Sequence record: PP968062.1
Direction: 5' to 3' (one strand)
Origin: Pseudomonas phage HPP-Temi
Length of the DNA: 64,000 bases
Shown here: in pieces, positions 1-64,000 of the stretch
How positions within the stretch are numbered: position 1 is the first letter of the stretch
Layout of the letters: the number at the start of each line of letters is the position of its first letter
The notes under the pieces: model-generated
What the model saw: the letters and a program-made list of their open reading frames with translations, nothing else
What the model was told of the DNA's origin: nothing
The model's database searches: none
Position numbers and translations under genes: made by a program

Positions 1-993
1 GTCGAATATTTTGCGACGGGTATTAGCGTCTTCCAGCTTGCCATACAGAGCGTTAGCAGTTTCTTTCATAGTCGAAGCGGAAACTACAGCAATGTTGGAT
101 GCATCAGCCATGGATACACGGCCAGTCTGAACAGACTTGCTCAGGTTGTTACGACGGCGATCAGTGATTTCCTTGTAGACACCAGACTTGTCACTTACCA
201 GAGCAGCGAAGTGAGCATCGATCATATCCTGACCGAGAACGAAGTCGCGCCAGAAACGAATCTGACCAGTCTTAACCAGGAAGAGGCGATGACCCCAAGT
301 ATCACGTCCGCCGGCACTAAAGATATGAGTAAGAGTCTGCGACGGAACTGCTGCCGGAATCAGACGAATGAGCACAGGTAGTTTTGCCTTGGCGTCACCA
401 TCGGTGATTTCAACGTTCAGCAGCTTACCAACAGCGAGGTTCTCAGTTTCGTATACTTTCTGGGTATCGCCCGAAGACATACGAGGAGAAGCTTCTTTCT
501 TATCACCTTTCTTACGATCATCGTCTTTCGATTGTTCGAATGCTTCTTGCGAGTATTCGGCAATCAGTTCAGGACGGATCTTTTGGTTGAACGATTCCAG
601 AGACGGGAAACCGTTCTGGTAGTTCTCTTTGGAGAACACAGCGCCACTAACATCAGCACCGATCGAACGGTACGGGTTCAGGCTGTCGAATACTTTGAGA
701 GTATCGATCTTACCAACACCAAGTACCATGTTAACAGCTTGCAGATAATATCCAGCGAACTGGCTCAGTGCCATCTTCAGGATATCTTGCATGTACGGTT
801 GGTCGACCAGAACGCTATCAATGATAGCGAGAGGCTCAACCCGACACGGGCGAGTCAAATCGGCAAGAGAGTTGATCTCCATGCTATTTTTGGTCGCATT
901 AAGGACTGTGGTCATAAGACCTTTAAAAGCTTGGCTACCGGCAGCAGCACCCGCTGCGCCAGCCATAGCACCAGCTACGATTGGTAGTGGCAT
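1..993 (-). CDS. hypothetical protein, N-terminal portion (gene continues beyond window start); Gly/Ala-rich N-terminus MPLPIVAGAMAGAAGAAAGS
   Basis: Minus-strand frame open from ATG at 991-993 to window edge; SD-like AAGGAAG about 8 nt upstream; plus-strand ORFs here are short and overlapping. Confidence 0.55.
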   Translation of the reverse strand, partial: MPLPIVAGAMAGAAGAAAGSQAFKGLMTTVLNATKNSMEINSLADLTRPCRVEPLAIIDSVLVDQPYMQDILKMALSQFAGYYLQAVNMVLGVGKIDTLKVFDSLNPYRSIGADVSGAVFSKENYQNGFPSLESFNQKIRPELIAEYSQEAFEQSKDDDRKKGDKKEASPRMSSGDTQKVYETENLAVGKLLNVEITDGDAKAKLPVLIRLIPAAVPSQTLTHIFSAGGRDTWGHRLFLVKTGQIRFWRDFVLGQDMIDAHFAALVSDKSGVYKEITDRRRNNLSKSVQTGRVSMADASNIAVVSASTMKETANALYGKLEDANTRRKIFD

Positions 994-1031
994 CGTTCTC
1001 TTCCTTCATTGGTTCGCAGAGATTTGAAAAA

Positions 1032-2075
1032 ATGGCATTAAGTGATTATCTAACGCAAATTACACAGAACATTGGGATGTCGCCGCGCGATCGTTCCATT
1101 GAAGATTCCTTCAAAGGCCTGAACATCACAGGTCGTAACAATGCGATTTCGTTAAATACAGAAAACCATGGTTATACTTTCTTTACCCGCCCATTGCTGA
1201 ACTTGGCTGAGGATAACTGCATGGTGGACAGACGTCTGTCCATGATCCTGAATCCTAACCCACAAAGTATCGAGCGTATGGTTAGGGCATATTTGGATCC
1301 ACGAGCTCATAGTGAGGGTGGCACAACATGGTGCGCTGGAGTAGATCCTCTTAACCCTTTCATCCCTTTGCTCAGTAACAACTTGATTAGTCTTACTGGC
1401 TGGGAAGATTTCACTATCAACTTGGGAACCACAACTCCCGGTGTGTACCGTGACGTAATGTCCTACGTGGACGACGTGCCATATCAGTACAACACCTACG
1501 ATTTACAGGCGACGTTCCGCAATATTGCTGGAGATCCTATAACATGGATGTTCAAGATCTGGCTAGTCTATATGGGTCTCAATCGTGAGGGTCGTATCCT
1601 ACCTTATCCAGATTTGCTGATGTTAAACGAATACGATGCGAACACTCGTATCTATCGCTTAGTGATGGACTCTACTAAGACGTTTGTTACCCGAATTGCA
1701 GCTTGTGGTGCAGCGCTTCCAATGAACGCTCCTACAGGTCAGATCATCAACTTTACAGGCGATGGCGCAGAGACTCCGTTCCAAACTGCTAGTGATCAAC
1801 TCAACTTTAGTTTCCGTTGTATGGGAATGACAATTTACGATCATATCTTGATCTATGAGTTTAATGATCTTGTTGAAACATTTAACCCGCTAATGCGTGA
1901 CAACAATAGGGGTCGTCTGACTCAGAAGTTGAAACAGCATGAAAAGAAATGGTTTAACTTCCAAGCCTATCCATATATCAACGGTACTACCATGGAACTC
2001 GAATGGCATGTACCGAAATCTATCTACGAACAGTTGGCTGGTGGGAACCTGACCCGCGGATTCAATCCAAGTTGA
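1032..2075 (+). CDS. hypothetical protein
   Basis: ORF track 981..2075 (TTG); first ATG at 1032 (MALSDYLTQ...) in same frame; followed 10 nt later by next gene. Confidence 0.6.
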   Translation: MALSDYLTQITQNIGMSPRDRSIEDSFKGLNITGRNNAISLNTENHGYTFFTRPLLNLAEDNCMVDRRLSMILNPNPQSIERMVRAYLDPRAHSEGGTTWCAGVDPLNPFIPLLSNNLISLTGWEDFTINLGTTTPGVYRDVMSYVDDVPYQYNTYDLQATFRNIAGDPITWMFKIWLVYMGLNREGRILPYPDLLMLNEYDANTRIYRLVMDSTKTFVTRIAACGAALPMNAPTGQIINFTGDGAETPFQTASDQLNFSFRCMGMTIYDHILIYEFNDLVETFNPLMRDNNRGRLTQKLKQHEKKWFNFQAYPYINGTTMELEWHVPKSIYEQLAGGNLTRGFNPS

Positions 2076-2085
2076 GGAAATTTTA

Positions 2086-5001
2086 ATGAGTCAGTTTAAA
2101 GAACGGATGTATAGTGCACGACGCAACCCCGCGTTGATGCAGACCATCGCTCTTAATGAACTGGATGCGCAAATAAACGGCTCTGGTAACGGAGCCGTTG
2201 TTGCAGATATTCCAGATGCTTCCATTCCGTTCGTATTCTCTCTTGAATGCGGATCGATGGAAACCGCCATGGCTATCAGCGAGATGGAAGCTCTTGGTCG
2301 TCAGCTATATCCTCGTCTGTCCCTGAACAACGAAGAAATCTACAAGCACATGTCCGATGACGATTACATTGGACGTTTCGCTTCTCCGGCTAAGACACCG
2401 TTTAACTTCTTGATCGCTTATGATGAAATTATCGCTAAAGCCGTCCCCGTCGGTAACACCGGTATCCGTAAACTTATTATCCCTCGTCTGACCGAGTTCG
2501 ATGCTGCTGGTATTAAGTTCACTATGCAGTACCCGATTGAAATTCGTGTAATGCGTCATGGTGGCATCACGATTGAATATGTACTCGATAAGACTTCTCC
2601 CGTTGAGACCCTTTCTACTAACATTGTCCCTTGGACCATGTTGGTTATCGATCGTCGTAAAGTCGTGTCACTCCAGATTCCGGTTTATCAGTTTGCAGTT
2701 AAGACCCATACTGAATCCCTGAACCCATCGAGCTTGTTCCAACAGTCTTATCCATTCACTGATAAGTTCTTCTATGCTCGGGCTTATATTAGCCGTGCAG
2801 AGAATGATCAATGGGAGGAAGTTAAGACTACCCACTCCGATCTCGTTTATGACCCGATGAATCTGACCGTAGTGTTTAAGGTAGTGGGTAATAAACTCCA
2901 GGTGAGTATCCCGACTATCTACACCAATACACGGATGGCTCAAGGCGATATTCGAATCGACATCTATACCACTCAAGGTAAGATGGATCGTGATCTGGGT
3001 TCGTACAAAGCTAACCAGTTTAAATTCTGGCTGAATGACATCGATGATGATCGCACCTTTGTATCCCCTCTTACTACCTTTAACTTGATTCAAGCTTTGG
3101 CTCGTGGTCGTGTAGAGGGTGGCGCAGATTCGGTAGACTTCAACGTACTCCGTAACCAAGTTATCAATAACACCCTGGGTGCTAACCAGGTACCAATCAC
3201 TAACGTACAGATCGAAGATGCTGTTCAACGTCGTGGTTATACCTTAGTATCCAACATCGATAACATTACCAATCGTCAGTTCCTCGCCTCAAGACGTCTA
3301 GGAGAGCCTAGAGCGCTCGATGTTATTTCTGGTGCTGGCGTTGCTATGTCTCAGCTAAAGGTTGATATGGAGTCCCTAGCGGGCTCTGTACACGTGTTTG
3401 ACAATGGTGATCGTCTCACTATCAAACCGAGCATGCTTTATACGTTCAACAAAGGACGTGTGAACACTGTAGCCGATGCTGAGATTACTCGACTGACTGG
3501 CAGCACTGCCGAACAGATCGCTCGTGAAGTAAACAACGGTCGTTACGTATATTCTCCTTTCCACAACGTACTCGATGCATCGCGTGAGAACTTTGAGGTT
3601 CGTCCTTATTACTTGGATAACCCGACTATCACTGAGAAGATCTTCGTTGGCGAGAACGATACAGCTAACCTACAAGCAGCTATCGATGTATTCAATATCG
3701 AGAAGACTGAAGATGGTTATCGGATTACTGTTCGTTTGGAATCCGGAGAGCAGTTCAAGAAACTGGCCGATGAGCAGATCGTATTGCAAATTGGTTATCA
3801 ACCTCCAGGTGAGAATCGTTGGGCTTCCGTTAACGGTAAGTTCATCGGCATTGAAGATGAAGAACGCGTATTCGCTTTCGATATCAAGACAAGGCATGAC
3901 ATCAACTCGAAGAATGAACTGTATACGACTAACATGTCGATGTTCTCTGACGTACAGAACAACTTCGCTACTCCGTTGAACACTCTGCTTGACGTTACCA
4001 TCATGGTAGTCAATACTACAACTCCAGGTTATCAACCTAACGTGATCGATGAGATGGTTCAGGTTCACCTGCTCCCTCAGCAATTCATGGTTGTAAACCG
4101 TGAACGCCTCGTAACTGTATTGGGTTACGACATGACCAAGATGTGGCGGCGTAGCCGTACTGTTCTGGGTGATGAATCGTATCAACATTGGGACCACGAT
4201 GTAATGTGGTTCTATGAGGAGAATGAGTATCAGCGTGACGAACAAGGTAACATTATTGTTGAGATTCTTCCTAACGGTCAACTCGACTACAAGATCCTCC
4301 ACAAGAAAGGAGATCCTGTTCTGGATGCCAATGACGTTCAAGTTAAGAAGCATCAACGTGGTGATGTTATTCTAGACACTAATGGTCGACCTGTATTGGT
4401 TGCTCCTCGTAAGCGTCTTCGTGAAATCACTCTGATGATGGTCGATGGTTTGTTCTACTTCGCTAACGAGAAATCCGCTCTTGACTACAAAATCGAGATT
4501 CCGATGGAGTTCGTTACTTGGCTGGCAAACGACATCTCTATTCTTGATGCACAACTTCTTGAGATGTGCGAGATGTATCTCTATCCGACTACTACTTACG
4601 GTGACACTACTGTTACTGTTCGTGAAGGTCAGAAGGCTACCATCTCCGTAGACCAAGCGTTCACTCTTAGCTTCTATTTGAAGCCTGCTGAATACACCAA
4701 CACTACAATCCGTCCGAGCCTGATGTCTAATGGTAAGTCGGTATTAAACGAGTATATCAGTCGTAAGACTGTGTCGATGTCCGAGACAGTTGCACAACTG
4801 GAAGCTACCTCGGGTGATGGCGTACAAGCACTTGAAGTGTTCGGTCTGGGTGGCACTGACAACTACGCAATCCTTACAGTAGAAGACGATGCAGTTCGTT
4901 TGGCTATTCGTAAGAAGCTGGTTGTACTGGCTAACCAAGAACTGACTGTGGAGGATGACGTGCAGTTCAACTTCCTCAAACATGAAGTGCTTTCGAACTA
5001 A
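2086..5001 (+). CDS. large hypothetical protein (971 aa), possibly virion/structural
   Basis: Long uninterrupted ORF, SD GAGGAAA 7 nt upstream of ATG, ends at hairpin terminator 5012-5031. Confidence 0.75.
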   Translation: MSQFKERMYSARRNPALMQTIALNELDAQINGSGNGAVVADIPDASIPFVFSLECGSMETAMAISEMEALGRQLYPRLSLNNEEIYKHMSDDDYIGRFASPAKTPFNFLIAYDEIIAKAVPVGNTGIRKLIIPRLTEFDAAGIKFTMQYPIEIRVMRHGGITIEYVLDKTSPVETLSTNIVPWTMLVIDRRKVVSLQIPVYQFAVKTHTESLNPSSLFQQSYPFTDKFFYARAYISRAENDQWEEVKTTHSDLVYDPMNLTVVFKVVGNKLQVSIPTIYTNTRMAQGDIRIDIYTTQGKMDRDLGSYKANQFKFWLNDIDDDRTFVSPLTTFNLIQALARGRVEGGADSVDFNVLRNQVINNTLGANQVPITNVQIEDAVQRRGYTLVSNIDNITNRQFLASRRLGEPRALDVISGAGVAMSQLKVDMESLAGSVHVFDNGDRLTIKPSMLYTFNKGRVNTVADAEITRLTGSTAEQIAREVNNGRYVYSPFHNVLDASRENFEVRPYYLDNPTITEKIFVGENDTANLQAAIDVFNIEKTEDGYRITVRLESGEQFKKLADEQIVLQIGYQPPGENRWASVNGKFIGIEDEERVFAFDIKTRHDINSKNELYTTNMSMFSDVQNNFATPLNTLLDVTIMVVNTTTPGYQPNVIDEMVQVHLLPQQFMVVNRERLVTVLGYDMTKMWRRSRTVLGDESYQHWDHDVMWFYEENEYQRDEQGNIIVEILPNGQLDYKILHKKGDPVLDANDVQVKKHQRGDVILDTNGRPVLVAPRKRLREITLMMVDGLFYFANEKSALDYKIEIPMEFVTWLANDISILDAQLLEMCEMYLYPTTTYGDTTVTVREGQKATISVDQAFTLSFYLKPAEYTNTTIRPSLMSNGKSVLNEYISRKTVSMSETVAQLEATSGDGVQALEVFGLGGTDNYAILTVEDDAVRLAIRKKLVVLANQELTVEDDVQFNFLKHEVLSN

Positions 5002-5007
5002 GCGGCA

Positions 5008-5040
5008 TAAAGCCCGGCCTTGAGCCGGGCAATATGTCGT
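5008..5040. terminator. bidirectional hairpin (GCCCGGC-cttga-GCCGGGC) followed by AATATGTCG motif
   Basis: 7-bp GC stem between convergent genes 2086..5001(+) and 5040..6314(-); member of the hairpin+TATGTCG family. Confidence 0.7.
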
Positions 5041-6284
5041 TAAACACCGAGTTCGCGTTTGATCTCTTCAAACTTCTTATTCAGTGCTTCCCAGCCCGCG
5101 TCAGCTACATCGCTAACAACGTGTGCGTAGAAGTCTTCACGAACGATATCGTGAGCCTTGATGAAGAAGTTAGCGTAGGTCGCACCGGCTTTGTACTGAT
5201 ACAACGGCAGCTTATGGAAGATGTTAACCATGTCATTCAATGCTTCGATGCCAGTATTGATACTCTCAACAGTGGCTTGTAGCTGTGACATAGGTACAAC
5301 CGATTCTTCGAAATCATAACGACGGATCTTGCGAAGTTCATCTGCACACTGACCGTAGATATCGTAGATGAAACGGTACGAGAAAGCTTCACGCTTCAGC
5401 ATACGCTTAGAATCTTCGAAGAAACGAACACCAACACGTTTGTGCTTGATGTAGAAGTTAGGATCGTCAGATTGAGTATCCATGTTCTTCAGAGTTTCAG
5501 CCAAAGACTTAAGACGCGGACCAACGTGAGAATCGAAACCAAGTTCCAGACGGGAACGGTCCATTACCTGACGTACTTGACGGACTTGTTCAAGTAGCTG
5601 AGCGCCATACTTCTGAGCTTCTTGTTGGAGGTTACGTACACGACGAAGATCGTCATCTACACCAAAAGCCAGAAGACCCAGATCAGAACGAGGGAGCTTA
5701 GGATCAAGCAGAACAACTTCAGCAGCTTCGTAGTACTTACGATCTAGATTACGAGTACCAAGCTTGTTCATGGCTTGCATCGCTTTCCAGTTCGATTCCA
5801 GTTTGACGATCTGGCCGTTGATGCTATCAATACGACCTTGGATGAGTTCATCAGTCATCGTGAGAGACTTAACCCAACGCCAGGCTTTAGCTACGAAGTC
5901 AATCAGAGCACGGAACCATTCCTTGATAGTAGCAAGGATAGCTGCACCGATAGCTTCATTAGAAACTTTCATGTTAAGGCTGGTACGCGTCGGAGTGAAC
6001 AGTGAGTTATAGTTCTCAAGGGAAGGATATACCGGAACATTCAGACCGATCGATTCCATGGAACTATGGATGTTACGAAGAGCAGTGATGTCGTGCGAGG
6101 ATACACCTTCTGCTTTGATAGTAGCACGCAGCTCAGTCAGAGTAGTTAGATGCTCCAGTGCAGCGTGTACTTTGGTTTGCAGTTCGGGGTCAAGTTGAAC
6201 ACCGGCTACGGGTTCTGCTTCAACCTCTCGATCAAGCAGTCGTTGTTCTTCAAAAAGAACATCTTCATGTTCATGCATTTTCAT
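5040..6284 (-). CDS. hypothetical protein
   Basis: ORF track 5040..6314 (GTG); likely ATG start at 6282-6284 (MKMHEHED) with AAAGG SD. Confidence 0.65.
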   Translation of the reverse strand: MKMHEHEDVLFEEQRLLDREVEAEPVAGVQLDPELQTKVHAALEHLTTLTELRATIKAEGVSSHDITALRNIHSSMESIGLNVPVYPSLENYNSLFTPTRTSLNMKVSNEAIGAAILATIKEWFRALIDFVAKAWRWVKSLTMTDELIQGRIDSINGQIVKLESNWKAMQAMNKLGTRNLDRKYYEAAEVVLLDPKLPRSDLGLLAFGVDDDLRRVRNLQQEAQKYGAQLLEQVRQVRQVMDRSRLELGFDSHVGPRLKSLAETLKNMDTQSDDPNFYIKHKRVGVRFFEDSKRMLKREAFSYRFIYDIYGQCADELRKIRRYDFEESVVPMSQLQATVESINTGIEALNDMVNIFHKLPLYQYKAGATYANFFIKAHDIVREDFYAHVVSDVADAGWEALNKKFEEIKRELGV

Positions 6285-6573
6285 TACCTTTAGAATGCTC
6301 GTGGAGCTTGTCACGTAGGAGGTACAACTCTAAACGAATAATCTCCTCAATCGCCTTACGTCGTGCAACAATAACACCACGCTTAGAATCGAAGGCAGTT
6401 TTATTCGCAACAATTGCATCGGTGACTATCCGATGTCCATTACTTAGTTTAGTAATGCAGACAGTCACCAACATTTCAGGGTCAGAGATGATCTTCTCTT
6501 TAACAATTAACGACTTGGCGTATGCTTTAGTAATCCTAGGATGCACCAAATCGTCATGGGTATGGTCGACCAT
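6271..6573 (-). CDS. hypothetical small protein (100 aa)
   Basis: ORF track; short overlap with downstream gene. Confidence 0.45.
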   Translation of the reverse strand: MVDHTHDDLVHPRITKAYAKSLIVKEKIISDPEMLVTVCITKLSNGHRIVTDAIVANKTAFDSKRGVIVARRKAIEEIIRLELYLLRDKLHEHSKGNENA

Positions 6574-6590
6574 GACGACCCCTCCCTGAC

Positions 6591-7031
6591 TTAGCCTTCT
6601 ACTTCAAGCTGGCGCAGAACGTTAGTCACTTCGTTTTGGCACTTGGCGAATTCGTAGCGGCTAGCGAGCATTTGTGCGGTAGCGGTTTCATCGCTGGTCT
6701 GATATTCTTCAGCGGTAACAGATTTCATCGCAGCTTCAACGATAGCCGGATCAGTTACACAGTTAATCAGTTCCAGACGAATACGGACGATCTGCTTGAA
6801 CAGTTCAGTAGCAAGTTTCAGATCGAGAGCAATGTTCTCGTTAACCTGACCAGCTACTTTACGGAGCATGGGCATATGCGCATCGATCAGCTCTTCACAG
6901 GAAAGGCTCGGATCGAGTTGAACATAGAAACCAACAGCGTTAGCTACGAACATAGCGCGAGCTTGACGATCATTGTTGGTCGGAGATTTGATTTCTTTCA
7001 GGATGCGGGCAATTTCAAAACCAGTACGCAT
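6591..7031 (-). CDS. hypothetical protein (146 aa)
   Basis: ORF track; tight spacing in minus-strand gene string. Confidence 0.6.
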   Translation of the reverse strand: MRTGFEIARILKEIKSPTNNDRQARAMFVANAVGFYVQLDPSLSCEELIDAHMPMLRKVAGQVNENIALDLKLATELFKQIVRIRLELINCVTDPAIVEAAMKSVTAEEYQTSDETATAQMLASRYEFAKCQNEVTNVLRQLEVEG

Positions 7032-7046
7032 TTCGGTCTACCTTGT

Positions 7047-8294
7047 TTATTGAGTTAAGCGGAAAGCTTGTAAGAACAAATCATTGTTCAGCAATGTCTC
7101 TAGATTCTCTTCTGCTTGCTTGTGATGTAACTCACGCCGGCGTGCAGGGCGGAAGAATTCTAAGACAGAATCAAACATACCACGATTGTTCGAGAAATCT
7201 TTAATGATGTCATCAATAGCTTTTATGTCGTCACTCATAGCAGCTTTATCTTTAGCTGTATCAGAACGGCGAAGCTGAGCGATAAGATCACGACGCACTT
7301 TCATAATGCGTTCACGGGGATCATCGTAACGGGCAGAGAAGTTAAACTCGTCTACTTCGGCATTTATTATGATCACAAGCATAACTAGTGGGGAGAACCA
7401 CAACATAGCTAGTGCGTGGATAATCATCATGAAGTAACCGGTTTCCCGATGTTCGAGTCCGTAGTACTTATCAAACTTATGCAAACATGTGGCGAGGTCA
7501 CGACTATAACCCAAACGACTGGCAAACATATCTGCCATTTGTTCTTCACGACGCATTGCCGTAACGGGGTTATTCATCAGGTGGTGTCGTGGGGCTTTCT
7601 TATAAGCAGAAAGGATGGCACGACGCACATTGCCAACATCTGAACGATCGTTGATATAGGCTTCGTATTCTTCTGGCTTCAGGTTATCTTTGAGCCATTT
7701 GTCGGTGAAGATCTCCAACTTGAATACGTTCTGTTTCTTACCTTGCAGGATCTCGATCCCGTCAGTCAGGTAATAGTTGAGCCAAACGTAATCACCCATG
7801 TACATGAAGACGTTGAAGGTGTGACCGATTTCGTGAATCAGTGCAGCTGCTACTTCACGAATTGTAAAGCCCAGTTTCTCACTAATGAATCCCAGGGAGA
7901 TATAGACTTTAAATTTGAGTTCGTCAGCAAGACCACCTTTAACATGGACGTTCTTTACATCGATAACTGTTTCCAGTTTACGAGGGTCGTTATAGCTGTT
8001 CTCAGCGCGAAGCCGTTTGTGAGCATTATACCAAGTACCGCTGTGACCCAAGGCCATCATTTCAATACTGACGCCAGCATCCAGACCAGTATCGCCAGAA
8101 ATGGTGAAGTCGTAATTGATACCAGTTTCAGCTTTCAGTTCCGCTGTAAAATCTGTAAGGAGTTTGACCGGAATGATTTTGTCTTTTGCGTATGCTTCCC
8201 GAATCAGAGTAATGTATTTCTCCGTGATCGGGCCAATGTTGGACTTAGCTCCAACAGCTAGCATCTCTTGAGAGATAGTGAATCGGTTATACAT
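7047..8294 (-). CDS. zinc metallopeptidase (HExxH, membrane-anchored; M48/M56-like)
   Basis: AALIHEIGHTFN motif (HExxH) plus hydrophobic segment YFMMIIHALAMLWFSPLVMLVIII. Confidence 0.65.
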   Translation of the reverse strand: MYNRFTISQEMLAVGAKSNIGPITEKYITLIREAYAKDKIIPVKLLTDFTAELKAETGINYDFTISGDTGLDAGVSIEMMALGHSGTWYNAHKRLRAENSYNDPRKLETVIDVKNVHVKGGLADELKFKVYISLGFISEKLGFTIREVAAALIHEIGHTFNVFMYMGDYVWLNYYLTDGIEILQGKKQNVFKLEIFTDKWLKDNLKPEEYEAYINDRSDVGNVRRAILSAYKKAPRHHLMNNPVTAMRREEQMADMFASRLGYSRDLATCLHKFDKYYGLEHRETGYFMMIIHALAMLWFSPLVMLVIIINAEVDEFNFSARYDDPRERIMKVRRDLIAQLRRSDTAKDKAAMSDDIKAIDDIIKDFSNNRGMFDSVLEFFRPARRRELHHKQAEENLETLLNNDLFLQAFRLTQ

Positions 8295-8400
8295 GAGAGT
8301 GGCCTACTCGTCAGTTTTATTAATCATAAAGTAAAGCTCGAATGAGAGATTACTGGGGTGATTAATACTACGTGTTTTAAGATTTAAAAAGGAACTCGAA

Positions 8401-10113
8401 ATGAGTGATGATATTTCTTTTAGTAAAGAAGATGTAGTTGGTATCGAAGCTAAACATATTACTTACGTTACCGACCGTAACCATCGCAAGCATGACTTGC
8501 ACGTTGTTAAAGAGGTCATCCATCTTAAGGACAAGCGTCGGATTCCTCGTCTCCGTTTTATTGAGGATTATGAACGTCCTTGGTGGTTGGACCCTGAGGC
8601 CAACAAGAAAGAAGGGCAACGTTCTTACACTGAGAAGAAAGACTACGAATATGAGAAGAAACTCCTCAAACGTAAGTCTACTCAAATTAACATGCCGCAC
8701 GCTATCGCTAAAGCTCTTGGTGATTACAGCATGGGTCCTAACCCACGGATGCGTCAACTGAGTCGTAGTCCTTATCTGTACGGTTCTGACGTTAGCTCTG
8801 TTTGCTATCTGAAGAACGACTATCGAATGGCTGCTCCTGATCTGATCTCTCGTAACACTGTCGCTGGTGGCGACATTGAGACCAACGTTTACGAAGATGG
8901 TAAAGATGGTGAGATCATCTGCATGTCCGTATCGTTTAAAGATAAAGTCTATCTGGCTTATCTGAAACGTTGGGTAAGTGACCTCAAAGATCCTATACAA
9001 GAAACCTTTGATGAACTGGAACGTATCCCTGAGTTGGTTGCTCTTCGTAAGGGACGTAATCTGAACATCGAGATCGAAGTAGTTGATCAACCGGTTCACA
9101 TCGTAATTAACTGCATAAAGCGTCTCCACAAATGGAAGCCTGACTTCTTCTCCTTCTGGAACATCAGCTTCGACATGAGTCGAATCCTGAAAACTCTGGA
9201 AGACGCTGGTGTTGATCCGGCGGTTGTATTTAGTGATCCGTCTGTACCGGCTAACTACAAGTACTTCCACTTCCGTCAAGATCAAGCGATGACCACTACG
9301 GCATCGGGTGTAACCAAGTCTAAAGGTCCAGAAGACCAATGGCACTGGATTACTTGCCCTGCATCTTTCCAACCGATCGATGCGATGTCTACTTACCGTG
9401 TAACTCGTCTGGCTAAAGGTAAGGAACCGTCTTACGCGCTTGATTACATTCTGAAGAAAGAACTCAACGTCGATGAAGATGCTGAGATTCTGGGTGAAGG
9501 TGATCTGGTTAAGTTCCAGAAAGGTCTCGACAAACTGTTAGCTGAACGTCCGGGTAGTTATCCTTATCTGTTCGTTAACTACAGCGGTAAAGAAGATGAC
9601 TGGACTCCGGTTGAACACTTCACTTGGGGTGACACTGTAAACCTGGGTAACCATGTTCGTTACACCATGAACTTTGGTAAGCTTAAGTTCCCTGAAACTG
9701 ATCACCTCGGAGGGATCGAATGGCACATTGAGATGCAGAAGAACCACAAGGTTCGTTATGGTCTTTACAACATCATCGACTCCATTCGTCTGGAGCAACT
9801 CGATGAGAAGATCAATGACCTTGCCAGTTCTATTACTCTGTTCTCGAAGTCTTCCGACTATAAGAACTTTAGCTCTAACCCGAAGCGTCTTTGTGACGAC
9901 ATGCACTTCTGGTATCTGAACCGTCCTGAGCCGTGTGTCATTGGTACTAGCTCTGACCAAATGGTTCACGAGCTCGATCAGTACGTAGTGGGTCACGATA
10001 GCTGGATTGTTACACTGCCTTCTTACATGGCTGGTCCGAACGGATTGAAGTGTGTTAAGGACTTACCTGATTACAAGACTTTGATCTTTAGCCACGTAGC
10101 TGATTTGGATTAA
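8401..10113 (+). CDS. family B DNA polymerase, N-terminal 3'-5' exonuclease part (split polymerase)
   Basis: Exo I GGDIETN, Exo II FWNISFDMSRIL, Exo III SYALDYILKKEL with typical spacing; SD AAAGGAA upstream of ATG. Confidence 0.65.
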   Translation: MSDDISFSKEDVVGIEAKHITYVTDRNHRKHDLHVVKEVIHLKDKRRIPRLRFIEDYERPWWLDPEANKKEGQRSYTEKKDYEYEKKLLKRKSTQINMPHAIAKALGDYSMGPNPRMRQLSRSPYLYGSDVSSVCYLKNDYRMAAPDLISRNTVAGGDIETNVYEDGKDGEIICMSVSFKDKVYLAYLKRWVSDLKDPIQETFDELERIPELVALRKGRNLNIEIEVVDQPVHIVINCIKRLHKWKPDFFSFWNISFDMSRILKTLEDAGVDPAVVFSDPSVPANYKYFHFRQDQAMTTTASGVTKSKGPEDQWHWITCPASFQPIDAMSTYRVTRLAKGKEPSYALDYILKKELNVDEDAEILGEGDLVKFQKGLDKLLAERPGSYPYLFVNYSGKEDDWTPVEHFTWGDTVNLGNHVRYTMNFGKLKFPETDHLGGIEWHIEMQKNHKVRYGLYNIIDSIRLEQLDEKINDLASSITLFSKSSDYKNFSSNPKRLCDDMHFWYLNRPEPCVIGTSSDQMVHELDQYVVGHDSWIVTLPSYMAGPNGLKCVKDLPDYKTLIFSHVADLD

Positions 10114-10162
10114 ATATACGTAAAGATGATATTTCCTGTTATTGTATACAGGAGATATTAAC

Positions 10163-11497
10163 ATGATAAATAATGACATGCGTTACTTACCTCACTCTGG
10201 TCGACGGTATATGGTCAGTCGTTGTGGTAAGGTGTATGATACGAGTGGTATTGAGATAAAGCCTAATGGTGGTAACGTCAGATTAACTTGGTTAAATGGC
10301 GACGATAGTTATTCGGTGGGCATGTTAGTAATTGTAACATACCAGCCTATATACCTACCTGATCACCTTTGGATAAAAATCGAACCTCTTCATCTAGATT
10401 GTGACCCTAACAATAATCATGTCGATAATTTGCGGTATCGTTTCGTAAATGGTAAATTGGAGTATGAAGCAATTCCAGGCTTCTACTATATTCCACATTA
10501 CACCAAATATGTAATCGATATTTACGGAAATATGCTCACTGCTGAAAATGGCAGAGATAAGACTTGGGGTTATGTAAAGTCAGATCTAGAACGTAATTCG
10601 AAAGGTGGATACAGATTTACACGAGTCGTTAATGAACCCGGTGTTAATTCTGTGCTACTTAGACATAGAGCGTTGTGTTTTGTGTTTAAACCAGTTGAGC
10701 GTGCAAGTGATTATGACTTGCTCGTAAACCACATTGATGGCGTACCAGGTAACGATAACTTAGACAATTTGGAATGGGCGACGTATGCAGAGAATAACAA
10801 GCATGCTCACGCCAACGGTCTAAGTGGTGGTAAAGCTAAAGGTGTACTGATGCGTAATATTGAAACCGGTGAACTGAGTAAATTCGCAACCACTAAAGAG
10901 GCGGCGAAAAGTCTTGGGCATGGTTCCAATGCACAAATACGACATCGCTTAAGACATGGTCAAACCATCCACTATCTCGATAATTTACAATTCAAATGGG
11001 ATGATGGTACCGACTGGCTGGATGTGGATATAACCACACCTGCTATTGAATGTAAAATCGGTACAATGATGGCTTCTCGAAATGTCTTAACTGGTGAAGT
11101 CAGAACTTTCGGATCATTTGAAGAAGGTGAGAAATTAACTGGTATTGACAAACAGACGATTGCAATTCATATTCGTGATAATCAGATTGTTCCTTTCCAA
11201 GGTTTTAATTTTGGTTGGTACAAAGAAGGCATGGAATGGCCTATTCATTCTGATATTAACATGAAGGCCTACAAGAAATATCCGACACGTACGCCTGACC
11301 CAATTATTGTGGAAGACATGATACTTGGGGATAAAGTAATCGTGGAAAGTAGGAATGAATTAGCTACTCTTCTTAAGATCAGTCCCAGTTATGCTACTCA
11401 ACTTGTGTCAAACGCAATGATTTATCAGGATAGGTACAAAATGACCTATCATCGTTTACGTGACAACATTTTAGTCCCATCAAGTTGGAATACTTGA
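10163..11497 (+). CDS. HNH homing endonuclease (HNH + AP2/NUMOD-like DNA-binding region)
   Basis: Motif NHIDGVPGNDNLDNLEWATYAENNKHA (H-N-H); SD AGGAGAT before ATG 10163; markedly AT-rich compared with flanks. Confidence 0.8.
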   Translation: MINNDMRYLPHSGRRYMVSRCGKVYDTSGIEIKPNGGNVRLTWLNGDDSYSVGMLVIVTYQPIYLPDHLWIKIEPLHLDCDPNNNHVDNLRYRFVNGKLEYEAIPGFYYIPHYTKYVIDIYGNMLTAENGRDKTWGYVKSDLERNSKGGYRFTRVVNEPGVNSVLLRHRALCFVFKPVERASDYDLLVNHIDGVPGNDNLDNLEWATYAENNKHAHANGLSGGKAKGVLMRNIETGELSKFATTKEAAKSLGHGSNAQIRHRLRHGQTIHYLDNLQFKWDDGTDWLDVDITTPAIECKIGTMMASRNVLTGEVRTFGSFEEGEKLTGIDKQTIAIHIRDNQIVPFQGFNFGWYKEGMEWPIHSDINMKAYKKYPTRTPDPIIVEDMILGDKVIVESRNELATLLKISPSYATQLVSNAMIYQDRYKMTYHRLRDNILVPSSWNT

Positions 11498-11835
11498 TGC
11501 AAACTTCTTTAATTGCCGGGGAAATCCTTAGAGACATGTACACCAAATCCATGTAGTGATACATGGACGGCCAGATTAACTACCTGGGTATGGTAAAAGA
11601 GACATGTATTGGGTGATCCGCAGCGAAGCTTCTCTCTGAGAAGAACGTTCAACGACTATCGAAACCACTGCGCAAGCAGACAAGGGAGTAGAGTAGGATC
11701 AAGTGATCCGAAATGGGAAGCATCCGATCCTCGCAAGAGAAGGATGGTGATATAGTCTCCACATCCAGGGAAAGCCTGGAGCAGCACGTTATAGTGCGGA
11801 TAGAGCGTAACGAACTCTATCGAAGATACTGGATT
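11498..11835 (+). ncRNA. group I self-splicing intron catalytic core (P3-P9)
   Basis: P element AATTGCCGGGGAAATCC 11511-11527; Q GATCCGCAGCG 11615-11625; R GTTCAACGACTATCG 11646-11660; S GATGGTGATATAGTCTCC 11744-11760; P7 GACTA/TAGTC; P9 hairpin CCAGGGAAAGCCTGG 11765-11779; close matches to Tetrahymena/T4 consensus elements. Confidence 0.8.
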
Positions 11836-12063
11836 GTCAGTACTTATCCGAACGTTAGCCAGATTCTCAACATTGCTCGGGAAACAACTGTCATGGAATT
11901 CTCCATGATGAAAGATATCTCTGAGCATCATCGTCGAGAAGTAGGGGTGAACTTAACTGGTGGTCGTGTCAACGCTATTGAGATCTGCCAGAAGATCATG
12001 AAAGCTCCGAAGTTGGATGAGATGTTGAAGCTCTACATGGAGAAGAAGGCTAACTCCCCAAAG
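11797..12063 (+). CDS. putative downstream exon or displaced 3' gene segment (frame of ORF 11713..12066)
   Basis: Only open frame after intron core; candidate 3' splice sites after G at 11781/11796/11832; start coordinate uncertain. Confidence 0.3.
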
Positions 12064-12094
12064 TAACATATCGATGGAAACGCCGCGGAGGATA

Positions 12095-12121
12095 CGAATG
12101 TTCCTCCGTTGGTGATAAGCG
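12095..12121 (+). other. hairpin CGGAGGA-tacgaatg-TCCTCCG containing SD-like GGAGG
   Basis: 7-bp inverted repeat 23 nt upstream of ORF 12144. Confidence 0.3.
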
Positions 12122-12143
12122 GTTCTCTGCTCTTAATGCTCAA

Positions 12144-12431
12144 ATGCCAGATGGTCGTACAATCGAGATGCACTATCAATGTGACATCAAAGGTTATGAA
12201 CCAGGTGGTACTAATTGGAAGCTTGGTAAAGGTAAACCTCCATTAGCTTCTATAAACTCCTGGGAGGCCTATTACGGGCTTTGGGAGACTTGGGCTAAGG
12301 CAAACCCTGACTTGATGAAAGAACTTCGTATAGGAGCCGATAAGAACGAAGGATATCTTTCTGATGTCTTTGCATCGACTAGTATTTCACAGGCTCGTGC
12401 TCTAGCAGAACTTTTGAACAAAGGCTATTGA
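12144..12431 (+). CDS. hypothetical small protein (95 aa)
   Basis: ORF track; weak SD; ends at hairpin 12441-12459. Confidence 0.35.
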   Translation: MPDGRTIEMHYQCDIKGYEPGGTNWKLGKGKPPLASINSWEAYYGLWETWAKANPDLMKELRIGADKNEGYLSDVFASTSISQARALAELLNKGY

Positions 12432-12436
12432 CAACA

Positions 12437-12468
12437 TATTGCCCGGCTTAAGGCCGGGCTTTATGTCG
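12437..12468. terminator. bidirectional hairpin (GCCCGGC-ttaag-GCCGGGC) + CTTTATGTCG
   Basis: Near-identical, inverted copy of element at 5008-5040; between convergent genes. Confidence 0.7.
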
Positions 12469-13122
12469 TTAAGCTTTACCAATCAAATCTAGAACAGGTC
12501 GCCAACCATAGTTAGCCATACCTGAATCAGCTATTTCGGTCGTGGTACCGATTAGCTGGTTATACCCGCGTGCGCGGTGAAACTGTGGATCAGCAGCGGA
12601 TTCTTCTTGGACCCAGCAAGCACTTCCTACTACAGAGGGAGCACACCCCAATTCAACATTCGTGAAACTAGCTAATACTGGATTATAGTTAGCTGACCTA
12701 CCCACGCCTAGTGGATACATCCAACGCTCCCACTCGCCACCCCAACTTATCGTGTTAGATACAACATTCTTAGTTGTACCGGTCATAACTCGAACACGAA
12801 ACTGATGTCTACCGATTTGGATGATCTTACCAAAGATAAGATCTTTCGCATTTAGTTCAGTCCATCGAATGTTGTTTCTCAATTGCTGTTTAGCAATGTA
12901 GATAAGTTTCCCGTTTTCCACCATTTTTAACCAACCGCCCGCGGTTGCAATAGGCGTACCTTCGGTGATACCAACGAGGTTAGCAAAAGCCAAAGGTCCA
13001 GGTAAGCCTTCTACAAACTCACCATAAAAGCCATGGAGAGAACTACCAGAGATAAGTTCTTGCGGGCCAGGTGGTAATGTGTCATCGTACATCTTAAGTA
13101 CGGAAAGCAATGACTCGAACAT
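12469..13122 (-). CDS. hypothetical protein with MFESLL N-terminus (possible fiber/receptor-binding C-domain)
   Basis: ORF track; N-terminal MFESLLSVL shared with 54409..55326. Confidence 0.65.
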   Translation of the reverse strand: MFESLLSVLKMYDDTLPPGPQELISGSSLHGFYGEFVEGLPGPLAFANLVGITEGTPIATAGGWLKMVENGKLIYIAKQQLRNNIRWTELNAKDLIFGKIIQIGRHQFRVRVMTGTTKNVVSNTISWGGEWERWMYPLGVGRSANYNPVLASFTNVELGCAPSVVGSACWVQEESAADPQFHRARGYNQLIGTTTEIADSGMANYGWRPVLDLIGKA

Positions 13123-13162
13123 ATGTAATCCTGCTCTTCTAAAAACCTATACCGTTGACGGC

Positions 13163-13190
13163 ATAAGCCCTCCCCGAAGGGAGGGCGTTA
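13163..13190 (-). terminator. hairpin GCCCTCCC-cgaa-GGGAGGGC
   Basis: 8-bp GC stem immediately 3' of minus gene 13194..14639. Confidence 0.65.
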
Positions 13191-13193
13191 TGT

Positions 13194-14639
13194 TTATTGT
13201 ACTTGTTGGAAGTACTGGAGCAGCAGAGGCTGGCGCTTGGTCGGGAATAGGGATACCAGACTCGGAACGTCGTACTGGGTACGAGCTTCTTTGTTCTCAT
13301 CAGCGAAGATGAAGAACAGAGTCAGAATCTGGATATGGGATTCCTGCACACCACCTTGTACGCTAAGGCCGTCGGTGAAACGGAAAGCGTGGCTGTCATC
13401 AAACAGACCAGGAGATTGGCGGTTCTCGGTAATGAACTTACGAACGATCTCCATGCCATTCTTGAAGCCAATCGGATCTTCAAGGTTGATAACATAACGA
13501 ATAACGTTGTCGAGTTGCTTCTGGGCCATGACACCAGTTTGGGGAGTCAAGGGTTTGCCAGGAGCACAGATCTCTTTGTATTTCTTGAGAGTTTCTTCGA
13601 TGTAGGATTGGTTCACTTCGGTAAGTCCTTCGTAGGAGAGTTGGATACGAACAGCTTCGACGTCTACTTTCGGAGCAGCCGCAGTCGGAATAGCACCGGT
13701 CAGATGAATGGTTTCAGTGGTTTGACCAGTTTGAGCTTTGTAAGCCAGGATAACGTCTTCAGGAGCATTGCTCTTGCTAACCAGAATCAGACGCTCTTTC
13801 AGTTCAACTGCAAGAGACGGTTCACTGGTAGCACCTTCAGGCCGGATCTCACCAAGAGCCCAGCTTTCGAGTTCTTGAGTAGTCCACTGAGTTGCCTTAC
13901 GAGCAAAACGAGTGATGTCAGATTTCCAAGCACCTTTAGAAGTTTTGTCGGGAACAATACCGCTAACAAGGAACTCTTTGCACTGCTGTGGATTCCAAGC
14001 GAGGTCGAGAGTAGCTTCACGGCGTTGATGTTCAACAATAACTTCTTTCAGAACATTGTAACGAACATCTTCAACAAGCTCACCTTTGATATACTGTTCG
14101 AGTTCTTCTTTAGTCCAACCCGATACCGGAGTATCAACTAGAGGTTTGACTTCCTCAACTACCTCTGGTTCAGAAATAGCTGTGGTAGCTTCTTCTCGAA
14201 GAAGATCGACTAGAGCAGGAGTAGGTTCTGGATCAGCCAGCTCTTCTTCTGTTTCACCTTCGGGAGGAAAATCAGTAGTCTCTTCGAGATCACTTTCTTC
14301 TTCGCCTTTGGGATCATCGCCATCTTCGGCTTCAAGACGAGCTAGCTCCATCTCGGATTCCGTGTCGGTATCGAACTTATCAACAACTTCACTGCAAGTC
14401 AACATCCGACCGTCGTCATCATAGAACGCCTCACGGTGGAGTGCAGCTAGAACAGGAGCTACGACCGCTGCTACTTCGTTGTCATCATGATCTTCGAAGG
14501 CAGCTTGTAGATCTTCAAAAGAAAGGGGACCGTATTCAGCCGGAGGCTCTTGGGGAGTTTCCGGAATAACGGAGGTAACAGGCTCTACAGGTTTAGTAAC
14601 GGTAGGGATAGAGAAACCACGATTGCGATTTTTAGCCAT
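13194..14639 (-). CDS. hypothetical acidic protein (481 aa)
   Basis: Long ORF, Glu/Asp-rich central region. Confidence 0.75.
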   Translation of the reverse strand: MAKNRNRGFSIPTVTKPVEPVTSVIPETPQEPPAEYGPLSFEDLQAAFEDHDDNEVAAVVAPVLAALHREAFYDDDGRMLTCSEVVDKFDTDTESEMELARLEAEDGDDPKGEEESDLEETTDFPPEGETEEELADPEPTPALVDLLREEATTAISEPEVVEEVKPLVDTPVSGWTKEELEQYIKGELVEDVRYNVLKEVIVEHQRREATLDLAWNPQQCKEFLVSGIVPDKTSKGAWKSDITRFARKATQWTTQELESWALGEIRPEGATSEPSLAVELKERLILVSKSNAPEDVILAYKAQTGQTTETIHLTGAIPTAAAPKVDVEAVRIQLSYEGLTEVNQSYIEETLKKYKEICAPGKPLTPQTGVMAQKQLDNVIRYVINLEDPIGFKNGMEIVRKFITENRQSPGLFDDSHAFRFTDGLSVQGGVQESHIQILTLFFIFADENKEARTQYDVPSLVSLFPTKRQPLLLQYFQQVQ

Positions 14640-14673
14640 GGGTATTTCCTAGTTTGTGAATAGTCAAAGAATT

Positions 14674-14696
14674 AGGGGAATTGGTAAGATTCCCCT
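14674..14696 (-). terminator. hairpin AGGGGAAT-loop-ATTCCCCT
   Basis: 8-bp stem 3' of minus gene 14702..16045. Confidence 0.6.
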
Positions 14697-14701
14697 TAGT
14701 C

Positions 14702-16045
14702 TTAAGAGAGTCGGCGGACAGGGTCCCATTTAACAGTCTTCAGGGTAGCACTGTGCATCTTCTTCAGAAAGATACTCAGGAAGCGACCACCCACCCCAGC
14801 GGCAGCTGCGGGAATACCGTTTGGGTTCTCAGCAAGAGCTTTACCTGCACAAGTAGCACAGATGTTTTTGTCTCGACCAAGAATACCTTTCTCAACGTCG
14901 CGACCGGTCTTACAAGTCATTGGCCCACGAACATCGATAATATCCCCCATCAGTCCATCAATGTTTTCAGATGTAATCAGAATGGATTCCCCATTCTTAA
15001 CCATCGTGTAACCGACAAGTTCTTTTGCATTGAACTTATCAACACGGGTCGGAACACCGATATGAGTTTTGCAGTCCGGTTCGATAATCCGTACAGTACC
15101 AACCATTCGATAAATCGTCTTAGTCGATTCACCACCCAGAGCAGTCTGAGCACCACGGCTATAGGAACCATAACGCAGAGAGTTGTTCATTACAGGCATG
15201 TGGTCTGTATCGATACCTTCTTCGAGAGATTTAGAGATCAACTCAACAGAAGTACCATCAGAGAACGGAGATTCACCACCAAATAAATAGTGAACTTTCT
15301 TACGGACACCACCGAAGAGCTTAGCGTGTTTAGCATCGTAGAATTCATACGACTCGTCATCAGCCAAATACCCTTCATCCAGCTTGATCAGTTCGTTACC
15401 GATCTTAGCCACGATGGCTGGATCAGTAAGCTGGTCTTTATACTGTTCCAGAAGAGCAGCACGGACCTTATCGCGATCAGGGTGGGCAGTCATCGACTTA
15501 CGAGTTACCGACGTCACAAGGCTGTCTGCATACGCAGGAATAGCCAAGCAATGGTCAGCGAACATTAGATACTGCCAAACATAGATCTTACCGTCAGGAG
15601 CACGTTCAGTAACGTTACCATCCTCACGGTCATCGATCATTCGGTCCAGGAGTTCGTTCTCAATCTTGGACGGACTGAAATAGCCAGTCTGGAATGGGAA
15701 GATATCTCCGAAAGGAATTACCAAGCAAAGGTAGTTAACGAATACGTTACCATAGGTAGTGCGTACAGGCTCGGTACCTTTATAGTTCTCGATTTCACCC
15801 GGTTGAAGGATGAATTCATCGCGGAAGTGCAGAGGTGCACGTCCTTCAATGTAATCTTCGATGTAGATCTTTTCATCGCCATTAGGCATGTAGAACCACA
15901 TCCGCCCTTCACCGAAGTGGGGCTTGTACGGCATGTCGGGAACGTCGTCATTATTAAGAACAACGTTGAACAAACTGTTCATCCAAGCACGCTTCTTACA
16001 GAGACCAGCTTTGATCCCTAAAAGGAAATAGTCACGCAGTTTCAT
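14702..16045 (-). CDS. multisubunit RNAP beta' subunit, C-terminal segment (paralog 1, likely virion RNAP)
   Basis: VRGPMTCKTG...CATCAGKALAENPNGIPAAAAGVGGRFLSIFLKKMH aligns to bacterial beta' VRSVVSC...CAHCYGRDLA...[23 protein letters not shown] region. Confidence 0.65.
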   Translation of the reverse strand: MKLRDYFLLGIKAGLCKKRAWMNSLFNVVLNNDDVPDMPYKPHFGEGRMWFYMPNGDEKIYIEDYIEGRAPLHFRDEFILQPGEIENYKGTEPVRTTYGNVFVNYLCLVIPFGDIFPFQTGYFSPSKIENELLDRMIDDREDGNVTERAPDGKIYVWQYLMFADHCLAIPAYADSLVTSVTRKSMTAHPDRDKVRAALLEQYKDQLTDPAIVAKIGNELIKLDEGYLADDESYEFYDAKHAKLFGGVRKKVHYLFGGESPFSDGTSVELISKSLEEGIDTDHMPVMNNSLRYGSYSRGAQTALGGESTKTIYRMVGTVRIIEPDCKTHIGVPTRVDKFNAKELVGYTMVKNGESILITSENIDGLMGDIIDVRGPMTCKTGRDVEKGILGRDKNICATCAGKALAENPNGIPAAAAGVGGRFLSIFLKKMHSATLKTVKWDPVRRLS

Positions 16046-16916
16046 TTAGCTGCCCCATTTTGATTTCGATCTCACGGATCTCACGTTCCATAATCATTCG
16101 TTCCATGTCGTTCTCAGTGTATTCATCGAGAGACATCTTGACAGTACGGAAGATACCATCCAGGGGAAGATCGGAGAAGAATGCCAGGCCAACCATTTCA
16201 TAGGCTGCTGCTTGAGCACCTTTATTATCGAGTGAGTCCATGCTACTGGTCAGGAGTTCTAGCCAAGGACGACCGATACGCATACCTGCATTAGAGAGTT
16301 CCAGAACCATACTGAACTTATCACGACCCAGAGTAGATAGGAGACGGTTCAGTACACGGATACGAGATACAGGTGCGGTATATTCATCGACATGACCACG
16401 AGTCATCATTGTATCCTGAACGAGTCCTTTCAAAGCCTCAACAAACGATACAGATACTTCTTGAATCAATGGCCACATCTCATCAAAAGATTGACGTTCA
16501 AACATTGGTACAAGATGAGCAAGGATCTCTTCATTATCGAAGTCTCCTTGTAGGATCAATTCAATCTGATCCGGAAGAATATAGTGAGGTATGCCCAAGA
16601 TGGTACGAACTACAGCAAGACGTTGTTCTTGAGTAGCTTCATCCGATACCTTAATTTCATGGGCAGCCAGGACTTGATCATGTGCCACACGAATGATGTC
16701 GTCGATACGACCGAGTAACATCATTGTGTCAGCATAGTCATCCGCAATCGAACAGACTGTATGCAGTTCATCCAGAGCTGCCGAGTAATCCATTTCCTCT
16801 AGGGAAGCTACACAGTCGAGCATGATTTCTTTACGTTCTTCCATCACCAGAGGAGTGAGGATACTATCAAGCATTTCTTTCATTGGAATTATCCTGTATA
16901 AATGAATATCTAACAT
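16032..16916 (-). CDS. hypothetical protein (294 aa)
   Basis: ORF track; 14-nt overlap with downstream gene. Confidence 0.6.
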   Translation of the reverse strand: MLDIHLYRIIPMKEMLDSILTPLVMEERKEIMLDCVASLEEMDYSAALDELHTVCSIADDYADTMMLLGRIDDIIRVAHDQVLAAHEIKVSDEATQEQRLAVVRTILGIPHYILPDQIELILQGDFDNEEILAHLVPMFERQSFDEMWPLIQEVSVSFVEALKGLVQDTMMTRGHVDEYTAPVSRIRVLNRLLSTLGRDKFSMVLELSNAGMRIGRPWLELLTSSMDSLDNKGAQAAAYEMVGLAFFSDLPLDGIFRTVKMSLDEYTENDMERMIMEREIREIEIKMGQLNETA

Positions 16917-17007
16917 ACGGTTAGGTTGCTGGTATTCTTTATAAACCGTGAAAAGTTACGTTTCCTGTTACATCTATGTTACTACACTATTTCCCAATGG
17001 AGCTTCA

Positions 17008-17604
17008 ATGACTAAGTTTAGTGAAATGCCGTTTAATCTGATGGACACTGCACATCATCCAAAGCCTACTCCTGAAGATGAAGCGAGACTCTCTGAAGCC
17101 CTTGATAAAATCTTTTCCCGTAATCCGCAAATGGAGCACAATCAAATGACCGCACTAACCCCGAAAGAACAACTGGACCAAGCAGTAGAAGCCTCCGCAG
17201 TTGCTGCTCAACAACTGATAAAAGAAGATGGCTGGGCTATCCTTCGTGAACTGTATCGCGAGACGGCTATTGCCCTCAACGCTACCTCTATTGTTGTTCT
17301 CCCGGCTTTGGACCGTCGTGAAGAAATCCTGGGCAAACTCAGTGATCCTGAAGGCTTCTCGAAAGACCTGCAAAACTGCATGGCTGACGTTGAGCAGATG
17401 ATCAACGCCCTGGGAGCTCTTCGTGTTCTTCATGTAGACAAAACTGGTATTCCGGAACTGGCTGATCTCGATCTGATCGGTAAGCTAACTCTGGGCTATG
17501 CAAATCTCCAACACAAGATCGAAACAGGTGTTCAGCCTCTGCTGCTGGCTCTGGTCGCCAAAATGCAAGAAGCTGGTGTAGACACTGTTTCCTTCGTGAA
17601 ATAA
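17008..17604 (+). CDS. hypothetical protein
   Basis: ORF track 16948..17604; ATG 17008 preceded by GGAG. Confidence 0.6.
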   Translation: MTKFSEMPFNLMDTAHHPKPTPEDEARLSEALDKIFSRNPQMEHNQMTALTPKEQLDQAVEASAVAAQQLIKEDGWAILRELYRETAIALNATSIVVLPALDRREEILGKLSDPEGFSKDLQNCMADVEQMINALGALRVLHVDKTGIPELADLDLIGKLTLGYANLQHKIETGVQPLLLALVAKMQEAGVDTVSFVK

Positions 17605-17615
17605 GGTAATACAAA

Positions 17616-19217
17616 ATGCAAGAGCTTGATATGGATAAAGAAGACAATTACCCAGCTGAGGGTAATTGGGAACAACAAGCTGGTGCAGCAGAACAGGGAC
17701 CTACGGGTCCCACTCTGCCAGATGCCCCTGCTTCGGAAGAAGTAGCCTCTACTCCTCCTCCGGAACTTCCTCCTCTGGATATCGATCAGAAGGAAGTAAG
17801 TTTTACTGAATCTCGTAAGTGCTTCAGTGAGGCAATTCCTGGTTCCGCCTCTCTGATGAGTTTCATCCTTGAAAATCCCATCACCTTCAACAAAGTTCTG
17901 GAACGCCACAGTGCTCTCCTGAACGGAATGCAACAAGGTGATCTTACCACTACTAATAGCGATCGCGATTGGCTGATCTCTCTGGTGTCTGGTATGAACC
18001 ACACCAACCTTGACCCGACTCCTATCGGCGGCACTGAACGTCAAGGTTCTCACTGGCAACAAGGTATCTCGGCTCACGATGGTGACAATCTGATTCGTCC
18101 GGGTCGTCCTTCTCAGAAGATCGATCGTAATAAACGTCACAGCAAAGAAGAGCTCCTGGCTTACCTAGCTAAGAAGTCTGGTCTGGGTGCTACCTACGAA
18201 GCATTTATGCCTCGTTCTGGTATCTGGCTGCGCCTGCGTGCTCCGACTCTCTCTGAAGTCGTAGCTCTGCAAACCGAGATGCAACAAGTTAAACTGCGTC
18301 TGGGTATGCAAACCAAAGGCATGTCGTTCTCGAACGCTGGTTCCGTAATGATGGACGCAATGACTAACCTGGCTCTGTCCTGTGTTATTGCTTCTAACAA
18401 GTCTTACGTAACTCCGTCTGACCTGGAACACGAACTGTCGATCTTCGACGAAGCACTGTTGCACCACGCACTAGCTTCTACCATGTACATCGATGGTTTC
18501 AACTACGACGTACCGTGTATCGCTGATCCGGATAACTGTACCGCTCGCATCACTGCTAAGCTGAACATGTCTTCGATCGTTTGGTTCGATAACACTGTAT
18601 TCAGTACTGAACAACGTAAGTTCATCGCTAAGAAATTTGCACCTGCTACTGATGAAGACTTCAAAGCTTATCGTGAAGGCTTTGGTATCGGTGGTAAGCG
18701 AGTGTTCTGGTTCGGTGACATCGGTGTTCGTCTGGCTATCCCGACCATCGCTCAACGTAAGATGGCTGCTTCCCAGTGGTCTCAGACTCTGATCGAAATG
18801 TCTCAAGGTACTTTCAACGAGCCACCTCATGGCATACAGCGTTCTGCTTACATTGATAAGCTGAGCAAAGCTACCATCGCTATGCAATACGCTCACTGGG
18901 TCGATGCTATCTACGAGAAAGACGATGAAGTAGAAGACTTTGACGACCAACTGATTTCCGATGATGAAGAGATCATTAGTGACTATCTGGCGAATACCTT
19001 GAGTGACCCTCAGTACTCCGATGACTTCTTTGAATCGGTTCATGAATACACTAACTCCTGTGTACTCGCAATCGTTGCTCTGCCTTCGCATAACTGCAAG
19101 CAGTGCAAAGGTCCTCAAGGCCAGGCATTCAACGAACGATTCCCGCACCTTGTACCGCTCGATCTGATGGCAATATTTTTCACGTTGGCGGGCCAGAAAG
19201 CCAAGCACCTGGAGTAA
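17616..19217 (+). CDS. hypothetical protein (533 aa)
   Basis: ORF with SD TAAGGTAA; acidic/Pro-rich N-terminus. Confidence 0.75.
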   Translation: MQELDMDKEDNYPAEGNWEQQAGAAEQGPTGPTLPDAPASEEVASTPPPELPPLDIDQKEVSFTESRKCFSEAIPGSASLMSFILENPITFNKVLERHSALLNGMQQGDLTTTNSDRDWLISLVSGMNHTNLDPTPIGGTERQGSHWQQGISAHDGDNLIRPGRPSQKIDRNKRHSKEELLAYLAKKSGLGATYEAFMPRSGIWLRLRAPTLSEVVALQTEMQQVKLRLGMQTKGMSFSNAGSVMMDAMTNLALSCVIASNKSYVTPSDLEHELSIFDEALLHHALASTMYIDGFNYDVPCIADPDNCTARITAKLNMSSIVWFDNTVFSTEQRKFIAKKFAPATDEDFKAYREGFGIGGKRVFWFGDIGVRLAIPTIAQRKMAASQWSQTLIEMSQGTFNEPPHGIQRSAYIDKLSKATIAMQYAHWVDAIYEKDDEVEDFDDQLISDDEEIISDYLANTLSDPQYSDDFFESVHEYTNSCVLAIVALPSHNCKQCKGPQGQAFNERFPHLVPLDLMAIFFTLAGQKAKHLE

Positions 19218-19282
19218 TCAACGAGGACCCCCGTCATAGTCGTCTGACAATTAACTTGGATGACTATAACGGGCACGTCACA

Positions 19283-19678
19283 ATGAACTCTTTCGGTCGT
19301 AGGACATCTAACGGTAAGAGTGCATTCGATGAACTCGTGCGGACGCTAGGAGCCGTAAGGCCAGTTATCGCTGAGATGATGACGCGCAAGGCTTATCATA
19401 AAGACTATGGTATTTTCGATCACGATTCAGATGAAGCAGATCCTTTGGACTTGGTTCGCCTGCATCCTAAAGAAAACATCATTGAAGGTGGACCTGAGCG
19501 TACTTGGATTCGTAAATTCGTTAACTACAAGATCAATGAGATCTACGGAGTGTCGTTATTAGACTTCTTCGAGATTCCATTTAACCATTGCCTGTTTATG
19601 GTTGAACTCGCTGAGTCAAAAGCTCTGCAAGGTAGTATTCAGGCTAGACAGCTTGAGAAAGATCTTGGACTGAAATAA
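19283..19678 (+). CDS. hypothetical protein (start uncertain)
   Basis: ORF track 19103..19678 begins with GTG overlapping previous gene; first ATG at 19283. Confidence 0.4.
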   Translation: MNSFGRRTSNGKSAFDELVRTLGAVRPVIAEMMTRKAYHKDYGIFDHDSDEADPLDLVRLHPKENIIEGGPERTWIRKFVNYKINEIYGVSLLDFFEIPFNHCLFMVELAESKALQGSIQARQLEKDLGLK

Positions 19679-19689
19679 AAAAAAAATAA

Positions 19690-19727
19690 GGCATACGCCC
19701 TCTCCCGAAGGAGAGGGCTATATGTCG
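19690..19727. terminator. hairpin GCCCTCTCC-cgaa-GGAGAGGGC + CTATATGTCG; A10 tract upstream
   Basis: 9-bp stem; minus RNA gets U10 tail; same stem sequence recurs at 61332. Confidence 0.75.
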
Positions 19728-19729
19728 TC

Positions 19730-19969
19730 TTACACTTGCGCTTCGATCATCATGAAAAGACCACCCAAGAAGAGGGTTAACAACGCAACGATTGCAGCGC
19801 CCCACATGAGGACAGTGCAGATTGTGTTGATACGGTCCAACATGATTCGATCTTTCTTGGGTAGACGAGTACGACGGATATCGTCATCGTCTTTCACCAG
19901 TTTGGCTACAAACAAAGAGCCTGCAATAACTGCAAGCGCGATCCACCAGACGAGCATGATGGCTTCCAT
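19730..19969 (-). CDS. small membrane protein (2 TM)
   Basis: Hydrophobic helices; part of 6-gene AT-rich cluster. Confidence 0.55.
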   Translation of the reverse strand: MEAIMLVWWIALAVIAGSLFVAKLVKDDDDIRRTRLPKKDRIMLDRINTICTVLMWGAAIVALLTLFLGGLFMMIEAQV

Positions 19970-19982
19970 GATGAACTCCTTG

Positions 19983-20243
19983 TTACTTCATAAACATCCA
20001 GGGTGGCATCTGTAGCGTCGTGTAGACACTAACCAAAGCCGTGAGGAGAAGCACTAGGTAAATAGCAAAGCTAATAGCCCAGCTAACACAGAGGAACATA
20101 CAGAAGTACTTCCAATTGGGAAGCCACTTGCATACGCCCATTACGAACAGCCATGACACGATATAACCAATCAGGAACATCAGTCCTGGGAAGCTAATCG
20201 TAGCGTAGATAAAGGCAATTGGGTTGGTGAACATCAGATCCAT
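19983..20243 (-). CDS. small membrane protein (3 TM)
   Basis: Hydrophobic helices; cluster member. Confidence 0.55.
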   Translation of the reverse strand: MDLMFTNPIAFIYATISFPGLMFLIGYIVSWLFVMGVCKWLPNWKYFCMFLCVSWAISFAIYLVLLLTALVSVYTTLQMPPWMFMK

Positions 20244-20251
20244 GTTGGTCC

Positions 20252-20440
20252 CTATTTAGGAAGCATGTCAAAGAGATGGTATCCTGCGTAGCCTGTAACA
20301 GCGATTATGACCATTCCAATAAGAACCGTTACGATTCTATCCGACGGGGTCTTACCGCTTGCTACAAGCCCGTAGAACGTCGTTAAGCCTCCTATCAACA
20401 ACAGGGTGAAGAAGGCAAAGACTATTACGGTCCAACTCAT
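20252..20440 (-). CDS. small membrane protein (2 TM)
   Basis: Hydrophobic helices; cluster member. Confidence 0.55.
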   Translation of the reverse strand: MSWTVIVFAFFTLLLIGGLTTFYGLVASGKTPSDRIVTVLIGMVIIAVTGYAGYHLFDMLPK

Positions 20441-20443
20441 AGG

Positions 20444-20644
20444 TCAACTCAGGAAGATGATGTAGAAGGCAGCGATCACCAGCAAGATTACCGCCAGGAT
20501 TGCCGCCAGTGGACCGGAGATATTGAAAGCTTTCGCCAACTCGATCGGCATGTGGGATGTTTTAACACCCAATGCGTGCTTCAGGCAATACACGGCGAAC
20601 AGGATAATGATCAGAAAGCAGAAAACGTTAGACAGAAATGCCAT
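20444..20644 (-). CDS. small membrane protein (2 TM)
   Basis: Hydrophobic helices; cluster member. Confidence 0.55.
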   Translation of the reverse strand: MAFLSNVFCFLIIILFAVYCLKHALGVKTSHMPIELAKAFNISGPLAAILAVILLVIAAFYIIFLS

Positions 20645-20691
20645 GGTATTACTCCTTTAGAGGGGCTATATTCATTGTTGTAATATAGGCT

Positions 20692-21051
20692 TTAAACCAG
20701 TTTAAGTACATACGACAGGTTAGCCATAGCAAACAGGGCTACTGTAAAGAACCCAAACCAACCGATGAAGTAGTAACGATAATCACGCCACCACTTGGGA
20801 GTATCATAACCATTCGGATTGATTACAGCATTACCGATACCCAATACACAGGTCCAGATAGCTGCAACACCAGTAAGGATACTCAGCGTAGTGAACGGTA
20901 GATAAATATACGCTGCGATAGGGATAGCAATAACCGCAACAAGAATGCAGAACATCAGGTTGGGGAAAGGAAGAGCACCGTGGGGAGCGTTTTCATAAGC
21001 GTGTTGAGAGAAAGTAGTCATTTCATTTTCCTTAGATGTTGGTAACAGCAA
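20692..21051 (-). CDS. membrane protein (3-4 TM)
   Basis: Hydrophobic helices; cluster member. Confidence 0.55.
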   Translation of the reverse strand: MLLPTSKENEMTTFSQHAYENAPHGALPFPNLMFCILVAVIAIPIAAYIYLPFTTLSILTGVAAIWTCVLGIGNAVINPNGYDTPKWWRDYRYYFIGWFGFFTVALFAMANLSYVLKLV

Positions 21052-21328
21052 TTACAAACAGGATCAGCGTAAAGTAAGTTAATACCAGGTAACATTTCTT
21101 TACGAACGTATGGATCAATCGGGTCAACGCAATCTCAGAATACTCTATAGACTGCTTTATTAACGTCGGTTTGATGTTCTGTCCGGCTAAACGTAACATG
21201 TGTTTATAGTGCGCGGTTCTGTACTCCTCGCGGAGCTTCAGTTCCAATACATACATCATGACGGCTAATATCGGTGAAACAATAAGCAGGATCACAGGTG
21301 ACATTTCTCTATTTCCTCTTCGTGGCAT
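21032..21328 (-). CDS. small membrane protein (2 TM)
   Basis: ORF track 21032..21337 (GTG); ATG at 21326-21328. Confidence 0.5.
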   Translation of the reverse strand: MPRRGNREMSPVILLIVSPILAVMMYVLELKLREEYRTAHYKHMLRLAGQNIKPTLIKQSIEYSEIALTRLIHTFVKKCYLVLTYFTLILFVIAVTNI

Positions 21329-21353
21329 AAAGCCCACCCGGAGGTGGGCTATG
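21328..21353 (-). terminator. hairpin GCCCACC-cgga-GGTGGGC + CTATG
   Basis: 7-bp stem 3' of helicase gene; CATAAAG 5' flank. Confidence 0.6.
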
Positions 21354-21354
21354 T

Positions 21355-22890
21355 TTAGTGCATGGATATACGCCGTAGCACCATCGACAATGTCTTCCCA
21401 GCGAAATGTTCTCCTTTATTACGTGCATATCTCACGTGATGCGGTATGTTCTCGCAGACCATGTAGGTCAAACGTGGGACTACGTCAAGGAAATCTTTCA
21501 GCTTACGGAGACGACCCAGAATTTGGATGTTGTCTTTCTTCGAGTCAGTTGCTTGGAGAAGCACTACCTCACGAAGGTTAGGAATGTCTACACCTGTACC
21601 GGATGACTTAATAGTAGACACCGTAATGTCGTTATTAAGTAGCTGATCGTAACTACACCCAGAGACATGTCCGTTAACAGTCAAGTCAGGGAACTTAGTC
21701 TTCAGGTATTTAACCAGCTTTTCAATGAAGGCTACAGTTGCACACAGGAGGAGTAGCTTCTGACCAGGTAAGCGGTCTTTCACATACACGCCTTCTGCAA
21801 TACGACCAACCATCTTGAAGTATTCATCCATCCGCTTAGGATCTTTCATCATTACTGTTTCGTAACGCGCATGGTTATACGTGTTCTTAAACGGAGTCAG
21901 ATAATCCTTAGGCTTGATCTTAGGTTCGGTGTAGAGTAACCCCATGCAGTTGATGTAGACGTCGTAGTTAGGCAACCGACACATCGTCTCGGCAGGCAAC
22001 ATCTTGTCAATCATCTTCGTCACGTAGGCATTCCCTGTGTAGGGAGTAGCCGACAGATATATCTGCTTATTAATGTTCGAGTAAATATCGATCCGGAAGG
22101 TTAGACCTGGATCCTCTTGAATCTCGTCATTGATTTGGCAGCCTGCTTGGATTGCTTCGTGGAACCGGGGCGGTGGTACATTATACCCGAGCTCATGGAG
22201 TCGGTTTCCGTACTTCTCGAAGTTATCAAGATATGCCCGGTAGGTAGTAGAAGAGATTACAATAACGTCAATCCCTTCAAGATCGTTTTCAACGCCACGA
22301 TCAATCAGTTTCTGAAGCTCGGCGGAACCAGAGATTGTGATGTATCTCTGAGCAATGTCTTTGTACGTGTTCTGGAGAGCCTCAATCCAAATACCGAAGT
22401 ACTTGGGAGGAACCATCACAACGCAACGACACATCATCGAGGCAAGGGATGCTAGACTTGTTAGGGTCTTTCCTTTACCTGTTTGTAGGTCAACTCGTGC
22501 AGAGTGTAACCAGTCCCGCAAAATGTCTTCACGGATGATTTCCTGATAATCCCGCAGTACGTATTTTTCGTACATCTCGTAGGTAGCTGCTGCTGCCTTT
22601 GGGACAGGGATATCCTCAATCTCGACTCGTTCTCTTGGGATACCTTTGTTCTCCAGATAACCGATCAGGTCTTCTAGTGAATTTCGGTGGATATAAGTCT
22701 CTGATAGATCTTCGAAACAACCATAGTACTTTTTCTTGAGTTCCATGATGATTCGATTACCAGGGATCTTCTTAGGTTCTTTCAAAGAAAGCCCTTCAAG
22801 AAACCCCTGCATTTTAGCGAACGTTTCCCGAGTATACCCAGATAGTCGGACACCATGCGTATAGCGCTCAGCCTTGAGTATCGGTACCAT
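21355..22890 (-). CDS. SF2 helicase (DExH/D-box-like)
   Basis: Walker A TGKGKT, DEIQ box, SAT (LSATP), motif VI QILGRLRK. Confidence 0.8.
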   Translation of the reverse strand: MVPILKAERYTHGVRLSGYTRETFAKMQGFLEGLSLKEPKKIPGNRIIMELKKKYYGCFEDLSETYIHRNSLEDLIGYLENKGIPRERVEIEDIPVPKAAAATYEMYEKYVLRDYQEIIREDILRDWLHSARVDLQTGKGKTLTSLASLASMMCRCVVMVPPKYFGIWIEALQNTYKDIAQRYITISGSAELQKLIDRGVENDLEGIDVIVISSTTYRAYLDNFEKYGNRLHELGYNVPPPRFHEAIQAGCQINDEIQEDPGLTFRIDIYSNINKQIYLSATPYTGNAYVTKMIDKMLPAETMCRLPNYDVYINCMGLLYTEPKIKPKDYLTPFKNTYNHARYETVMMKDPKRMDEYFKMVGRIAEGVYVKDRLPGQKLLLLCATVAFIEKLVKYLKTKFPDLTVNGHVSGCSYDQLLNNDITVSTIKSSGTGVDIPNLREVVLLQATDSKKDNIQILGRLRKLKDFLDVVPRLTYMVCENIPHHVRYARNKGEHFAGKTLSMVLRRISMH

Positions 22891-22904
22891 AAAAAATCAA
22901 CGAG

Positions 22905-22930
22905 GGGAATGGGAGAGCCGAAGCTCTCCC
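22905..22930 (-). terminator. hairpin GGGAGAGC-cgaa-GCTCTCCC followed on minus RNA by UUGAUUUUUUAUG (start codon of helicase)
   Basis: 8-bp stem between beta' C gene stop and helicase start. Confidence 0.65.
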
Positions 22931-22946
22931 AACCTCGGCCTCCAGC

Positions 22947-24920
22947 TTAGAGCAGTTTGCCTCCCATGACCGCGAGATCGTAGGGATGGTCGTTCCTCAG
23001 TGTGTAGAGGAAACTGCCAGGATTGTTCAACGGCTCATGTTGCTTCTCGAACGACATCGCACCTGCCAACGAACGGGACATCATCAGTTTGTTGTATTTC
23101 TCAAACTGACCCGTTATACCCGGCTTAGGCAGACGGTAATCGCGATCAGCGATAGAGCGCACCATCATAGCATAAACCAGAACCTCACAGTGAATTGCGT
23201 TCAGAGAGAACTTCTCGTTCAGCAGAGCCACAGTAGCCGCCAATGCATCAACGGGGTCTTTGTAGTTCTTAAGATAAGTCTTGCTAGTAAAACCTACCTT
23301 ATCTGAACTCAGTTTCGAACCTTCGGTATCACTACCGGAGTGCAGGAACGACTGGATACGCTTCATCACTTCGTACATGTTTACGTGCTTGTTCGGCAGC
23401 GTCAGGAACGGCAGAGTAAAGTCAAACCCAGCCATATCGATCACGATGTTATCGCGAGCATCCAGTTCCCAACGTACACGTTTGATGTGTTGTAGCATTT
23501 CAGTCGACAGACTAGCTCGACGGTTATACAGCGATACCGTCAGAACGTCACCTTCATCCACCCCTTCCACAGTACGAACCAAACCGATGCGTGTCAGTTC
23601 AGAAGCACTAGGCGCTGGATATGCACTCAGGTCATCAATCATCAGAATGTCGGCGAGGTTTTGTGCCTCGTTACGACCAATCATCAGACGGAAGCCTTTA
23701 CCCGATAGTTCTTTCTTCAGGTACAGCGTTTCAGCAGCAGAGCCTGTACGCAGATACTTCGCTTCGATACCACCGATCTGATACTGTTCAACCGCGGAGG
23801 TTGCGTCAGTGTGTTTAGTCGACAATACCGCAGAGGTGATCTTGTCACCCATGGATACAGCAGACACCTGACCAATGACAGTTCCTTTCGGAATGGAGAA
23901 GCTCAGTCGACCATAGCAACGGGAACATACGCCCTGAGGATCCGGATGCATACAACCCAGGATGGAACGCATCTTGATCTTCTTACCGATCAGATGTTTC
24001 TCATCACCTTTCAGCCAATCCAGTTGCCCAGTCTGTTCATTCAGATAGTACTTACCACGCAGTGCTTTCAACGTACCCTGCATTACAGGGAAGTCGATCA
24101 GATGACCATTACAGTCACCAGTGTGCAGGTTCTGTACGTACTGAGCAATCAGCTGAGATTTCCGGTTGAAGTACTCGGTTACTCGCAGAAGCTCTTTGTT
24201 ATACAGCAGAGCTTTTGTACCGGAGCGGGATTCGATCATGTTTTCATACAGACCCCAGATACCGTCAATGTAACCAGTGGTACACGGTTCACTGAAGATG
24301 TCAGAGTTAATGTCTGTCGGAAAACCACGAGGACCATATGCCTGGAGCAGCTGTTCCATTTTCTGCGTACCCGAACGCAGGCCTTCGATGATGCTGTTAC
24401 CACGGAACTGAGTTTCGTCGTTGAATGCCTCCTTAATCATGCCATAGGAAATATTCTCGATACCATGGGTAGTAGGCTGAACGTTTTCGTTTGCCTTTCG
24501 TACGGCCGGGTGGTTGTACACTTCCATGATATCGAAGATCGACAGAGTTGCGATGTAGGCACTCAGTCGAGTAGTGGTTTCGTTATACAGCCAGTTTTTA
24601 CCTTCGATGGCCAGCTTAGCCAGAATCTCAGGATCAATCTGTTCACCACTCCAACCGTGAATACCCCAGATCACTTTGTTCAGATACTTCACCAGGGACT
24701 TAGAGGTAACCCGAGTGGACGCCAGGTGATAGTCTTTCAGAACTGGTGCATCGGGGAAAGCTTTCAGTGGATACCAGAGCAGAACCGATAGCTTGGTGAT
24801 CCGATCTTTTGCATAGAGTTTCTCTCCGTCATCAAAGACGATCTCATGCCATTCACTCGGAATGGACCACAGTTCGTCATAGCTCATGTTGAGAAGATCG
24901 CGTGCTTTATACTGCTTCAT
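22947..24920 (-). CDS. multisubunit RNAP beta' subunit, C-terminal segment (paralog 2, likely non-virion RNAP)
   Basis: RCYGRLSFSIPKGTVIGQVSAVSMGDKITSAVLSTKH aligns to beta' CAHCYGRDL...[23 protein letters not shown]. Confidence 0.7.
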   Translation of the reverse strand: MKQYKARDLLNMSYDELWSIPSEWHEIVFDDGEKLYAKDRITKLSVLLWYPLKAFPDAPVLKDYHLASTRVTSKSLVKYLNKVIWGIHGWSGEQIDPEILAKLAIEGKNWLYNETTTRLSAYIATLSIFDIMEVYNHPAVRKANENVQPTTHGIENISYGMIKEAFNDETQFRGNSIIEGLRSGTQKMEQLLQAYGPRGFPTDINSDIFSEPCTTGYIDGIWGLYENMIESRSGTKALLYNKELLRVTEYFNRKSQLIAQYVQNLHTGDCNGHLIDFPVMQGTLKALRGKYYLNEQTGQLDWLKGDEKHLIGKKIKMRSILGCMHPDPQGVCSRCYGRLSFSIPKGTVIGQVSAVSMGDKITSAVLSTKHTDATSAVEQYQIGGIEAKYLRTGSAAETLYLKKELSGKGFRLMIGRNEAQNLADILMIDDLSAYPAPSASELTRIGLVRTVEGVDEGDVLTVSLYNRRASLSTEMLQHIKRVRWELDARDNIVIDMAGFDFTLPFLTLPNKHVNMYEVMKRIQSFLHSGSDTEGSKLSSDKVGFTSKTYLKNYKDPVDALAATVALLNEKFSLNAIHCEVLVYAMMVRSIADRDYRLPKPGITGQFEKYNKLMMSRSLAGAMSFEKQHEPLNNPGSFLYTLRNDHPYDLAVMGGKLL

Positions 24921-24946
24921 TATTTACCTCTTGGCCTACGGCCTGG

Positions 24947-27058
24947 TTAAACACCAGGCGCGTACTTGAACTGCAACCCACGGCATTCCAGCAAGTGAGA
25001 CAGGAGTCCCACCGGACGGGAGTTACCGAACGGGATCTTAGAACGATCAACTGCCTTCTCGATGTTGGACGGCTGGTCCGCAGTCAGGATGGAGTTGATC
25101 ACAGCAACGTGAGCTTCTGGGTTGTTGGTTTGGTCCAGCAACTCTACGGTAGGCAATGCACCCACAGTACAGTTATAAGAACGAGTCTCGGATTCACCGA
25201 ACGAACGAATCGCGCTCTCACGACCAGGAGTACTGGAACGATCAGAGTTATTCAGCTTCGACGGTAGACCGAACTGTTGAGTCTTCACAGATGCTACAGC
25301 CGACCAGTCTTCACCGATCTTTTCCAGAAGCATCATGTAAAGCGGACCGAGCAACATTGGATCTTTGGTAGTCACCTCTTTGCCAGTCTGGTCACGATAC
25401 GTAACCGGAGCATATGTCGGACAGAACCGGGATTCCAGGATCTTGTTACTTGCAGTCGGCAGATGGACCGGATCGTCTACCGGAGAATACAAATAAGCAA
25501 ACCCGTCACGCAGAACGTGTGCTACGTGTTGAATAGGGTTCGGATGATCCTTAACCATTCCATGCATAGTCGGAGTGACGATTGCATAGAAGTCCAGCAG
25601 TTCATTGAATGCGTACTTAACGAAGTCAGCGTTGTTACGGATGTGGTTAACCACTGCATCCAGTTCATACGAACCATGACGCTCTAGCCCACATTCAATT
25701 CGGAGACGTTGAGCCAGATCGCGAGATGCTGCACCGAAACCATGTTCATAGATACGACCATAGTTAGAACGACGCATAGTCGAGCCGCCAAAGATAACAA
25801 CATCTGCAACGTTACCATTCACGTCACGAGGCATATCTGCTCGCTTCATGATCTTACAAACGACACCTTTTCCGCCATGAAAATCAGTAGCTTTATATGC
25901 ACCGCCCGGTTCTTTAATCGATTCATAGGTGATTTCAACACGCCATTCATCAAGTTGATCCAGTCGATACATACGTGTCAGCTTACGTTGACCTTCGGCT
26001 TGAGGCAGATAGATCATCGCTTCTACTACAAGTTGACGAAACTCCTCGGTCATATGGAGGCGATCTTTACGGCGGGCAGACAGACCTTTATATACCTTGA
26101 TGATCTCACGGTAATACGAAGCCAGGGCATCGTAGTACTTACGCAGTTGACCATCCATACCACTTGGAGTGAATGAAGGATTCTGGCGATCATCCCAATA
26201 CACTTTGATGTCTTTAATGATCGCACCTGGATCGCCAATTACAGCACGATCGAAAGTGCGGTCCAAAGTACGCAGTGCACGAGGAGTCATTTCAGCTGGA
26301 GACAGATCGTCATCAAGATCACGTACTGCGAAGATCACACCATCATCACGAATACGTTCACCAATATCCGGGAACAGTTTGATGTTGTTGTCATCACCGT
26401 ACATATTCAGGAAGAACGCTTTCTTACCAGCGCCACCAGTTGCAGTTGTGTAAGTGCGAGGAGCCATCTTCTCACGAAGGAACTCATCGCAGAAGACGAA
26501 ACCGTCCTCAATAGTACCAGGCATAGAACCGAACATTACAGTTGCGTTCACACCCATGCCCAGCAGACCGTTTTCTTTAACAGTAGTAGATTGAGCGATC
26601 ACAGTGTCCTTGGCGAACATCTCACCTACAGACAGATTATTCCATACGTCTTTCTGCTTCTCCAGTTTGAATCCGAAGTCCTGGTGGAAGCTGAGGTACT
26701 CAGGTACATGAATCACACCGATCCGTTTGAACTCGTCGTAGTACTCCTCGTACACGATCGTAGTCACGGGGTTATGACGAATGGAACCGTTACCTACACC
26801 AGTGGGATATTTACGGATTACGTTCAGTACCACACAGTCAGTTGGGAACCGAATGTCGAACGTATGTTCAGCGTAACGCATTTCAATGCCCGCCATTACC
26901 CGGCGAGGCTCGTTCCCTTCCACTACAGGCGATTGACCAATGTGGGACAACAGCATCGCGCCACGAGCAGCGGATGTGGTTCCGTAATACGGGTCAATTG
27001 CTGCGTGACCGAGCAACCTCAGGTTGATTTCACGGACAGCGTTTGCGAGACTTTGCAT
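24947..27058 (-). CDS. multisubunit RNAP beta subunit (C-terminal portion)
   Basis: RSNYGRIYEHGFGAASRDLAQRL resembles beta [25 protein letters not shown]; adjacent to beta' C gene as in phiKZ non-virion RNAP locus. Confidence 0.7.
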   Translation of the reverse strand: MQSLANAVREINLRLLGHAAIDPYYGTTSAARGAMLLSHIGQSPVVEGNEPRRVMAGIEMRYAEHTFDIRFPTDCVVLNVIRKYPTGVGNGSIRHNPVTTIVYEEYYDEFKRIGVIHVPEYLSFHQDFGFKLEKQKDVWNNLSVGEMFAKDTVIAQSTTVKENGLLGMGVNATVMFGSMPGTIEDGFVFCDEFLREKMAPRTYTTATGGAGKKAFFLNMYGDDNNIKLFPDIGERIRDDGVIFAVRDLDDDLSPAEMTPRALRTLDRTFDRAVIGDPGAIIKDIKVYWDDRQNPSFTPSGMDGQLRKYYDALASYYREIIKVYKGLSARRKDRLHMTEEFRQLVVEAMIYLPQAEGQRKLTRMYRLDQLDEWRVEITYESIKEPGGAYKATDFHGGKGVVCKIMKRADMPRDVNGNVADVVIFGGSTMRRSNYGRIYEHGFGAASRDLAQRLRIECGLERHGSYELDAVVNHIRNNADFVKYAFNELLDFYAIVTPTMHGMVKDHPNPIQHVAHVLRDGFAYLYSPVDDPVHLPTASNKILESRFCPTYAPVTYRDQTGKEVTTKDPMLLGPLYMMLLEKIGEDWSAVASVKTQQFGLPSKLNNSDRSSTPGRESAIRSFGESETRSYNCTVGALPTVELLDQTNNPEAHVAVINSILTADQPSNIEKAVDRSKIPFGNSRPVGLLSHLLECRGLQFKYAPGV

Positions 27059-27087
27059 CTATAACTCCTGTTGATTCGTTGGTGCAG

Positions 27088-27122
27088 AATGATTATATAG
27101 ATGTGAAAATTATTTTTTTGTA
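27088..27122 (-). promoter_or_regulatory. early-type promoter motif (minus: AAAAAAATAATTTTCACATCTATATAATCAT)
   Basis: Member of 7-copy motif family; 33 nt upstream of beta gene ATG with AGGAG SD. Confidence 0.6.
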
Positions 27123-27132
27123 GGATTCCTCT

Positions 27133-27495
27133 ATGGCATTTACAATTATGGAACAGACTGACAATGGCGGAGCATCGATGTTTTATGATCCTGCCTTCCG
27201 TTTGATTGTCGAAACCCACATTAACATTCTTAGGAATATCAATGCCGTTAGAGTTGAGATCCCTAATGAACTGTACTGGCAGTACGAAGGGAACTTTTAC
27301 GGTTATCTAACTGAAATCGGCGTTGAGCCTGAACTCCATTGGATCTATTTGCGTGTTAATGGAATGGAGAATCCGAATCAGTTCGCTGCTGATGTACGTG
27401 ATCCTCTGGATAAAGCTTACAACAACGTTCTGATAAAACCGTCGAATAATGAGATTGGTGCGCTGCAACAGTTCTACACTAGTCGAAAATTTTAA
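27133..27495 (+). CDS. hypothetical protein (120 aa)
   Basis: ORF track; ends at hairpin 27503-27526. Confidence 0.5.
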   Translation: MAFTIMEQTDNGGASMFYDPAFRLIVETHINILRNINAVRVEIPNELYWQYEGNFYGYLTEIGVEPELHWIYLRVNGMENPNQFAADVRDPLDKAYNNVLIKPSNNEIGALQQFYTSRKF

Positions 27496-27502
27496 AGCTA
27501 AG

Positions 27503-27532
27503 GCAGGGGACCCGAAGGCCCCCTGCTTTATG
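27503..27532. terminator. hairpin GCAGGGG...CCCCTGC + CTTTATG
   Basis: 7-bp stem with CCGAAGG centre between convergent genes. Confidence 0.6.
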
Positions 27533-27537
27533 CCGTC

Positions 27538-28878
27538 TTACACCAGACCCAGACCGTTAGTCTGGCGCATGCCAGCTACAGCTTGCAGGTACGGGTTAGC
27601 CGGTTGGCCATTGCCCATCATCATACCCTGAGGCTGACCACCCATCCATGAAGGGATAGGAGCTGCGGCCTGGATACCACCTTGGTTCATGTTGCCCATG
27701 CCGTTGTTCATCATCATGGGTTGCATCATGGTACCACCCATGTTGTTCATGGGCATCATGCCATTACCTTGCATCATCATGCCGTTGCCCATGGGCATCT
27801 GCATCATCATTCCGGGTTGCTGCATCATCTGCGGTTGCGGATTCTGAGCTGCCATGAATTCACTCATGGAGACAGTATCTTTCTCTACAGGTTTGCTAAC
27901 AGTAGCGGTCGGACGAGTCATCTGCGGGGTAGCAGTTTGAGCAGGAGTAACGGTTGCTACTTGTTTCGATTGTTGAGCTTGACCAACTTCAGCAGTCTCC
28001 GGAGTATCTTCATCACGACCACCCAGGTTGCCATTCAGCGGGGGAATCAGGTTGTAGATCTTCGGGAACTCGTCGATCAGATCCAGATCAAAGACCGGGA
28101 TCGGACTAACAGGAATCTGAAGCGGGATTGCGTAACGATGAATCAGCTGGTTCAGCATCACGATTACTTTGTGATACGCGGTCAGCAGACTGGTGTAATA
28201 CGGAGCTACACGGCTGGTAGTACCAAACGCGTATTCTTCCGGATTGTCACCAAACGGAACGACCAGTTTGAACAACGCGGTCAGAACCTTACGCTGCTTC
28301 TTGGCCATCTTGACACCGAGCACATCATCACTTTCGGCTTGCAGATCTTCCAGGATCGGGAAACGCACAATTGCCATGCGGTTCACTTTCTTACCGTCGT
28401 AGGTACCACCGTTCTTCAGGTATACGGCAACCAGACGATTTTTCTTGGTAGCTGCGGGCATCAGCTTCTCGAACAGACCGACAGTTGCTTTGTCAGCATC
28501 TGCCAGTTTCTTCAGGAAGTCAGTTGCATCCGGCGGAAGGTCCTTGTGGGACGACTTATCCGCTGCGATGGTCAGCAGTTGTTCGGCCATTTTGTGGACG
28601 ACGAAACTGATGTGTGCTTTTGCTGCACGTTGCAGGTACTGGATCACCGGGGAAGTACCCCGGCGACTCAGCGCTTCACTCAGCGGGTGGAACGGCTGGA
28701 AGTCTTCACCGAAGCCCTTACGTAGGAACTTGTCGGTCGGGATAACCAGACGCTTACCGTCTACGGTCGAAGGAGAAGCAGTGCCTACCGGATTGCGGAG
28801 GCTGATGTAACCTTCTTCATCGAACTCGCAGGCGAACGAGGGGAGTACAGATTTATACGAGTCCAAGATCAACGACAT
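27538..28878 (-). CDS. hypothetical protein with Met/Gln/Gly-rich low-complexity C-terminal tail
   Basis: C-terminal ~110 aa: QPQMMQQPGMMMQMPMGNGMMMQGNGMMPMNNMGG... Confidence 0.75.
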   Translation of the reverse strand: MSLILDSYKSVLPSFACEFDEEGYISLRNPVGTASPSTVDGKRLVIPTDKFLRKGFGEDFQPFHPLSEALSRRGTSPVIQYLQRAAKAHISFVVHKMAEQLLTIAADKSSHKDLPPDATDFLKKLADADKATVGLFEKLMPAATKKNRLVAVYLKNGGTYDGKKVNRMAIVRFPILEDLQAESDDVLGVKMAKKQRKVLTALFKLVVPFGDNPEEYAFGTTSRVAPYYTSLLTAYHKVIVMLNQLIHRYAIPLQIPVSPIPVFDLDLIDEFPKIYNLIPPLNGNLGGRDEDTPETAEVGQAQQSKQVATVTPAQTATPQMTRPTATVSKPVEKDTVSMSEFMAAQNPQPQMMQQPGMMMQMPMGNGMMMQGNGMMPMNNMGGTMMQPMMMNNGMGNMNQGGIQAAAPIPSWMGGQPQGMMMGNGQPANPYLQAVAGMRQTNGLGLV

Positions 28879-30487
28879 TGCTAGCTCCTTGGTTAATAGC
28901 GTTAGGCATCATGATGGGTGCAGCTACCGGGTGTTGGTAACCGACAGATTGCAGGGCTTGGTGCTGGGTCGGGTTCGGGATTACTTCTTGAACCAGCCAC
29001 AGCATGTCACCCGAGAGGTTGGTTGGATGTTCAGCGTTACGAGTAATCATCGGAGAGAACAAGCTATCCGTGAAAGTCGGTGCAACGAAGCGAGACAGAG
29101 CTTGACCACCGATAGCGATATCGATGATAGAGTCCCCTGCCAGGTCCGAGTGCATCGAGATGCGGAACGGTAGTTGGTTACCACGAGTGATGTTGTTCAG
29201 GATATCGATCGACAGACGGCGCTCGAATTCCAGAATGTACTGACGCATGTCCAGGTTATCGATGATAGCCTTGGAGTTCTGAGGATGGAACTCGAACGAA
29301 TAGTTATTCGGACCAGTACCGTTGGTTACAGCGAACGAGCAAGTACGAAGGAAGGTATCCATCATGATCGACGGAATGGTTTGCGCCAGCAAGCTTGCAC
29401 CGATAGAGGTGTAGTCTGCACCACTCCAAACTTCAGAGTCTTCAGCTTGCGCTACTTTACGCATGGCACGACCATCGTTCATCGAGAACTGAGTTACTTG
29501 AGAAGTACCGGTCTCAGGGAACAGACGACGCAGGTCACGGAAAGTGATGTAACCGTTTTCCATGTAGCCAGCATGTTCTTTCAGAAAAGCCAGGAACGTG
29601 TTGGTGTGGATCTGTTGGTTACGGCATTGTGCAGCAGCCTCACCGAACATCACGTCCTTATCAGGAGCACCGAAGAGATCATCTCCTTGGTTTTCCATCG
29701 CGTTCTCTTTAACAGCGTGCTGGTAAGCACTTAGAGTATTCGACAGATAACGAGTCGGAGAAGTATCACGACGTTGACTGTACTTGTAAGCACCGCCTTC
29801 GCCTACCATGGTGCGATGATCGATAGAACGGTTGATCATGCCATCGAACAGACCCGAGCTTTGCAGCTTTTGAGCAACGTGTGCAGTCTGACCAATACTG
29901 AAGATATCTTCAGGCCGGATCAGGTGAGCAGTTGCACGAGAGAACATACCGTTCATACCGCCCATCATGTCTACCGGAGAAACGATCTGATTGGAGCCTA
30001 CGATCGATGCTACGTGTTGCGGACCATGGATGGTTTGCTGGATCGCCTGAGCGATGATGGTTTCGGAGTTGAAGTAAATCCGCATGTCATCCGGCAGATA
30101 ATTCTGCGACGCATCTGCATGGTCGCTATAGCCGAAGAAAATACGTTGGGTCAGCGTACCTGCGATGAACGGATGTTGCTCGTTCACTTTCATCAGGAAG
30201 CGGAACCGGCGAGAACGCCAGCCATGTGCAATACCGACACTACCTTCTACCGACGCCTGGGGCGTGATAACGGAAGAAGCTACTTCTTGCACTGCACCAA
30301 CCCGAAGGTTCATACCGCCATTGGTGGCTTGTTCCAGTTGACGAGCTACTTCCTGGTTCGCGTTGATCGAGAACGGACGGATGTGTTGCTCTTGATAAGT
30401 GCCAGTTTCCACCAGAATAAAATTCTGTACGTTCAGCTTAGAGTTCACAGCTGCACCAGCGGAAATGCCCATGTTGATTCCGTGCAT
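28853..30487 (-). CDS. hypothetical protein (544 aa)
   Basis: Long GC-rich ORF in early gene block. Confidence 0.75.
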   Translation of the reverse strand: MHGINMGISAGAAVNSKLNVQNFILVETGTYQEQHIRPFSINANQEVARQLEQATNGGMNLRVGAVQEVASSVITPQASVEGSVGIAHGWRSRRFRFLMKVNEQHPFIAGTLTQRIFFGYSDHADASQNYLPDDMRIYFNSETIIAQAIQQTIHGPQHVASIVGSNQIVSPVDMMGGMNGMFSRATAHLIRPEDIFSIGQTAHVAQKLQSSGLFDGMINRSIDHRTMVGEGGAYKYSQRRDTSPTRYLSNTLSAYQHAVKENAMENQGDDLFGAPDKDVMFGEAAAQCRNQQIHTNTFLAFLKEHAGYMENGYITFRDLRRLFPETGTSQVTQFSMNDGRAMRKVAQAEDSEVWSGADYTSIGASLLAQTIPSIMMDTFLRTCSFAVTNGTGPNNYSFEFHPQNSKAIIDNLDMRQYILEFERRLSIDILNNITRGNQLPFRISMHSDLAGDSIIDIAIGGQALSRFVAPTFTDSLFSPMITRNAEHPTNLSGDMLWLVQEVIPNPTQHQALQSVGYQHPVAAPIMMPNAINQGASNVVDLGLV

Positions 30488-30507
30488 GTATTTTACCTCT
30501 TGAATTT

Positions 30508-32085
30508 TTACTGGTTGATCTGAGCGAGGTGGAGAACCACTTCGGTGATCGTATGCTTGATGTTCGGAGGCGGAATCAGAACGTTGTTCTGTGCGATCTG
30601 ACCAGAGAGTTTAAACAGCTCACTCGGGCCATGATAGATCCACGTGGAAGAACGGATAGACTGGTTGCAGTTGTTAACCGCAATACCGGCCATGTTGTCA
30701 GGCTTCGGAATCTCCCCGGATTGAGGAACCTTAGCAAGCTTCATGTGCGGGTACAGTTCATCCAGTTGCGCCTTGTACTTCTGTGCGATCCGCGATCCGC
30801 TTCGAGTATTGCTAAGTTGATTCGTCGAGCCATGTTCACCATGGTAAACAGGTTCAACTTGCATGAAGACTGCTACATCCAGGTAACCCCAGTGCCACAG
30901 CAAAGCCTGTGTGGTTGCCAGCAAGGTGTTCACCGGCAGCTTGGAGATATGGTAGAATGCACGTGCAGGGAAAGCCTTAGCCATTACCCATTGAGCAAGC
31001 AATACCTGGTGAGGACGGATCTCGTAGTTCGCGACCTGATTCACGCAGCTAATGCACTTCCGCAGTTTCTCCAGATCAATGGTCGGATCTACTGTAGTTG
31101 CCAGCAGTTCGTAATCCATTGCATCGATGTTGTAAGCTTCGATATCACCAGGGCTCACTCGACCTTTAGTCTTGTGGGCCTCGATGAACGAGGTCTTATC
31201 TTCATCATCACCACCACCGCCTTCCGGGCGCTTTTCGTTAACCCGATCAGTTGGGCTACGTTCAGCAGGGTTCAGGTTGCTACGCACGTAACGGAACGTG
31301 TTAGCTACGATGGAGTGGGACATTGGATCGTTCAATGGAACAATAGTCAGTCGACGTACCAGAACCTTCGAGCGAAGGTGTACCGGAATCTCAACCGAAC
31401 TCATACCCCGCCAGAGACTACCCAATGTGGTCGGCTCATCTTCAACGCAGAATTTGACGTACCCTTCCAGTTTGTCGAATGCGACATCTACGTCTTCACC
31501 CACTTCGTCTTTTTCGAGCAACGGCCAGTTAGCAATCTCACAACGGCTGATAAGACCAACGACTTCGTTTTCCTTATGGAGTTCTTGATCCGTACCCGAA
31601 TCAATGTATTCACCCCAGATCGGAACCATCGGACGCAGAGCCAATGCAACTGTTGCCAGGTTGATGTAATCATGTTGCAGGTAAGTCTGCTCCCGCTTGG
31701 TATAGCGGGATTCATCAGTGATCGTTTTCTGGATCTCTGGTGGAATATGCAGGTTACCGATAGTCAGCAACCAACGACGGAGTTTGTTCATCGGCAATGC
31801 CGAGTACAGTTCGTGGATGTAATGAATCAGCGTACTGGAGATGTGCGCAGGTTCGAAGTCCATCTTGAACAGATCGTTGATTTTGACATAGCTGTTCCAA
31901 ATACGATCTTGGTCAGCTTCATCACAACCTTCAAGGTAATCGTTGAATTCCTTGAACACCCGAGTAGGGTCGTTGAGTTTTACTTTGCTATAAGCTCGTG
32001 TACTCCACTTGATTTCGTTTCCTTTATGGCTCGTAGTCACTTCTACGAAACCGTTCCCTTGTACTCCAGTTACGTCAATACGCAT
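30508..32085 (-). CDS. hypothetical protein (525 aa)
   Basis: Long ORF; SD TGAGGTATAA; early-type promoter 32 nt upstream. Confidence 0.75.
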   Translation of the reverse strand: MRIDVTGVQGNGFVEVTTSHKGNEIKWSTRAYSKVKLNDPTRVFKEFNDYLEGCDEADQDRIWNSYVKINDLFKMDFEPAHISSTLIHYIHELYSALPMNKLRRWLLTIGNLHIPPEIQKTITDESRYTKREQTYLQHDYINLATVALALRPMVPIWGEYIDSGTDQELHKENEVVGLISRCEIANWPLLEKDEVGEDVDVAFDKLEGYVKFCVEDEPTTLGSLWRGMSSVEIPVHLRSKVLVRRLTIVPLNDPMSHSIVANTFRYVRSNLNPAERSPTDRVNEKRPEGGGGDDEDKTSFIEAHKTKGRVSPGDIEAYNIDAMDYELLATTVDPTIDLEKLRKCISCVNQVANYEIRPHQVLLAQWVMAKAFPARAFYHISKLPVNTLLATTQALLWHWGYLDVAVFMQVEPVYHGEHGSTNQLSNTRSGSRIAQKYKAQLDELYPHMKLAKVPQSGEIPKPDNMAGIAVNNCNQSIRSSTWIYHGPSELFKLSGQIAQNNVLIPPPNIKHTITEVVLHLAQINQ

Positions 32086-32112
32086 TTATACCTCATTGAT
32101 GCTGGTGATACA

Positions 32113-32148
32113 CAACTGTAATATAGATCTGAGATATTTTTTAATGTC
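32113..32148 (-). promoter_or_regulatory. early-type promoter motif (minus: AAAAATATCTCAGATCTATATTACAGTTG)
   Basis: Contains TATATTAC, the reported phiKZ early promoter core; upstream of 30508..32085. Confidence 0.65.
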
Positions 32149-32209
32149 AGGAAATAGAGGGCATACAGCATCTCTCGGTATTTACCAAAGAGATGCTGTA
32201 GTTTTTTAT

Positions 32210-32962
32210 TTAGAAGTCAGGAATGGAGTCGTCGAAACCATTATCCTGGAAACCACCACTAGATGGACGGCTGTAACCGGAAGGAGCACCACCGCTATTA
32301 CCACCACGGTGGCCGCCATTGTAACCGCCTTGACGTTGGCCACCGCCTTGACCACCACCGAAGTTAGCCGGGTTGGCTACGTTCTTAGCGTTCGGATCAA
32401 AGCTGGATACCATCATTTGGTAAATGATTGCAGTTGCGGGTTCGAGGAAACCAGTAGCGTAGGCTTCGGACATTTCTTTCGGGCTGATCGGAGAACCGTC
32501 GCCATTCAGGATGGTGTGATACTTCGAAGGACCGAAGAAGAAGCGAATACGAGGACGCTGTTGTTGCGAGGAGATCAAAGCGATGTAGATTCGACCGGAG
32601 CTTTGTTCACGACCAATCACCAGAGAAGTAATCGGAATGATCTTGTCGATCTTCTTACCGCCAACGAAGTCATCTTGATGGACGAACTTACGTTCTTGAG
32701 GAACTTCTTTACCATCGACCAGATCACGTGCGTACTTCATAGCAGCAGCGAAAGTAGCGAGGTCAGTTTTGAACTCGATCTTACCGTTGTTCAGATCGCC
32801 GTTGACGTTAGTTTTAACGGTCAGGCGCGGAACGTTACCAAAGACACCGAAGCGAAGGTTAGGACGTTTCTGAGAACCTTCTACCGGATCGGCGTGCAGC
32901 CAGGTGGACATTACAGAGAAGGGAGAAAGTGCCGGGCCGTTACCTTGGGTTTGTTGAGACAT
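32210..32962 (-). CDS. SSB-like protein with Gly/Gln-rich linker and acidic C-terminal tip FDDSIPDF
   Basis: C-terminus GGGQGGGQRQGGYNGG...GFDDSIPDF mirrors bacterial SSB IDL + DDDIPF tip. Confidence 0.6.
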   Translation of the reverse strand: MSQQTQGNGPALSPFSVMSTWLHADPVEGSQKRPNLRFGVFGNVPRLTVKTNVNGDLNNGKIEFKTDLATFAAAMKYARDLVDGKEVPQERKFVHQDDFVGGKKIDKIIPITSLVIGREQSSGRIYIALISSQQQRPRIRFFFGPSKYHTILNGDGSPISPKEMSEAYATGFLEPATAIIYQMMVSSFDPNAKNVANPANFGGGQGGGQRQGGYNGGHRGGNSGGAPSGYSRPSSGGFQDNGFDDSIPDF

Positions 32963-33045
32963 GATGTGTTAGCTCCAATTGGATTAATTTTACACTTCGC
33001 GAAAGTGTTTCTACGTACTATATCGGTGACCAGTATTCTTTCTGA

Positions 33046-33873
33046 TCAGCGCAGAAGTGCATAGGATTCTTTGAGTTCTTTACTGCCATGTGTTGTTATG
33101 TCATGGTAGATTTTGTCTTGTGTTGTAACAGGCGACCAACGTCTTGAAGCAGCTAGTTGCTTTAGTTGAGCCTTGATTGCTTTTGACTGCGCTTCGAAAA
33201 CAACACCATCTCCGAACACTTGTAAAGTGAACTTAGTGAAGGGGATCGGTGTATCCTCTTTTATGCCGTTAAGCTTGGTGTACCACAAGTTGTACGGTTT
33301 AATTTTCCCTGTGTGGGATTCTAGCAGAAGAAGACGATCGAAATATTGTTTCCACAGTAGTTCATGTGGGAAATGCGTAATCAGAGCGATCGTACCCTGG
33401 GTTCGCACTGGAGCTCTATCGATCTCCATTACTTCTATTCCTGCATCTTTCATTTGGTGCAGGAGTTCAATTGCAGCGTAGCGTTCGTACACTTCATATG
33501 CCATTTGCTTTGGCGTCTTGGCTTCTTTATAGATAGCCTTGGGGTATTCCCATTTGACCGAGTCTTTAGATGCGATATACCAACGCACCTTCACCTTCGA
33601 TCCATGTTGCCCCAGTGCAACCGGTATTGTTGCGATCTCCTGCATTAGGATAGTCACTGCATCAGCAGGGTTAACGCCATGGACTTTATCCGTAGCTACC
33701 GCTGAGTTAAGATTACGGGCCAACGTTCTAAGGTTGACCCAGATCTCTTTTACCGATTTAACGTCAATTGGGTGCTTGGTCTGATTTGGGTGAATTCCCA
33801 AGAACCCCTCAAAGGCAAGAGAAGTCCCGATACTAACGGGTATCTGACCGACGTCTCTTTCGATGAGTTCCAT
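33046..33873 (-). CDS. hypothetical protein (275 aa)
   Basis: ORF track. Confidence 0.65.
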   Translation of the reverse strand: MELIERDVGQIPVSIGTSLAFEGFLGIHPNQTKHPIDVKSVKEIWVNLRTLARNLNSAVATDKVHGVNPADAVTILMQEIATIPVALGQHGSKVKVRWYIASKDSVKWEYPKAIYKEAKTPKQMAYEVYERYAAIELLHQMKDAGIEVMEIDRAPVRTQGTIALITHFPHELLWKQYFDRLLLLESHTGKIKPYNLWYTKLNGIKEDTPIPFTKFTLQVFGDGVVFEAQSKAIKAQLKQLAASRRWSPVTTQDKIYHDITTHGSKELKESYALLR

Positions 33874-33875
33874 TA

Positions 33876-35021
33876 TTAAGTCCTAACGAACGGGATAAGC
33901 CTTTCAAGGCACCGTATTTGCACTGTTGGATCACTGGTCACTTTCTCAATTTCATCTTTGAGTAGACCCGTGATTGTTTCGGGAGTAATAGCGATAAACT
34001 TCGACATGTCAAATTCTTTCAGACTTGTCGCTACACTATTCTTTTTCTTAGTAGCTTTTTCCACCAAGACCGACCATTCGTAGTTAGGATACTCAATACG
34101 GAATGTCTCGATGTCACCATTAGCTACGTCCATCGGATCACATCGTAGACGAATAGCTGAGTACTTCGGAAGATCCGCTAAGGTTTCTTTAACTTTGTTC
34201 AAGAGTTGCTTGGTATCGAAACCATGCACTTCAAGAGTTACGTACTTCTTAGCATTTTTGTTCTGTATAAAGGTAGCAGTGAAATCACCGTTATCACGAA
34301 CCACAAAGTGGAACAAACCTTTGTCGATCTCATCTCCATGGCAGATTCGATCGAAAGAACCAGCAGCGTAGATCCGTTCATGGATAGTCATGTTGTGTAC
34401 ATGACCAATCAGGATCTGATGTTTTACCAGTTTGAGATATTCTGCTTCATCGTGAGTTGGTTCTTCCACGATAGAAGGAAGCTGATAGCTAAATGCCCCG
34501 TGCATAATAGCAAAGTCAACTTGATCAATTCCTAGTGCAGCCATCTGTTCTTTCACTTGAGAAAGCGTTACAGCGGTAGACGGATGCCACTTGTCTGGGA
34601 CATAAAGGAAATGAGCATCGAGCTTCTCATTGTACTCAATCGACAGAGTCTTCGAGTAATGGAGGTCGACTGGAATATCTACGTTGATTTTCTGTTCAAC
34701 GAAAAACTGGGTTTGTTCACGGTCATGGCTTGGTGTACCTTCAACAATTCGTAACATCACATTGTTAGCAGCGCAACGCATCATGAACGTAGTGGCCCAG
34801 CGGTTGATCTGGTGCACTGACTCGTCGCCATAGTTCAACTGGCGATCAAACAGGTCACCAGTAATGATGACCATGTCAAGATCCTTTAACATCTTATCTG
34901 TGATTACCTTATCGAGGTTCAACAGAATGTGAGATGTAGGAGTTGTCCGATGGCCTAGGTGTACGTCACCTAGGCTTATATAACGGAAGGTGCCGGGGAA
35001 CTTAGTCTTATCAGTCTTCAT
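33876..35021 (-). CDS. calcineurin-like metallophosphoesterase (SbcD/Mre11-like nuclease or phosphatase)
   Basis: Motifs LGDVHLG, ITGDLFDR, GTPSHD, GHVHN; ORF track 33876..35126, likely start at MKTDKTKF. Confidence 0.65.
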   Translation of the reverse strand: MKTDKTKFPGTFRYISLGDVHLGHRTTPTSHILLNLDKVITDKMLKDLDMVIITGDLFDRQLNYGDESVHQINRWATTFMMRCAANNVMLRIVEGTPSHDREQTQFFVEQKINVDIPVDLHYSKTLSIEYNEKLDAHFLYVPDKWHPSTAVTLSQVKEQMAALGIDQVDFAIMHGAFSYQLPSIVEEPTHDEAEYLKLVKHQILIGHVHNMTIHERIYAAGSFDRICHGDEIDKGLFHFVVRDNGDFTATFIQNKNAKKYVTLEVHGFDTKQLLNKVKETLADLPKYSAIRLRCDPMDVANGDIETFRIEYPNYEWSVLVEKATKKKNSVATSLKEFDMSKFIAITPETITGLLKDEIEKVTSDPTVQIRCLERLIPFVRT

Positions 35022-35622
35022 AGTCGTCGTCAAATGAGCTGCTTTCAGCCTGTTGACGTACAGCACCATTAGATCCTTTAACAGGAACACCCCCAGCGAG
35101 GGCGTACAATGGTTCCCCACTTTCATTTTCGAAAGTGCGGTTGTACATCGCCAGGATATTGGCTAAAGGAATGAGAACACTTTTGTCCACGGAAGAAGTG
35201 ATGGATACGCTACTCAGGAATTCAGTGATGTACGGTTCGAGATCTTCAAGAGACCGCTCACGTTCCAGGGCAATGTAATCTACAACATGCGAGATCGATG
35301 CTGTAGTTGCATCCGCTGCCCACGACGTACTAGGTCGAGGATAAAGCGCTGGTACTACAAACAAGATCTTCGGTTCAGCTTCATTTGAAGCGACACGTAA
35401 AGGATTAGTTAGCTCCAGTACATATCGACGATAACGAATTAGATTATCTGGATCCCAAGGACGAGTGAGCAGAGGGAGAACCTCTTTAATGAAGCGATCC
35501 TCCAGAATGATCGGAAGCTGCATCTCATCATTTGCGATGATCGTATCAAGGCAATCATCGATTGCACGTGTCACGTGGCGACGCCGAATTTCGTCAGCCG
35601 TATCAGTTTGCGGGTTGCTCAT
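35011..35622 (-). CDS. hypothetical protein (203 aa)
   Basis: ORF track. Confidence 0.55.
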   Translation of the reverse strand: MSNPQTDTADEIRRRHVTRAIDDCLDTIIANDEMQLPIILEDRFIKEVLPLLTRPWDPDNLIRYRRYVLELTNPLRVASNEAEPKILFVVPALYPRPSTSWAADATTASISHVVDYIALERERSLEDLEPYITEFLSSVSITSSVDKSVLIPLANILAMYNRTFENESGEPLYALAGGVPVKGSNGAVRQQAESSSFDDDYED

Positions 35623-36199
35623 TTAGGTCACCTTGAACTTTTTCCAGAGCATCTTTCGAAGTCAGGATGTTAATGACGATAGCTTGTTGACCATCGAAGT
35701 ATTCATCGTGTTGCTTCAAATAGGCTACGAAAGGAGCAGTACCTTCGTTCTGGATTACATCGGGGGTAGAGGCCAGTGCGAAGTCAATACCACCATCTGC
35801 ACGTTTGGTTGCGATGACACTGTGTTCGTGCGGCATTACGTTAACGCCATCAACTACTTCAATGGTGAAACCGTACCGGCGGGCGGCAACTTCCTGAGTC
35901 ATATGCTCCAGGCTTTCACGAAGAGAAGAATTCAGACCACCGAAGAAACCAGCAAGGATCTTAACTACACGAAGTTCATGGAGATCTTCAGATTGAGTAA
36001 GGGCTTCCAGAATTTGTTTGATGGCATTCTCGCTAACACGTAGACGAGATTCCAGCTTCTCTACGGTACGAACCAGAGCTTCTACACGTTGAACCAGAAT
36101 ATCATGATCATCCAGATGCTCTGTTTCAGTAGCAGTATCCGAATTTTCATCCACCAGAGCATTTGCTGCTTCGAGTTGTACGTCTTCGATGTGTTGCAT
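35603..36199 (-). CDS. hypothetical acidic coiled-coil protein
   Basis: ORF track. Confidence 0.6.
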   Translation of the reverse strand: MQHIEDVQLEAANALVDENSDTATETEHLDDHDILVQRVEALVRTVEKLESRLRVSENAIKQILEALTQSEDLHELRVVKILAGFFGGLNSSLRESLEHMTQEVAARRYGFTIEVVDGVNVMPHEHSVIATKRADGGIDFALASTPDVIQNEGTAPFVAYLKQHDEYFDGQQAIVINILTSKDALEKVQGDLNEQPAN

Positions 36200-36204
36200 T
36201 TTAT

Positions 36205-36609
36205 TTACCCGTTGTTGATATTTGCGATACTCACGAGATGTGAGTTTTGGAATTGAACCAGCTTACCTACGGTATATTCTTTAACGCCATCTGTGACGAT
36301 ACCAGTAAACTGGATGGAGAATGCATCAGGATTATCCGGACTAGCCGGAATGATGTTAACGATAGCTTGCGCTGATTCACCAAACACTGTTTGCAGTTTG
36401 GTAGTTAGAACATCACGTAGGGCGAGTTCCAAATTCAGCATGTCGTTGGCATGTTCCTTCAGTAGATATTGGAGCGAAGTATTTTGTGTCCGATGTAGAG
36501 TGGACATCGACCTGTTGGTAGTTAAGAATGTGGAAAGAATGTAGTCAGCTTTAGATTCCAAAGAAGAAATCCAGCCATCAGTACCTAGTGTTGGAAGAGA
36601 GATTGTCAT
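36205..36609 (-). CDS. hypothetical protein (134 aa)
   Basis: ORF track; GGAG SD. Confidence 0.6.
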   Translation of the reverse strand: MTISLPTLGTDGWISSLESKADYILSTFLTTNRSMSTLHRTQNTSLQYLLKEHANDMLNLELALRDVLTTKLQTVFGESAQAIVNIIPASPDNPDAFSIQFTGIVTDGVKEYTVGKLVQFQNSHLVSIANINNG

Positions 36610-36640
36610 GGTAACTCCGAAAAAAATAATGGAAAAGTAT

Positions 36641-36660
36641 GCGGAGTCCTAAGACTCCGC
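36641..36660 (-). terminator. hairpin GCGGAGTC-ctaa-GACTCCGC + U-rich tail on minus RNA
   Basis: 8-bp stem 3' of 36678..37100. Confidence 0.65.
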
Positions 36661-36677
36661 TAACTACATCATTGGAC

Positions 36678-37100
36678 TTAATCGGACTCGACGAACAGGA
36701 AGTCAATGAAAGGATGACCGAAAGGTAATTCAATACGTTTACGGCTATATCCGTGACCAGCCATGTTCAACGCTTGCCAAATGCGTCCTTCGTGGATATC
36801 CACGAAGTGTACTTTATCATGAGGGTCTTGGGAGATCTGAAGTTGAATCGAAGAAGGGAATCCAGGTGGCCCCATAACAGCGATCTCTTTCTTATCGATT
36901 ACCTCTACACCTTCTCGTTCGAATACGCAATACCACTTATCTTGATCACGATGGATTTTGATTTCACGATCAGGATTAGTTGCACAATAAACAGCTAGGT
37001 TAGTGAATCCTTTTGGAGCCTGCATTTTGTGCGAGTAGCTATCCAAAGTAGGACGGCGCGCCTTATTGGGATCGGCCTTAAAGTTTACAGGTTCGATCAT
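36678..37100 (-). CDS. hypothetical protein (140 aa)
   Basis: ORF track. Confidence 0.6.
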   Translation of the reverse strand: MIEPVNFKADPNKARRPTLDSYSHKMQAPKGFTNLAVYCATNPDREIKIHRDQDKWYCVFEREGVEVIDKKEIAVMGPPGFPSSIQLQISQDPHDKVHFVDIHEGRIWQALNMAGHGYSRKRIELPFGHPFIDFLFVESD

Positions 37101-37128
37101 GTGAACTTCCTTACTGCCTCATTATAAA

Positions 37129-37155
37129 GGAGTCCCCGAAGGGACTCCATTTATG
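37129..37155 (-). terminator. hairpin GGAGTCCC-cgaa-GGGACTCC + CATTTATG
   Basis: 8-bp stem 3' of 37159..37773; CATTATAAAG 5' flank. Confidence 0.65.
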
Positions 37156-37158
37156 TTG

Positions 37159-37773
37159 TTAACCCAGCAAGTTCCCTACGGGACTAGTCGGGTCCATTTC
37201 GTTTGCATCTAGAGCCACGTTTACAAGGTTCCACGAACGGAGAACGTCAACCTTCTCATACAGAGACAGTTCTTTATCGCCTTCCGGGATTTCCTCGTAA
37301 TACTGTTTAACCAAGGTGTGGTCATCATTGACAACCATTACTTCGTCCATCACTCGACGATAATCGTAGTGGCGTTCACCAACACGATCACCATGATGGT
37401 TAACGTACGACTCAGCGTAACCCTCTACCATGTTGTTCAGATACATCCCACGCAGACGTTCCTGTGCCATGATGTACCGTTGCATGATCGGGTTTGCGGT
37501 CTGAAGCTGTTCGATCGTGTACAGTCCATGGATGCTGTTAGACATCCAACTGTTATCCGTCTTAGCAACAATGTTCCGCATTGCCTGCACCGCTGTACTG
37601 GTGCTGATCATTTGGTAAAGGTTTTGTGCTTGGTCAAAGAACGAAGTTGCCATCGAACTCAGGTTACTACGAAGTGTCTGAGAACGTTCACCCAACCAGT
37701 TCGTGGTATTTTGATCCAGATGGCCACCAGCGACGATGTCCATCAAGTCGACGCCGTATGCCTGTTGTAACAT
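37159..37773 (-). CDS. hypothetical protein (204 aa)
   Basis: ORF track. Confidence 0.6.
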   Translation of the reverse strand: MLQQAYGVDLMDIVAGGHLDQNTTNWLGERSQTLRSNLSSMATSFFDQAQNLYQMISTSTAVQAMRNIVAKTDNSWMSNSIHGLYTIEQLQTANPIMQRYIMAQERLRGMYLNNMVEGYAESYVNHHGDRVGERHYDYRRVMDEVMVVNDDHTLVKQYYEEIPEGDKELSLYEKVDVLRSWNLVNVALDANEMDPTSPVGNLLG

Positions 37774-37793
37774 GGATTACTCCTCTTGGATCG

Positions 37794-39260
37794 TTAAGCT
37801 GCTTTCGCCAACCATTCCTCCAAAGACGGAAGATAGTCTTCGTGAGCATAGTTGATGATCGTTTCTACAACCGGACCTTGGAGTTCCAGGTTACCAGAGA
37901 TCTCGTGTGGATCATCCGGACTCAGTACCCAAGTATGCGGTGCGATTCGTTCAGTTGCATCAGCCAGATAGTTATCGGGCATCAGCGTCAAGTTCAGCTG
38001 GTCACCATCGAAGTCGGCGTTAGGTGCTTTCAGGCACAGTACCGACATGCTGATGGAGTTATCTCGAATGTCATTCTTAATAACGGTGATGAAGAACTGC
38101 TGTGTCGAACCACGTTGCAGAGTCGGGTTACGGTGGAACACACACGGAAGACCTTTGTACTTCGATTCTGCAATGATCTCTTTAAACAGCTGATCCAGGA
38201 CTTCGTTGTACTTCAGGACGTTCTCGTAGATGAACGAGTTCGCTTGGCGAGTCGTCATACGGAACTTGCGTTTCAGTTTGTTGATCAGGTGATACTTCAA
38301 CAACTGACAGCCGACGCCCCACGGAATGTGAAGTTCATCGTAATCATGCGGGTCACTAATGGAAGTAATTACCGCACGAGCAGTCAGGTTAAGACGACCA
38401 CCCAATACGTGCCTACGAACCAGACCAGGCTTTTGCGCGATCCGTTGTTTGTCGTAGTTCTCATGGAAGATAGCCAGAAGCTTCAGTGCACGAGCTACAC
38501 GGTTTTGTACAGTGATTGGTTTCAGCGGGATTGCCGAACTGCCGATACTACTAATAGTCAGTACCGCATCGATTGCTGCGCCGATCGGCTTATCGATGTA
38601 AACACCCGAGGTCGTAGACTCTACAACGAAACAGAGTTTAGTTGGGATCGGAATGTTCTTCGGGAACAGGTGTTCTTTGTTTTGGTTAACGAATGCAGCC
38701 ATCTCACCTTTGTTGGTGTTGATGATACTGCTATCGAGCAAGAACTGGAAGATCGTATCGAAGTTCTGAACGAAGTTGTTCAATCCACGTGGGAACTGGC
38801 GAGCCAGCAACTTGTCGAGTTTCCGTTTGGTTTCTTTCGAACTGATCGTATCGTAATCAAACTGATACTGCGTGTTGGTCAGATACTCCAGGAAGTCGAA
38901 CTCTTTCATCGACATGTATCCTGAAAGCATAATCCACAACTCGGGACTCACCAGACGATCCACCCCTTCCGGTGCCCGAATCCACATCGAAGGAACGATG
39001 GGTCGGTTGCTCGTGCTTACTACTGGTGTACCACAGTTATCACAGATTACCCCGAGCTTGTATGCTTCCGTGATATGTTCACAGTCACACGATGCCGAGT
39101 TCTCGATCGCATCTGCATCCTGATAATGGGAGAACAGATAACGTTGGAATTCCTCCTTTTGTTCAGCATTGCTGGTATTGAAGTCGTTTGCGAATACTAC
39201 TTTACCTCTTTGGTTAGCGAGCATTTCGTCATGATTGACAACCTGAGCATATAGACCCAT
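37794..39260 (-). CDS. multisubunit RNAP beta' subunit, N-terminal segment
   Basis: Catalytic motif CLKAPNADFDGDQLNLTLMP (NADFDGD) near C-terminus; Zn-finger-like Cys cluster near N-terminus. Confidence 0.85.
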   Translation of the reverse strand: MGLYAQVVNHDEMLANQRGKVVFANDFNTSNAEQKEEFQRYLFSHYQDADAIENSASCDCEHITEAYKLGVICDNCGTPVVSTSNRPIVPSMWIRAPEGVDRLVSPELWIMLSGYMSMKEFDFLEYLTNTQYQFDYDTISSKETKRKLDKLLARQFPRGLNNFVQNFDTIFQFLLDSSIINTNKGEMAAFVNQNKEHLFPKNIPIPTKLCFVVESTTSGVYIDKPIGAAIDAVLTISSIGSSAIPLKPITVQNRVARALKLLAIFHENYDKQRIAQKPGLVRRHVLGGRLNLTARAVITSISDPHDYDELHIPWGVGCQLLKYHLINKLKRKFRMTTRQANSFIYENVLKYNEVLDQLFKEIIAESKYKGLPCVFHRNPTLQRGSTQQFFITVIKNDIRDNSISMSVLCLKAPNADFDGDQLNLTLMPDNYLADATERIAPHTWVLSPDDPHEISGNLELQGPVVETIINYAHEDYLPSLEEWLAKAA

Positions 39261-39282
39261 ACCTACTTCCTATTGTGTTGCG

Positions 39283-39321
39283 ACAAAAAAAGGAGATAGA
39301 AGCGGCTCCCGAAGGAGCCGC
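39283..39321 (-). terminator. intrinsic terminator: hairpin GCGGCTCC-cgaa-GGAGCCGC followed on minus RNA by UCUAUCUCCUUUUUUUG
   Basis: 8-bp stem + T7 tract, downstream of the 621-aa gene, upstream of beta' N gene. Confidence 0.75.
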
Positions 39322-39653
39322 CTTATCTACTATCGATGGACCACCAACGGAGCCTGGCACGATCCTAGCATCGTCTACAAAGCTTAACCTCCGCTCTTCT
39401 CTGTAGCACTTTGACACTAGAACCTTTTACCATCCATCGTTGTTTTGATCACACGTTGCCTTTTGAGCAACTCCTTTCGGTTAAGTGATCGATCACGCCC
39501 GTGTAGCGAGAGGTCGACCTAGACTTTACGTCCACTAGACGATTACTTCGCGGAACCTACTCCTAACCGTTATCACCGAAGTGAACCAGGGTCGCAGTAT
39601 TTGAATCGGGATGCCAGCCTTCTGACACCCCTATCAACCGGGGGAGTTGTTTC

Positions 39654-41519
39654 TTAGTACAGAGTACCAACCGAACCAGCCATGTTCAGCTGGTAGCCAC
39701 CACCAACGCCCATGCCGTTGACAACCTGAGCGGTAGAACCGACAGCGAAGTCTTGAATCATGGTGTTGCCGGTGAAGCGCTGAGCACCGAATACCTGAGC
39801 AACGTTGTCCATTGCTACGGTCAGACCGGCAGCAGCGATCGCCTTATCCAGACCCTCGATGAATTTCGGGTTGAAGATACCGCGATGTGCACGGGTGGTG
39901 TAAGTTACAGCGCCCAGGAACGCACGGTCGTAGTTCTTGGATTGCTTGTTGCGCAGTTCCGGATGAATGTTCGGGTTGCACTGAGTACCGTACCAGGACA
40001 TCCACTCTTGCTGGTTGCCTTCTGCGGCGTTCAGAGCACCGAGAGCGTCGAGGTCACGACGGTCACGTTTCTCATCGCCATCCCAGTAGTAGCCCTTGTT
40101 GATTTCGGTACCAGTCGATGCAATGATCGGCTGGGTGTTGAAATCGAAGAAGCGCTCGAAGCCGCCACCAACCAGGTTCTGTACAGCGCGAATGATCGCG
40201 GCAGTAGCTTTCTGTTGGTTCGGGCCACCCATGGCATCCAGGAAGATCACGTCCAGAGCCGCGTTGTCGCCCATGCGGTCCAGGTCGATCAGGAAGGACG
40301 GGTTCGGACGAACCATGCTCAGCATCAGATCAGCGAAGTTCTGATCGGTGAAGGTGTCGGACTTGGTATCGATCTTCTTGTTCAGGTTGGACAGCCAACC
40401 CAGAGCACCGATGTCACCGAGGTCCTTCACTTTACCTACCTGAGGCAGGAACTTACGAGCCCAAGCCTGACCAGCAGTTACGCGGAAGGCGTTCGACAGA
40501 GCGAAGAGATACAGTTCCAGAGTGTTTGCCTTGATCCAGTTCGCCTGACGAACGTCAGTGATCAGGATCGCCGGGGAGAACGGCGGCAGCGGTTGGGTCT
40601 GTTGACCGAACATCTGGGCTTGCGGAGTCGGAGTGTACTCCAGGGTTACCTGTACCGACACCTGGTTCAGCATGGTGTCTGCTTCGTAGAACTCGTTCTC
40701 TTGCTGACCTTGCTTCTTGGTGCGGTTCAGGCTAACGAGGATGTCCGACTTGATCGGGTTACCAACGCTGTCCATTACCGGACGACCGGAGAAGTCCATC
40801 TTGGCAGCCAGGGTTTCGTCTTGGCCACGCAGCATGGCGATCTGGAACGGAGTCTCGCCAGCTTTCTTCGCCAGAACGTCATCACACAGGTTGACGGAGC
40901 GAATCAGGATGTCTTTCAGCAGGACTTCATCTTTCAGATCGAATTCAGCCGGGATCGGCAGCGGACCGGCCGGGTGTACTTCAGCCTTCGGACGACCGGT
41001 GGTCTGACGAACGAAGTCGCAGATGCGGTTCCAGTACTGAACGGTGAAGACGTCTTGCACTTCAACGTCAACGTCGAAGCGATCGTGGCTCATGCCGTTT
41101 TGAATGGTCACTTGGCGAGGAGCCAGGGTGATTGCCGAGTTCGGCATGATCAGCGGACGAACAACGATGATGCCGTTGCCACCAGCTGCATGCTTGACGA
41201 TCAGCAGAGCGGAGTAGCCAACGCGGTTAGCGTCGCGGTCGAAACGCAGGATCTGGAAATCGTTTTCCAGGTCTTGATGGTCGATGGCATCTTTGCCAAC
41301 GCGGGTCATTACTTGCAGAGCTTCGCTCGCACGGGCGTCGCCGCCATCAGTACGACCGGAGCGTTTGAACATGTTCGGCAGGCCGGAGATACCGCCTTGC
41401 AGAGTTTGAGGAGCGGATTGTTGCATGCGAGGAGCTTCCTGTTGTGCGCGCGGAGCAGCTTGAGCCGGACCGTTGTTGGCTTGAGCTTGGGTGTTTTGAG
41501 CGTCGGTATCACGAATCAT
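39654..41519 (-). CDS. candidate chimallin (phage nucleus shell protein) / major early protein
   Basis: 621 aa; disordered Gln/Ala-rich N-terminus; immediately upstream of nvRNAP beta' N gene as phiKZ gp54-gp55; early-type promoter; host-like GC-rich codon usage. Identity not confirmed by motif. Confidence 0.5.
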   Translation of the reverse strand: MIRDTDAQNTQAQANNGPAQAAPRAQQEAPRMQQSAPQTLQGGISGLPNMFKRSGRTDGGDARASEALQVMTRVGKDAIDHQDLENDFQILRFDRDANRVGYSALLIVKHAAGGNGIIVVRPLIMPNSAITLAPRQVTIQNGMSHDRFDVDVEVQDVFTVQYWNRICDFVRQTTGRPKAEVHPAGPLPIPAEFDLKDEVLLKDILIRSVNLCDDVLAKKAGETPFQIAMLRGQDETLAAKMDFSGRPVMDSVGNPIKSDILVSLNRTKKQGQQENEFYEADTMLNQVSVQVTLEYTPTPQAQMFGQQTQPLPPFSPAILITDVRQANWIKANTLELYLFALSNAFRVTAGQAWARKFLPQVGKVKDLGDIGALGWLSNLNKKIDTKSDTFTDQNFADLMLSMVRPNPSFLIDLDRMGDNAALDVIFLDAMGGPNQQKATAAIIRAVQNLVGGGFERFFDFNTQPIIASTGTEINKGYYWDGDEKRDRRDLDALGALNAAEGNQQEWMSWYGTQCNPNIHPELRNKQSKNYDRAFLGAVTYTTRAHRGIFNPKFIEGLDKAIAAAGLTVAMDNVAQVFGAQRFTGNTMIQDFAVGSTAQVVNGMGVGGGYQLNMAGSVGTLY

Positions 41520-41586
41520 GATTTGTTCCTATGTTTGTAACGTTTCTTGATCAAGAATGAGATCCAACAGTGTATTGGATTCAAAA

Positions 41587-41617
41587 CTGTTATATAGATC
41601 TCAGATTTTTTTTAATG
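41587..41617 (-). promoter_or_regulatory. early-type promoter motif (minus: CATTAAAAAAAATCTGAGATCTATATAACAG)
   Basis: 68 nt upstream of ATG 41519. Confidence 0.6.
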
Positions 41618-41808
41618 CATTATAGACCGGAGGACCCGCTATAAAAGCAAGGTCATTTGAGGACAGTCAGTCTTCACATACTGTATTACATATTTGTTTC
41701 CTTAAGATTCAAACTCAGTATGCTGAGTACTGGGGCATAGCTCAAATAGCAGGTCAGGACCTCACGGTCATTTCCTGTATTAAATAACTAGCCCCAGTAT
41801 TTCTTTTC

Positions 41809-43368
41809 TTACTCTTCGGTTGGAAGGTCAAAGAAGTCGTCTACGTTACCTCGGATACCGTGAACGATTGCGGCTGCTTCTTTACGAGAAGTTGCTTTAG
41901 CCAGTTGAGTAGCGTGCCGAATGAACACGTCCGAATACTCCTTCATCAGGGTGAGTTCCTGAGAACTGAGCTTGTCAGACTTCTTACCCAGTTGCTCTGC
42001 GATCTCACGGAGACCCGAAAGCCCATGACGAGCTTCCAACTTACCATTGACCACGCTATCGCGAACGAAAGCTTTAATGATGTCGAATGCCCAGAGGCGT
42101 TCTACGTCATCAGTGATCTTGGTGAAGTCAATCGACATCGGGTCACGGAAAAATTCCCCGCGACGAATGCTATCAGCAGAAAGAGCGGAAATTCGCATAG
42201 AGCGAGTGTTACCACCTTCCTTATTGATCGCATGCGCTTCTTTGGTAATGCGAGCCGATTCATCGATCAGGAGTTGAGCGATAGACGGACCAGCGAACTC
42301 TTCACGCAGTGCTTTGCGGTCAAGTTCATCTTGAGTCGGTTCAAGACTGGTAGTAAGGCGTTGTGCAATAGAAGGACGAGCCAGATCTTCCGGGCGAAGG
42401 ACCAGCTTGTCTTCTGCTTCTGCGTAGTACATGTCAGTCAAACCAGGGTTCTGGAGCTGATTATTGATATTGGTGCTGTGTTCAACACCATTAACAACTT
42501 GGTCATAGCTCCGGAAAATAGAGGGAACAGAACGCAAACGGGTGTTGAAATCCTTGCTATTAGCAATTGGTTCAAACGGAACATTGGGAGGGGAGTTACG
42601 TTGAGTACACTCGATAGCTTTGTTTTCCATACGACCGCTACTAACAAGCCACTCTTCGAACATGACTCCATTGATCTGACCTTCGGCACAGCACTTCTTA
42701 TAGAAGCTGATGTACTTTTGGTAGGTATGTACACGGAGTCGGAATGCTTCTCCGTAATGTTCCATCAAATGGTTAACAAGGGGTTTGATGGTAAACAGAG
42801 GTTGAGGGGCATTGCTCTGGTTTTTGATGTCACCTTTCAAGGCCTTCGCCAACTCACGCAAGAACTTGACGTTGTAAGTGCAGAAGTCAGCGCAGGATTC
42901 CGGAGGCAACAGCATACCACAGATTTCGGTAATGGCTTCAGCGATCAGTTCTTCATCGGTGTTACCGATGTTCAGGTATTCGTCCCGTTGATCTACACCT
43001 TCAACCAGTTCAGTATAACGCCCAGATTCCAGAAGCTCGATACCTTTAGTGCGATTGCACCACCAGTCTTCGAACAGAGAATCACGAGTACCGGGAGCCT
43101 TCAGGAAAGAATCGTAATGCTCAATCATTGCTTGGACGCGATCCATGGTAGTCTTGGCGAACTGGGCACGGATGTGGCGATCAAGGGTATACGGAGAGAC
43201 AGAGATGTCCGGAATGTTTTCCATCAGTTCGTTGAACATCGCTGTAACGAACTTCGGATTCTGGGTAGCAAAGAGCTGGTGATTCTGGGCACCCATAGTT
43301 TGATGGAAGAAGCGATCCATTGCGGCGGTAACGATAGCGCGCCGATGGGGAGTATAACGGTTATCCAT
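41809..43368 (-). CDS. hypothetical protein (519 aa)
   Basis: Long ORF; early-type promoter upstream. Confidence 0.75.
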   Translation of the reverse strand: MDNRYTPHRRAIVTAAMDRFFHQTMGAQNHQLFATQNPKFVTAMFNELMENIPDISVSPYTLDRHIRAQFAKTTMDRVQAMIEHYDSFLKAPGTRDSLFEDWWCNRTKGIELLESGRYTELVEGVDQRDEYLNIGNTDEELIAEAITEICGMLLPPESCADFCTYNVKFLRELAKALKGDIKNQSNAPQPLFTIKPLVNHLMEHYGEAFRLRVHTYQKYISFYKKCCAEGQINGVMFEEWLVSSGRMENKAIECTQRNSPPNVPFEPIANSKDFNTRLRSVPSIFRSYDQVVNGVEHSTNINNQLQNPGLTDMYYAEAEDKLVLRPEDLARPSIAQRLTTSLEPTQDELDRKALREEFAGPSIAQLLIDESARITKEAHAINKEGGNTRSMRISALSADSIRRGEFFRDPMSIDFTKITDDVERLWAFDIIKAFVRDSVVNGKLEARHGLSGLREIAEQLGKKSDKLSSQELTLMKEYSDVFIRHATQLAKATSRKEAAAIVHGIRGNVDDFFDLPTEE

Positions 43369-43402
43369 TTCATTTTCCTCTTTTGGTATTAGGGTGGATA
43401 TA

Positions 43403-43436
43403 TCAAAACTATGATATAGATTTGAAATTATTTCTA
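43403..43436 (-). promoter_or_regulatory. early-type promoter motif (minus: ...AAATAATTTCAAATCTATATCATAGTTTTG)
   Basis: 41 nt upstream of ATG 43368; also 14 nt upstream of plus gene 43450. Confidence 0.55.
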
Positions 43437-43449
43437 ATGGACGAAAACC

Positions 43450-44535
43450 ATGTACATGCTATTCCGGGACGCCCCAGCGCGGCGCTTAGGGCAAGCAGTT
43501 GACCCAAAGATCGTCTATATCCGTAGGACGTATCGGGAACTGATCAACGATGTAAAGAACTATTACCGTAAGGCTCCAAAGGCTGTCGGCGCGGCAAACA
43601 TTTTCGCTAACATGATCCAACACTTTATCATTGATTGGAAGATCGATGATGCTGCTTGGGCAAAGAAAGTAGAAGATCAAGCAAAAGGCTTGTCACGTGT
43701 ATTTGGTCTAACCTCTGCTATTAATAGAGGAAAGATCCATGAGAAGGGAATCACGCTAGGTCCAAACTGCGAAGAGATCGCAATCGCCAGCTATGAGAAG
43801 TTCGAGAAGGAGGGTCTCGGAAAGCGCTGGAGAGATCTTACTCCTGTTAAGTATCTTTACCATACCCGGACCGATGTGAATCTCCCGATGATGAACAATA
43901 CAACTGCTGGTAAAGGTTACGGTATCATTACCGTTAACATTCCCATGTTGTTGATTCAGTATCGTTACTGGCTACGTTGGCAACAACAGCGTGGTGTAGA
44001 ACAGTTAGAGAACGCTTATCGCTTTGTTGGGAGTATCGTCCTCCCCAACATGGTAGAGAGCTATTTGGATATTGCTTATTTCAATAGGTTATCTCGTCAA
44101 GCACAAGGTATCAAGTGTTTGAGTTTCCCTGTGTCTCATCCGTTCTATCTTACGGATATGACTCCTCGGATTGATAAGCTTGTTGAGAACGTGAACTTCG
44201 AGAACTCTATTAAAGGTATCGAACTAGAAGGGCTGGCTTGGATTACTCCAGCAATCGTTAAGACTAACTTGTTCGAAGTCATGGAGATTCCTCGGGAACC
44301 CATCACGTATCAAAACGAATGGGCTTACACTTTAGCTCGGTTACCTTACGTTAAGTATCTGGTAACTATGCTTAAGAAGAATCCAGGTTACGATCGTTCT
44401 CAGATGAACGAAGTGTTAATCGATTTGATTGATGCTACAAACGACCAAGTCTTTAAGACTGCTGGTAACACTGAGATGGTTAAAGCATTGCGTCGTGACG
44501 TTGCTATCCTCATTGAAGAAATGAAAAAAACATAA
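43450..44535 (+). CDS. hypothetical protein (361 aa)
   Basis: ORF track; ends at hairpin 44542. Confidence 0.7.
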   Translation: MYMLFRDAPARRLGQAVDPKIVYIRRTYRELINDVKNYYRKAPKAVGAANIFANMIQHFIIDWKIDDAAWAKKVEDQAKGLSRVFGLTSAINRGKIHEKGITLGPNCEEIAIASYEKFEKEGLGKRWRDLTPVKYLYHTRTDVNLPMMNNTTAGKGYGIITVNIPMLLIQYRYWLRWQQQRGVEQLENAYRFVGSIVLPNMVESYLDIAYFNRLSRQAQGIKCLSFPVSHPFYLTDMTPRIDKLVENVNFENSIKGIELEGLAWITPAIVKTNLFEVMEIPREPITYQNEWAYTLARLPYVKYLVTMLKKNPGYDRSQMNEVLIDLIDATNDQVFKTAGNTEMVKALRRDVAILIEEMKKT

Positions 44536-44541
44536 TAAACA

Positions 44542-44572
44542 GCCCCTACCCGAAGGTAGGGGCTTTATGTCG
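44542..44572. terminator. hairpin GCCCCTACC-cgaa-GGTAGGGGC + CTTTATGTCG
   Basis: 9-bp stem; identical stem-loop recurs at 55342-55363. Confidence 0.75.
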
Positions 44573-44995
44573 TTACTTAGAATACTCAAGCCACTTGTCA
44601 TAGAGTTCTTTATCTTTCTCTCTGACAGCTTCTGCCCGAAGACTCTTCAATTCAGCACGAACAACCTTCTGTTTCACGAACTTATAACCGCTAACCCAAA
44701 TACTGTCTTTGTCTGGAATGTTTTCGCATTCAGCGAATACGTTGTCAAACAAGCGAATGTATTTTTGTTTGCGAAGACTATTGCGAACAACCTGCGATTT
44801 CAGTAACGGATACTTGGTTACCAGTTGATCCCATGCTACTTTGTTGATGGATATACTGATGTGCGATATGTCGATACCGCGGTTAACGCTAACTGCCAAC
44901 GCGGCCATACCTGTTACAGTGAAGTCGTTTGCAGAAAGATTGTAATGGCTTTTAACTCGACGTAATGGACCATGAATATGCGACGTATGATACAT
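44573..44995 (-). CDS. hypothetical protein (140 aa)
   Basis: ORF track; GGAG SD; preceded on minus strand by hairpin+TTTATGTCG. Confidence 0.6.
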   Translation of the reverse strand: MYHTSHIHGPLRRVKSHYNLSANDFTVTGMAALAVSVNRGIDISHISISINKVAWDQLVTKYPLLKSQVVRNSLRKQKYIRLFDNVFAECENIPDKDSIWVSGYKFVKQKVVRAELKSLRAEAVREKDKELYDKWLEYSK

Positions 44996-45003
44996 GTTAA
45001 CTC

Positions 45004-45030
45004 CGACATAAAGCCCAGCCGAAGCTGGGC
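45004..45030 (-). terminator. hairpin GCCCAGC-cgaa-GCTGGGC; minus strand reads hairpin-CTTTATGTCGGAGTTAACATG
   Basis: Terminator of 45038..46207 fused to TATGTCG motif and SD of next gene. Confidence 0.7.
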
Positions 45031-45037
45031 GTTTAAG

Positions 45038-46207
45038 TTAAGCCTGTTCACCTTCCGGTACAGAGACTTCTTCAACCGGCTTCAGGGGTTGACCATCAGC
45101 ACGTTCTTGGAACTTGTCCAGAAGACGCTTTTGGTAATCCGGGATAGCCTGACCAGATACAGTCTCAACGAAAGAGCTCAGAGTGTGGTTCTTGAGGATC
45201 TCGCGTTTAATACCGTCTTGGGTCTGAGTTTGAATCTGACCCAGCTTAGCCAAGATAGAACCACCCATCAGAGCTTTCACCATACCAGACTTACAGTTGG
45301 TGATATGCTTAGAACGCTTGGCACCTTTCTTTTTCTTACGGCGGGTACGCATGCGGGATTCGATCGAATCGATTTCGGTCGGCTCAGCTTCAACAGTTTC
45401 CATTTTGCTCAGGTGTTGTTCCAGAAGGTCAGTAGACATTGCAGATTCAGTATCAGTAGATTCCAACATGATGTTGTTATGTCCTAGTTCACGAAGTTTA
45501 TTGTACATGTAGAGACGGCTATTCGTTTTGGGAATGTCGTCCAATACAGGAGAGGAAATGATTTGGAGTTCGCCCGGTTTGAAGCCCTTGGTGAAAACGT
45601 CGTTAATACTCAACCATTCAGGAGGAGTAACGATACCATCGAACTTTGGCATTTCATTACATTCGGTATCGTAGGTGGGTATCTTTTTCATAAGTACCTC
45701 ATGTCGTGTACCAGGTAGTTCACCGTTTTTGCTGATCAGGTTATTGTACTGGGTCCATAGTCTTTGGCTTTGCGAAGTTGTCGATCTTGTACCATGCAAT
45801 ACCCAGCTACGACGAACCAGGGTCATACCAGCCCAAAGAGTTTCTAGTTGATCCTTAGAGAGTTCTTCATGTTCTTTCATGAAGTTAGCGATAAGATCAT
45901 CTAATTCTTGGAGTTCATCCGGTAGATATCCTGCAAGTGTATAACCTGAGTAAGAATCTGTAATCAGTTTGCCTTCCGGAGCGAATGCCTGACGTAGAGC
46001 AACATCAAAATGGCAGTACATGTTGTAATCCAACAGTAATGCTTGTTCCATATAGGGGTAGTCTAAGCCAAGTGTACAGATCTTTGCGAAACGGCTAGCT
46101 CCAGGTTGAGCAATCTCACCACATAGATTACCATCCAGTACATTGTAAGTACCGAAAGGAAAAGATACAACTTCTTTATTTTGCGTTGGATTGGAATTAT
46201 ACATCAT
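45038..46207 (-). CDS. hypothetical protein (389 aa; basic KRKKKGAKRSK segment)
   Basis: ORF track; preceded on minus strand by hairpin+TTTATGTCG about 30 nt before ATG. Confidence 0.7.
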   Translation of the reverse strand: MMYNSNPTQNKEVVSFPFGTYNVLDGNLCGEIAQPGASRFAKICTLGLDYPYMEQALLLDYNMYCHFDVALRQAFAPEGKLITDSYSGYTLAGYLPDELQELDDLIANFMKEHEELSKDQLETLWAGMTLVRRSWVLHGTRSTTSQSQRLWTQYNNLISKNGELPGTRHEVLMKKIPTYDTECNEMPKFDGIVTPPEWLSINDVFTKGFKPGELQIISSPVLDDIPKTNSRLYMYNKLRELGHNNIMLESTDTESAMSTDLLEQHLSKMETVEAEPTEIDSIESRMRTRRKKKKGAKRSKHITNCKSGMVKALMGGSILAKLGQIQTQTQDGIKREILKNHTLSSFVETVSGQAIPDYQKRLLDKFQERADGQPLKPVEEVSVPEGEQA

Positions 46208-46228
46208 ATTTTCTCATCTGTGGATTTA

Positions 46229-46255
46229 CGACATAAAGGAGTCCCGAAGGACTCC
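46229..46255 (-). terminator. hairpin GGAGTCC-cgaa-GGACTCC + (minus) CTTTATGTCG
   Basis: 7-bp stem. Confidence 0.65.
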
Positions 46256-46261
46256 TCTGGT

Positions 46262-46426
46262 TTAAAGTTTTCCGATGTAATCAATAATGATCGGTCCCTT
46301 GAACTCAATACCACTACGGACTATGCGGTCGTTGCATGGTTGCTTGGCTGTAACGATAACCACATCTTTATTAAACGTGAATTTACGCATACGCTCATAC
46401 AACGCTTTCATTTCGGGGTCAACCAT
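46262..46426 (-). CDS. possible small protein (54 aa, MVDPEMKALYERMRKF...)
   Basis: Short ORF below ORF-track cutoff; fills gap between hairpin and pol gene. Confidence 0.3.
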   Translation of the reverse strand: MVDPEMKALYERMRKFTFNKDVVIVTAKQPCNDRIVRSGIEFKGPIIIDYIGKL

Positions 46427-46436
46427 AGGTCACCTA

Positions 46437-48617
46437 TTAGTAGAAGTCGGAGATCAAACGGGTGTTACCTTTATCGATCAAGAAGATACCCAGGGATTCA
46501 AAAATCAAGTAGAACACACCCATGGTGTTGGAGATGATCGTGCGAACATCAGCTACACGGGTAATCTCATCGGGAATACCGCGGTTTTCCACAACTGTCA
46601 TCGGAACGTGGAAGTTGGCGATACCAGTCTTGTTGTTTTCCATTGCCCAACGTTTAAGGCGCATGGCAAGACCTTTATCTTCGATAGTCTCAACCCACTC
46701 ATTAAAGCGAGTCTTGTTATCGGTTGTTACAGAGATCTTGACGAAGCTGTACGGAGGTTCTTCGATTTCACCAAACGACGGGCTGCAAACTTCTTTCCAG
46801 AAAGTGTGCTTAGCATAGGTGGCGTTATCTTCAGACTTGTACGCATCGATCTTCTTGCACTTACCGGTGGTGAGGTATTCAGCTTTACCAGAACGAACCG
46901 AAGCGATGATGTCACGTTCCAGGTCTGCTACTTCTTTCAGCATTGCGGGAAGATCAAGTGGCTCTTCTGCTTTAATGGACTTAATGATGTCATCCATCAT
47001 CCGCTTAGCAGTCTTGTTGATCTTCGGTGGAACTTTAGAATCTCGCAGACCTACACCTTTAACTTCCATACGAGCTTTAGCGAACATTACGCCCTCCTGC
47101 GCGTCCTGAGACGCGTAATAGTGTTTTGAACGTGTGGTCAAGGAAAGTACAGCGAAGTAGTATTCGTTCTTCATAGCCAACAAACGGAGCTTCTCTTTCG
47201 ATACGCCCATGTTAGCCGACTGAATGGCGAGGATGTGTGCAACCACACAGGACACCAGGAACACCAATGCAAACACCAGTCGCTTAGCTTCAGCGGTAAA
47301 GGTGATCTTACCAAAGAACTCTTCTACCCAGTACTGCATGGTAAACATCGTGGAGTCAGTGTCGGAGATGACAGCTGCGCGGCGGTAAGCAGTTGGGAAA
47401 GCATGAATGCTAGAAGGTACGTTCTTGGTCAGAAGGAGAGCATCAATCAAACGCTTGTATTTCCACAGCGTATCAGAGATGTTCTTACCTGTTGCATAAA
47501 TCGTGTCGAATACTTCAGGGGATTCTTTGCTCAGCTTATCATAGTTCCGACCTTTAACCAGATCGAAGCAAATGAAGTTAGCCAGGAGTTGCAAGTCACC
47601 ATCGTAAGTGTTGTAAACTTCTTTGGTAACCTTCTGTTCGTCAGTACCTAGTTGAGCAAGCTCTGTCAGGAAACTACGAATCAAAACTTTGTTGTGTTTG
47701 TAGACATGATACAGATCGCCAACATACATAACAGCCGCACGCTGCAATGGAGTGAAACCAGTAACCAACATCCGAATCTGTTCAGTGTAGTCACGATTCT
47801 GCCAGTAGTGCGCTGTGGAATACAGAACCATTTCAATTACTTCATCCGGAGTCGGGTAATGCATATTGAAATGATCAATGCAATCTTTCAACTTCTTCAT
47901 GTCGGTGTTGTTAGCAATCGACAGAAGGTTGGCTTTGGTAATCTCCGGACTATAGTAGTGGCGATTACCAGTGATGAACTTCTCGTTATTCGCGTTAGCA
48001 TACGAGGTTGCAGTACGACAAGTAGACGTCAAGCTGGAGTGAGTCGACTTGTAATACAGAATCGTTGCCGCGCTTACGGTTGCTCCACTGTAGGAGTTAT
48101 TGTTAATTTTGAAGTTTTCTTGTTCGCCTTTGCGAACCTGTGCGAGTTCAGCTGCTTCCGGGGTACCTTCACCCTCAAGACGCATTTGTTCTTTCTTAAC
48201 ACGTTTACGGTTTGCTACACCTTCAGCGATATACTGAGAGTGGGTAGACTGGCGCTGAGATTCCGGAAGATACACGGTCATACTCGGCGACAGCAAAAGA
48301 TTCTGTTTTTCTACACGGCCTAAGAAACCCATGAAGGTGGTTTCTTTCAAACTACGATCGCCTTGAGGATTCTTGTCTAATATCAAGGTCTTTGGATTGT
48401 TCAGGGCAAACTGACCCTGAGGGCGAGACTGTTCCTTCACAAACTCCAAGCAGGTTTCAAATGGATCCCCCGTCATCGCGGAGATGTACAGAGCTTGATC
48501 GTTAAGATAACCTTCGATGATGTTCAGGTCACGGGTGTAATCTTCAACCGGCAACAAGAACGGGTTAGGAGTGCTGATCTGGTCCATATTTCCTCTCTTA
48601 AAATTTAATCTTTTCAA
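46437..48617 (-). CDS. family B DNA polymerase, C-terminal polymerase part (split polymerase)
   Basis: Motif B-like KINNNSYSG and motif C AVISDTDSTMF (DTDS); 726 aa. Confidence 0.65.
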   Translation of the reverse strand: MKRLNFKRGNMDQISTPNPFLLPVEDYTRDLNIIEGYLNDQALYISAMTGDPFETCLEFVKEQSRPQGQFALNNPKTLILDKNPQGDRSLKETTFMGFLGRVEKQNLLLSPSMTVYLPESQRQSTHSQYIAEGVANRKRVKKEQMRLEGEGTPEAAELAQVRKGEQENFKINNNSYSGATVSAATILYYKSTHSSLTSTCRTATSYANANNEKFITGNRHYYSPEITKANLLSIANNTDMKKLKDCIDHFNMHYPTPDEVIEMVLYSTAHYWQNRDYTEQIRMLVTGFTPLQRAAVMYVGDLYHVYKHNKVLIRSFLTELAQLGTDEQKVTKEVYNTYDGDLQLLANFICFDLVKGRNYDKLSKESPEVFDTIYATGKNISDTLWKYKRLIDALLLTKNVPSSIHAFPTAYRRAAVISDTDSTMFTMQYWVEEFFGKITFTAEAKRLVFALVFLVSCVVAHILAIQSANMGVSKEKLRLLAMKNEYYFAVLSLTTRSKHYYASQDAQEGVMFAKARMEVKGVGLRDSKVPPKINKTAKRMMDDIIKSIKAEEPLDLPAMLKEVADLERDIIASVRSGKAEYLTTGKCKKIDAYKSEDNATYAKHTFWKEVCSPSFGEIEEPPYSFVKISVTTDNKTRFNEWVETIEDKGLAMRLKRWAMENNKTGIANFHVPMTVVENRGIPDEITRVADVRTIISNTMGVFYLIFESLGIFLIDKGNTRLISDFY

Positions 48618-48682
48618 GAGATGGCTACGCTAAAACGGGAAAAAAATTAGGACACCCAATGGATGTCCAAAATTGAGCGGTA

Positions 48683-48714
48683 GCACATCAAATTACTTTC
48701 ACATATTGATGTGC
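48683..48714 (-). promoter_or_regulatory. perfect 9-bp inverted repeat GCACATCAA-14nt-TTGATGTGC in 5' leader of polymerase gene
   Basis: Lies 66-97 nt upstream of pol ATG; possible operator/translational control hairpin. Confidence 0.4.
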
Positions 48715-48734
48715 CTTAGGGTAAAACTTCGCAA

Positions 48735-48767
48735 CGACATAATGCCCTCCCGAAGGAGGGCGATATG
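48735..48767 (-). terminator. hairpin GCCCTCC-cgaa-GGAGGGC; minus strand reads hairpin-ATTATGTCGTTG
   Basis: 7-bp stem 3' of 48768..49175. Confidence 0.7.
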
Positions 48768-49175
48768 TTATTCCAAGACTACCGAGTCCGGAACTTCGTT
48801 GTTCATCTTGCAAGCATCAACAATGCGTTGCAGGCGACGTTCATCGATGTTCTGGAATACGAGGGTAGCTTTCTTGCCATTGTTAATGACAACGCTACCT
48901 TCACGAATCCAAGGGATACCGAGGTACTGATGCTGACCACCTTCAAACTCAACACGGATGTAGCTGTATTGGGAAGGGTCATTCGGTGTACCCGCTGGGA
49001 GAGTCGGGTAAACGTTTTGGTGAGCAGCGATCAGATCGAAGCCCAGGATACGTACAAGGTTTGCGTCAAGGAAAGCGGCCAGGGTTACGTTCTTGAAGTT
49101 GTTACCGTACTGTGCGGACGGGTGAACTTCAAAACTGATCTTCTGGCCAATTGCTACGTCGCGAATGGATGGCAT
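48768..49175 (-). CDS. hypothetical protein (135 aa)
   Basis: ORF track. Confidence 0.6.
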   Translation of the reverse strand: MPSIRDVAIGQKISFEVHPSAQYGNNFKNVTLAAFLDANLVRILGFDLIAAHQNVYPTLPAGTPNDPSQYSYIRVEFEGGQHQYLGIPWIREGSVVINNGKKATLVFQNIDERRLQRIVDACKMNNEVPDSVVLE

Positions 49176-49199
49176 GATTGACTCCGTTGGAACTGACTG

Positions 49200-49643
49200 T
49201 TAAGCACTCATAGGTTTGCGCGAAACCACAAATGCAAATGAACCGTTCATATCGATCGGCCACATTGACAGTACATCCAGCAAGGGATTATTCAAGCTGA
49301 ATTCCTTGAAGACTTTATACATCTCCACCACATTGATGTTTTCATCGTCAAGCAGATCATCAGTAGCACCTGCTGATTCGAGGATGTGTTCTCCGAAGTT
49401 GTTCATGACTTCACGCTGGAAGTAGAACAGGATACGCTTCCGAATTTGTTCTACCGGAAGCTTAATATCCTTACCCACGGTACCCGCCAGTTCATCTTCT
49501 AGCGAGTCATCCACTTCTTTCTTATCGCGCTCCACGATCCAACGATCCTGGTAAAAGCGCAAGCCGAACCGCTCTGCATACAGAGCTCCAGCTATGGTTC
49601 CTGCAATGACGAGATCATGCATCATCTTCCGGGCCCAACCCAA
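49200..49643 (-). CDS. hypothetical protein (147 aa)
   Basis: ORF track. Confidence 0.55.
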   Translation of the reverse strand: MGWARKMMHDLVIAGTIAGALYAERFGLRFYQDRWIVERDKKEVDDSLEDELAGTVGKDIKLPVEQIRKRILFYFQREVMNNFGEHILESAGATDDLLDDENINVVEMYKVFKEFSLNNPLLDVLSMWPIDMNGSFAFVVSRKPMSA

Positions 49644-50397
49644 TCTGTTCTTTGGTTACGTATAACGGAGAGTTGATCTGCCGTTGATAAGCAGCTCGAT
49701 CTTCCGGTGGCAACATTGCCAGTTGGAGTTCCTGTTCTCGTTCAAGTCGGGCTTGTTCACGGAAAGGATTGTCTTCAGGTCTATACGGTTCACGTACATG
49801 AGGGCCATCAGCTACATCGCCAACATAAGGTGTGTCGGGGTTATCTCCCACTAGAACATAATAGCTGTCATACTGACCAACTGCAAAGTTCTCAATCTTA
49901 TCGATCAGACACCCGTTGTTTTCGAGGTCGTCGATTGCTGGTTTTAGACACTCTCCTAACATACCGGTAGTCTCAGCAAACTTAGCTTCCAGATAAACCA
50001 TCGTCGTAGGATCTTGTACCAATTGTGCTTTTACACTAGGGAAGTACTCATCGACGTAGTGAGCGAAACCCACGTTATCTTTGGCTGGAGCTGTGAGAAT
50101 GTACTCAACGTGTTTGTTAACGCAATCCTGCATCAAGGCAATGACCGAGTCTTCTTCAGCAACGTGATCGTTTTCGTTCTTCGGAACGTGGGACTGGATC
50201 ATTTTGTTTCGAACAACATCGGTCATCTGAACAATCTGCCGATCAATCACTTTCGAGTTGATCATGATCCCGCAAGTACGGGGACCAGCAGATTCTTGGA
50301 TCTGGGTTTGAGCGATGTGATGGGCTCTATTAGCCACACCAATTAGATCAATGGTGCCGTCCGAATTGAAGACACCGTGCATTGCTTGAACGTTCAT
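49615..50397 (-). CDS. hypothetical protein (260 aa)
   Basis: ORF track. Confidence 0.65.
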   Translation of the reverse strand: MNVQAMHGVFNSDGTIDLIGVANRAHHIAQTQIQESAGPRTCGIMINSKVIDRQIVQMTDVVRNKMIQSHVPKNENDHVAEEDSVIALMQDCVNKHVEYILTAPAKDNVGFAHYVDEYFPSVKAQLVQDPTTMVYLEAKFAETTGMLGECLKPAIDDLENNGCLIDKIENFAVGQYDSYYVLVGDNPDTPYVGDVADGPHVREPYRPEDNPFREQARLEREQELQLAMLPPEDRAAYQRQINSPLYVTKEQIGLGPEDDA

Positions 50398-50906
50398 TTG
50401 GGAGCCTCCACTGAAAGCACCATTATTGAGAGTTTGTATTTGTCATAACCTACTACGTTCACAGTAGAAATTATCTCTGATTTCTCCAGGAACGAACGGA
50501 GGGTTGAAACCATATCGTCTTTGTAGGTGCTTACGCAGACATCCATCAATTCTCGAAAACGGAGCCGCCAGTCGACTGCTTCACCATCGTCGTTAATCGT
50601 CTTTATGATGTCCTGACCATCGAAATCTTCGCTAATGAGGGAAAGATATGCATCCTCCAAATAAATCTCGTAGAAGCTCTCCCAGACGGGTAAGTGGAAG
50701 TGTCCGACGTACTGCCGAACACAGTCGGCAAAATAAGTCAGAACTCGCTTAACTAGAAGCGCGTTTTCTTCCTTTACCAACTGGTCGACTAAAGTCTTCG
50801 ATTCGAAAACTAGTAACGATCGCATGCTGTTGCCACTTACTCCCATAGTACTCCAACAGGAACCGAGCAGCTGTACCCTTGAACATAATCGGGAAGATCG
50901 TCGCAA
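50394..50906 (-). CDS. hypothetical protein (start uncertain)
   Basis: ORF track; overlaps next ORF by up to 158 nt, internal Met candidates. Confidence 0.45.
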   Translation of the reverse strand: MRRSSRLCSRVQLLGSCWSTMGVSGNSMRSLLVFESKTLVDQLVKEENALLVKRVLTYFADCVRQYVGHFHLPVWESFYEIYLEDAYLSLISEDFDGQDIIKTINDDGEAVDWRLRFRELMDVCVSTYKDDMVSTLRSFLEKSEIISTVNVVGYDKYKLSIMVLSVEAPK

Positions 50907-51234
50907 TCCCTCTTGGCAATGAGCGCAGGAAGGTTATCGCGTGTTCTAGGAACAACTCTTGGTATCTCTCTGCCAGTTTACCATTATAGCTAAATTGTGG
51001 GATATCTACATCCGTCGGTATTACCTCTGGGTTCTGGTTAAGCTTCCTAGAAACCTCTAAGACCCAAACAATCACATCATCCCAAACACCACCGGGGCCG
51101 TAACCTTTGAACTCCTTCTTTTTAAAGATGGTTCTATGAAGACGTTCTAGCTCCTCGTAGTTAGGGAAGAATATCCCCAAGTCCATCGAGAAGACTAGGG
51201 ACGCGGGTAGCGATGACATACACTGCATCTCCAT
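50749..51234 (-). CDS. hypothetical protein (start uncertain)
   Basis: ORF track; overlaps both neighbours. Confidence 0.45.
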   Translation of the reverse strand: MEMQCMSSLPASLVFSMDLGIFFPNYEELERLHRTIFKKKEFKGYGPGGVWDDVIVWVLEVSRKLNQNPEVIPTDVDIPQFSYNGKLAERYQELFLEHAITFLRSLPRGIATIFPIMFKGTAARFLLEYYGSKWQQHAIVTSFRIEDFSRPVGKGRKRASS

Positions 51235-51541
51235 AGGTTCTTAGGTAACGGAGTTCGATGACATGATCTGGGAGGACTGAAAGGATCTCACTCATCTGCT
51301 TGCGGATTGTTCGGACAAGATGCTTACCAGTATCTGCGTCCATGAAGACTTCAGTAATAATAGCATCGTCGTCCAGGTCAGTTCCGTGTCCTATCTCCGC
51401 TTCAGCCATTAGGATAGCTAAAGCGTTGATATCGGATACCGTGAAACCAGCCAGATCAGCCCATGATTCAACTTGCCTTGAGCGAGGACCATAGAGTACG
51501 TCCATGGATAGCCTCACGAATATCGTTTCACGCAACTTCAT
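51161..51541 (-). CDS. hypothetical protein (126 aa)
   Basis: ORF track. Confidence 0.5.
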   Translation of the reverse strand: MKLRETIFVRLSMDVLYGPRSRQVESWADLAGFTVSDINALAILMAEAEIGHGTDLDDDAIITEVFMDADTGKHLVRTIRKQMSEILSVLPDHVIELRYLRTYGDAVYVIATRVPSLLDGLGDILP

Positions 51542-51962
51542 ACTCCACTATTAAGTAGACTGTATCGGATTTCTCATCAAAGTAAACTTTTCTATTCCGA
51601 TAGTCCAGAACCAACGCATCCGGAATCATGTAACCAATTGCCTTTACCCGGTTCATCACGAACTGTACGATCTTGTCATCGAGCTCAACTCTTCTCTCTT
51701 CCGGTACCTCTTGCAGTGTACGATAACCGAATATCAGTAGAATCGAGTCTTCCAGATTGCTTACTTTGTAACGTCCAGTTTCAGGATCAAACCCGATACC
51801 ATGATCTACTTGCCAACAGATCGTACTGGCAATAAGATCCACGATACCATCAGTACCGATATAGTCCCGGATCTCATAGAAGCTCTCGTCGATGAGCCCA
51901 ATGAAGTCCGAACCTTTGAAAGTTAATAATAGCTGTTCTTTCACGATTTGACACTCCGGCAT
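51528..51962 (-). CDS. hypothetical protein (144 aa)
   Basis: ORF track. Confidence 0.6.
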   Translation of the reverse strand: MPECQIVKEQLLLTFKGSDFIGLIDESFYEIRDYIGTDGIVDLIASTICWQVDHGIGFDPETGRYKVSNLEDSILLIFGYRTLQEVPEERRVELDDKIVQFVMNRVKAIGYMIPDALVLDYRNRKVYFDEKSDTVYLIVEYEVA

Positions 51963-51965
51963 AAA

Positions 51966-51989
51966 GCCTCCAATAAAGGAGGCCCTATG
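51966..51989 (-). terminator. hairpin GCCTCC-aataaa-GGAGGC + CCTATG
   Basis: 6-bp stem with CATAAAG 5' flank; 3' of 51990..53009. Confidence 0.55.
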
Positions 51990-53009
51990 TTAGTTGTTTT
52001 CCAAATACCAGCGTTCTGCGATAGCACGTTGTTCCGGAGGCAGGTAATCGTTACGGAGGAAAGATGCAACGAGATCCATCATTTCTTTTTCAGTGCGATC
52101 AGTGACTTTGGTTTCATACAAAGCCAAGATGTTACTGGAGCTGTATTCCAAGCTGTACTTCTTATCACGTTTAACGTAAGTAGAGAAGTAGCTCAGGCCA
52201 AATGCTGCAATGACCTTACGCACGTAGTTCTGTTTGAAGTCCTCCATGTTGGCAATACCAACCAGAGCAAACATGTCATCGTTCAGTTGGGGACAGATCG
52301 GGTCCAGATGAATCATCGGATACATCGTGGTCAGGGTATCCAGGAAGACCGCAGCCATTGCACGGTTAGGATTCTGTAGGAAGTCGATTACTCGTTGAAC
52401 ACGAGCAGGTGTACGTTGTTTACCCATCATTGCAACTGCGCGAGTCAGGGTGTTCGGATCACGCATCACTGCGCCAAATGTACGCATGAACTCGCTATGC
52501 AGATACGATACCAACGAGGTACAGTTCAGAGCGATCTCAGCATGACTATCATCGTTGTGTTGATCAGTCAGTCGATAGTATTCTTGAATACGATGGTCTT
52601 CACCTTCAGCCAGGCCGATCAAGCCACCAACGCTAACCGGTTTCCACTCAATGTAGGTACGACGATCGATGTGATGTTCGAGTTGTTTATCAATCTCGAT
52701 ATTCACGCCTTCCCAGATTGCGTCACTAGCGAAAGCCTTATAGACTTCCAATTGTTTCTCATCTAGGGTTCCAGGTTGAACACCAAACAGTGCTCCTGCT
52801 TTATAAGCTTCATAGTCGATCTCGGTTTCGAATGCACTCCGGCTAGTAAGGATCTCTTTAACAGTCAGGAATACCAACTGAGTTGCGGTACTACGAGTAG
52901 GCCGCGGGAGAACCAGTTGTGGATTGCTTTTAGTAAAGTGTTCGAGATACGCAAACAGGACATCTACCTGTGGTTGAATCTCTAGCACTACAAACCGTTT
53001 GGACGACAT
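51990..53009 (-). CDS. hypothetical protein (339 aa)
   Basis: ORF track. Confidence 0.7.
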   Translation of the reverse strand: MSSKRFVVLEIQPQVDVLFAYLEHFTKSNPQLVLPRPTRSTATQLVFLTVKEILTSRSAFETEIDYEAYKAGALFGVQPGTLDEKQLEVYKAFASDAIWEGVNIEIDKQLEHHIDRRTYIEWKPVSVGGLIGLAEGEDHRIQEYYRLTDQHNDDSHAEIALNCTSLVSYLHSEFMRTFGAVMRDPNTLTRAVAMMGKQRTPARVQRVIDFLQNPNRAMAAVFLDTLTTMYPMIHLDPICPQLNDDMFALVGIANMEDFKQNYVRKVIAAFGLSYFSTYVKRDKKYSLEYSSSNILALYETKVTDRTEKEMMDLVASFLRNDYLPPEQRAIAERWYLENN

Positions 53010-53025
53010 TGTATTGCTCCGTTTG

Positions 53026-53430
53026 TTAATTGATAGGTATTGACAAGTAGATTACAGAACCGATTCGTTTGTAACCAACATGCATCCCAGAAGCTTCCAC
53101 TGGAAGATTGAGTATGTTGTACAGTAATGATCGTGCATCGGTCTGGGCATTCATCCATTCGATTTCACGTTGGGTGTTCCTATAAGGAGCATACCCCATC
53201 ACGTAACAACATTGGAAAGAGTTTATGGAGTTCTGAATGAAATCATCGATCAACCGATTCTTTGCTTCGACTAATAGCCCAGCAATTTCCACAGTATCTA
53301 GTCCGACCATCTCACAAGCTTTGACTCTAGCTAAAGCCATGAAGGGCGGTCTAGTGATCTCATTAATGACTCCGATCAGATCGAAGGCATGTAACTGAAC
53401 TTGCCGTTGTACTTGAAAGTTTTGTAACAT
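53026..53430 (-). CDS. hypothetical protein (134 aa)
   Basis: ORF track; early-type promoter 28 nt upstream. Confidence 0.6.
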   Translation of the reverse strand: MLQNFQVQRQVQLHAFDLIGVINEITRPPFMALARVKACEMVGLDTVEIAGLLVEAKNRLIDDFIQNSINSFQCCYVMGYAPYRNTQREIEWMNAQTDARSLLYNILNLPVEASGMHVGYKRIGSVIYLSIPIN

Positions 53431-53451
53431 TTTAGTATTCCGGAAATCACT

Positions 53452-53486
53452 CAGAACTATGATATAGATTTGAAATCTTTTAAAAT
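53452..53486 (-). promoter_or_regulatory. early-type promoter motif (minus: ...AAGATTTCAAATCTATATCATAGTTCTG)
   Basis: Near-identical to copy at 43403-43436. Confidence 0.55.
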
Positions 53487-53577
53487 CGCCACAGAACCCC
53501 GTTGTATATGATACCCCTCCTGGGTATTATCTCCATTAGGGTTTATTCACTGGTGAGCTTCCTAGGGGCGTTAAAAC

Positions 53578-54390
53578 ATGAATGCTATTCAATACGCACT
53601 TCGCGATTTGCCTTTCCGGATCCCCCGTCAGATTCTAGAGTCTGTTTTCATTGGTAAAGAAGCAGCAGAGAATGCTGCTGTTTGCGGTGAAGTAATTTCT
53701 CTAGAAACCCGGATTCGTGAGGCGGTATTAGAACCACGTGTCTTTGCAGACATGAACTTGATTGGCGGTAGTAAGACTTACATTCCGCTGGACTTCCCTG
53801 TTAAGTCCGAGTACGTCGATCCGTACACAGTTATTTACTACATCCCCGATGAGTATACCCAACAACGTCCCATTGTTCAGGTATTTAGTATCCACTTCGG
53901 TATCCTGGGTTACCAGAACTCTGGGTATGCCATGCATTACAACGAATCCACAATCGGTGCTGAATCTCGTAAGGTACTGGACTCTGCTCGTCGTTTGCCT
54001 GTAGCTCAGACTGCTTACATCAACTTGATCAACCATAACACCGTAATGGTTCGCTTCATCTATTTACCTTCGCACGCTGCCTATCTAGCATGCCGTTTGG
54101 GTAACGATGACGAGCTGTTGAATATTCGTCCTCAAGCAATTCCCGTTTTCTCTAAGCTCGTTGAGTATGCTGTTAAGGCTTACTGCTATAATGAGCTATA
54201 CATCAGCATGGGCGAGGCTCAGTTGTCTGGTGGTCAAGAGCTCGGTGTATTCCGTGATAAGGTTTACGAATGGTCTGAAGCAAATGATCTCTATGACGAG
54301 CAGCTGAAGAAGTGGAGGAAGGTATCCCGGAACTTCAATGATCCTGAAGGTAACCGACACCATATCCGTACAATCATGGCGGCGCCTTAA
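53578..54390 (+). CDS. hypothetical protein (270 aa)
   Basis: ORF track. Confidence 0.7.
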
Positions 54391-54408
54391 GAGCGAAGGT
54401 GTTTTTAT

Positions 54409-55326
54409 ATGTTCGAGTCTCTACTCGCTACATTAGTTAAAGCTAATCTTGGGTGGCAGGGGATTCCCGTACAGGGTCCTAACATGCCTGTTACTCGGGT
54501 AGGTGCGCCTGCAACTCTACTTAATGGTAAAGTGTATATTGCAGGTGGTGGCACGCAAGGTGGGACAAACGGCATATCCACCACGACATTAATGACGTAT
54601 GATCTCGCCACTGGTACGTATGATCAAAACTTCAGTACTGTTCCATCGTCTGTATATTTCTCTGGTATCGTTAATGACGGAACTTATCTATATCACCTAG
54701 GTGGGGCTACATTCCCTGGTAATGCTGTTAATAGCACCTTTGTTAGAATTGATCCAGTTACAAAAGAAAAGCTGGTTTTGAAATCGCCACCGGTGGCACG
54801 GTATGATTTCCATATGTTCTATGAGTCAGGCTTTATTTACACGTATGGCGGTACCCCGTCAAACGACGTGCTAATGAAATATAATATCGCTACTGACACA
54901 TGGGAAACTGTAACCCAGCCAACTCTTCGTCCGCCAGCTAGAACTTCTTCTGCTAGTGTTTATTTGAATGGTAAATTCTATCTAATTGGTGGCGTTAGTA
55001 ATCGTAGCGATTTCTGGGAATATACGTTGTCCACAAATACGTGGGTACAACTAAGTAACTTCCCGATCACTACCTGGGTTGGTAGTGGTTTCACTATGGA
55101 AGGTCGGATATTCCTGATGCCTGGTGCACCATTAATCAATAACAGCGCTAATAAAAATATCTACGAATATTTGCCCAATGAGAATAAATGGGTATTGTTC
55201 AAGAACGTAGCTAACATTGTATTCAATTCGAGTATAGTGTCAGATGGAAAGCGTTTGTATTGTTTCGGTGGATCTGGTAACAGTTCTGTTAACGCAGCCA
55301 GTAACGCAATGTATTATCTAAAGTAA
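54409..55326 (+). CDS. Kelch-repeat beta-propeller protein with MFESLL N-terminus (possible fiber/adhesin)
   Basis: Repeated ...Y.AGG..., GG...Y.YD..T..W units; N-terminal MFESLLATL shared with 12469..13122. Confidence 0.65.
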   Translation: MFESLLATLVKANLGWQGIPVQGPNMPVTRVGAPATLLNGKVYIAGGGTQGGTNGISTTTLMTYDLATGTYDQNFSTVPSSVYFSGIVNDGTYLYHLGGATFPGNAVNSTFVRIDPVTKEKLVLKSPPVARYDFHMFYESGFIYTYGGTPSNDVLMKYNIATDTWETVTQPTLRPPARTSSASVYLNGKFYLIGGVSNRSDFWEYTLSTNTWVQLSNFPITTWVGSGFTMEGRIFLMPGAPLINNSANKNIYEYLPNENKWVLFKNVANIVFNSSIVSDGKRLYCFGGSGNSSVNAASNAMYYLK

Positions 55327-55341
55327 AAAAAATAAAGCATA

Positions 55342-55369
55342 GCCCCTACCCGAAGGTAGGGGCTTTATG
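55342..55369. terminator. hairpin GCCCCTACC-cgaa-GGTAGGGGC + CTTTATG; A8 tract upstream
   Basis: Exact copy of stem-loop at 44542; between convergent genes. Confidence 0.75.
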
Positions 55370-55372
55370 CCA

Positions 55373-55603
55373 TTACGATAAACGTTCCAAACAATCCAGA
55401 ACATCGACCGGATCACACTTCATGCAGAGGAGATCAGAAACCGAAGCAGAAGACTCGGCTACGAGTTCCAGATTCCCGTCGTTGATGATGACCTTATCAC
55501 CCTGAACAAAGACATCCCAATCACCATAGGTCCAACGACCTTGAGGATTGGCTTCAACAACACGTTTGGTTTCAGCTTGAACTTTATCGAAGAAAGCTTG
55601 CAT
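55373..55603 (-). CDS. hypothetical small protein
   Basis: ORF track 55373..55696; internal ATG at 55603 with AAGGAAT SD avoids overlap. Confidence 0.5.
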   Translation of the reverse strand: MQAFFDKVQAETKRVVEANPQGRWTYGDWDVFVQGDKVIINDGNLELVAESSASVSDLLCMKCDPVDVLDCLERLS

Positions 55604-55614
55604 GTTGATATTCC

Positions 55615-55839
55615 TTATACGTTTTTCAGGATGGTTACGATCATCTGTTTCGGAGTTACACCCAGACCCAAGCAATAACGACGGAACGTATCGCAAGGTT
55701 GAGTGGCTTTCCGGTCAATGACGTTAAGATGGAAGCACATGTTACCACGGGCATCCAAGATGGTTACGAACTTACTATTACTGGTTACTCGGTAATCACG
55801 ACCGAGAACCTTTACGGTTTTGTACGCATGGCTATTCAT
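55615..55839 (-). CDS. hypothetical small protein (74 aa)
   Basis: ORF track. Confidence 0.4.
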   Translation of the reverse strand: MNSHAYKTVKVLGRDYRVTSNSKFVTILDARGNMCFHLNVIDRKATQPCDTFRRYCLGLGVTPKQMIVTILKNV

Positions 55840-55922
55840 GTCGTGATACCTTTAGGGTTTATTATCACGTTTGTAATATAGCCTTTAAATTGGTTTGAAT
55901 GTAAAAAGAAAAACGGAATAAA

Positions 55923-55942
55923 GCCCACCCCGAAGGGTGGGC
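55923..55942 (-). terminator. hairpin GCCCACCC-cgaa-GGGTGGGC
   Basis: 8-bp stem, ATAAAG 5' flank, 3' of 55962..56468. Confidence 0.65.
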
Positions 55943-55961
55943 TATTCTTTAGCAAGTCTAA

Positions 55962-56390
55962 TCACCAGTAGCGGCGAAGGAAGACATCGAGATCTTGTAC
56001 AGCGCGATGGTCTTTAGCACGGATTTTGGGGTCACGTGTTTCCACCTTCTCCAGAGCCTCAAAAGATTCTTTCAGATGGGTCGGATGGAGTACTTGAATC
56101 TCGTAGCTGTTAACTACTTGTTTCTGTTGCTCCGGTGTCATTTTCCGCAAACGGGTGAAATCGTAGAAGATGATGAACTTACCTTGATCATCTTCAGTCT
56201 CCTCGTTCCCTGCTTCAATCCAACGATTGTACTGAGCGGGGGTCAAGAAGATGTCGATGGTATTGACTTCCTTACGCAGGTTGTAAATAACCATTGCACT
56301 GAGGTGACCTAGAGCCATCTCTTCCGGTGGACACTTGTTGGTAGTTGCCCAGGTTTTCATGATTTCGACAATGTGTTCACGTTGGGACAT
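55962..56390 (-). CDS. hypothetical protein
   Basis: ORF track 55962..56468; internal Met MSQREHIV would avoid overlap. Confidence 0.5.
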   Translation of the reverse strand: MSQREHIVEIMKTWATTNKCPPEEMALGHLSAMVIYNLRKEVNTIDIFLTPAQYNRWIEAGNEETEDDQGKFIIFYDFTRLRKMTPEQQKQVVNSYEIQVLHPTHLKESFEALEKVETRDPKIRAKDHRAVQDLDVFLRRYW

Positions 56391-56416
56391 GTGGGTTACT
56401 CGATAGTGATTACATA

Positions 56417-56665
56417 TCAGTAGTTTTGGAGTGTCTTTCCAATACAGAACTGAGCCGTGCTGATCCACTGCCGAACCTCACCCTGCGTAGAGGTGAGCTC
56501 GATCTCATCTCCTTTCAATGTAGCGGTGAGGTACTCTTTAGTATGTCCACGCGACCGACTGGTCAGAGTGATAACGTCACCTTTCTTCTTTACAGCCAGG
56601 CGAGTATAGCTGTCACCCGCAACACAGGTTTCATCCAGCCCGAGATCGAGCCACTCGCGAATCAT
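56417..56665 (-). CDS. hypothetical small protein
   Basis: ORF track 56417..56770; internal Met MIREWLDL avoids 92-nt overlap. Confidence 0.45.
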   Translation of the reverse strand: MIREWLDLGLDETCVAGDSYTRLAVKKKGDVITLTSRSRGHTKEYLTATLKGDEIELTSTQGEVRQWISTAQFCIGKTLQNY

Positions 56666-56678
56666 TTCTTTAAGCTGT

Positions 56679-57245
56679 TCATGTGGGCTTTGCACAAGAC
56701 TTCTCCATTTCTTTAATTGCCAGTAGAATACCAGCACGTGATGGAACGGGTTCATCACCAGAGTAATCAAACGTCACTACCTTATTGGTGAGGTCGACCT
56801 CTACGGGCCATTGTCTCAGACGCGACGCGGTATGACGGATCCACAGAATATCCTTATCGATAGGAGAGCTGTAGAACTCCAGGTTATTATGCACACTGTC
56901 CTTCCACGATTCACGGGGAAGTTTGGACACCCAATCGACTACAGTCTTTTCGAACGAACGATTGACGATGAACTGTAGCGCGTTGTAGATTTCCTCTTGA
57001 ACACTTTCCTGATCTTCCGCCCAAAGGCAGTTGATGCGATCAAGACGTTTCGAAAGGGGATCAAGTTCAAACACAACGTCCGGGCACAGGCGTTTACTAG
57101 GATCAGTACCCTGCATCAAAATAGAACGTTGGTCCGGGGAATACCAGAGTTGGAGATGGCGTTTGGTCCGAGTATCGATACATGCAGAACGCTGACGGCC
57201 GAGAAGTCTCCAGATCTGGATCAGGGTAGCAATATCGTTAAACAT
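56679..57245 (-). CDS. hypothetical protein (188 aa)
   Basis: ORF track. Confidence 0.55.
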   Translation of the reverse strand: MFNDIATLIQIWRLLGRQRSACIDTRTKRHLQLWYSPDQRSILMQGTDPSKRLCPDVVFELDPLSKRLDRINCLWAEDQESVQEEIYNALQFIVNRSFEKTVVDWVSKLPRESWKDSVHNNLEFYSSPIDKDILWIRHTASRLRQWPVEVDLTNKVVTFDYSGDEPVPSRAGILLAIKEMEKSCAKPT

Positions 57246-57266
57246 TTCTGTCTCCTAAGGACATAT

Positions 57267-57296
57267 GCTCTCCCTTTCACGGGAGAGCATTTATGC
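57267..57296 (-). terminator. hairpin GCTCTCCC-tttcac-GGGAGAGC + CATTTATG
   Basis: 8-bp stem; stop codon of 57291..57788 embedded in TTTATG. Confidence 0.65.
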
Positions 57297-57788
57297 CGCT
57301 TTTTCTTTTGATGTTTCGGTTAGTAACACACCCCATCCGGGATGACTCTTTCGGTTGAACAGTAACGGCTTACTTCGTATATACGGAGCATCCTCTGTTA
57401 GAACGGTGAATGTACAATGACCGGGGTTGTCATCAATCTTGAAATAGAAGTTATCTTTCAGGTCATCTACCTTAGTAATGTTCAGTGGAATCAACATCCC
57501 ACCCCCATGAACATACCAACGTTTGTAAATCCTTTTAGCAAGCCTATCCTCGACCACGGGATTAGACTGGAACCGAGCTATCCTCAAACGCATTCCATTG
57601 ACTTCAGACCACGCATCAACTTTGTCGTAACATGTAACTCCGTCCTTCTGGAATACAAATACAAAGCCTTCAAGAACGCCGACTAGTGTGACGGCATGGT
57701 GTAACATCGCTGTGTAACTGGAGAGTTCGAGGTCAAGCTCAGCTGCCATTAGCTCATCGAGCTTTTTCGCTGCTGACTTAGCCATCAT
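57291..57788 (-). CDS. hypothetical protein (165 aa)
   Basis: ORF track. Confidence 0.6.
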   Translation of the reverse strand: MMAKSAAKKLDELMAAELDLELSSYTAMLHHAVTLVGVLEGFVFVFQKDGVTCYDKVDAWSEVNGMRLRIARFQSNPVVEDRLAKRIYKRWYVHGGGMLIPLNITKVDDLKDNFYFKIDDNPGHCTFTVLTEDAPYIRSKPLLFNRKSHPGWGVLLTETSKEKAA

Positions 57789-57865
57789 TCCTCCTTAGAG
57801 GTTCAATCAGGTTTCATTGGTGATTCCTTACTTCTGTGGGTTAGTACAAAGGATTGTGGTATCAG

Positions 57866-58303
57866 TTAAAGCTTCGCATAACGCTCATAGCGAGCGATAC
57901 CACGTTCACTGACGTCCTTACGCCACTTAACCATTTCAACGGCGTTCTGACGCGCTACAGTGGCCCAGCCGCGTGCATCATCCATACGGGTACGTTGTTG
58001 GATAGGGCTGCCCGACAATGCTTCGACGAACTCATCGTCAGGAAGATCTTCTTCTTTGTAGAAGGAATCGTCAGCCTGGATGAAATACACCAGATGCTGG
58101 AGAGCTGCTCGGGTTTCTGAATCGCTAACCAATGCCTTCATTGCAGAACGCATGGTGTTGTTATCGACATCACAGTAGATAGCCAGTTCGCCAATGGTAA
58201 TACGATCACCTTGGGAAACCGTACGCATCAGAGCTTCAGTACTATCAACAGCGATCTTTGTAAAACGTTCAGCGGTAAGCTTGATCATTTTTGTTCCCTG
58301 CAA
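57866..58303 (-). CDS. hypothetical protein (145 aa)
   Basis: ORF track. Confidence 0.6.
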   Translation of the reverse strand: MQGTKMIKLTAERFTKIAVDSTEALMRTVSQGDRITIGELAIYCDVDNNTMRSAMKALVSDSETRAALQHLVYFIQADDSFYKEEDLPDDEFVEALSGSPIQQRTRMDDARGWATVARQNAVEMVKWRKDVSERGIARYERYAKL

Positions 58304-58527
58304 ATGAAAACGATTTTGGTGGAACGGTTCACGTTACTCACATGGAGTTCGTTATTGTCTCCACGATGATAATCCGCGATCCAGTTATTACTGTTATACA
58401 AACTGCGGTGTTGCTGAACTACCGCTTTACATACATCAAGAGAAGACACAGGTACAGTTGATTCCTTTACCGATGGAAGTTCGCCAACCACGGCAGTAGA
58501 AATAACAGTAGCTAGAACCCAAGACAT
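58285..58527 (-). CDS. hypothetical small protein with hydrophobic N-terminus (signal/TM)
   Basis: ORF track; MSWVLATVISTAVVGELP. Confidence 0.45.
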   Translation of the reverse strand: MSWVLATVISTAVVGELPSVKESTVPVSSLDVCKAVVQQHRSLYNSNNWIADYHRGDNNELHVSNVNRSTKIVFICREQK

Positions 58528-58552
58528 AATTAATCTCCAAGACGGAATAAAA

Positions 58553-58570
58553 GGGGAGCCGAAGCTCCCC
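58553..58570 (-). terminator. hairpin GGGGAGC-cgaa-GCTCCCC
   Basis: 7-bp stem 3' of PhuZ gene. Confidence 0.6.
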
Positions 58571-58576
58571 AGTTAT

Positions 58577-59524
58577 TTACAGAACGAAACCGTCATCAGA
58601 ACGGTTGTCATCGATATCAACGATTGCTGCACGCTGGGTATAGCGAACCTGCTGACGATGGTGTTCTTGTTTCTGATCCAGCAGCGATTTGATGCGTTCC
58701 TGAATACCTACCGAATTGATTACGAAGTGCAGCTGTTCAGACAGAGCATCTTCATCTTCCGGAGAGGCGATACCAACAGTGCGAACGAACGGGTTACCAT
58801 AGGCAACTTCTTTCGCGGCATCGGTGTACAGGGAAGCAACAGAGATCATCTCGGGAACTGCGGCAGCTTCCTGACGAGAAGTGTGGATGTGCAGTTCACA
58901 CAGTTGCGGCTGGATGTAGCTGTGCTTGTTGGTGAAACGAGCCCAGTGATCCAGGTCCAGAACATCCAGACGAGCGTGCTTCTGGTTGGACAGGTAGATC
59001 AGCGAGTGTACAGCGAACACTGCATCTTTGTCGATCTCGGAGTATGCGACGCCATTGACGTTCTCGATCGGACAGATGCTGATCGGAGTATTGGTTGCAG
59101 CAGCGATACCTTCCAGGGTCTTCATGGTGTCGATGTCGTTCTGAAGAACTTCAGTCGATTCAATACCACTGATGACCACAGCTACAACAGTCTCACCAGC
59201 TTTTGCCAGAGCCGATACCAGCAGCGGACCGAGAACCGAACCAGAACCACCACCCATGGAGAACAGAACAACGTTGAAGTCGCCTGCCGGGTAGCGTTCG
59301 AGGAAAGGAGCGATCTGATGACGAACCTTCGGCATGATGAATGCACGATTCTTACCTGCACCACGGGTACCCTCTGTCAGGTAGACGCGTTCAAGATCGT
59401 GATCAGCAGTCACGTTCTTATCGCAGGTATCGATGTACACCAGATCCGGATGCCATTGAAGGTTGACGCCAACGTTCAGACCAGCACCACCACAGCAGTA
59501 TACACGAGTTTTAACTTTAGTCAT
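58577..59524 (-). CDS. phuZ: PhuZ phage tubulin (TubZ/FtsZ superfamily)
   Basis: GGAGLNVG (tubulin GGGTGxG-like), DTCDKNV, GTRGAG, GGGSGSVLGPL, NDIDTMKTLE, CELHI, HFVINSVG and acidic C-terminal tail IDDNRSDDGFVL match PhuZ of 201phi2-1/phiKZ. Confidence 0.9.
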   Translation of the reverse strand: MTKVKTRVYCCGGAGLNVGVNLQWHPDLVYIDTCDKNVTADHDLERVYLTEGTRGAGKNRAFIMPKVRHQIAPFLERYPAGDFNVVLFSMGGGSGSVLGPLLVSALAKAGETVVAVVISGIESTEVLQNDIDTMKTLEGIAAATNTPISICPIENVNGVAYSEIDKDAVFAVHSLIYLSNQKHARLDVLDLDHWARFTNKHSYIQPQLCELHIHTSRQEAAAVPEMISVASLYTDAAKEVAYGNPFVRTVGIASPEDEDALSEQLHFVINSVGIQERIKSLLDQKQEHHRQQVRYTQRAAIVDIDDNRSDDGFVL

Positions 59525-59542
59525 TTCGATGTTTCCTCTTGA

Positions 59543-59845
59543 TTAACCTTCTACGATTGAAATCAGTTCGCCACGCTCAGCTTCGTTGAGCTGGGCAAAC
59601 AGGTATTCACCTACTTCAGCAGAGAGGGCTCCGAGTTGCCATTGAGCTTTCTCTTCATCGGTAGCTTGAGCAAACACTTCCGGATGGATTTCTTCCAAGA
59701 ATACCAGAGCGAGTTTATTGAACTGGCTCAGGGTATTGATGTTGAACTGGATAATGAACTTGTCGACTGCGCGCTTATCATCAAAGCAAACAGTCTTCGT
59801 GGTCATTCCAAAGTGAATGCTACCAAACTCTTCAATTTCACACAT
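59543..59845 (-). CDS. hypothetical protein (100 aa)
   Basis: ORF track. Confidence 0.55.
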   Translation of the reverse strand: MCEIEEFGSIHFGMTTKTVCFDDKRAVDKFIIQFNINTLSQFNKLALVFLEEIHPEVFAQATDEEKAQWQLGALSAEVGEYLFAQLNEAERGELISIVEG

Positions 59846-59868
59846 AGTAACCGTAACTCCGGTATTTG

Positions 59869-60633
59869 TTAGCTAAGAACTAACTCTTGGTCTTTGAACG
59901 AATTGAGATAGACTTTAACCTGAACATCGACTCCAAGATAGTAACCTACCATCAAGGTTACCGTACAGTTATCGTGAACCATGGTGTTAACAATGGATAC
60001 ATTGTCCAGATTAGCAAAATTCTTGATTGTCGGCGTTATCCGATAAATCTTCGGAATCGACTCGAAGTCAAACTCGTGTCTTTCGCTAACCTTCAGCGTA
60101 TTCAGATCCACGAACGTGATTGTCTTTGGACGACAATATTCATCAACTTCGACATGTTTAATCGCAGATGGCGTATTCTCAGGAACTAGAAGCTGATATA
60201 CACGATCATTACTGTAGAAAGTAATACGACCCATCTCTTGGTTCAGCCATTCAGTCGGCTTATAGAAACTAACTGAGTGCACCGCGGTATCAAAGCTCAT
60301 GGAGCTCTGTACATCGAAGAATACGTAGCCATCGGAGATCATGTGCTCTACCAGTTTCTGATAGTGCTCACCCAGACGGTGTAAAGTTTGGCGAGTAGCA
60401 ATAGAACCGAAGAACGCACCCAAGTTCTGGCGGGTATGCTCCAGGTTAGATTCACTCGGAGCGTAAGTCTCCTCGAACTCTTTCTTGGTAACGTTCCATT
60501 CGGAGATCTTCAGGAAGATGTCATTGGTAACAGGATGAACTGCACCAAAGGTGATTTCATCTACGTTTTCAATAACTAGGAAGTTTTTAAAGATCTCTTT
60601 GATCTTGGGGAACTCGGTTCCAATGGACTTCAT
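59869..60633 (-). CDS. hypothetical protein (254 aa)
   Basis: ORF track; GAGGAAAAGAA SD. Confidence 0.65.
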   Translation of the reverse strand: MKSIGTEFPKIKEIFKNFLVIENVDEITFGAVHPVTNDIFLKISEWNVTKKEFEETYAPSESNLEHTRQNLGAFFGSIATRQTLHRLGEHYQKLVEHMISDGYVFFDVQSSMSFDTAVHSVSFYKPTEWLNQEMGRITFYSNDRVYQLLVPENTPSAIKHVEVDEYCRPKTITFVDLNTLKVSERHEFDFESIPKIYRITPTIKNFANLDNVSIVNTMVHDNCTVTLMVGYYLGVDVQVKVYLNSFKDQELVLS

Positions 60634-60768
60634 TTCTTTTCCTCTTTGGGGTGTACCAGGAAGGTAAAGCCCGATCCATCATTGTGGATCACCAGTTCCA
60701 GAGTACCACCCGTGTTGATGGCATGTTGCATGAGACGGTTGTAATTGATTGCGCTCATTTGTATTTCC

Positions 60769-60990
60769 TCAGATGATGATTTCTGAAACGGGTACCACGC
60801 GAATATTCAATACAGTCGGAGATTGATGCTCGCGACTAACCGTTGCCATTATCACAGCGGGATAAGAGCAACGAATTGTGTTGGGGGAGATCATGTCCAC
60901 TTTGAATTTCTGGTACATGTGTTTGATAAGTTCATGGACATCGTCATCGTTTTTTACAAGGAACAAAGAATCGGGGATCAATGTTTTCAT
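60769..60990 (-). CDS. hypothetical small protein (73 aa)
   Basis: ORF track; early-type promoter 37 nt upstream. Confidence 0.45.
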   Translation of the reverse strand: MKTLIPDSLFLVKNDDDVHELIKHMYQKFKVDMISPNTIRCSYPAVIMATVSREHQSPTVLNIRVVPVSEIII

Positions 60991-61023
60991 TTTTGGTTTT
61001 CCAAGTTTTGGGATAGTATTCCT

Positions 61024-61054
61024 CTAGGTAATATAGATCTAAGATTATTTTTAC
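61024..61054 (-). promoter_or_regulatory. early-type promoter motif (minus: CCAATAGTAAAAATAATCTTAGATCTATATTACCTAG)
   Basis: Contains TATATTAC core. Confidence 0.6.
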
Positions 61055-61059
61055 TATTG

Positions 61060-61320
61060 GGTGGATGGGGCTTTGTAGCCCCACGACACCCTCTTCCAAG
61101 TTTTGCGACATAGTCGTTTTTTGTTTCCCTACCCCTGACTAAAGAATAAGGAAATTATATATGGGACCCCCCCAAAGGGTCCCCCCCACATATAATTACT
61201 ATTTATATAAAAATTCTTTTAGAAGAAAAAGCTTTGAATAATGAAAATACTCTTTATTAAAGAATTCTATTCTTCTACTACAAATTACTTATGCGCGGCC
61301 CGGCCCCGCGAAAAAGAAAA
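61060..61320. other. AT-rich, structured non-coding segment with C7 tracts and GC-clamp hairpins
   Basis: No ORF; two-tier hairpin GGGTG-GGGGCT-ttgt-AGCCCC-CACCC, GGGACCCCCCC-aaa-GGGTCCCCCCC, GCGCGGCCCGGCCCCGCG, about 80 percent AT between. Confidence 0.5.
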
Positions 61321-61331
61321 AAAGAAAGCAA

Positions 61332-61358
61332 CCCTCTCCCGAAGGAGAGGGCTTTATG
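61332..61358 (-). terminator. hairpin CCCTCTCC-cgaa-GGAGAGGG + CTTTATG; U-rich tail on minus RNA
   Basis: Same stem as 19697-19718. Confidence 0.75.
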
Positions 61359-61360
61359 CC

Positions 61361-62146
61361 TTAACGGTTACTTAGCTTGACCATGGAAACAAATTTATCA
61401 TCCCAGGTCAGTTTGTCCATGTCGAAGTAACGTTGAGGGTACATGGTGAAACCAACAGCCGTACCATGGTAGATGCTATCTGGATCATTCACAGCAATCA
61501 CAGTAGAACGAGTGTACTCACCTGCATAATTTTTCATTATGTGGACGAAGGACTTAATGTTCTTATTGCCTGTCAACCAAGTCATGCGACGCTGAGCTAC
61601 TTCAGCGAAACGAAGAACTTCAGAACGTACCCACTGAGGATAATGGGTAACGTTGTTGTTCTCTAGAGGAACGACACGATCGACATCTTCCTCAAGATCA
61701 CCGAAACTAAAACCGCTTACCAAACCAACGATCTGGAAAAAGACTGGCTTCTCTGCCATATCGGTGATGGTTTGATACATGCCGTTACTAGTACAGGCGA
61801 AGCCACGATCTGCAAACTCATCCATTATGTCGGTGTAAGCTCGCTGAATACGAGGTTCGATCCAGCAGCAACGGTCGACGTAATGTTTAATGAGAAGACC
61901 CTTGACGTGCTCTTTGTAACTTTCTTCATCGAACGAAGAGTTCAGGCCACGCACGTTCAGATAAGAACGATCACGTCCTTCAAACGTAAATGTAGGCTTA
62001 CTCCAGCCACTGTGGCTTTCAACGAACACACGGATGGTGTAGCTGTCCAGCGCGCCATTTCCGGTCACGTTGTACCAAATTGTGTCGAGGTGGTTCTTGG
62101 TTAAGCCGAGGTCGAGAGCATTGAAACTGAAATCGATGTCAGACAT
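61361..62146 (-). CDS. hypothetical protein (261 aa)
   Basis: ORF track; early-type promoter 34 nt upstream. Confidence 0.7.
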   Translation of the reverse strand: MSDIDFSFNALDLGLTKNHLDTIWYNVTGNGALDSYTIRVFVESHSGWSKPTFTFEGRDRSYLNVRGLNSSFDEESYKEHVKGLLIKHYVDRCCWIEPRIQRAYTDIMDEFADRGFACTSNGMYQTITDMAEKPVFFQIVGLVSGFSFGDLEEDVDRVVPLENNNVTHYPQWVRSEVLRFAEVAQRRMTWLTGNKNIKSFVHIMKNYAGEYTRSTVIAVNDPDSIYHGTAVGFTMYPQRYFDMDKLTWDDKFVSMVKLSNR

Positions 62147-62177
62147 TGTAGACTCCTGTTAGGGGATGGAATATCAC

Positions 62178-62205
62178 TACTGTAATGTAGATCTAAAAAC
62201 AAATA
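62178..62205 (-). promoter_or_regulatory. early-type promoter motif (minus: GTTTTTAGATCTACATTACAGTAGTG)
   Basis: Variant TACATTAC core. Confidence 0.5.
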
Positions 62206-62214
62206 CAACATAAA

Positions 62215-62232
62215 GCCTCCCCGAAGGGAGGC
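62215..62232 (-). terminator. hairpin GCCTCCC-cgaa-GGGAGGC
   Basis: 7-bp stem with CATAAAG 5' flank, 3' of 62240..62545. Confidence 0.6.
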
Positions 62233-62239
62233 GTTTATA

Positions 62240-62545
62240 TTACTCGATTTCAACCCAAGGGCGAAGATCCATTACGGTCGGAGCAGCTTTCTTGATGTAA
62301 GCCAGAATAGCAGCTTTATCAACAGTAGGCTTCAAAGCAATACCAATTACGATACTGTCTTTGTTACGAACTAGTTTACGGACCTGGTTGCTCTCCAGAC
62401 GCTGTTCTTCGAAGAACAGTTTACTGGGGAAGGGTAAGTCATAGGGAAGCTGGAAAAGCTTATGTAGGACCATTGGAACGGTTTCCAGAGGGGTACCTAG
62501 TTCAGCTTTGATTTCTTCCAGAGTAACTTCAAATTGCGTAGCCAT
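62240..62545 (-). CDS. hypothetical protein (101 aa)
   Basis: ORF track. Confidence 0.6.
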   Translation of the reverse strand: MATQFEVTLEEIKAELGTPLETVPMVLHKLFQLPYDLPFPSKLFFEEQRLESNQVRKLVRNKDSIVIGIALKPTVDKAAILAYIKKAAPTVMDLRPWVEIE

Positions 62546-62554
62546 ATCAAATCC

Positions 62555-63316
62555 TTAGATTGTGTAGTATTCGTGATAACGACGAAGCTTATCGTCATCC
62601 AGAGCGATCTCTTGATAACTGATAGTGATCTTCATGTGGTTCCACGGAGAACGGAATGCACGACCCGTTAGGGATACTTCACGATAGTCATTTACTTTTT
62701 CATCGACCACGGATTCCTCGAATACAACACCGAGCTTACCGAAACGTTTAATGAGCAGTTCAATGGACCGACCCAGTTCACCAGGAACATCAGGGAACTC
62801 AGTAGCAGATGCAATACGGGGCATTACTACCGGACCGTCTTCAACTTCGTAATTAACTTTGAATACAACTACGCCGAGATCGGTTTTGATGGGACGGAAA
62901 ATCCGATAGCCGTCTTTATTTAGACGCAGAGTGTAACCGTCATCAGGATATGCTTCTTGTAAAGCCTCTAGATGATCCTCCAGTGCACGAACGATACTCC
63001 GGTTGTACCGTAGCTCCCTTTCTCGGTAATCGCGTTCAAACGCTTCTTGGGGGCCTTCTTTTGTGAATTCTTTTACGACCGTATATTCGATTGTCTCACC
63101 AGTCAAGTGATCAGTGATAATAAACAAATAGGTCATCGCATCGACCAGAGAGTGTTGGACACTGTACCGTTTTACGTCACACGGGACTGCGTCTGCACGC
63201 TCTTCTTTGAGATAGTCAAACATGTCTTTGAGATGAGCCCATACGTCACAATTCGTACCGAGCCCATCGATGTCAATAGACGTATCTGGAACTTCTCTTT
63301 TAGCGCAGCAACTCAT
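62555..63316 (-). CDS. hypothetical protein
   Basis: ORF track 62555..63322 (GTG); ATG 63316 preceded by GAGGTG; hairpin+TATATGTCG about 50 nt upstream. Confidence 0.65.
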   Translation of the reverse strand: MSCCAKREVPDTSIDIDGLGTNCDVWAHLKDMFDYLKEERADAVPCDVKRYSVQHSLVDAMTYLFIITDHLTGETIEYTVVKEFTKEGPQEAFERDYRERELRYNRSIVRALEDHLEALQEAYPDDGYTLRLNKDGYRIFRPIKTDLGVVVFKVNYEVEDGPVVMPRIASATEFPDVPGELGRSIELLIKRFGKLGVVFEESVVDEKVNDYREVSLTGRAFRSPWNHMKITISYQEIALDDDKLRRYHEYYTI

Positions 63317-63364
63317 ACGCACCTCTATAATGGTATTTAGCTTTCACATGATAAAAGAAAAAGG

Positions 63365-63393
63365 CGACATATAGCCTCTCCCGAAGGAGAGGC
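63365..63393 (-). terminator. hairpin GCCTCTCC-cgaa-GGAGAGGC; minus strand reads hairpin-TATATGTCG
   Basis: 8-bp stem 3' of 63404..63829. Confidence 0.7.
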
Positions 63394-63403
63394 CAATGCC
63401 AGG

Positions 63404-63829
63404 TTAGGACTTCACCTGTTCATCCAGGGAAGCAAGAAACTTCTCCCAAGCGGGGTAAACCCCATCAAGGTAGTAGCTATTCTGAGTAGTCTTTTTCAGG
63501 GACTCTACGGAACATTCTTCAGGATCCCATTGATTATCGCCACCGCTACCAGGACTGAGTCCATAGCAGCTGCAATGTGAACCGTGGACTTCGTAGTACT
63601 TACCATCGCGCTCAAAGAGCACGAAGGCATGACCCGTGTAATCCTCGTATTCATACCACGCAAAAAGAATGGTAGCGTTATCAAGTTCACCGTTAATCAG
63701 GCCAAACTCAGAAATTACATCTTGCTCACTTTCAAAAATACCGAAGTACATGATTTCACCTTTATGTTGTCTTTGCGGAATGCAAACGCTTTGCATCGTT
63801 CGTGCAAGATAGACAACAGGGAAATCCAA
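63404..63829 (-). CDS. hypothetical protein (141 aa, Cys/His-containing)
   Basis: ORF track. Confidence 0.6.
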   Translation of the reverse strand: MDFPVVYLARTMQSVCIPQRQHKGEIMYFGIFESEQDVISEFGLINGELDNATILFAWYEYEDYTGHAFVLFERDGKYYEVHGSHCSCYGLSPGSGGDNQWDPEECSVESLKKTTQNSYYLDGVYPAWEKFLASLDEQVKS

Positions 63830-63856
63830 CCTGTATTAAATACTAGACATCAGTAT

Positions 63857-64000
63857 TTATTCATCATCAAATTCGATGACTAAACCAATTTTCTCGTAGA
63901 GTGAGATCGCTGCCTCATTCTCTTTGTGGACAACTACTTTCTTAGCTTGGGTGTACCGTACCAGCTGTTCGCCATATCCCATGCCTTGAGCTGACTCTGC
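63857..64000 (-). CDS. C-terminal fragment of a gene starting beyond window end; GNAT acetyltransferase-like tail
   Basis: Open minus frame to window edge ending ...ISLYEKIGLVIEFDDE-stop. Confidence 0.3.
   Translation of the reverse strand, partial: AESAQGMGYGEQLVRYTQAKKVVVHKENEAAISLYEKIGLVIEFDDE

Follow-up and report, generated by a model that had tools for sequence, protein, structure and literature searches.

Phage T4, a virulent myovirus, encodes in Imm and Sp very small, early inner-membrane proteins that exclude superinfecting phages, are non-essential and vary between lineages. The jumbo phages phiKZ and PhiPA3 co-infect one cell, so any exclusion by such phages is not absolute between genera. 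In P. aeruginosa, a context for an arms race at the membrane is given by the membranous EPI vesicle stage and by the membrane-acting anti-jumbo-phage defences Juk and Dionysus (bioRxiv 10.1101/2025.09.30.679545). PhiKZ has a lysis cassette, gp141-144, that contains its experimentally established holin, gp142 (PMC12894885). The window analysed here, a stretch of 64,000 nucleotides from Pseudomonas phage HPP-Temi (PP968062.1), is that of a phiKZ-like nucleus-forming Pseudomonas jumbo phage, and it carries a cassette of six small genes that we compare with these systems.

The ORF listing bore out a preliminary description of this DNA in placing six consecutive minus-strand ORFs (F, E, D, C, B and A) at 19730-21337; the ORFs stand, whereas the size range given for them (62-119 aa) narrows to 62-109 aa once the starts of F and E are revised. 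A 101-aa version of F begins at a GTG (21337) that lies within the stem of the upstream terminator T1, and a Shine-Dalgarno-preceded ATG at 21304 is common to phage PA1C and contig L023; we therefore moved the start of F to this ATG (90 aa, 21032-21304, Shine-Dalgarno AAGAGGA). The start of E (109 aa, 20692-21021) is most likely the ATG at 21021, preceded by TAAGGAA, in place of a TTG at 21051. Strong Shine-Dalgarno sequences precede D (66 aa, 20444-20644; AAAGGAG) and A (79 aa, 19730-19969; AAGGAG), and between these two genes lie C (62 aa, 20252-20440) and B (86 aa, 19983-20243), the latter with a hydrophobic N-terminal extension. The genes are as tightly packed as had been noted, with spacers of 10, 47, 3, 8 and 13 nt from F to A, and C starts 3 nt past the stop codon of D, so that translational coupling of the two is likely.

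These six ORFs are genuine genes, as judged from low dN/dS ratios against PA1C (0.04-0.35, with dS saturated in five of the six), from their intactness in relatives, and from the Shine-Dalgarno sequences and coupled starts found in the cassette. By gene, identity to the PA1C ortholog and dN/dS are 89% and 0.35 for F, 67% and 0.11 for E, 65% (62% by BLASTP) and 0.12 for D, 83% and 0.04 for B, and 84% and 0.07 for A; the dN/dS of C is 0.12. All six frames stay open in genomes whose DNA is merely 58-83% identical here, and those of F and E are open in contig L023 as well. There is almost no chance that the frames are instead spurious, or in decay, within a spacer that separates convergent operons, and that their hydrophobicity is a by-product of T-rich sequence. 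The ORFs are indeed very short, and annotation is inconsistent between records, HHBS36_1 carrying a gene on the opposite strand over D. But the frame of D is intact on the minus strand in HHBS36_1, the antisense ORF over D is closed in the window, and the position of the cassette is kept in 13 lineages; with ratios far below 1 in every gene and frames open in divergent genomes, the spurious-ORF reading is essentially refuted.

To the eye of the preliminary description, the genes formed an AT-rich island of lower GC than its neighbours. This did not hold: the region has 45.0% GC as against 46.4% for the window, and the F/E part, which alone dips to 41.5-43%, has similar dips nearby. AT skew is strong in the region (up to 0.26), which we read as an effect of T-rich hydrophobic codons on the coding strand.

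Hydropathy analysis revealed at least two hydrophobic 19-mers in every ORF, on both the Kyte-Doolittle and the Hessa deltaG scales. The membrane character that had been proposed for the proteins is thus upheld, while the proposed count of two to four helices becomes two to three on the two scales: two segments each in F (residues 4-22 and 72-90), D (3-21 and 46-64), C (4-22 and 36-54), B (20-38 and 49-67) and A (3-21 and 50-68), and three in E (22-40, 44-62 and 84-102). AlphaFold2 models of F and E place helices that coincide with these segments: F is modelled as one long helical hairpin (helices 3-41 and 46-89; pLDDT 81.8), and E as three helices (20-40, 43-67 and 76-108; pLDDT 58.7). The two segments of F are joined by a K/R-rich loop of 49 residues (10 K+R) and those of A by a highly charged loop of 28 (9 K+R, 6 D+E), while E carries a conserved loop motif, GIGNA..P..DTP..W..YRYY.IGW. 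From hydropathy and charge counting under the positive-inside rule, we infer that in F, D, C, B and A the K/R-rich loop is cytoplasmic; the N and C termini would then both face the periplasm and hardly any of the protein would protrude from the bilayer, the predicted number of residues on that side being at most 0-19. The six genes are thus predicted to encode very small integral inner-membrane proteins, five of them two-helix hairpins and one a three-helix protein. When genes were called crudely across the entire window, with ORF A displaced by a shadow ORF, the cassette appeared as five called ORFs with two to three hydrophobic segments each, and just seven ORFs elsewhere scored any such segment; this clustering of hydrophobic ORFs is not chance.

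The cassette is bracketed by two hairpins, as had been claimed, and both match the phiKZ terminator consensus, a hairpin followed by TTAT (BCCYCCCCHWWDGGGRRGGBYTTATKYYGT; PMC10914365), in having a GC-rich stem, a 4-nt loop and a TTAT(G) tail. Terminator T1 (21323-21350, minus strand; AGCCCACC-TCCG-GGTGGGCT, then TTATGCC) stands directly past the stop codon of the helicase gene and is kept in PA1C and in contig L023. Terminator T2 (19680-19718; GCCCTCTCC-TTCG-GGAGAGGGC, a GC stem of 9 bp closed by a TTCG loop) is kept in PA1C; on the minus strand it is followed by GTATGCC with a T run, on the plus strand by TATATGTCGT, and it is probably bidirectional, since it sits between the convergent ORF A and a gene like phiKZ gp076.4. 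About 22 hairpins of this family, with a GC stem, mostly a TTCG loop and a TTATG-type tail (in a few, a T-rich tail), are spread through the window. An Rfam scan of the locus gave no match, and a repeat scan found one weak 18-nt direct repeat only.

A new result of this analysis is a conserved promoter motif inside the cassette, between E and D (20668-20721, minus strand; GTACTTAAACTGGTTTAAAGCC-TATATTAC-AACAATGAAT, with the core TATATTAC at 20680-20687). The motif has the strongly conserved form …TTTAAAGCC-TATATTAC…TGA; upstream it runs into the final codons of E, and 35 nt separate its end from the ATG of D, the first gene past it. It scores 41 bits by position weight matrix, where the window background is -48 +/- 12, and ranks second among seven sites in the window. 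PA1C matches the window at every position of the core and of the 14 nt before it, although identity in the flanking coding DNA is just 58-70%. In 12 of 13 Pseudomonas lineages an extended TATATTAC motif is found within the cassette or at its head, the exception being L019.

In phiKZ the same motif stands upstream of gp005, 006, 010, 010.1, 031, 036, 041.3 and gp054 (chmA), and its place before chmA and left-end genes fits an early promoter of the virion RNA polymerase. Early promoters are highly conserved, of about 10 nt, AT-rich and centred near -10, and no other class can be recognised from the sequence by itself (PMC7598289); they consist of an extended -10 box with a T-rich element upstream of -19, and an early motif has been reported at gp054 (PMC8244752). 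The cassette motif fits the pattern expected of such a promoter, a highly conserved AT-rich motif near -10 with T-rich elements near -20 and -30, some 30-40 nt before a start codon. By motif matching and by position upstream of known early genes, we identified it as a putative virion-RNAP early promoter. The middle-class motif of Wicke et al. contains TACT, and motifs of both classes, early and middle, occur at gp054 (PMC8244752), which leaves the cassette motif some smaller probability of belonging to the middle class. D, C, B and A thus lie behind an early-type promoter and, if the motif is a guide to timing, would be made in the first minutes of infection; expression of F and E probably depends on helicase-operon transcription that reads through T1. 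We had considered a late TATG promoter just past T1 for F and E, and dropped it because PA1C has TATAC there; sigma-70 promoters, with one match as against 7.2 expected by chance, have no bearing here, in keeping with a phage that is independent of the host RNA polymerase.

The preliminary description had put holin or antiholin-like lysis control first among the possible roles. If the cassette controlled the timing of lysis, at least one of its proteins would be a holin, pinholin, antiholin or lysis-inhibition factor. They do resemble holins (class I and II, and the class III gp142 of phiKZ) in being small inner-membrane proteins with 1-3 TMDs, here two to three and within the typical holin size range, and early expression is not foreign to lysis control, as the T4 antiholin gene rI can be expressed early. 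PhiKZ, moreover, slows lysis in an MOI-dependent manner and has an as yet unassigned lysis-inhibition system (PMC12894885). Against this, the cassette lies outside the lysis cassette: the gp142 homologue of PA1C is at 143034-143426, about 80 kb away, and gp142 homologues are likewise elsewhere in PA1C-type phages, PhiPA3, 201phi2-1, Phabio and Noxifer, the last of which has the holin and no such cassette. The window has no match to phiKZ gp141-144 (gp142 by tblastn); the neighbours of the cassette are a helicase, nvRNAP subunits and homologues of gp076.4, 077 and 078, with no adjoining endolysin or spanin; and four of the six genes follow the early-type promoter. The few periplasmic residues predicted would preclude a sensing domain like that of T4 RI. 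A role in lysis timing is therefore improbable, holins are unlikely among the six proteins, and the holin or antiholin assignment is not supported.

The position of the cassette is itself informative. It is downstream of the genes for nvRNAP beta/beta' and an SF2 helicase, convergent with homologues of gp076.4, 077 and 078, and in 13 of 13 related Pseudomonas lineages examined this slot is filled by one to six small ORFs, mostly with two TM segments: phiKZ gp076-076.3, PhiPA3 gp069-072, 201phi2-1 gp132-133, Phabio gp115-119, Psa21 gp78-82, and ORFs of Viktualia and of the IMG/VR contigs L014-L019 among them. Noxifer, Erwinia AH06 and Ralstonia RSF1 have no small TM ORFs in the slot, which holds soluble proteins there. 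The closest cassettes, in PA1C (QBX32224-QBX32229), PS119XW, HHBS36_1, phiHQ, BRkr and phiLBG22, have a one-to-one ortholog of each of the six genes (order and strand unchanged), matching flanking terminators and, across the TATATTAC core and 14 nt upstream, an identical internal promoter, so the conservation in relatives on which the preliminary description had staked its reading is present. They differ from the window in that the six proteins are 62-89% identical whereas the adjacent helicase is 96.7% identical; in that this helicase, intact in the window, has a 1-nt frameshift in the PA1C-type relatives; and in annotation, where all of the relatives' genes are entered as 'hypothetical protein'. 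The stretch from C to E is the least conserved DNA of the 9-kb neighbourhood. Further out, contig L023 has at the same position an 88-aa distant homologue of F (P0004, 37-39% identical) and a homologue of E (48%), beside a helicase that is about 90% identical.

Across genera, the counterparts in phiKZ, PhiPA3, 201phi2-1, Phabio and Psa21 are alike in slot, in size (47-96 aa), in being mostly two-TM hairpins and in the TATATTAC promoter, but they lack statistically supported sequence similarity to the window proteins, and gene number (3-6) and the place of the promoter in the array differ. Judged against decoys (reversed and shuffled), links drawn by Smith-Waterman z-scores and by local HMMs left two families that survive across genera, the C family and that of 201phi2-1 gp133. 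C is the only cassette member whose family is detectable across genera (by BLAST, orthologs in PA1C and in L014-L016, where they are tandem duplicates); for the other window proteins these methods detected no cross-genus similarity, and an HMM built from seven C-family sequences recruited no further member. Pairings of C with phiKZ 076.1, A with PhiPA3 gp072 and B with PhiPA3 gp071 were rejected, their scores not exceeding those of decoys.

From the absence of the slot's content in other chimalliviruses, a gene number that ranges from one to six, tandem duplications, and divergence far faster than that of neighbouring genes, we infer that the cassette proteins are accessory. The region resembles the hyperplastic or moron-like regions of large virulent phages in having its own promoter and terminator, variable content and duplications, as well as in the occasional homing-endonuclease-like insert, seen in L017 and L018, and in signs of mosaic recombination. 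It differs from them in that its content is of one physico-chemical type, small TM hairpins, and in that promoter and slot are conserved in at least seven named phage lineages and in metagenomic relatives.

Searches for known families agreed with the earlier remark that nothing here is identifiable by motif: Pfam, PHROGs, PADLOC and NCBIfam gave no family above curated thresholds for any of the six proteins, only sub-threshold, composition-driven matches. A word-indexed search of 5.8 billion proteins returned the PA1C ortholog alone for E and no match for C. An exhaustive HMMER search with F recovered PA1C and a single genuine distant homologue, P0004; a third match, a leucine-rich-repeat protein of 964 aa, we rejected as a repeat-summed artefact because nine short stretches of it all match the same 28 residues. 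A Foldseek comparison of the F model with viral structures gave a best E of 0.7, and neither the profile libraries nor Foldseek revealed similarity to any known superinfection-exclusion or anti-defence protein. A search of the literature on PHIKZ076/gp76 and small phiKZ membrane proteins found no characterisation and no functional or expression data.

How might such proteins act? Four genes behind an apparent early promoter suggest that the cassette proteins probably act on the host membrane early, not in lysis. Together with fast evolution, the promoter makes superinfection exclusion and host-membrane remodelling, both raised in the preliminary description, more plausible as candidate roles. 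We tentatively favour, at somewhat short of an even chance, that these are early, fast-evolving accessory inner-membrane proteins engaged in conflict at the membrane, either superinfection exclusion or counter-defence, and not lysis apparatus. D to A would be made in the first minutes of infection and would insert into the host inner membrane, where they may exclude superinfecting phages in the manner of T4 Imm, or may blunt the membrane-acting defences against jumbo phages. The likeness to Imm and Sp is one of analogy, lying in small size, predicted membrane character and apparent early expression; there is no sequence or profile match, and the T4 proteins are encoded by single genes whereas the cassette is a tandem array of six.

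An early-type promoter, hairpins with almost no soluble domain and an accessory distribution fit equally well with modulators of host takeover, hairpins that would bind membrane machines of the host, such as transporters, respiratory or PMF components, the divisome, type IV pilus or flagellar platforms, and inhibit or retune them so as to optimise the cell for phage production, and the predicted 49-residue K/R-rich cytoplasmic helical hairpin of F could dock a cytoplasmic partner. Host membrane machines are conserved, however, so that a fixed target should give slower turnover than we observed, and the profile-library searches found no homology to any known inhibitor; a takeover role seems unlikely.

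EPI vesicles have been reported for chimalliviruses of several genera. The phage nucleus, for its part, has been noted across several host genera (bioRxiv 10.1101/2024.03.24.586471). The expression time suggested by the promoter coincides with the vesicle stage, and there is a slim chance that the hairpins serve the phage's own compartments, entering the EPI vesicle to shield it from pore-forming defences or to open it for passage of the genome. The vesicle is lipid-bounded and recruits host membrane proteins (bioRxiv 10.1101/2024.03.24.586471), it is the target of host systems that use TM sensors and pore formers (bioRxiv 10.1101/2025.09.30.679545), and our literature search found no phage-encoded membrane component of it. 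But a core step should use conserved proteins, and the cassette is limited to one Pseudomonas clade and is conserved neither in sequence nor in gene number. That the cassette is such a component of the vesicle stage, whether as armour against Juk- and Dionysus-type defences or in opening the vesicle to the protein nucleus, is accordingly a long shot; if it were so, the rapid turnover of these genes would record an arms race within a lipid bilayer.

Nucleus-forming jumbo phages have been studied for how they hide their DNA, and the stage understood least is the first minutes, when a lipid vesicle encloses the genome; it is now known as a target of membrane-acting host defences. If the genes are dispensable fitness factors, they belong to ordinary accessory phage biology. 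In practical terms, two start codons have been corrected and a wrong-strand annotation flagged in a relative, and the promoter and terminator motifs mapped here can be used for annotating the phage group. The cassette is compact, conserved within its clade and fast-evolving; its membrane proteins are probably early and apparently uncharacterised to date, and its six genes, with the four of phiKZ (gp076-076.3), are candidates for roles in exclusion, in resistance to Juk- and Dionysus-type defences and in the biology of the EPI vesicle.

The 3-kb stretch around the cassette of six small membrane-protein ORFs matched DNA in Pseudomonas jumbo phages only, with 79% identity to PA1C, PS119XW, HHBS36_1, phiHQ, BRkr and phiLBG22, and with 201phi2-1, D6, Psa21 and RVTF4 as more distant relatives. 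The adjoining SF2 helicase gene (21355-22890, minus strand) is a single intact ORF in the window, and its 511-aa product shares 96.7% identity with its PA1C counterpart, 84% with that of PhiPA3, 74% with that of 201phi2-1 and 71% with phiKZ gp075. These DNA matches and helicase identities place the phage, by sequence, among the phiKZ-like, nucleus-forming phages (chimalliviruses) of the PA1C group. In PA1C at least, one nucleotide is missing from the run encoding the helicase Walker-A motif (GKGKT), such that ACAGGTAAAGGAAAG becomes ACGGG-AAAGGGAAA (window 22450-22480; about 6393-6429 in L001), and the same deletion occurs in an independent metagenomic contig, L023 (about 470-510). The gene is split alike in 7/7 PA1C-type records, as two tblastn pieces or two CDS; pseudogene formation, programmed frameshifting and a mutation common to the lineage are all candidate explanations.

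The six minus-strand ORFs of the preliminary description are present and, in transcription order, comprise F (21032-21304, 90 aa), E (20692-21021, 109 aa), D (20444-20644, 66 aa), C (20252-20440, 62 aa), B (19983-20243, 86 aa) and A (19730-19969, 79 aa), with the starts of F and E revised. The GTG at 21337 proposed earlier for F falls within a terminator stem and was rejected; the ATG at 21304, with its AAGAGGA Shine-Dalgarno sequence, also serves as the start in PA1C and L023, and the E start (ATG 21021) likewise has a Shine-Dalgarno sequence and agrees with that of PA1C. The ORFs are as tightly packed as first described (spacers of 10, 47, 3, 8 and 13 nt from F to A), and a crude gene call over the whole window found no other run of small hydrophobic ORFs. 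The supposed AT-rich island, by contrast, is not real: the region has 45.0% GC versus 46.4% for the window, with just a mild dip over F and E. AT skew is strong across the region, which we read as the signature of T-rich hydrophobic codons. The ORFs remain open despite DNA identity of merely 58-83%, with dN/dS against PA1C orthologs of 0.35 (F), 0.11 (E), 0.12 (D), 0.12 (C), 0.04 (B) and 0.07 (A), synonymous sites being saturated in every ORF except F. The HHBS36_1 GenBank record (L002, 4251-4692) annotates an antisense CDS across the D ortholog and truncates that of C; because both orthologs are intact there on the expected strand, that of PA1C, this CDS is, as judged from sequence, an annotation artefact, and the corresponding antisense ORF is not open in the window.

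In each protein, two or more 19-residue segments exceed 1.6 on the Kyte-Doolittle scale, in line with the earlier prediction of small transmembrane proteins. On the Hessa scale their segment sums lie between -5.2 and +1.7 kcal/mol, and a sum of 0 or below is reached by only 3/92 other window ORFs of at least 100 aa. Taken jointly, that the six are real genes and encode membrane proteins is almost certain. Lysine and arginine concentrate in the central loops (10 in F, 3 in D, 2 in C, 2 in B and 9 in A, versus 0-1 at the termini), so by the positive-inside rule these five would be N-out/C-out hairpins whose loops face the cytoplasm, leaving hardly any mass in the periplasm. An AlphaFold2 model of F from single-sequence input has two long helices (3-41 and 46-89, pLDDT 81.8), a hairpin that would reach into the cytoplasm. 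E has three helices, modelled at low confidence (20-40, 43-67 and 76-108, pLDDT 58.7), and a conserved loop motif, GIGNA..P..DTP..W..YRYY.IGW. An imperfect 18-nt direct repeat (20175-20192 and 20950-20967) translates as FPGLMF in B and as FPNLMF in E, right before a transmembrane helix; with pairwise z-scores of only 2.5-3.4, it hints weakly that B and E arose by an ancient tandem duplication.

Terminators bracket the cassette, as had been proposed. T1 (21350-21323, minus strand), directly after the helicase stop, is a GC-rich hairpin with a TCCG loop followed by TTATGCC; T2 (19718-19680), after ORF A, has a 9-bp stem and a TTCG loop followed by GTATGCC and a T run. Both match the conserved intrinsic-terminator motif of phiKZ, a hairpin plus TTAT (PMC10914365), a motif likewise described in 201phi2-1, and both are kept in PA1C, T1 also in L023. 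A window scan found about 22 hairpins of this type at gene ends (e.g., 5012-5030, 12441-12459, 13167-13186, 44541-44564, 48744-48761, 55341-55364 and 63374-63393), with a near-identical GC stem; the loop is mostly TTCG (or CGAA) and the tail mostly of the TTATG type, (T)TTATG(Y)CG. Several are palindromic enough to act on both strands, and the tail includes TATG, the minimal phiKZ late-promoter consensus, which makes an overlap of terminator and late promoter conceivable there.

The 47-nt spacer between E and D contains a promoter-like core, TATATTAC (20680-20687, minus strand; in context GTACTTAAACTGGTTTAAAGCC-TATATTAC-AACAATGAAT). The core and 14 nt upstream are identical in PA1C, against an identity of only about 60-70% in the adjoining coding DNA. 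An extended motif (consensus tAtT.aAAc..aTTTaAa..c-TATATTAC-aa...TGAa) lies within or heads the small-ORF array in 12/13 lineages: between genes 075 and 076 in phiKZ, 069 and 070 in PhiPA3, 132 and 133 in 201phi2-1, and 118 and 119 in Phabio, and also in the arrays of Viktualia, Psa21, the IMG/VR contigs L014-L018, the window and PA1C, the array of contig L019 lacking it. A weight matrix derived from 22 instances and run over the window returned seven sites, all on the minus strand (62189, 61035, 55880, 43418, 41596, 32125 and 20687), among which the cassette site ranks second (41 bits versus a background of -48 ± 12). Site 32125 precedes a 525-aa ORF (30508-32085) and may drive an operon that extends to the nvRNAP and helicase genes. 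Within the first 50 kb of the phiKZ genome, copies of the motif lie upstream of gp005, gp006, gp010, gp010.1, gp031, gp036, gp041.3 and gp054 (ChmA). Early promoters are described as ~10 nt, AT-rich, highly conserved and centred near -10, the only class detectable from sequence alone (PMC7598289), with an extended -10 box, a T-rich element upstream of -19 and an early motif at gp054 (PMC8244752); in 201phi2-1, conservation is at -10, -20 and -30 (PMC11512511). These descriptions fit an early, virion-RNAP class for the cassette motif, and an internal promoter of this class is likely. From the motif's position and these matches, two expression units can be proposed: F and E, between T1 and the promoter, would probably be read-through products of the helicase operon, and D, C, B and A would form an early unit terminated by T2. 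The -20 and -30 elements (20692-20721) overlap the last six codons and stop of E, so the E C-terminus (…YVLKLV in the window, …YAFKFI in PA1C) would be constrained by promoter sequence.

The interval between the helicase gene and the convergent gp076.4/077/078 homologues carries small ORFs in every phiKZ-like Pseudomonas phage examined: gp076, 076.1, 076.2 and 076.3 in phiKZ, gp069-072 in PhiPA3, gp132-134 in 201phi2-1, gp115-119 in Phabio, six ORFs in Viktualia, gp78-82 in Psa21 and 1-6 ORFs in each of contigs L014-L019, nearly all with two hydrophobic segments. Conservation in relatives thus stands, and that this slot is conserved can be stated with high confidence. Noxifer, Erwinia phage AH06 and Ralstonia phage RSF1 lack the small membrane proteins and have soluble proteins of 75-263 aa instead; by this distribution the cassette is a clade-specific accessory feature. 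The last array gene of 201phi2-1 (gp134, L005 6601-6807) and of Viktualia (L007 7254-7433) encodes a soluble protein of 59-68 aa (71% mutual identity, no hydrophobic segment); therefore the early unit would not be membrane-only in every lineage. L017 (6586-7278) and L018 (6517-7260) have a soluble 230-247-aa ORF between the helicase and small-membrane-protein genes that by eye resembles a homing endonuclease, and the slot may be an insertion hot spot.

The slot proteins show no BLAST similarity between genera. Using Smith-Waterman z-scores and HMMs against reversed and shuffled decoys, only two cross-lineage families held: that of 201phi2-1 gp133 and that of ORF C, which extends to L014-L016 and is tandemly duplicated there. 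Divergence is steep even within the PA1C group: in L023 the helicase is about 90% identical, F 39% and E 48%. Across the 9-kb neighbourhood, DNA conservation is lowest from C to E. A 200-bp patch in F (21086-21285) is 95-97% identical to PA1C between flanks of 58-80%, and dS is 0.14 for F versus 0.7-2.4 for its neighbours; yet F differs strongly from its homologue in L023, a pattern suggestive of recent inter-lineage recombination rather than sequence constraint.

What might these proteins do? Holin- or antiholin-like control of lysis timing, raised in the preliminary description, is improbable. In phiKZ, the gp141-144 cassette (gp141 i-spanin, gp141.1 o-spanin, gp142 class III holin, gp143 regulator and gp144 endolysin) is necessary and sufficient for lysis (PMC12894885). 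The gp142 homologue of PA1C lies far from the small-ORF cassette (143034-143426, E = 2e-18), homologues also occur in PS119XW, phiHQ, PhiPA3, 201phi2-1, Phabio and Noxifer, and the window contains no match to gp141-144; the early-type promoter and a predicted topology that includes no periplasmic domain likewise argue against a lysis role.

Five properties, taken together, point instead to accessory conflict genes and away from core replication: firstly, probable early expression; secondly, predicted insertion in the inner membrane; thirdly, very fast sequence turnover; fourthly, variable copy number with tandem duplication; fifthly, confinement to one host-specific clade. We tentatively suggest membrane-level conflict, either superinfection exclusion or counter-defence. 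T4 Imm and Sp, early small inner-membrane exclusion proteins, are the closest functional analogues, although without sequence relationship to the cassette proteins. Host membrane defences are a plausible second conflict partner: P. aeruginosa Juk and Dionysus are jumbo-phage-specific, combine transmembrane sensors with pore-forming effectors and attack the membranous early-infection vesicle (bioRxiv 10.1101/2025.09.30.679545). Modulation of host physiology is rather unlikely, and a direct part in EPI-vesicle biology improbable.

The literature searched contained no mention of phiKZ gp076.x or its counterparts, orthologs of the six proteins are deposited as hypothetical proteins, and the conserved slot, together with the early-type promoter inside it, appears to be undescribed so far. 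The cassette demonstrates no new principle and is of a kind already known, that of small accessory membrane proteins made early by large virulent phages; it offers specific candidates for the membrane phase of jumbo-phage infection, which is poorly understood.

Follow-up and report, generated by a model that had tools for sequence, protein, structure and literature searches.

Nine predicted early promoters in a 64,000-nucleotide stretch of a phiKZ-like Pseudomonas phage

An element conserved over about 38 nt is present in nine copies, all on the minus strand, in a 64,000-nucleotide stretch of Pseudomonas phage HPP-Temi (PP968062.1), here termed the window. The nine elements are very probably early promoters, read by a multisubunit RNA polymerase carried inside the virion and injected with the DNA. 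This reading is based on nine noncoding sites that are co-oriented with the following gene, on their ranks in matrix and leave-one-out scoring, on a G seven bases past the core, on orthologous positions and on a published consensus. Promoters of this kind are already well described in related phages, and the finding is sound but ordinary. Minor additions are two conserved sub-types and a core, TATATCAT, that is kept at orthologous genes across genera.

By sequence comparison, the window derives from a phiPA3/PS119XW-like, nucleus-forming jumbo phage, one of the giant phiKZ-like Pseudomonas phages; its DNA is collinear with that of Pseudomonas phages PA1C and PS119XW, at 88% identity. The window encodes chimallin, PhuZ and subunits of RNA polymerase. 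Neither the exact chimallin nor the exact PhuZ protein occurs in a 15-billion-protein collection, and no exact match to the chimallin promoter 33-mer was found in the IMG/VR viral contigs. The minus-strand gene at 14702-16045 (phrog_2962) is a homologue of phiKZ gp080, with 69% identity to it, and gp080 is a virion RNA polymerase subunit in phiKZ (PMC8244752). Its product is presumed to be a subunit of the cognate enzyme for the early motif. The remaining virion RNA polymerase subunits are outside the window. The gene map used was curated by synteny; the automatic map had picked several open reading frames on the wrong strand.

The nine copies and the genes that follow them

A first-pass annotation of the window described a seven-copy family of early promoters for the virion RNA polymerase. 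All seven copies were found on the minus strand, none more than a few bases from its stated position, but the family has nine members, and the two that were missed, at 20672-20709 and 55865-55902, both carry an exact TATATTAC core. Copies equally frequent inside open reading frames would have spoken against the promoter reading; all nine cores are noncoding, in the 7.5% of the window that the curated map leaves to noncoding DNA, and co-oriented with the next gene. The exact TATATTAC core is present at four of the nine sites, and the other five differ from it by one to three substitutions. A shared core had been assigned to the original seven, where it is exact in two (32118 and 61028) and replaced in the rest by TATATAAC, TATATCAT (twice), TATATAAT and TACATTAC. 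The 27-nt consensus proposed for these copies fits three of them with 0-2 mismatches, but the other four differ from it at 5-8 positions. Each of the seven does precede a minus-strand ATG, at a measured 26-67 nt from the 3' end of the 27-mer rather than 28-68 nt.

Predicted leaders, counted from a G taken as +1, are 22-36 nt long at eight sites and 63 nt for chimallin. The copy at 20672..20709 (sub-type B; core TATATTAC at 20687-20680) has a predicted start at G 20673 and a 29-nt leader to ATG 20644 of a 66-amino-acid open reading frame; orthologous copies are found in PS119XW, upstream of gp076 in phiKZ and upstream of gp133 in 201phi2-1. Sub-type A copy 27084..27121 has the weakest core, TATATAAT at 27099-27092. 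Its predicted start, G 27085, gives a 27-nt leader before the gene for the beta subunit of the non-virion RNA polymerase (24947-27058; ATG 27058), and the beta' gene (22947-24920) and a helicase gene (21355-22890) come next. Its orthologues are at phiKZ 63041, with core TATATCAT, and 201phi2-1 L005 41681. At 32110..32147 (sub-type A; exact TATATTAC at 32125-32118), the predicted start G 32111 and a 26-nt leader precede ATG 32085 of a phiKZ gp068 homologue, a fifth non-virion RNA polymerase subunit with 58% protein identity to phiKZ gp068. This copy corresponds to phiKZ 57962 and to the 201phi2-1 gp124 promoter.

The chimallin (nuclear shell) gene (39654-41519, minus strand) is preceded by the sub-type A copy at 41581..41618, which has core TATATAAC at 41596-41589 and a predicted start at G 41582, 63 nt before ATG 41519; in a four-phage alignment it aligns with the phiKZ gp054 promoter. 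No consensus RNA structure was predicted for the chimallin leader from three phages. Copy 43403..43440 (sub-type A; core TATATCAT at 43418-43411) is inside an 81-nt divergent gap, opposite a late-type plus-strand gene; its predicted start, G 43404, and 36-nt leader precede ATG 43368 of a 519-amino-acid protein without a family match, and the orthologue at phiKZ 44900, after gp052, also has a TATATCAT core. The same core is found at 53466-53459 in the sub-type A copy at 53451..53488 and in both its orthologues, phiKZ 35854 and 201phi2-1 L005 8060. Here the predicted start G 53452 and a 22-nt leader to ATG 53430 head a long series of minus-strand genes, one of them coding for a DNA polymerase (46437-48587).

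The second copy missed at first, 55865..55902 (sub-type B; exact TATATTAC at 55880-55873), has a predicted start at G 55866 and a 27-nt leader to ATG 55839 of a 74-amino-acid open reading frame, and the phiKZ promoter at 34562, upstream of PHIKZ041.3, is near-identical. Copy 61020..61057 (sub-type A; exact TATATTAC at 61035-61028; predicted start G 61021) has a 31-nt leader to ATG 60990, the first gene of a run whose last gene is PhuZ (58577-59524), with a terminator hairpin at 58553-58570 at its end. Another terminator hairpin, at 62215-62232, is immediately upstream of copy 62174..62211 (sub-type A; core TACATTAC at 62189-62182), whose predicted start G 62175 and 29-nt leader precede ATG 62146 of a 261-amino-acid protein.

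The genes after the motif, among them chimallin, the PhuZ operon and the genes for non-virion RNA polymerase subunits, are of the early type that such promoters would be expected to serve. In the proposed scheme the virion polymerase would enter with the DNA and transcribe from the nine motif sites, and the predicted transcripts would provide functions required before the phage nucleus forms. Besides many small proteins, the predicted early products are beta, beta', the gp68 homologue, chimallin and those of the PhuZ operon.

Motif statistics, architecture and relatives

The family greatly exceeds chance expectation. With the 27-mer consensus and up to three mismatches allowed, three matches were found in the window and none in 100 shuffles. 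All nine sites have leave-one-out scores above the best score of all 40 random sequences. A matrix built from 17 phiKZ sites only returns the nine sites as the nine best matches in the window, all on the minus strand, with copy 55865..55902 highest at 46.1 bits; seven of the nine are above the best score of 200 random sequences. Sites 27085 (5.9) and 53452 (6.0) are within the chance-maximum range of this matrix, and so both rest on leave-one-out scoring and orthology. The scan with this matrix detected no copy on the plus strand or before virion genes 12469-16916. A 7-mer scan of noncoding DNA without prior assumptions ranked ATCTATA/TCTATAT/TATATTA second only to terminator loops. Footprinting against PS119XW gave 93.7% identity for the motif and 92.5% for flanking noncoding DNA, with no footprint; it is uninformative because the two phages are too similar.

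The conserved element consists of an AT-rich block near -30 (an A-tract or TTCAAAC), a block near -20 (ATCTNAGATC, ATTTCAAATC or TTTAAAGSC) and, at -14 to -7, the core TATATTAC or a near variant, followed by six unconserved bases and the G taken as +1. A G is found exactly 7 nt past the 8-mer core at all nine window sites and at 25 of 25 sites in PS119XW, and it is preceded by T at -1 at eight of the nine window sites. In sub-type A an A-tract and WTYTNAGATC precede a variable core, which is followed by nnnnnT-G; in sub-type B, RYATTYAAAC and TTTAAAS precede an almost invariant TATATTAC, which is followed by AAnnGT-GA.

The phiKZ early promoter consensus given in the first-pass annotation is correct: the predicted phiKZ promoter is listed as TATATTAC, and that of 201phi2-1 as TTAWTAVAA_HYWTTTRARR_BTATATTACDWHDGTG (PMC7058600 Table 2). 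As sequences, the latter and the window motif are essentially the same. AT-rich blocks near -20 and -30 have been described for early promoters of relatives (PMC11512511, PMC8244752). As cited in later papers, 28-32 early promoters are present per phiKZ genome (Ceyssens 2014 via PMC8244752, PMC10914365, PMC7058600). By dRNA-seq the primary transcript start of phiKZ gp054 was assigned to the early motif (PMC8244752), and ONT-cappable-seq revealed just six early promoters in 201phi2-1, one of them upstream of gp124 (PMC11512511). Starts are placed 6 nt downstream of the consensus in phiKZ and phiR1-37, a spacing that for these relatives comes from statements in the text of PMC5312081 and with which the position of the G at the window sites agrees.

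In phiKZ, TATATTAC with the same flanks is found upstream of coding-strand genes, including chimallin gp054. With a matrix derived from the window, 150 kb of phiKZ yielded 26 sites, every one on the coding strand, while 50 kb of 201phi2-1 yielded 9 and 167 kb of PS119XW yielded 25; from the PS119XW result, about 25-30 sites would be expected in the complete genome of the present phage. Matrices transfer both ways between the window and phiKZ. Promoter positions orthologous to those in phiKZ, 201phi2-1 and PS119XW are at chimallin, gp68, non-virion beta, gp76, gp41.3 and after gp42 and gp52. The assignment to early promoters of the virion RNA polymerase is supported at the sequence level by consensus, two-way matrix transfer, orthologous positions and early-type genes.

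The window sites resemble phiKZ early promoters in the 8-mer core, the G seven bases on, the -20 and -30 elements and the presence of both sub-types, and they precede orthologues of gp054, gp068, gp071, gp076, gp041.3, gp036 and gp053 or come after that of gp042. They differ in the -20 element, which is mostly ATCTNAGATC or ATTTCAAATC in the window but TTTRAGATY in phiKZ, in more numerous core variants and in a genome context of 46% rather than 37% GC. With 201phi2-1 they share blocks near -10, -20 and -30, GTG at the predicted start, sites at chimallin, gp124 (the gp68 homologue), gp128/129, gp74, gp99 and gp133, and a chimallin leader with GAATC at +1 and a CTTGATCAAG palindrome; at about -31 the window has an A-tract where 201phi2-1 has TAG. 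The early promoter of AR9 is AAATATATATTAT-(6N)-G (PMC5312081). As at the window sites with their predicted starts, the AR9 and phiR1-37 promoters combine an extended AT-rich core with six spacer bases and a G as start, and a virion multisubunit polymerase is presumed to read them, but these are distant phages with uracil-containing DNA, a different core and none of the -20 and -30 elements of the window. The literature on relatives describes promoters that the virion polymerase recognizes, initiation six bases past the consensus and independence of the host polymerase; by analogy, we infer early, virion-polymerase-dependent initiation in the present phage. No demonstration of in vitro binding of the motif by the virion polymerase was found in the literature cited.

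Alternative readings

It is improbable that the motif is instead a middle or late promoter of the non-virion RNA polymerase, or that some copies are, with 27085 the main candidate. Transcription from a middle-type promoter was observed for the non-virion beta and beta' genes of 201phi2-1, including gp129, the orthologue of the gene driven from 27085; an early-type motif is present at gp129, which is not among the active promoters reported, and this counts against the early reading there (PMC11512511). In addition, phiKZ gp054 has an extra secondary start of middle type (PMC8244752). Published middle promoters, on the other hand, have an A-rich stretch with TACT near -22, and late ones have TATG with the G at +1 (PMC7598289, PMC8244752); neither TACT at -22 nor TATG at -3 to +1 was seen at any of the nine sites. 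Virion and late genes lack the motif upstream on either strand, including the virion RNA polymerase subunit gene at 14702-16045, and a AAATACTG element, which resembles the middle motif more closely, occurs elsewhere in the window.

Some other role for the element is very improbable, be it an operator for a dimeric regulator, a hairpin promoter like those of coliphage N4 or a small mobile repeat. In five of the window copies the segment from -24 to -16 forms a perfect 9-nt dyad, ATCTNAGAT or ATTTCAAAT; in this lineage the -20 element of sub-type A has these two dyad-symmetric forms, which interconvert as a unit, and one orthologous site has swapped form between window 61021 and PS119XW. By our own count, paired dyad positions in PS119XW co-vary (C/G 6, T/A 5, T/G 1, C/A 0). 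This symmetry would suit an operator, but as a general feature the dyad was rejected: phiKZ and 201phi2-1 have mostly TTTGAGAT, which is not palindromic, and the dyad is absent from sub-type B copies. A regulator site could also be present alongside promoter function without replacing it. The copies are strictly oriented, keep a fixed distance to the gene and occupy orthologous positions across genera, which fits a promoter better than a mobile repeat.

Early transcription of coliphage N4 is started by an injected, single-subunit virion polymerase at promoters that adopt a hairpin form, a stable DNA hairpin with a 5-7 bp stem and a 3-nt loop. Initiation of early transcription by an injected virion polymerase is the likeness proposed here; the N4 enzyme differs in being single-subunit, and no hairpin was predicted at the window sites. 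Single-stranded DNA folding gave 0 to -3.7 kcal/mol. No hairpin was common to the sites, and eight of the nine, with z-scores near zero, were no different from shuffles. The hairpin promoter was rejected on these grounds.

A sigma-70 promoter consists of -35 TTGACA and -10 TATAAT, 16-18 nt apart. That TATATTAC is the -10 box of such a promoter, with the early genes read by the Pseudomonas RNA polymerase, is extremely improbable: the core is TATAAT-like and centred near -10, and weak 9-of-12 pattern matches overlap two of the nine sites (43456-43427 and 55889-55861), but in both the -10 hexamer is out of register with the conserved core, there is no conserved -35 hexamer, the ~38-nt conservation and -20 and -30 elements are unlike sigma-70 promoters, sigma-70-like matches are depleted in the region (11 versus 27.5, sd 5.2, in shuffles), and phiKZ development is host-polymerase-independent and rifampicin-insensitive (PMC5312081, PMC7598289).

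Sub-types and use of the promoter map

Read as early promoters, the nine copies divide into two distinct sub-types, with differences that are linked over ~38 nt and kept in at least three genera. Non-consensus cores, TATATCAT among them, are conserved at orthologous genes in phiKZ, 201phi2-1 and the present phage. Taken together, the sub-types, such cores and the interconverting dyads might point to a built-in programme of promoter strength or sub-temporal order (immediate-early versus delayed-early), or to a second recognition determinant or factor; this suggestion is tentative and rather doubtful. Neither idea was found described in the literature cited. The sub-types and conserved 'weak' cores are small leads on how early expression may be graded by an injected polymerase, and the general understanding of these phages is unchanged.

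The copies provide a map of nine predicted early starts and operon heads, taking in chimallin, three non-virion RNA polymerase subunits and the PhuZ operon, for a phiPA3-like phage without a published start-site map. For PhiPA3, RNA-seq analysis of this kind was stated not to exist in a 2023 preprint (bioRxiv 10.1101/2023.09.22.559000). Such a map could be of use in annotation, in the design of knock-downs and reporters and in the engineering of early-expressed cargo, for which the phiKZ consensus early promoter has already been used (PMC12676376). Sequence variants named as designs are a core mutant, TATATTAC to TGTGTTAC, and, as swaps of the -20 element, ATCTCAGAT, ATTTCAAAT and ATCTCAAAT.

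Nine predicted early promoters

A family of minus-strand motifs, described in the first-pass annotation as seven early promoters with a phiKZ core, is confirmed and now numbers nine sites. The predicted start G lies at 20673, 27085, 32111, 41582, 43404, 53452, 55866, 61021 and 62175. All seven original copies are present on that strand where the first-pass annotation placed them; two more, overlooked at first, were found by matrix scan at 20672-20709 and 55865-55902, directly 5′ of small minus-strand ORFs, and both carry an exact TATATTAC core. The 27-mer consensus first proposed holds for three copies at ≤3 mismatches (0 in 100 shuffles), but the other four differ from it at 5-8 positions, mostly in the A-tract. 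Similarly, the TATATTAC core is exact in two of the original seven and variant in five (TATATAAC once, TATATCAT twice, TATATAAT once, TACATTAC once).

A matrix made solely from phiKZ, in which 150 kb yielded 17 TATATTAC sites in promoter-like context, returned exactly these nine sites as its top nine matches in the window, all on the minus strand. Seven scored above the best of 200 random sequences, and the sites at 27085 and 53452, with scores of ∼6, fall inside the chance range. With leave-one-out scoring in the window, all nine exceed all 40 null maxima. Every core is in noncoding DNA, which forms 7.5% of the window on a gene map curated by synteny, and every site points at the next gene; the motif is present in only 9 of ∼35 gaps of at least 40 nt. 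In a prior-free scan for 7-mers enriched in noncoding DNA, the promoter core (ATCTATA, TCTATAT, TATATTA) ranked second, behind only terminator loops (CCTTCGG). The motif is therefore not equally frequent inside ORFs, which the first-pass annotation had named as grounds for refutation.

The first-pass annotation was correct in equating the core with the phiKZ early consensus: TATATTAC is the phiKZ promoter among the predicted promoters of a published Table 2, which also contains TTAWTAVAA_HYWTTTRARR_BTATATTACDWHDGTG for 201phi2-1 and related OBP, EL and N1M2 motifs (PMC7058600). All jumbo phages encoding RNA polymerases have a motif of this type that can be found ahead of their presumed early operons, and transcript profiling, wherever it was done, showed the predicted motif to be the early promoter consensus (PMC7598289). 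The early motif was found at 32 starts by dRNA-seq of phiKZ, among them the gp054 primary start (PMC8244752), and ONT-cappable-seq confirmed early motifs in both phiKZ and 201phi2-1, one of them upstream of gp124 (PMC10914365, PMC11512511). Homology to these experimentally mapped promoters of two related genera supports the reading of the nine sites as predicted early (virion RNA polymerase) promoters, one more example of a well-known type. After injection, the virion polymerase reads the early genes within the early compartment; later it is kept out of the phage nucleus (PMC10612078, PMC12571901). For PhiPA3 there was no comparable RNA-seq analysis as of a 2023 preprint (10.1101/2023.09.22.559000). 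As an engineering part, the consensus early promoter of phiKZ is already in use (PMC12676376).

Conservation in related phages

The window is 88% identical and collinear over a 14-kb stretch with Pseudomonas phages PA1C, PS119XW (genus Pawinskivirus) and relatives, with weaker matches to 201phi2-1 and phiKZ-group phages. Genes named from the PS119XW annotation and profile searches include those for chimallin (39654-41519, minus strand), PhuZ (58577-59524, minus strand), non-virion RNA polymerase subunits (24947-27058, 22947-24920 and 37794-39260) and a DNA polymerase (46437-48587), a phiKZ gp068 homologue (30508-32085, 58% identity) and a virion RNA polymerase subunit gene (14702-16045, 69% identical to phiKZ gp080). 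This homology and gene set identify the source as a phiPA3-like nucleus-forming jumbo phage. Searches for identical sequences gave no match, either for its chimallin and PhuZ proteins in a collection of 15 billion proteins or for the chimallin promoter 33-mer in the IMG/VR viral contigs.

PS119XW has a conserved counterpart of each of the nine sites at the orthologous position. The reverse scan, with a matrix from the nine window sites, covered 50 kb of 201phi2-1, where it detected 9 sites, and 150 kb of phiKZ, where it detected 26, all of them on the coding strand. Orthologous sites precede the genes for chimallin (phiKZ gp054, 201phi2-1 gp105), gp068 (phiKZ gp068, 201phi2-1 gp124), the non-virion beta subunit (phiKZ gp071, 201phi2-1 gp128/129) and phiKZ gp076/201phi2-1 gp133, as well as the gp041.3 and gp036 orthologues and the genes after the oppositely oriented gp042 and gp052 homologues. 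In a four-phage alignment upstream of chimallin, conservation is focused on the promoter (∼-33 to +5), the ribosome-binding site and, within the leader, a CTTGATCAAG palindrome; the window and PS119XW alone gave no footprint because the pair is too similar.

Promoter layout, sub-types and alternative readings

Aligned on the core, which spans -14 to -7, the sites display an AT-rich block at ∼-30 and a further block at ∼-20, and downstream of the core six variable bases and a G. The G follows the six-base spacer in 9/9 window sites (preceded by T in 8/9) and in 25/25 PS119XW sites. The AR9 consensus is AAATATATATTAT-(6N)-G, and phiKZ and phiR1-37 transcripts start 6 nt downstream of the consensus (PMC5312081). 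Counted from this G as +1, the chimallin leader is 63 nt long and the others 22-36 nt, compared with a typical 31-40 nt reported for phiKZ (PMC8244752). A GC-rich TTCG-loop terminator lies just 5′ of several promoters, e.g., 62215-62232 ahead of the 62175 start, and the layout is thus terminator, promoter, leader, gene.

Two sub-types, A and B, differ at linked positions over the whole element (A/B counts: window 7/2, PS119XW 16/9, phiKZ 12/10). The TATATCAT core is kept at orthologous genes in phiKZ, 201phi2-1 and the window lineage, which suggests that this departure from consensus is maintained and not drift. In the window lineage, the sub-type A -20 block has two forms, ATCTNAGAT and ATTTCAAAT, each a perfect 9-nt dyad. 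The orthologous promoter at 61021 changed form by three coordinated substitutions (window 61040-61048, minus strand, vs. PS119XW record 21329-21337). In PS119XW, 12 sub-type A sites have C or T at one of the paired positions and G or A at the other; their pairs are C/G 6, T/A 5, T/G 1 and C/A 0 (one-sided Fisher p ∼0.008 by our own calculation, the sites not being independent). The dyad may represent a separate operator added to the promoter, although sub-type B lacks it, as do most sites in phiKZ and 201phi2-1.

Were the sites middle or late promoters, the published middle (A-rich plus TACT) or late (TATG) motifs would be expected, and both are absent from all nine. A middle-type promoter does drive 201phi2-1 gp129/130, the only type its transcriptome shows there, early promoters having been sought farther off (PMC11512511). 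Because of this, the predicted early promoter at 27085, the weakest match, might not be the sole promoter of its operon. A perfect early-type motif (TTTGAGATTTATATTAC...GTG) is found upstream of gp128/gp129 at 201phi2-1 record positions 71681-71718 (41681-41718 in the stretch used here).

A sigma-70 promoter was rejected because the sites lack a -35 element, sigma-70-like patterns are depleted and the related phages are independent of host polymerase. Sigma-70-like matches at window 19000-64000 numbered 11 vs. 27.5 (sd 5.2) in shuffled sequence, 23 vs. 29.7 and 4 vs. 8.6, in keeping with avoidance of host transcription by the phage. A hairpin promoter or structural element was rejected by folding.

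Neighboring elements

The long chimallin leader (window 41582-41520, minus strand; 45582-45647 in L002, apparently the phiKZ stretch; 23538-23605 in L005, the 201phi2-1 stretch) is conserved over three genera, with GAATC at +1 and an invariant self-complementary CTTGATCAAG ∼30 nt ahead of the start codon. No consensus RNA fold was predicted for this leader; CTTGATCAAG may be a regulatory site on DNA or mRNA.

GC-rich hairpins with TTCG-type tetraloops occur at 17 window sites, all on the minus strand (e.g., 62215-62232, 58553-58570, 55341-55364, 48744-48761, 45013-45030, 19697-19718 and 13167-13186), and match the phiKZ terminator motif ...YTTATKYYGT (PMC10914365). TATG, often as TTATGTCG, follows within 12 nt in 8/17 (expected, 2.4% per 12-mer). 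Because the late promoters of the non-virion polymerase likewise have TATG as their consensus, some terminators might, speculatively, double as late starts.

An AAATACTG-N3-4-CTAGT-(T)ATTTAATACAGG element is found twice on the minus strand, at ∼41802-41770, with 190 nt between it and the early promoter of chimallin downstream, and at ∼63858-63830, upstream of the ORF at 63404-63829. It fits the middle promoters published for phiKZ, which combine an A-rich stretch with TACT, and phiKZ gp054 has a secondary start of middle-promoter type (PMC8244752).

Two noncoding spacers are unusually long, and neither matched an Rfam family. That at 39261-39653 (393 nt), between chimallin and a gp055-like polymerase subunit gene, has a terminator hairpin at 39302-39321 and resembles a 395-nt gap in phiKZ. 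The other, 60991-61360 (370 nt), is very AT-rich with a G7/C-rich hairpin, TGGGGGGGACCCTTTGGGGGGGTCCCA.

Elsewhere in the window, a split DNA polymerase gene (8401-12066, plus strand) has its first exon at 8401-10113, matching phrog_3011 positions 3-496, and its second, matching positions 497-570, inside 11713-12066. The exons are separated by an HNH endonuclease ORF (10142-11497) and a group I intron (11446-11781; Rfam RF00028, 59.2 bits), and GC content dips to 41% at this locus.

Follow-up and report, generated by a model that had tools for sequence, protein, structure and literature searches.

The minus-strand ORF at 39654..41519 of the window (the whole 64,000-nt stretch of Pseudomonas phage HPP-Temi, record PP968062.1, that was analysed) encodes, judging from its sequence, chimallin (ChmA/PhuN), the major shell protein of the phage nucleus in phiKZ-like (Chimalliviridae) jumbo phages. 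Taken as a whole, the region is very probably best explained as a chimallin gene together with its expression signals and a spacer RNA. The gene starts with ATG, its 621-aa product is supported by family and structure matches, and it is an ortholog new to a known and well-characterised family, ordinary in itself. The spacer behind it is conserved and folded, and as an RNA it is apparently undescribed. We tentatively regard it as a modular structured RNA family of the nucleus-forming P. aeruginosa jumbo phages, with three domains (D1-D3) kept by compensatory evolution and shuffled between genera, and functioning either as a regulator of the chimallin-to-polymerase ratio or as a stable ncRNA.

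Chimallin had been proposed for this ORF in the original prediction, and the database searches confirmed it. Pfam family PF25677 (Chimallin_Phikzvirus) matched at 1086.5 bits (cutoff 27), with the complete protein (residues 1-621) aligned to the complete profile (1-627 of 627), and PHROG 4795 (“nuclear shell protein”) matched at 3.9e-199. In the PDB sequences, phiPA3 PhuN (8FNE; E = 5e-262), 201phi2-1 chimallin (7SQQ; E = 3e-202), 8IGG (E about 3e-202) and Goslar chimallin (7SQT; E = 1.6e-15) were all recovered. Comparison with known chimallins had been suggested as a check, and the similarity is overwhelming. Proteins annotated as “nuclear shell protein” in Pawinskivirus phages are 97% identical to the window protein, while the exact protein is absent from a collection of 15 billion sequences. 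A chimallin homologue elsewhere in the genome had been named as a possible objection; no second homologue was found in the window by tblastn, and chimallin occupies exactly one place per record in all 117 matching phage records. No counter-evidence to the chimallin identity was met in the analysis.

The C-terminal domain of chimallin has a GCN5-related N-acetyltransferase fold resembling AtaT toxins (PMC9365700), which could suggest that the ORF, instead of forming the shell, encodes a catalytically active acetyltransferase or a toxin relative with the GNAT fold, or a paralogue that has diverged to a different role. However, the family match is full length and includes the assembly tails, the identity to annotated shell proteins is very high, the gene is single-copy and in syntenic position, and the Pfam search of the 621-aa protein gave chimallin and no other family. 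On these grounds an enzyme, toxin or paralogue is effectively refuted, and its probability is close to nil.

The segments of the protein were mapped by way of alignment A4, using the residue ranges that Laughlin et al. 2022 give for 201phi2-1 (PMC9365700). The full chimallin architecture is present as shown by homology, with a disordered Q/A-rich N-tail (aa 1-44), NTS (45-58), an N-terminal domain (59-223), a GNAT-like C-terminal domain (224-571), CTS1 (580-601) and CTS2 (612-621). All six segments align without loss, at the sequence level, to 201phi2-1, in whose chimallin the NTS and CTS tails dock onto neighbouring protomers and knit the square lattice (Laughlin 2022, PMC9365700). Identity to 201phi2-1 gp105 (7SQQ) is 53% overall, with NTS, NTD, CTD, CTS1 and CTS2 all aligned; it reaches 53% in the N-terminal domain, 59% in the C-terminal domain and 45% in CTS1, whereas the linkers and CTS2 are only 10–12% identical. 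The CTS1 QRF-G and NTS R-S-G motifs are conserved between the two phages (R53 and G55 of the NTS and QRF-G of CTS1 are invariant), and CTS2 ends in an aromatic residue.

The Q/A-rich N-terminus and the strongly GC-biased codons noticed earlier both held up. The first 45 residues include 10 Q and 9 A. Among the 53 window ORFs of at least 120 aa that served as comparison set, the chimallin ORF ranks first in both GC (0.564; z = 3.4) and GC3 (0.658; z = 3.0), and the 1-kb GC profile of the window peaks at this gene (0.567). The high GC3 might reflect adaptation to the GC-rich genome of the host, in favour of very strong expression early in infection.

Sequence comparison places the window phage, a phage of P. 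aeruginosa, among the relatives of PA1C and PS119XW (Pawinskivirus), yet it is distinct from them. The shell proteins of this group (PS119XW gp054, PA1C, BRkr, phiHQ and HHBS36_1) are likewise 621 aa long and share 97% aa and 94% nt identity with that of the window, and the flanking genes, promoter, leader, 3'-UTR element and terminator are alike. Outside this region, genome identity falls to about 83%, and therefore the window phage is a different species. PhuN of phiPA3 (gp053, 8FNE) shows 66% identity and 81% similarity over 588 aa, and phiPA3 agrees with the window in synteny, promoter, leader palindrome and terminator. The deposited CDS of phiPA3 PhuN apparently starts 25 codons too short. 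The gp54 (ChmA) unit of phiKZ also has the same type of early promoter, the leader palindrome, the terminator (T025) and the beta' gene downstream. In 201phi2-1, by contrast, the 3' UTR (about 205 nt) is unrelated in sequence, and the beta' gene is preceded by an additional ORF, gp106.

An early promoter of the virion-RNAP type lies at 41589..41613 on the minus strand, where an A8 run is followed by AGATCTATATAAC / TCTGAGATCTATATAAC. The extended motif A[GT]AT[CT]TATAT[ATC]AC has three occurrences in the window where 0.05 would be expected, each of them on the minus strand, and the motif upstream of chimallin is kept in seven genera (that of the window and six others). Its phiKZ homologue is the experimentally mapped early promoter P028, with a TSS 8 nt after the motif. 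Because of this spacing, the TSS of the window should lie near 41581, giving a 5' leader of about 62 nt (41520..41581, minus strand). The early-type promoter of the original prediction thus stands, and its 68-nt leader is shortened to about 62 nt. A scan for Sigma-70 promoters upstream of chimallin found none.

Within the leader, a hairpin is predicted by folding at 41580..41561 (minus strand), a palindrome or hairpin TTCTTGATCAAGAA conserved across genera is located at 41557..41544 (minus strand), and a Shine-Dalgarno sequence AGGAA precedes the chimallin ATG by about 8 nt on the same strand. The leader sequence CTTGATCAAG occurs a single time in the window; in six genera it is found 41–44 nt from the promoter motif, and its flanks covary. 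Further upstream, TGTAATACAGTATG at 41677..41690 (minus strand) may be a second, middle-type promoter. The sequence upstream of the phiKZ middle promoter P027 has a similar 3' end (...GATTGTAATAATATG, TSS 45490), and Phabio carries a comparable block.

Downstream, an intrinsic terminator of the phiKZ type was located by sequence and fold at 39285..39327 (minus strand), about 330–370 nt past the chimallin stop codon. Its stem GGCGGCUCC-UUCG-GGAGCCGCU at 39322..39301 extends to 39327..39295 and is followed by UCUAUCUCC, with UCC before the U-run, and then by U7 (39291..39285). The predicted folding energy of the region is -25.4 kcal/mol. Phage phiKZ terminators are described by a hairpin followed by a TTAT-like region (Putzeys 2024), and the window terminator carries the GC-rich hairpin, a YTTAT-like stretch and the U-run. 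Its phiKZ homologue, T025, is a mapped 3' end at 47888, classed as intrinsic, where the chmA mRNA ends. The same type of terminator stands 3' of chimallin in all seven genera. The real terminator escaped a simple consensus scan, as its U-run stands apart from the short stem. A strong terminator had been predicted for the gene; it is real and of a conserved phiKZ type, and its distance of about 330 nt from the stop codon had gone unnoted.

The next gene (37794..39260, minus strand) encodes the N-terminal part of the beta' subunit of the non-virion RNAP, 488 aa with the NADFDGD motif included. Its product matches Pfam RNA_pol_Rpb1_2 and phrog_2987 (628 bits) and is 67% identical to phiKZ gp55; its RBS begins about 15 nt past the U-run of the terminator and its ATG lies about 25 nt after the terminator. 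The order chimallin then beta' is conserved in seven genera, as seen in seven phages (phiKZ, phiPA3, 201phi2-1, Phabio, D6, Noxifer and PS119XW), in agreement with the gp54/gp55 arrangement that had been anticipated. The window gene is uninterrupted, whereas phiKZ gp55 has an HNH-bearing insertion at the catalytic motif and the beta' gene of PS119XW contains a group I intron.

In the phiKZ maps, there is no TSS between the gp54 promoters and 49168, and the read-through units TU041 and TU046 are reported; since no TSS is available in between, phiKZ gp55 is reached solely by read-through of T025. For the beta' gene of 201phi2-1 no promoter was found, the nearest early promoter being about 3 kb upstream. 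If the window phage has its TSS and its read-through as in phiKZ, chimallin would be transcribed by the injected virion RNA polymerase from the early promoter through the leader, most transcripts would stop about 370 nt beyond the stop codon at the intrinsic terminator, and a fraction would read through into the beta' gene, which would have no promoter of its own.

The spacer between the chimallin stop codon and the terminator is about 330 nt long (39334..39642, with the terminator reaching 39285), non-coding, folded (fold z = -5.15) and conserved. Its nucleotide identity to phiKZ is 85–88%, versus 45–65% DNA identity for the flanking genes and only 48% identity for the gp54 protein. Three domains were recognised on the minus strand. 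In D1 (39498..39642), helix P1 closes a three-arm junction (P2-P3, P4-P5 and P6-P7) supported by covariation, with the joining strands GGUUCC and UACA invariant. D2 (39447..39490) consists of P8 (GAUCAC/GUGAUC), which encloses UUAACCGAAAGGA and the hairpin P9. In D3 (39334..39439), P10 (CGAUGGAU/GUCCAUCG) closes the long hairpin P11-P13, again with covariation. Since there are 13 G.U pairs, the strand of the RNA is fixed.

Covariation was counted over only three lineages (three phage genera) and on a structure derived from the same sequences; on this basis, the 96 pairs are 99.8% paired with 7 double compensations, compared with 0–1 in slid controls, and the three-lineage count gives 11 double compensations. 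Only 2 of 864 pair cells are broken, and all one-sided changes are wobble-compatible. P8 and P9 show compensatory changes across the three lineages. The architecture is the same in phiPA3 despite very different helix sequences: the arm folds of D1 are isomorphic there, and model R1 recovers the phiPA3 element at 63.5 bits, although its P6-closed arm is 166 nt instead of 46 nt and D3 differs. As the MAFFT alignment was mis-anchored in the phiPA3 comparison, curated helices and an Infernal alignment were used instead. The long-range pairings proposed by RNAalifold in the 3' half (161-166 with 309-314; 214-224 with 295-308) were dropped in favour of the local P8 and P10, because only the latter show double compensation and are supported by phiPA3.

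Small ORFs are annotated in the spacer in some records. They were rejected: substitutions by phase number 20/17/14 with no codon periodicity, indels are 1, 2, 2, 2, 1 and 1 nt long, and no stop-free stretch is common to the three lineages. A search of Rfam 15 (4227 families, E <= 1; among them group I introns, GOLLD, ROOL, tmRNA and riboswitches) assigned no family to the spacer, the two terminator-hairpin matches obtained being at chance level (E 0.6–0.8; 17–22 bits versus gathering scores of 45–55). Large ornate RNAs such as GOLLD and ROOL are multi-domain and have conserved junctions, and the likeness of the spacer to them is one of analogy only. ARAGORN detected no tRNA or tmRNA in the spacer. 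A group I intron was also rejected, as RF00028 has no match there and the element is intergenic and interrupts no CDS; the same model does detect true introns at 11446-11781 of the window and in PS119XW. In the literature, no described RNA was found between gp54 and gp55.

The element is present in three genera only (Phikzvirus, Pawinskivirus and Miltoncavirus), all of them P. aeruginosa jumbo phages. Island-pattern scans of IMG/VR, JGI metagenomes and 185,579 genomes returned PA7, phiPA3 and chance matches that were rejected by model R1, and a host-derived or widespread origin was rejected by these scans. The phylogenies are incongruent: the window genes are nearer to phiPA3, while the window spacer is far nearer to phiKZ. 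For example, the P11-P13 hairpin of D3 is a recombination tract common to some phiKZ-type phages and Pawinskivirus, with 6 of 6 Pawinskivirus states inside the tract versus 0–1 of 39 outside. D2 is the sole module common to all four variants. In phage phiHQ, D1 has been replaced, unlike in the window; D3 is different in phiPA3; D6 and Noxifer have the terminator alone, without the element. Therefore no single module is indispensable.

The spacer is placed where transcription must pass to express the beta' subunit, an essential part of the second RNA polymerase of the phage, and for this reason it would be a regulator or a stable ncRNA. The reading we favour, with somewhat less than even confidence, is that it acts in cis as a 3'-UTR or intercistronic module: it would protect the abundant chmA message and, together with the terminator, would set how much transcription enters the polymerase gene. 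The dispensability of the element in D6 and Noxifer and the altered domains of phiHQ and phiPA3 speak against such a role. A rather unlikely alternative is that processing of the chmA transcript releases the RNA as a stable ncRNA acting in trans, a sponge or decoy for an RNA-binding protein of host or phage or for a defence system. The invariant single-stranded joining sequences (GGUUCC, UACA and UUAACCGAAAGGAG), several conserved GGA/GGAG motifs, the discrete module boundaries and the exchange between genera as a unit would all fit a trans-acting RNA. So would the stable 3'-UTR-derived RNAs known in other P. aeruginosa phages, such as ncRNA1/2 of PAK_P3, which like the spacer belong to the 3' UTR of a gene and have no TSS of their own. 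However, the region is absent from the phiKZ ncRNA lists of Grad-seq and of ONT-cappable-seq (the latter covering fragments under 250 nt), there is no internal TSS, and searches of host genomes gave no homologue.

Incongruent phylogeny, the clear recombination tract, the replaced D1 of phiHQ and the absence from D6 and Noxifer could also arise if the spacer had no function and its similarity to phiKZ came from recent horizontal transfer of neutral or selfish DNA between co-infecting phages. We consider this improbable, as the substitutions after divergence are strongly structure-preserving (few broken pair cells; 7–11 double compensations) and phiPA3 holds the architecture on diverged helices; moreover, transfer and selection are not mutually exclusive. 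Less probable still is a sensor, riboswitch-like or a protein-binding leader, that would tune terminator read-through and so time the expression of the non-virion RNAP beta' subunit. The layout is a classical one (a large structured RNA, an intrinsic terminator, then RBS and ATG in close succession), the phiKZ beta' gene is reached by read-through alone, and RNAalifold offers alternative pairings of the same strands (GAUCAC with GUGAUC or with GUGGUC). Against this, inspection for a conserved antiterminator pairing to the terminator stem revealed none, the upstream GGCUCC repeat is missing in phiPA3, double compensation is limited to local alternative helices, related genera hold the terminator without any sensor, and no Rfam riboswitch matched.

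The chimallin gene matters little by itself, being one more ortholog that confirms a nucleus-forming Chimalliviridae phage of P. aeruginosa, and the non-coding signals around it are more useful than the gene. Of all genes in these therapeutic-candidate phages, that of the chimallin unit is probably expressed first and most strongly, and in phiKZ the sole mapped route to the RNAP beta' gene crosses the structured spacer and the terminator. If the spacer RNA is functional, it would offer a new handle on the balance between shell building and the switch to the second polymerase, and antisense knock-down or phage engineering could possibly be aimed at it. The mosaic distribution of the spacer shows directly, at the sequence level, that jumbo-phage genera recombine with each other. 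If the reading as a shuffled RNA family is true, the spacer would also serve as a natural marker of such exchange among genera that their nuclei are supposed to keep apart.

The open reading frame at 39654..41519 (minus strand, ATG start, 621 aa) lies where the original prediction had placed a candidate chimallin (ChmA/PhuN, the shell protein of the phage nucleus), and this interpretation is correct: known shell proteins are matched in Pfam (over the full length), PHROG and PDB. Pfam PF25677 'Chimallin_Phikzvirus' covers the protein from first to last residue at 1086.5 bits (cutoff 27), and PHROG 4795 'nuclear shell protein' matches at 3.9e-199. Comparison with known chimallins had been named beforehand as the check, and a search against all PDB sequences matched four chains, with hits to phiPA3 PhuN (8FNE; 5e-262), 201phi2-1 chimallin (7SQQ and 8IGG; ~3e-202) and Goslar chimallin (7SQT; 1.6e-15). 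A second homologue, which would have counted against the assignment, does not occur within the window, and chimallin is found as one copy per record in 117 records (tblastn, 50,697 phage genomes). The compositional features described before are also real: residues 1-45 include 10 Q and 9 A, and GC (0.564; z = 3.4) and GC3 (0.658; z = 3.0) are both the highest among 53 window ORFs of at least 120 aa. Because of the high GC3 and codon bias, a 595-aa antisense 'shadow' ORF (39753..41540, plus strand) runs opposite the whole of chimallin; this is an artefact rather than a gene.

Amino-acid identity to the window chimallin is 97% in PS119XW, PA1C, BRkr, phiHQ, HHBS36_1 and phiLBG22, 66% in phiPA3, 56% in Phabio, 53% in 201phi2-1, 48% in phiKZ, and 22-29% in Erwinia, Ralstonia and Goslar relatives. 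The PS119XW ortholog already carries the RefSeq name 'nuclear shell protein', and within this well-known family the window gene is routine. Since the exact protein was not found in a collection of 15 billion proteins and positions 1-25000 of the window are only ~83% identical to the nearest genomes, the phage, as judged from sequence, is a new species-level Pawinskivirus relative and its chimallin a new ortholog of a known protein.

Self-assembly of 201phi2-1 chimallin needs the NTS and CTS, and this protein comprises an N-tail (1-47), NTS (48-61), N-terminal domain (62-228), GNAT-like C-terminal domain (229-581), CTS1 (590-611) and CTS2 (622-631) (Laughlin et al. 2022, PMC9365700). These ranges were transferred via a seven-genus alignment of chimallin proteins (A4), which gives in the window protein the N-tail at residues 1-44, NTS at 45-58 (invariant R53 and G55), N-terminal domain at 59-223 (53% identity), C-terminal domain at 224-571 (59% identity), CTS1 at 580-601 (invariant QRF-G) and CTS2 at 612-621 (last residue Y). 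As the segments align onto 201phi2-1 chimallin, the assembly mechanism is transferred by homology: NTS docking would join the protomers into C4 tetramers, and the flexible CTS1 and CTS2 tails would tie the tetramers into the square lattice of the phage nucleus. In phiPA3, the deposited start of gp053 looks 25 codons too short (L007, the phiPA3 locus, 3072-3146; NC_028999.1 ~39571-39645), and an upstream in-frame ATG gives MSIRDSEN..., which agrees with the MIRD N-terminus conserved in the proteins of 201phi2-1, Phabio and the window.

As expected where the host RNAP is not used by the phage, no sigma-70-like promoter was found ahead of chimallin. The gene is preceded by an early promoter (41613..41589, minus strand), an A8 run followed by TCTGAGATCTATATAAC, whose extended core A[GT]AT[CT]TATAT[ATC]AC was found at three places in the window compared with 0.05 expected, always on the minus strand (ends at 32118, 41589 and 61028). 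The two other full motifs, an A-run followed by AGATCTATATTAC (32118-32130 and 61028-61040, minus strand), are presumably the promoters of further early transcription units. The same promoter block lies ahead of chimallin in phiKZ, 201phi2-1, Phabio, D6 and phiPA3, and in a looser form in Noxifer. Its phiKZ counterpart is the early promoter P028, with a TSS at 45583 located 8 nt past TATATTAC and 65 nt ahead of the ATG; the middle promoters P026 and P027 are farther upstream (Putzeys et al. supplementary tables; Wicke et al. 2021). By analogy with P028, the window TSS would be near 41581 and the leader ~62 nt long; the early-type promoter of the original prediction stands, and its 68-nt leader is nearly right, if slightly long. 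Directly upstream of chimallin is a 519-aa ORF (41809-43368, minus strand) that has no Pfam or PHROG match; similar-sized ORFs occupy this position in PS119XW and phiPA3, and the short gp53 in phiKZ.

The leader contains a variable hairpin (41580..41561, minus strand) and a perfect, fully conserved palindrome, CTTGATCAAG (41555..41546, minus strand; extended to TTCTTGATCAAGAA, 41544-41557), which is unique in the window. It is invariant in six genera, 41-44 nt from the promoter motif (2875-2884 in the phiKZ locus L002, 2852-2861 in the 201phi2-1 locus L003, 2831-2840 in the Phabio locus L004, 2839-2848 in locus L005 and 3032-3041 in the phiPA3 locus L007). The flanks covary and lengthen the palindrome to 10-18 nt, with 18 nt in Phabio and 14 nt in phiKZ, phiPA3 and the window itself. 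The palindrome appears undescribed so far; it could form a GAUC-looped RNA hairpin or serve as the binding site of a dimeric protein.

The chimallin unit ends in the same design in 7 of 7 genera, i.e. a GC stem, UUCG loop, Y-rich stretch and U-run. In the window, the stem GGCGGCUCC-UUCG-GGAGCCGCU (39322..39301, extended 39327..39295, minus strand) is followed by UCC and U7 (39291..39285); the region folds at -25.4 kcal/mol and agrees with the conserved phiKZ terminator class. A strong terminator had been expected and exists, but ~330 nt past the chimallin stop codon and not directly after it. The next gene (37794..39260, minus strand, 488 aa) has its RBS and ATG (39260) within ~25 nt after the terminator; Pfam RNA_pol_Rpb1_2, phrog_2987 and 67% identity to phiKZ gp55, with NADFDGD present, identify it as the anticipated RNAP beta' N-terminal gene, here that of the non-virion RNAP. 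The phiKZ counterpart of this terminator, T025, was mapped at 47888 and assigned to the intrinsic class; in phiKZ, TU040, TU043 and TU045 contain gp54 alone and end at T025, TU041 and TU046 read through it into gp55-gp59, and 45583 to 49168 is without any TSS (Putzeys et al. supplementary tables). For the 201phi2-1 beta' gene no promoter was found, and the nearest early promoter, ~3 kb upstream, is the chimallin promoter site. By analogy, these phiKZ maps and 201phi2-1 promoter data show a read-through architecture with one early promoter, in which a very abundant chmA message would end at the terminator and minority read-through would supply the beta' subunit.

The window beta' gene is uninterrupted, unlike the copies in PS119XW and phiKZ, which are split by a group I intron (75.7 bits; PS119XW locus L001 6319-6624, minus strand) and an HNH-containing insertion (gp56; L002 6448-7468), respectively, both just ahead of the catalytic NADFDGD motif. 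The DNA polymerase gene of the window is split (8401-12066, plus strand; 8401-10113 and 11713-12066, both phrog_3011) by a group I intron (Rfam RF00028, 59 bits, 11446-11781) carrying an HNH endonuclease ORF (10142-11497).

Between the chimallin and beta' genes lies a non-coding element of ~330 nt plus the terminator (39285-39649, minus strand). By megablast of the region, phiKZ-type genomes match the window solely in this non-coding stretch past the stop codon, where the element is 85-88% identical to phiKZ. In the sliding profile, nucleotide identity to phiKZ is 45-65% in coding sequence and 83-89% in the spacer, and to phiPA3 65-85% and 42-54%, respectively; the block of high identity begins 8 nt past the stop codon and extends to the terminator. 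A protein-coding spacer was ruled out, as substitutions by codon phase (20/17/14) have no codon periodicity, indels are 1-2 nt and no open frame in the spacer is common to the lineages. The fold is much more stable than shuffles (z = -5.15 in the window, -3.43 in phiPA3), and 13 G.U pairs indicate that the structured strand is the sense strand of chmA.

The structure model started from RNAalifold, and two long-range helices were replaced by the local P8 and P10 because of better comparative support. The final model has 14 helices, with three domains, D1 (P1-P7, 39642..39498), D2 (P8-P9, 39490..39447) and D3 (P10-P13, 39439..39334), all on the minus strand, plus the terminator. In nine Pawinskivirus and phiKZ-type sequences its 96 pairs are 99.8% paired (2 of 864 cells broken), and seven pairs, each in a different helix, have changes in both partners, compared with 0-1 in slid controls. 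A covariance model of D1 and D2 (R1), built from these two lineages alone, recovers the phiPA3 element end to end (63.5 bits, E ~3e-16) and, at E <= 10, nothing else in the window or the 201phi2-1, Phabio, D6 and Noxifer loci. In the three-lineage alignment 97.5% of cells are paired and 11 pairs are double-compensated (0-1 when slid, 0 of 500 shuffles), covariation that rests on three independent lineages, with the model derived from the same sequences and the alignment (A6) fitted to it. In phiPA3, the P4/P5 arm keeps its fold with an entirely different sequence, and the P6-closed arm grows from 46 nt to 166 nt. At the level of comparative evidence, selection for the structure of the element is shown.

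The element is also modular. In the phiKZ-type phages SL2, T2P and PA7, 6 of 6 fixed differences within the P11-P13 hairpin are of the Pawinskivirus type, compared with 0-1 of 39 outside it; by this pattern, the tract (columns 225-292 of the element alignment A3, window 39361-39428; L039, L045 and L019) is a product of recombination between jumbo-phage genera. In phiHQ, whose chimallin is 97% identical, D1 is replaced by ~310 nt of unrelated sequence (L103, PV029745.1 261150-261950, ~375-680, minus strand) and D2, D3 and the terminator are kept. phiPA3 keeps an expanded D1 and D2 with a different D3, other sequences occupy the position in 201phi2-1 and Phabio, and D6 and Noxifer have the terminator alone; D2 is the sole module common to all four variants. 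The chimallin 3' UTRs of 201phi2-1 and Phabio are also long (L003 4786-4990, L004 4765-5048) and share a first hairpin, UGGGAUC-GAAA-GGUCCCA, but as sequences they are unrelated to the window element; a long, structured 3' UTR may recur among chmA genes.

All genomes found to carry the element, with one copy each, belong to P. aeruginosa jumbo phages of three genera. In IMG/VR only PA7 and phiPA3 have it, and JGI metagenomes and 185,579 genomes of bacteria and archaea are without it; R1 rejected each of the 57 hits obtained with a relaxed pattern. No Rfam family is matched, and the element is not in the phiKZ ncRNA lists examined nor in the other phage literature searched, so it appears undescribed so far.

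As whole modules are lost or swapped, no single module seems essential, which does not argue against a role in fitness; that the element has no function beyond horizontal spread is improbable. We tentatively infer a cis-acting module, which would shield the very abundant chmA message at its 3' end and, together with the terminator, would set the fraction of transcription continuing into the polymerase gene. That it is processed into a stable, trans-acting RNA is unlikely, though worth keeping in mind, and a sensor controlling read-through of the terminator is very improbable. The chimallin gene alone is routine; a modest interest attaches to the structured RNA at the chimallin-to-polymerase junction, which is conserved and recombines, and to the conserved leader palindrome, both of which are directly testable.
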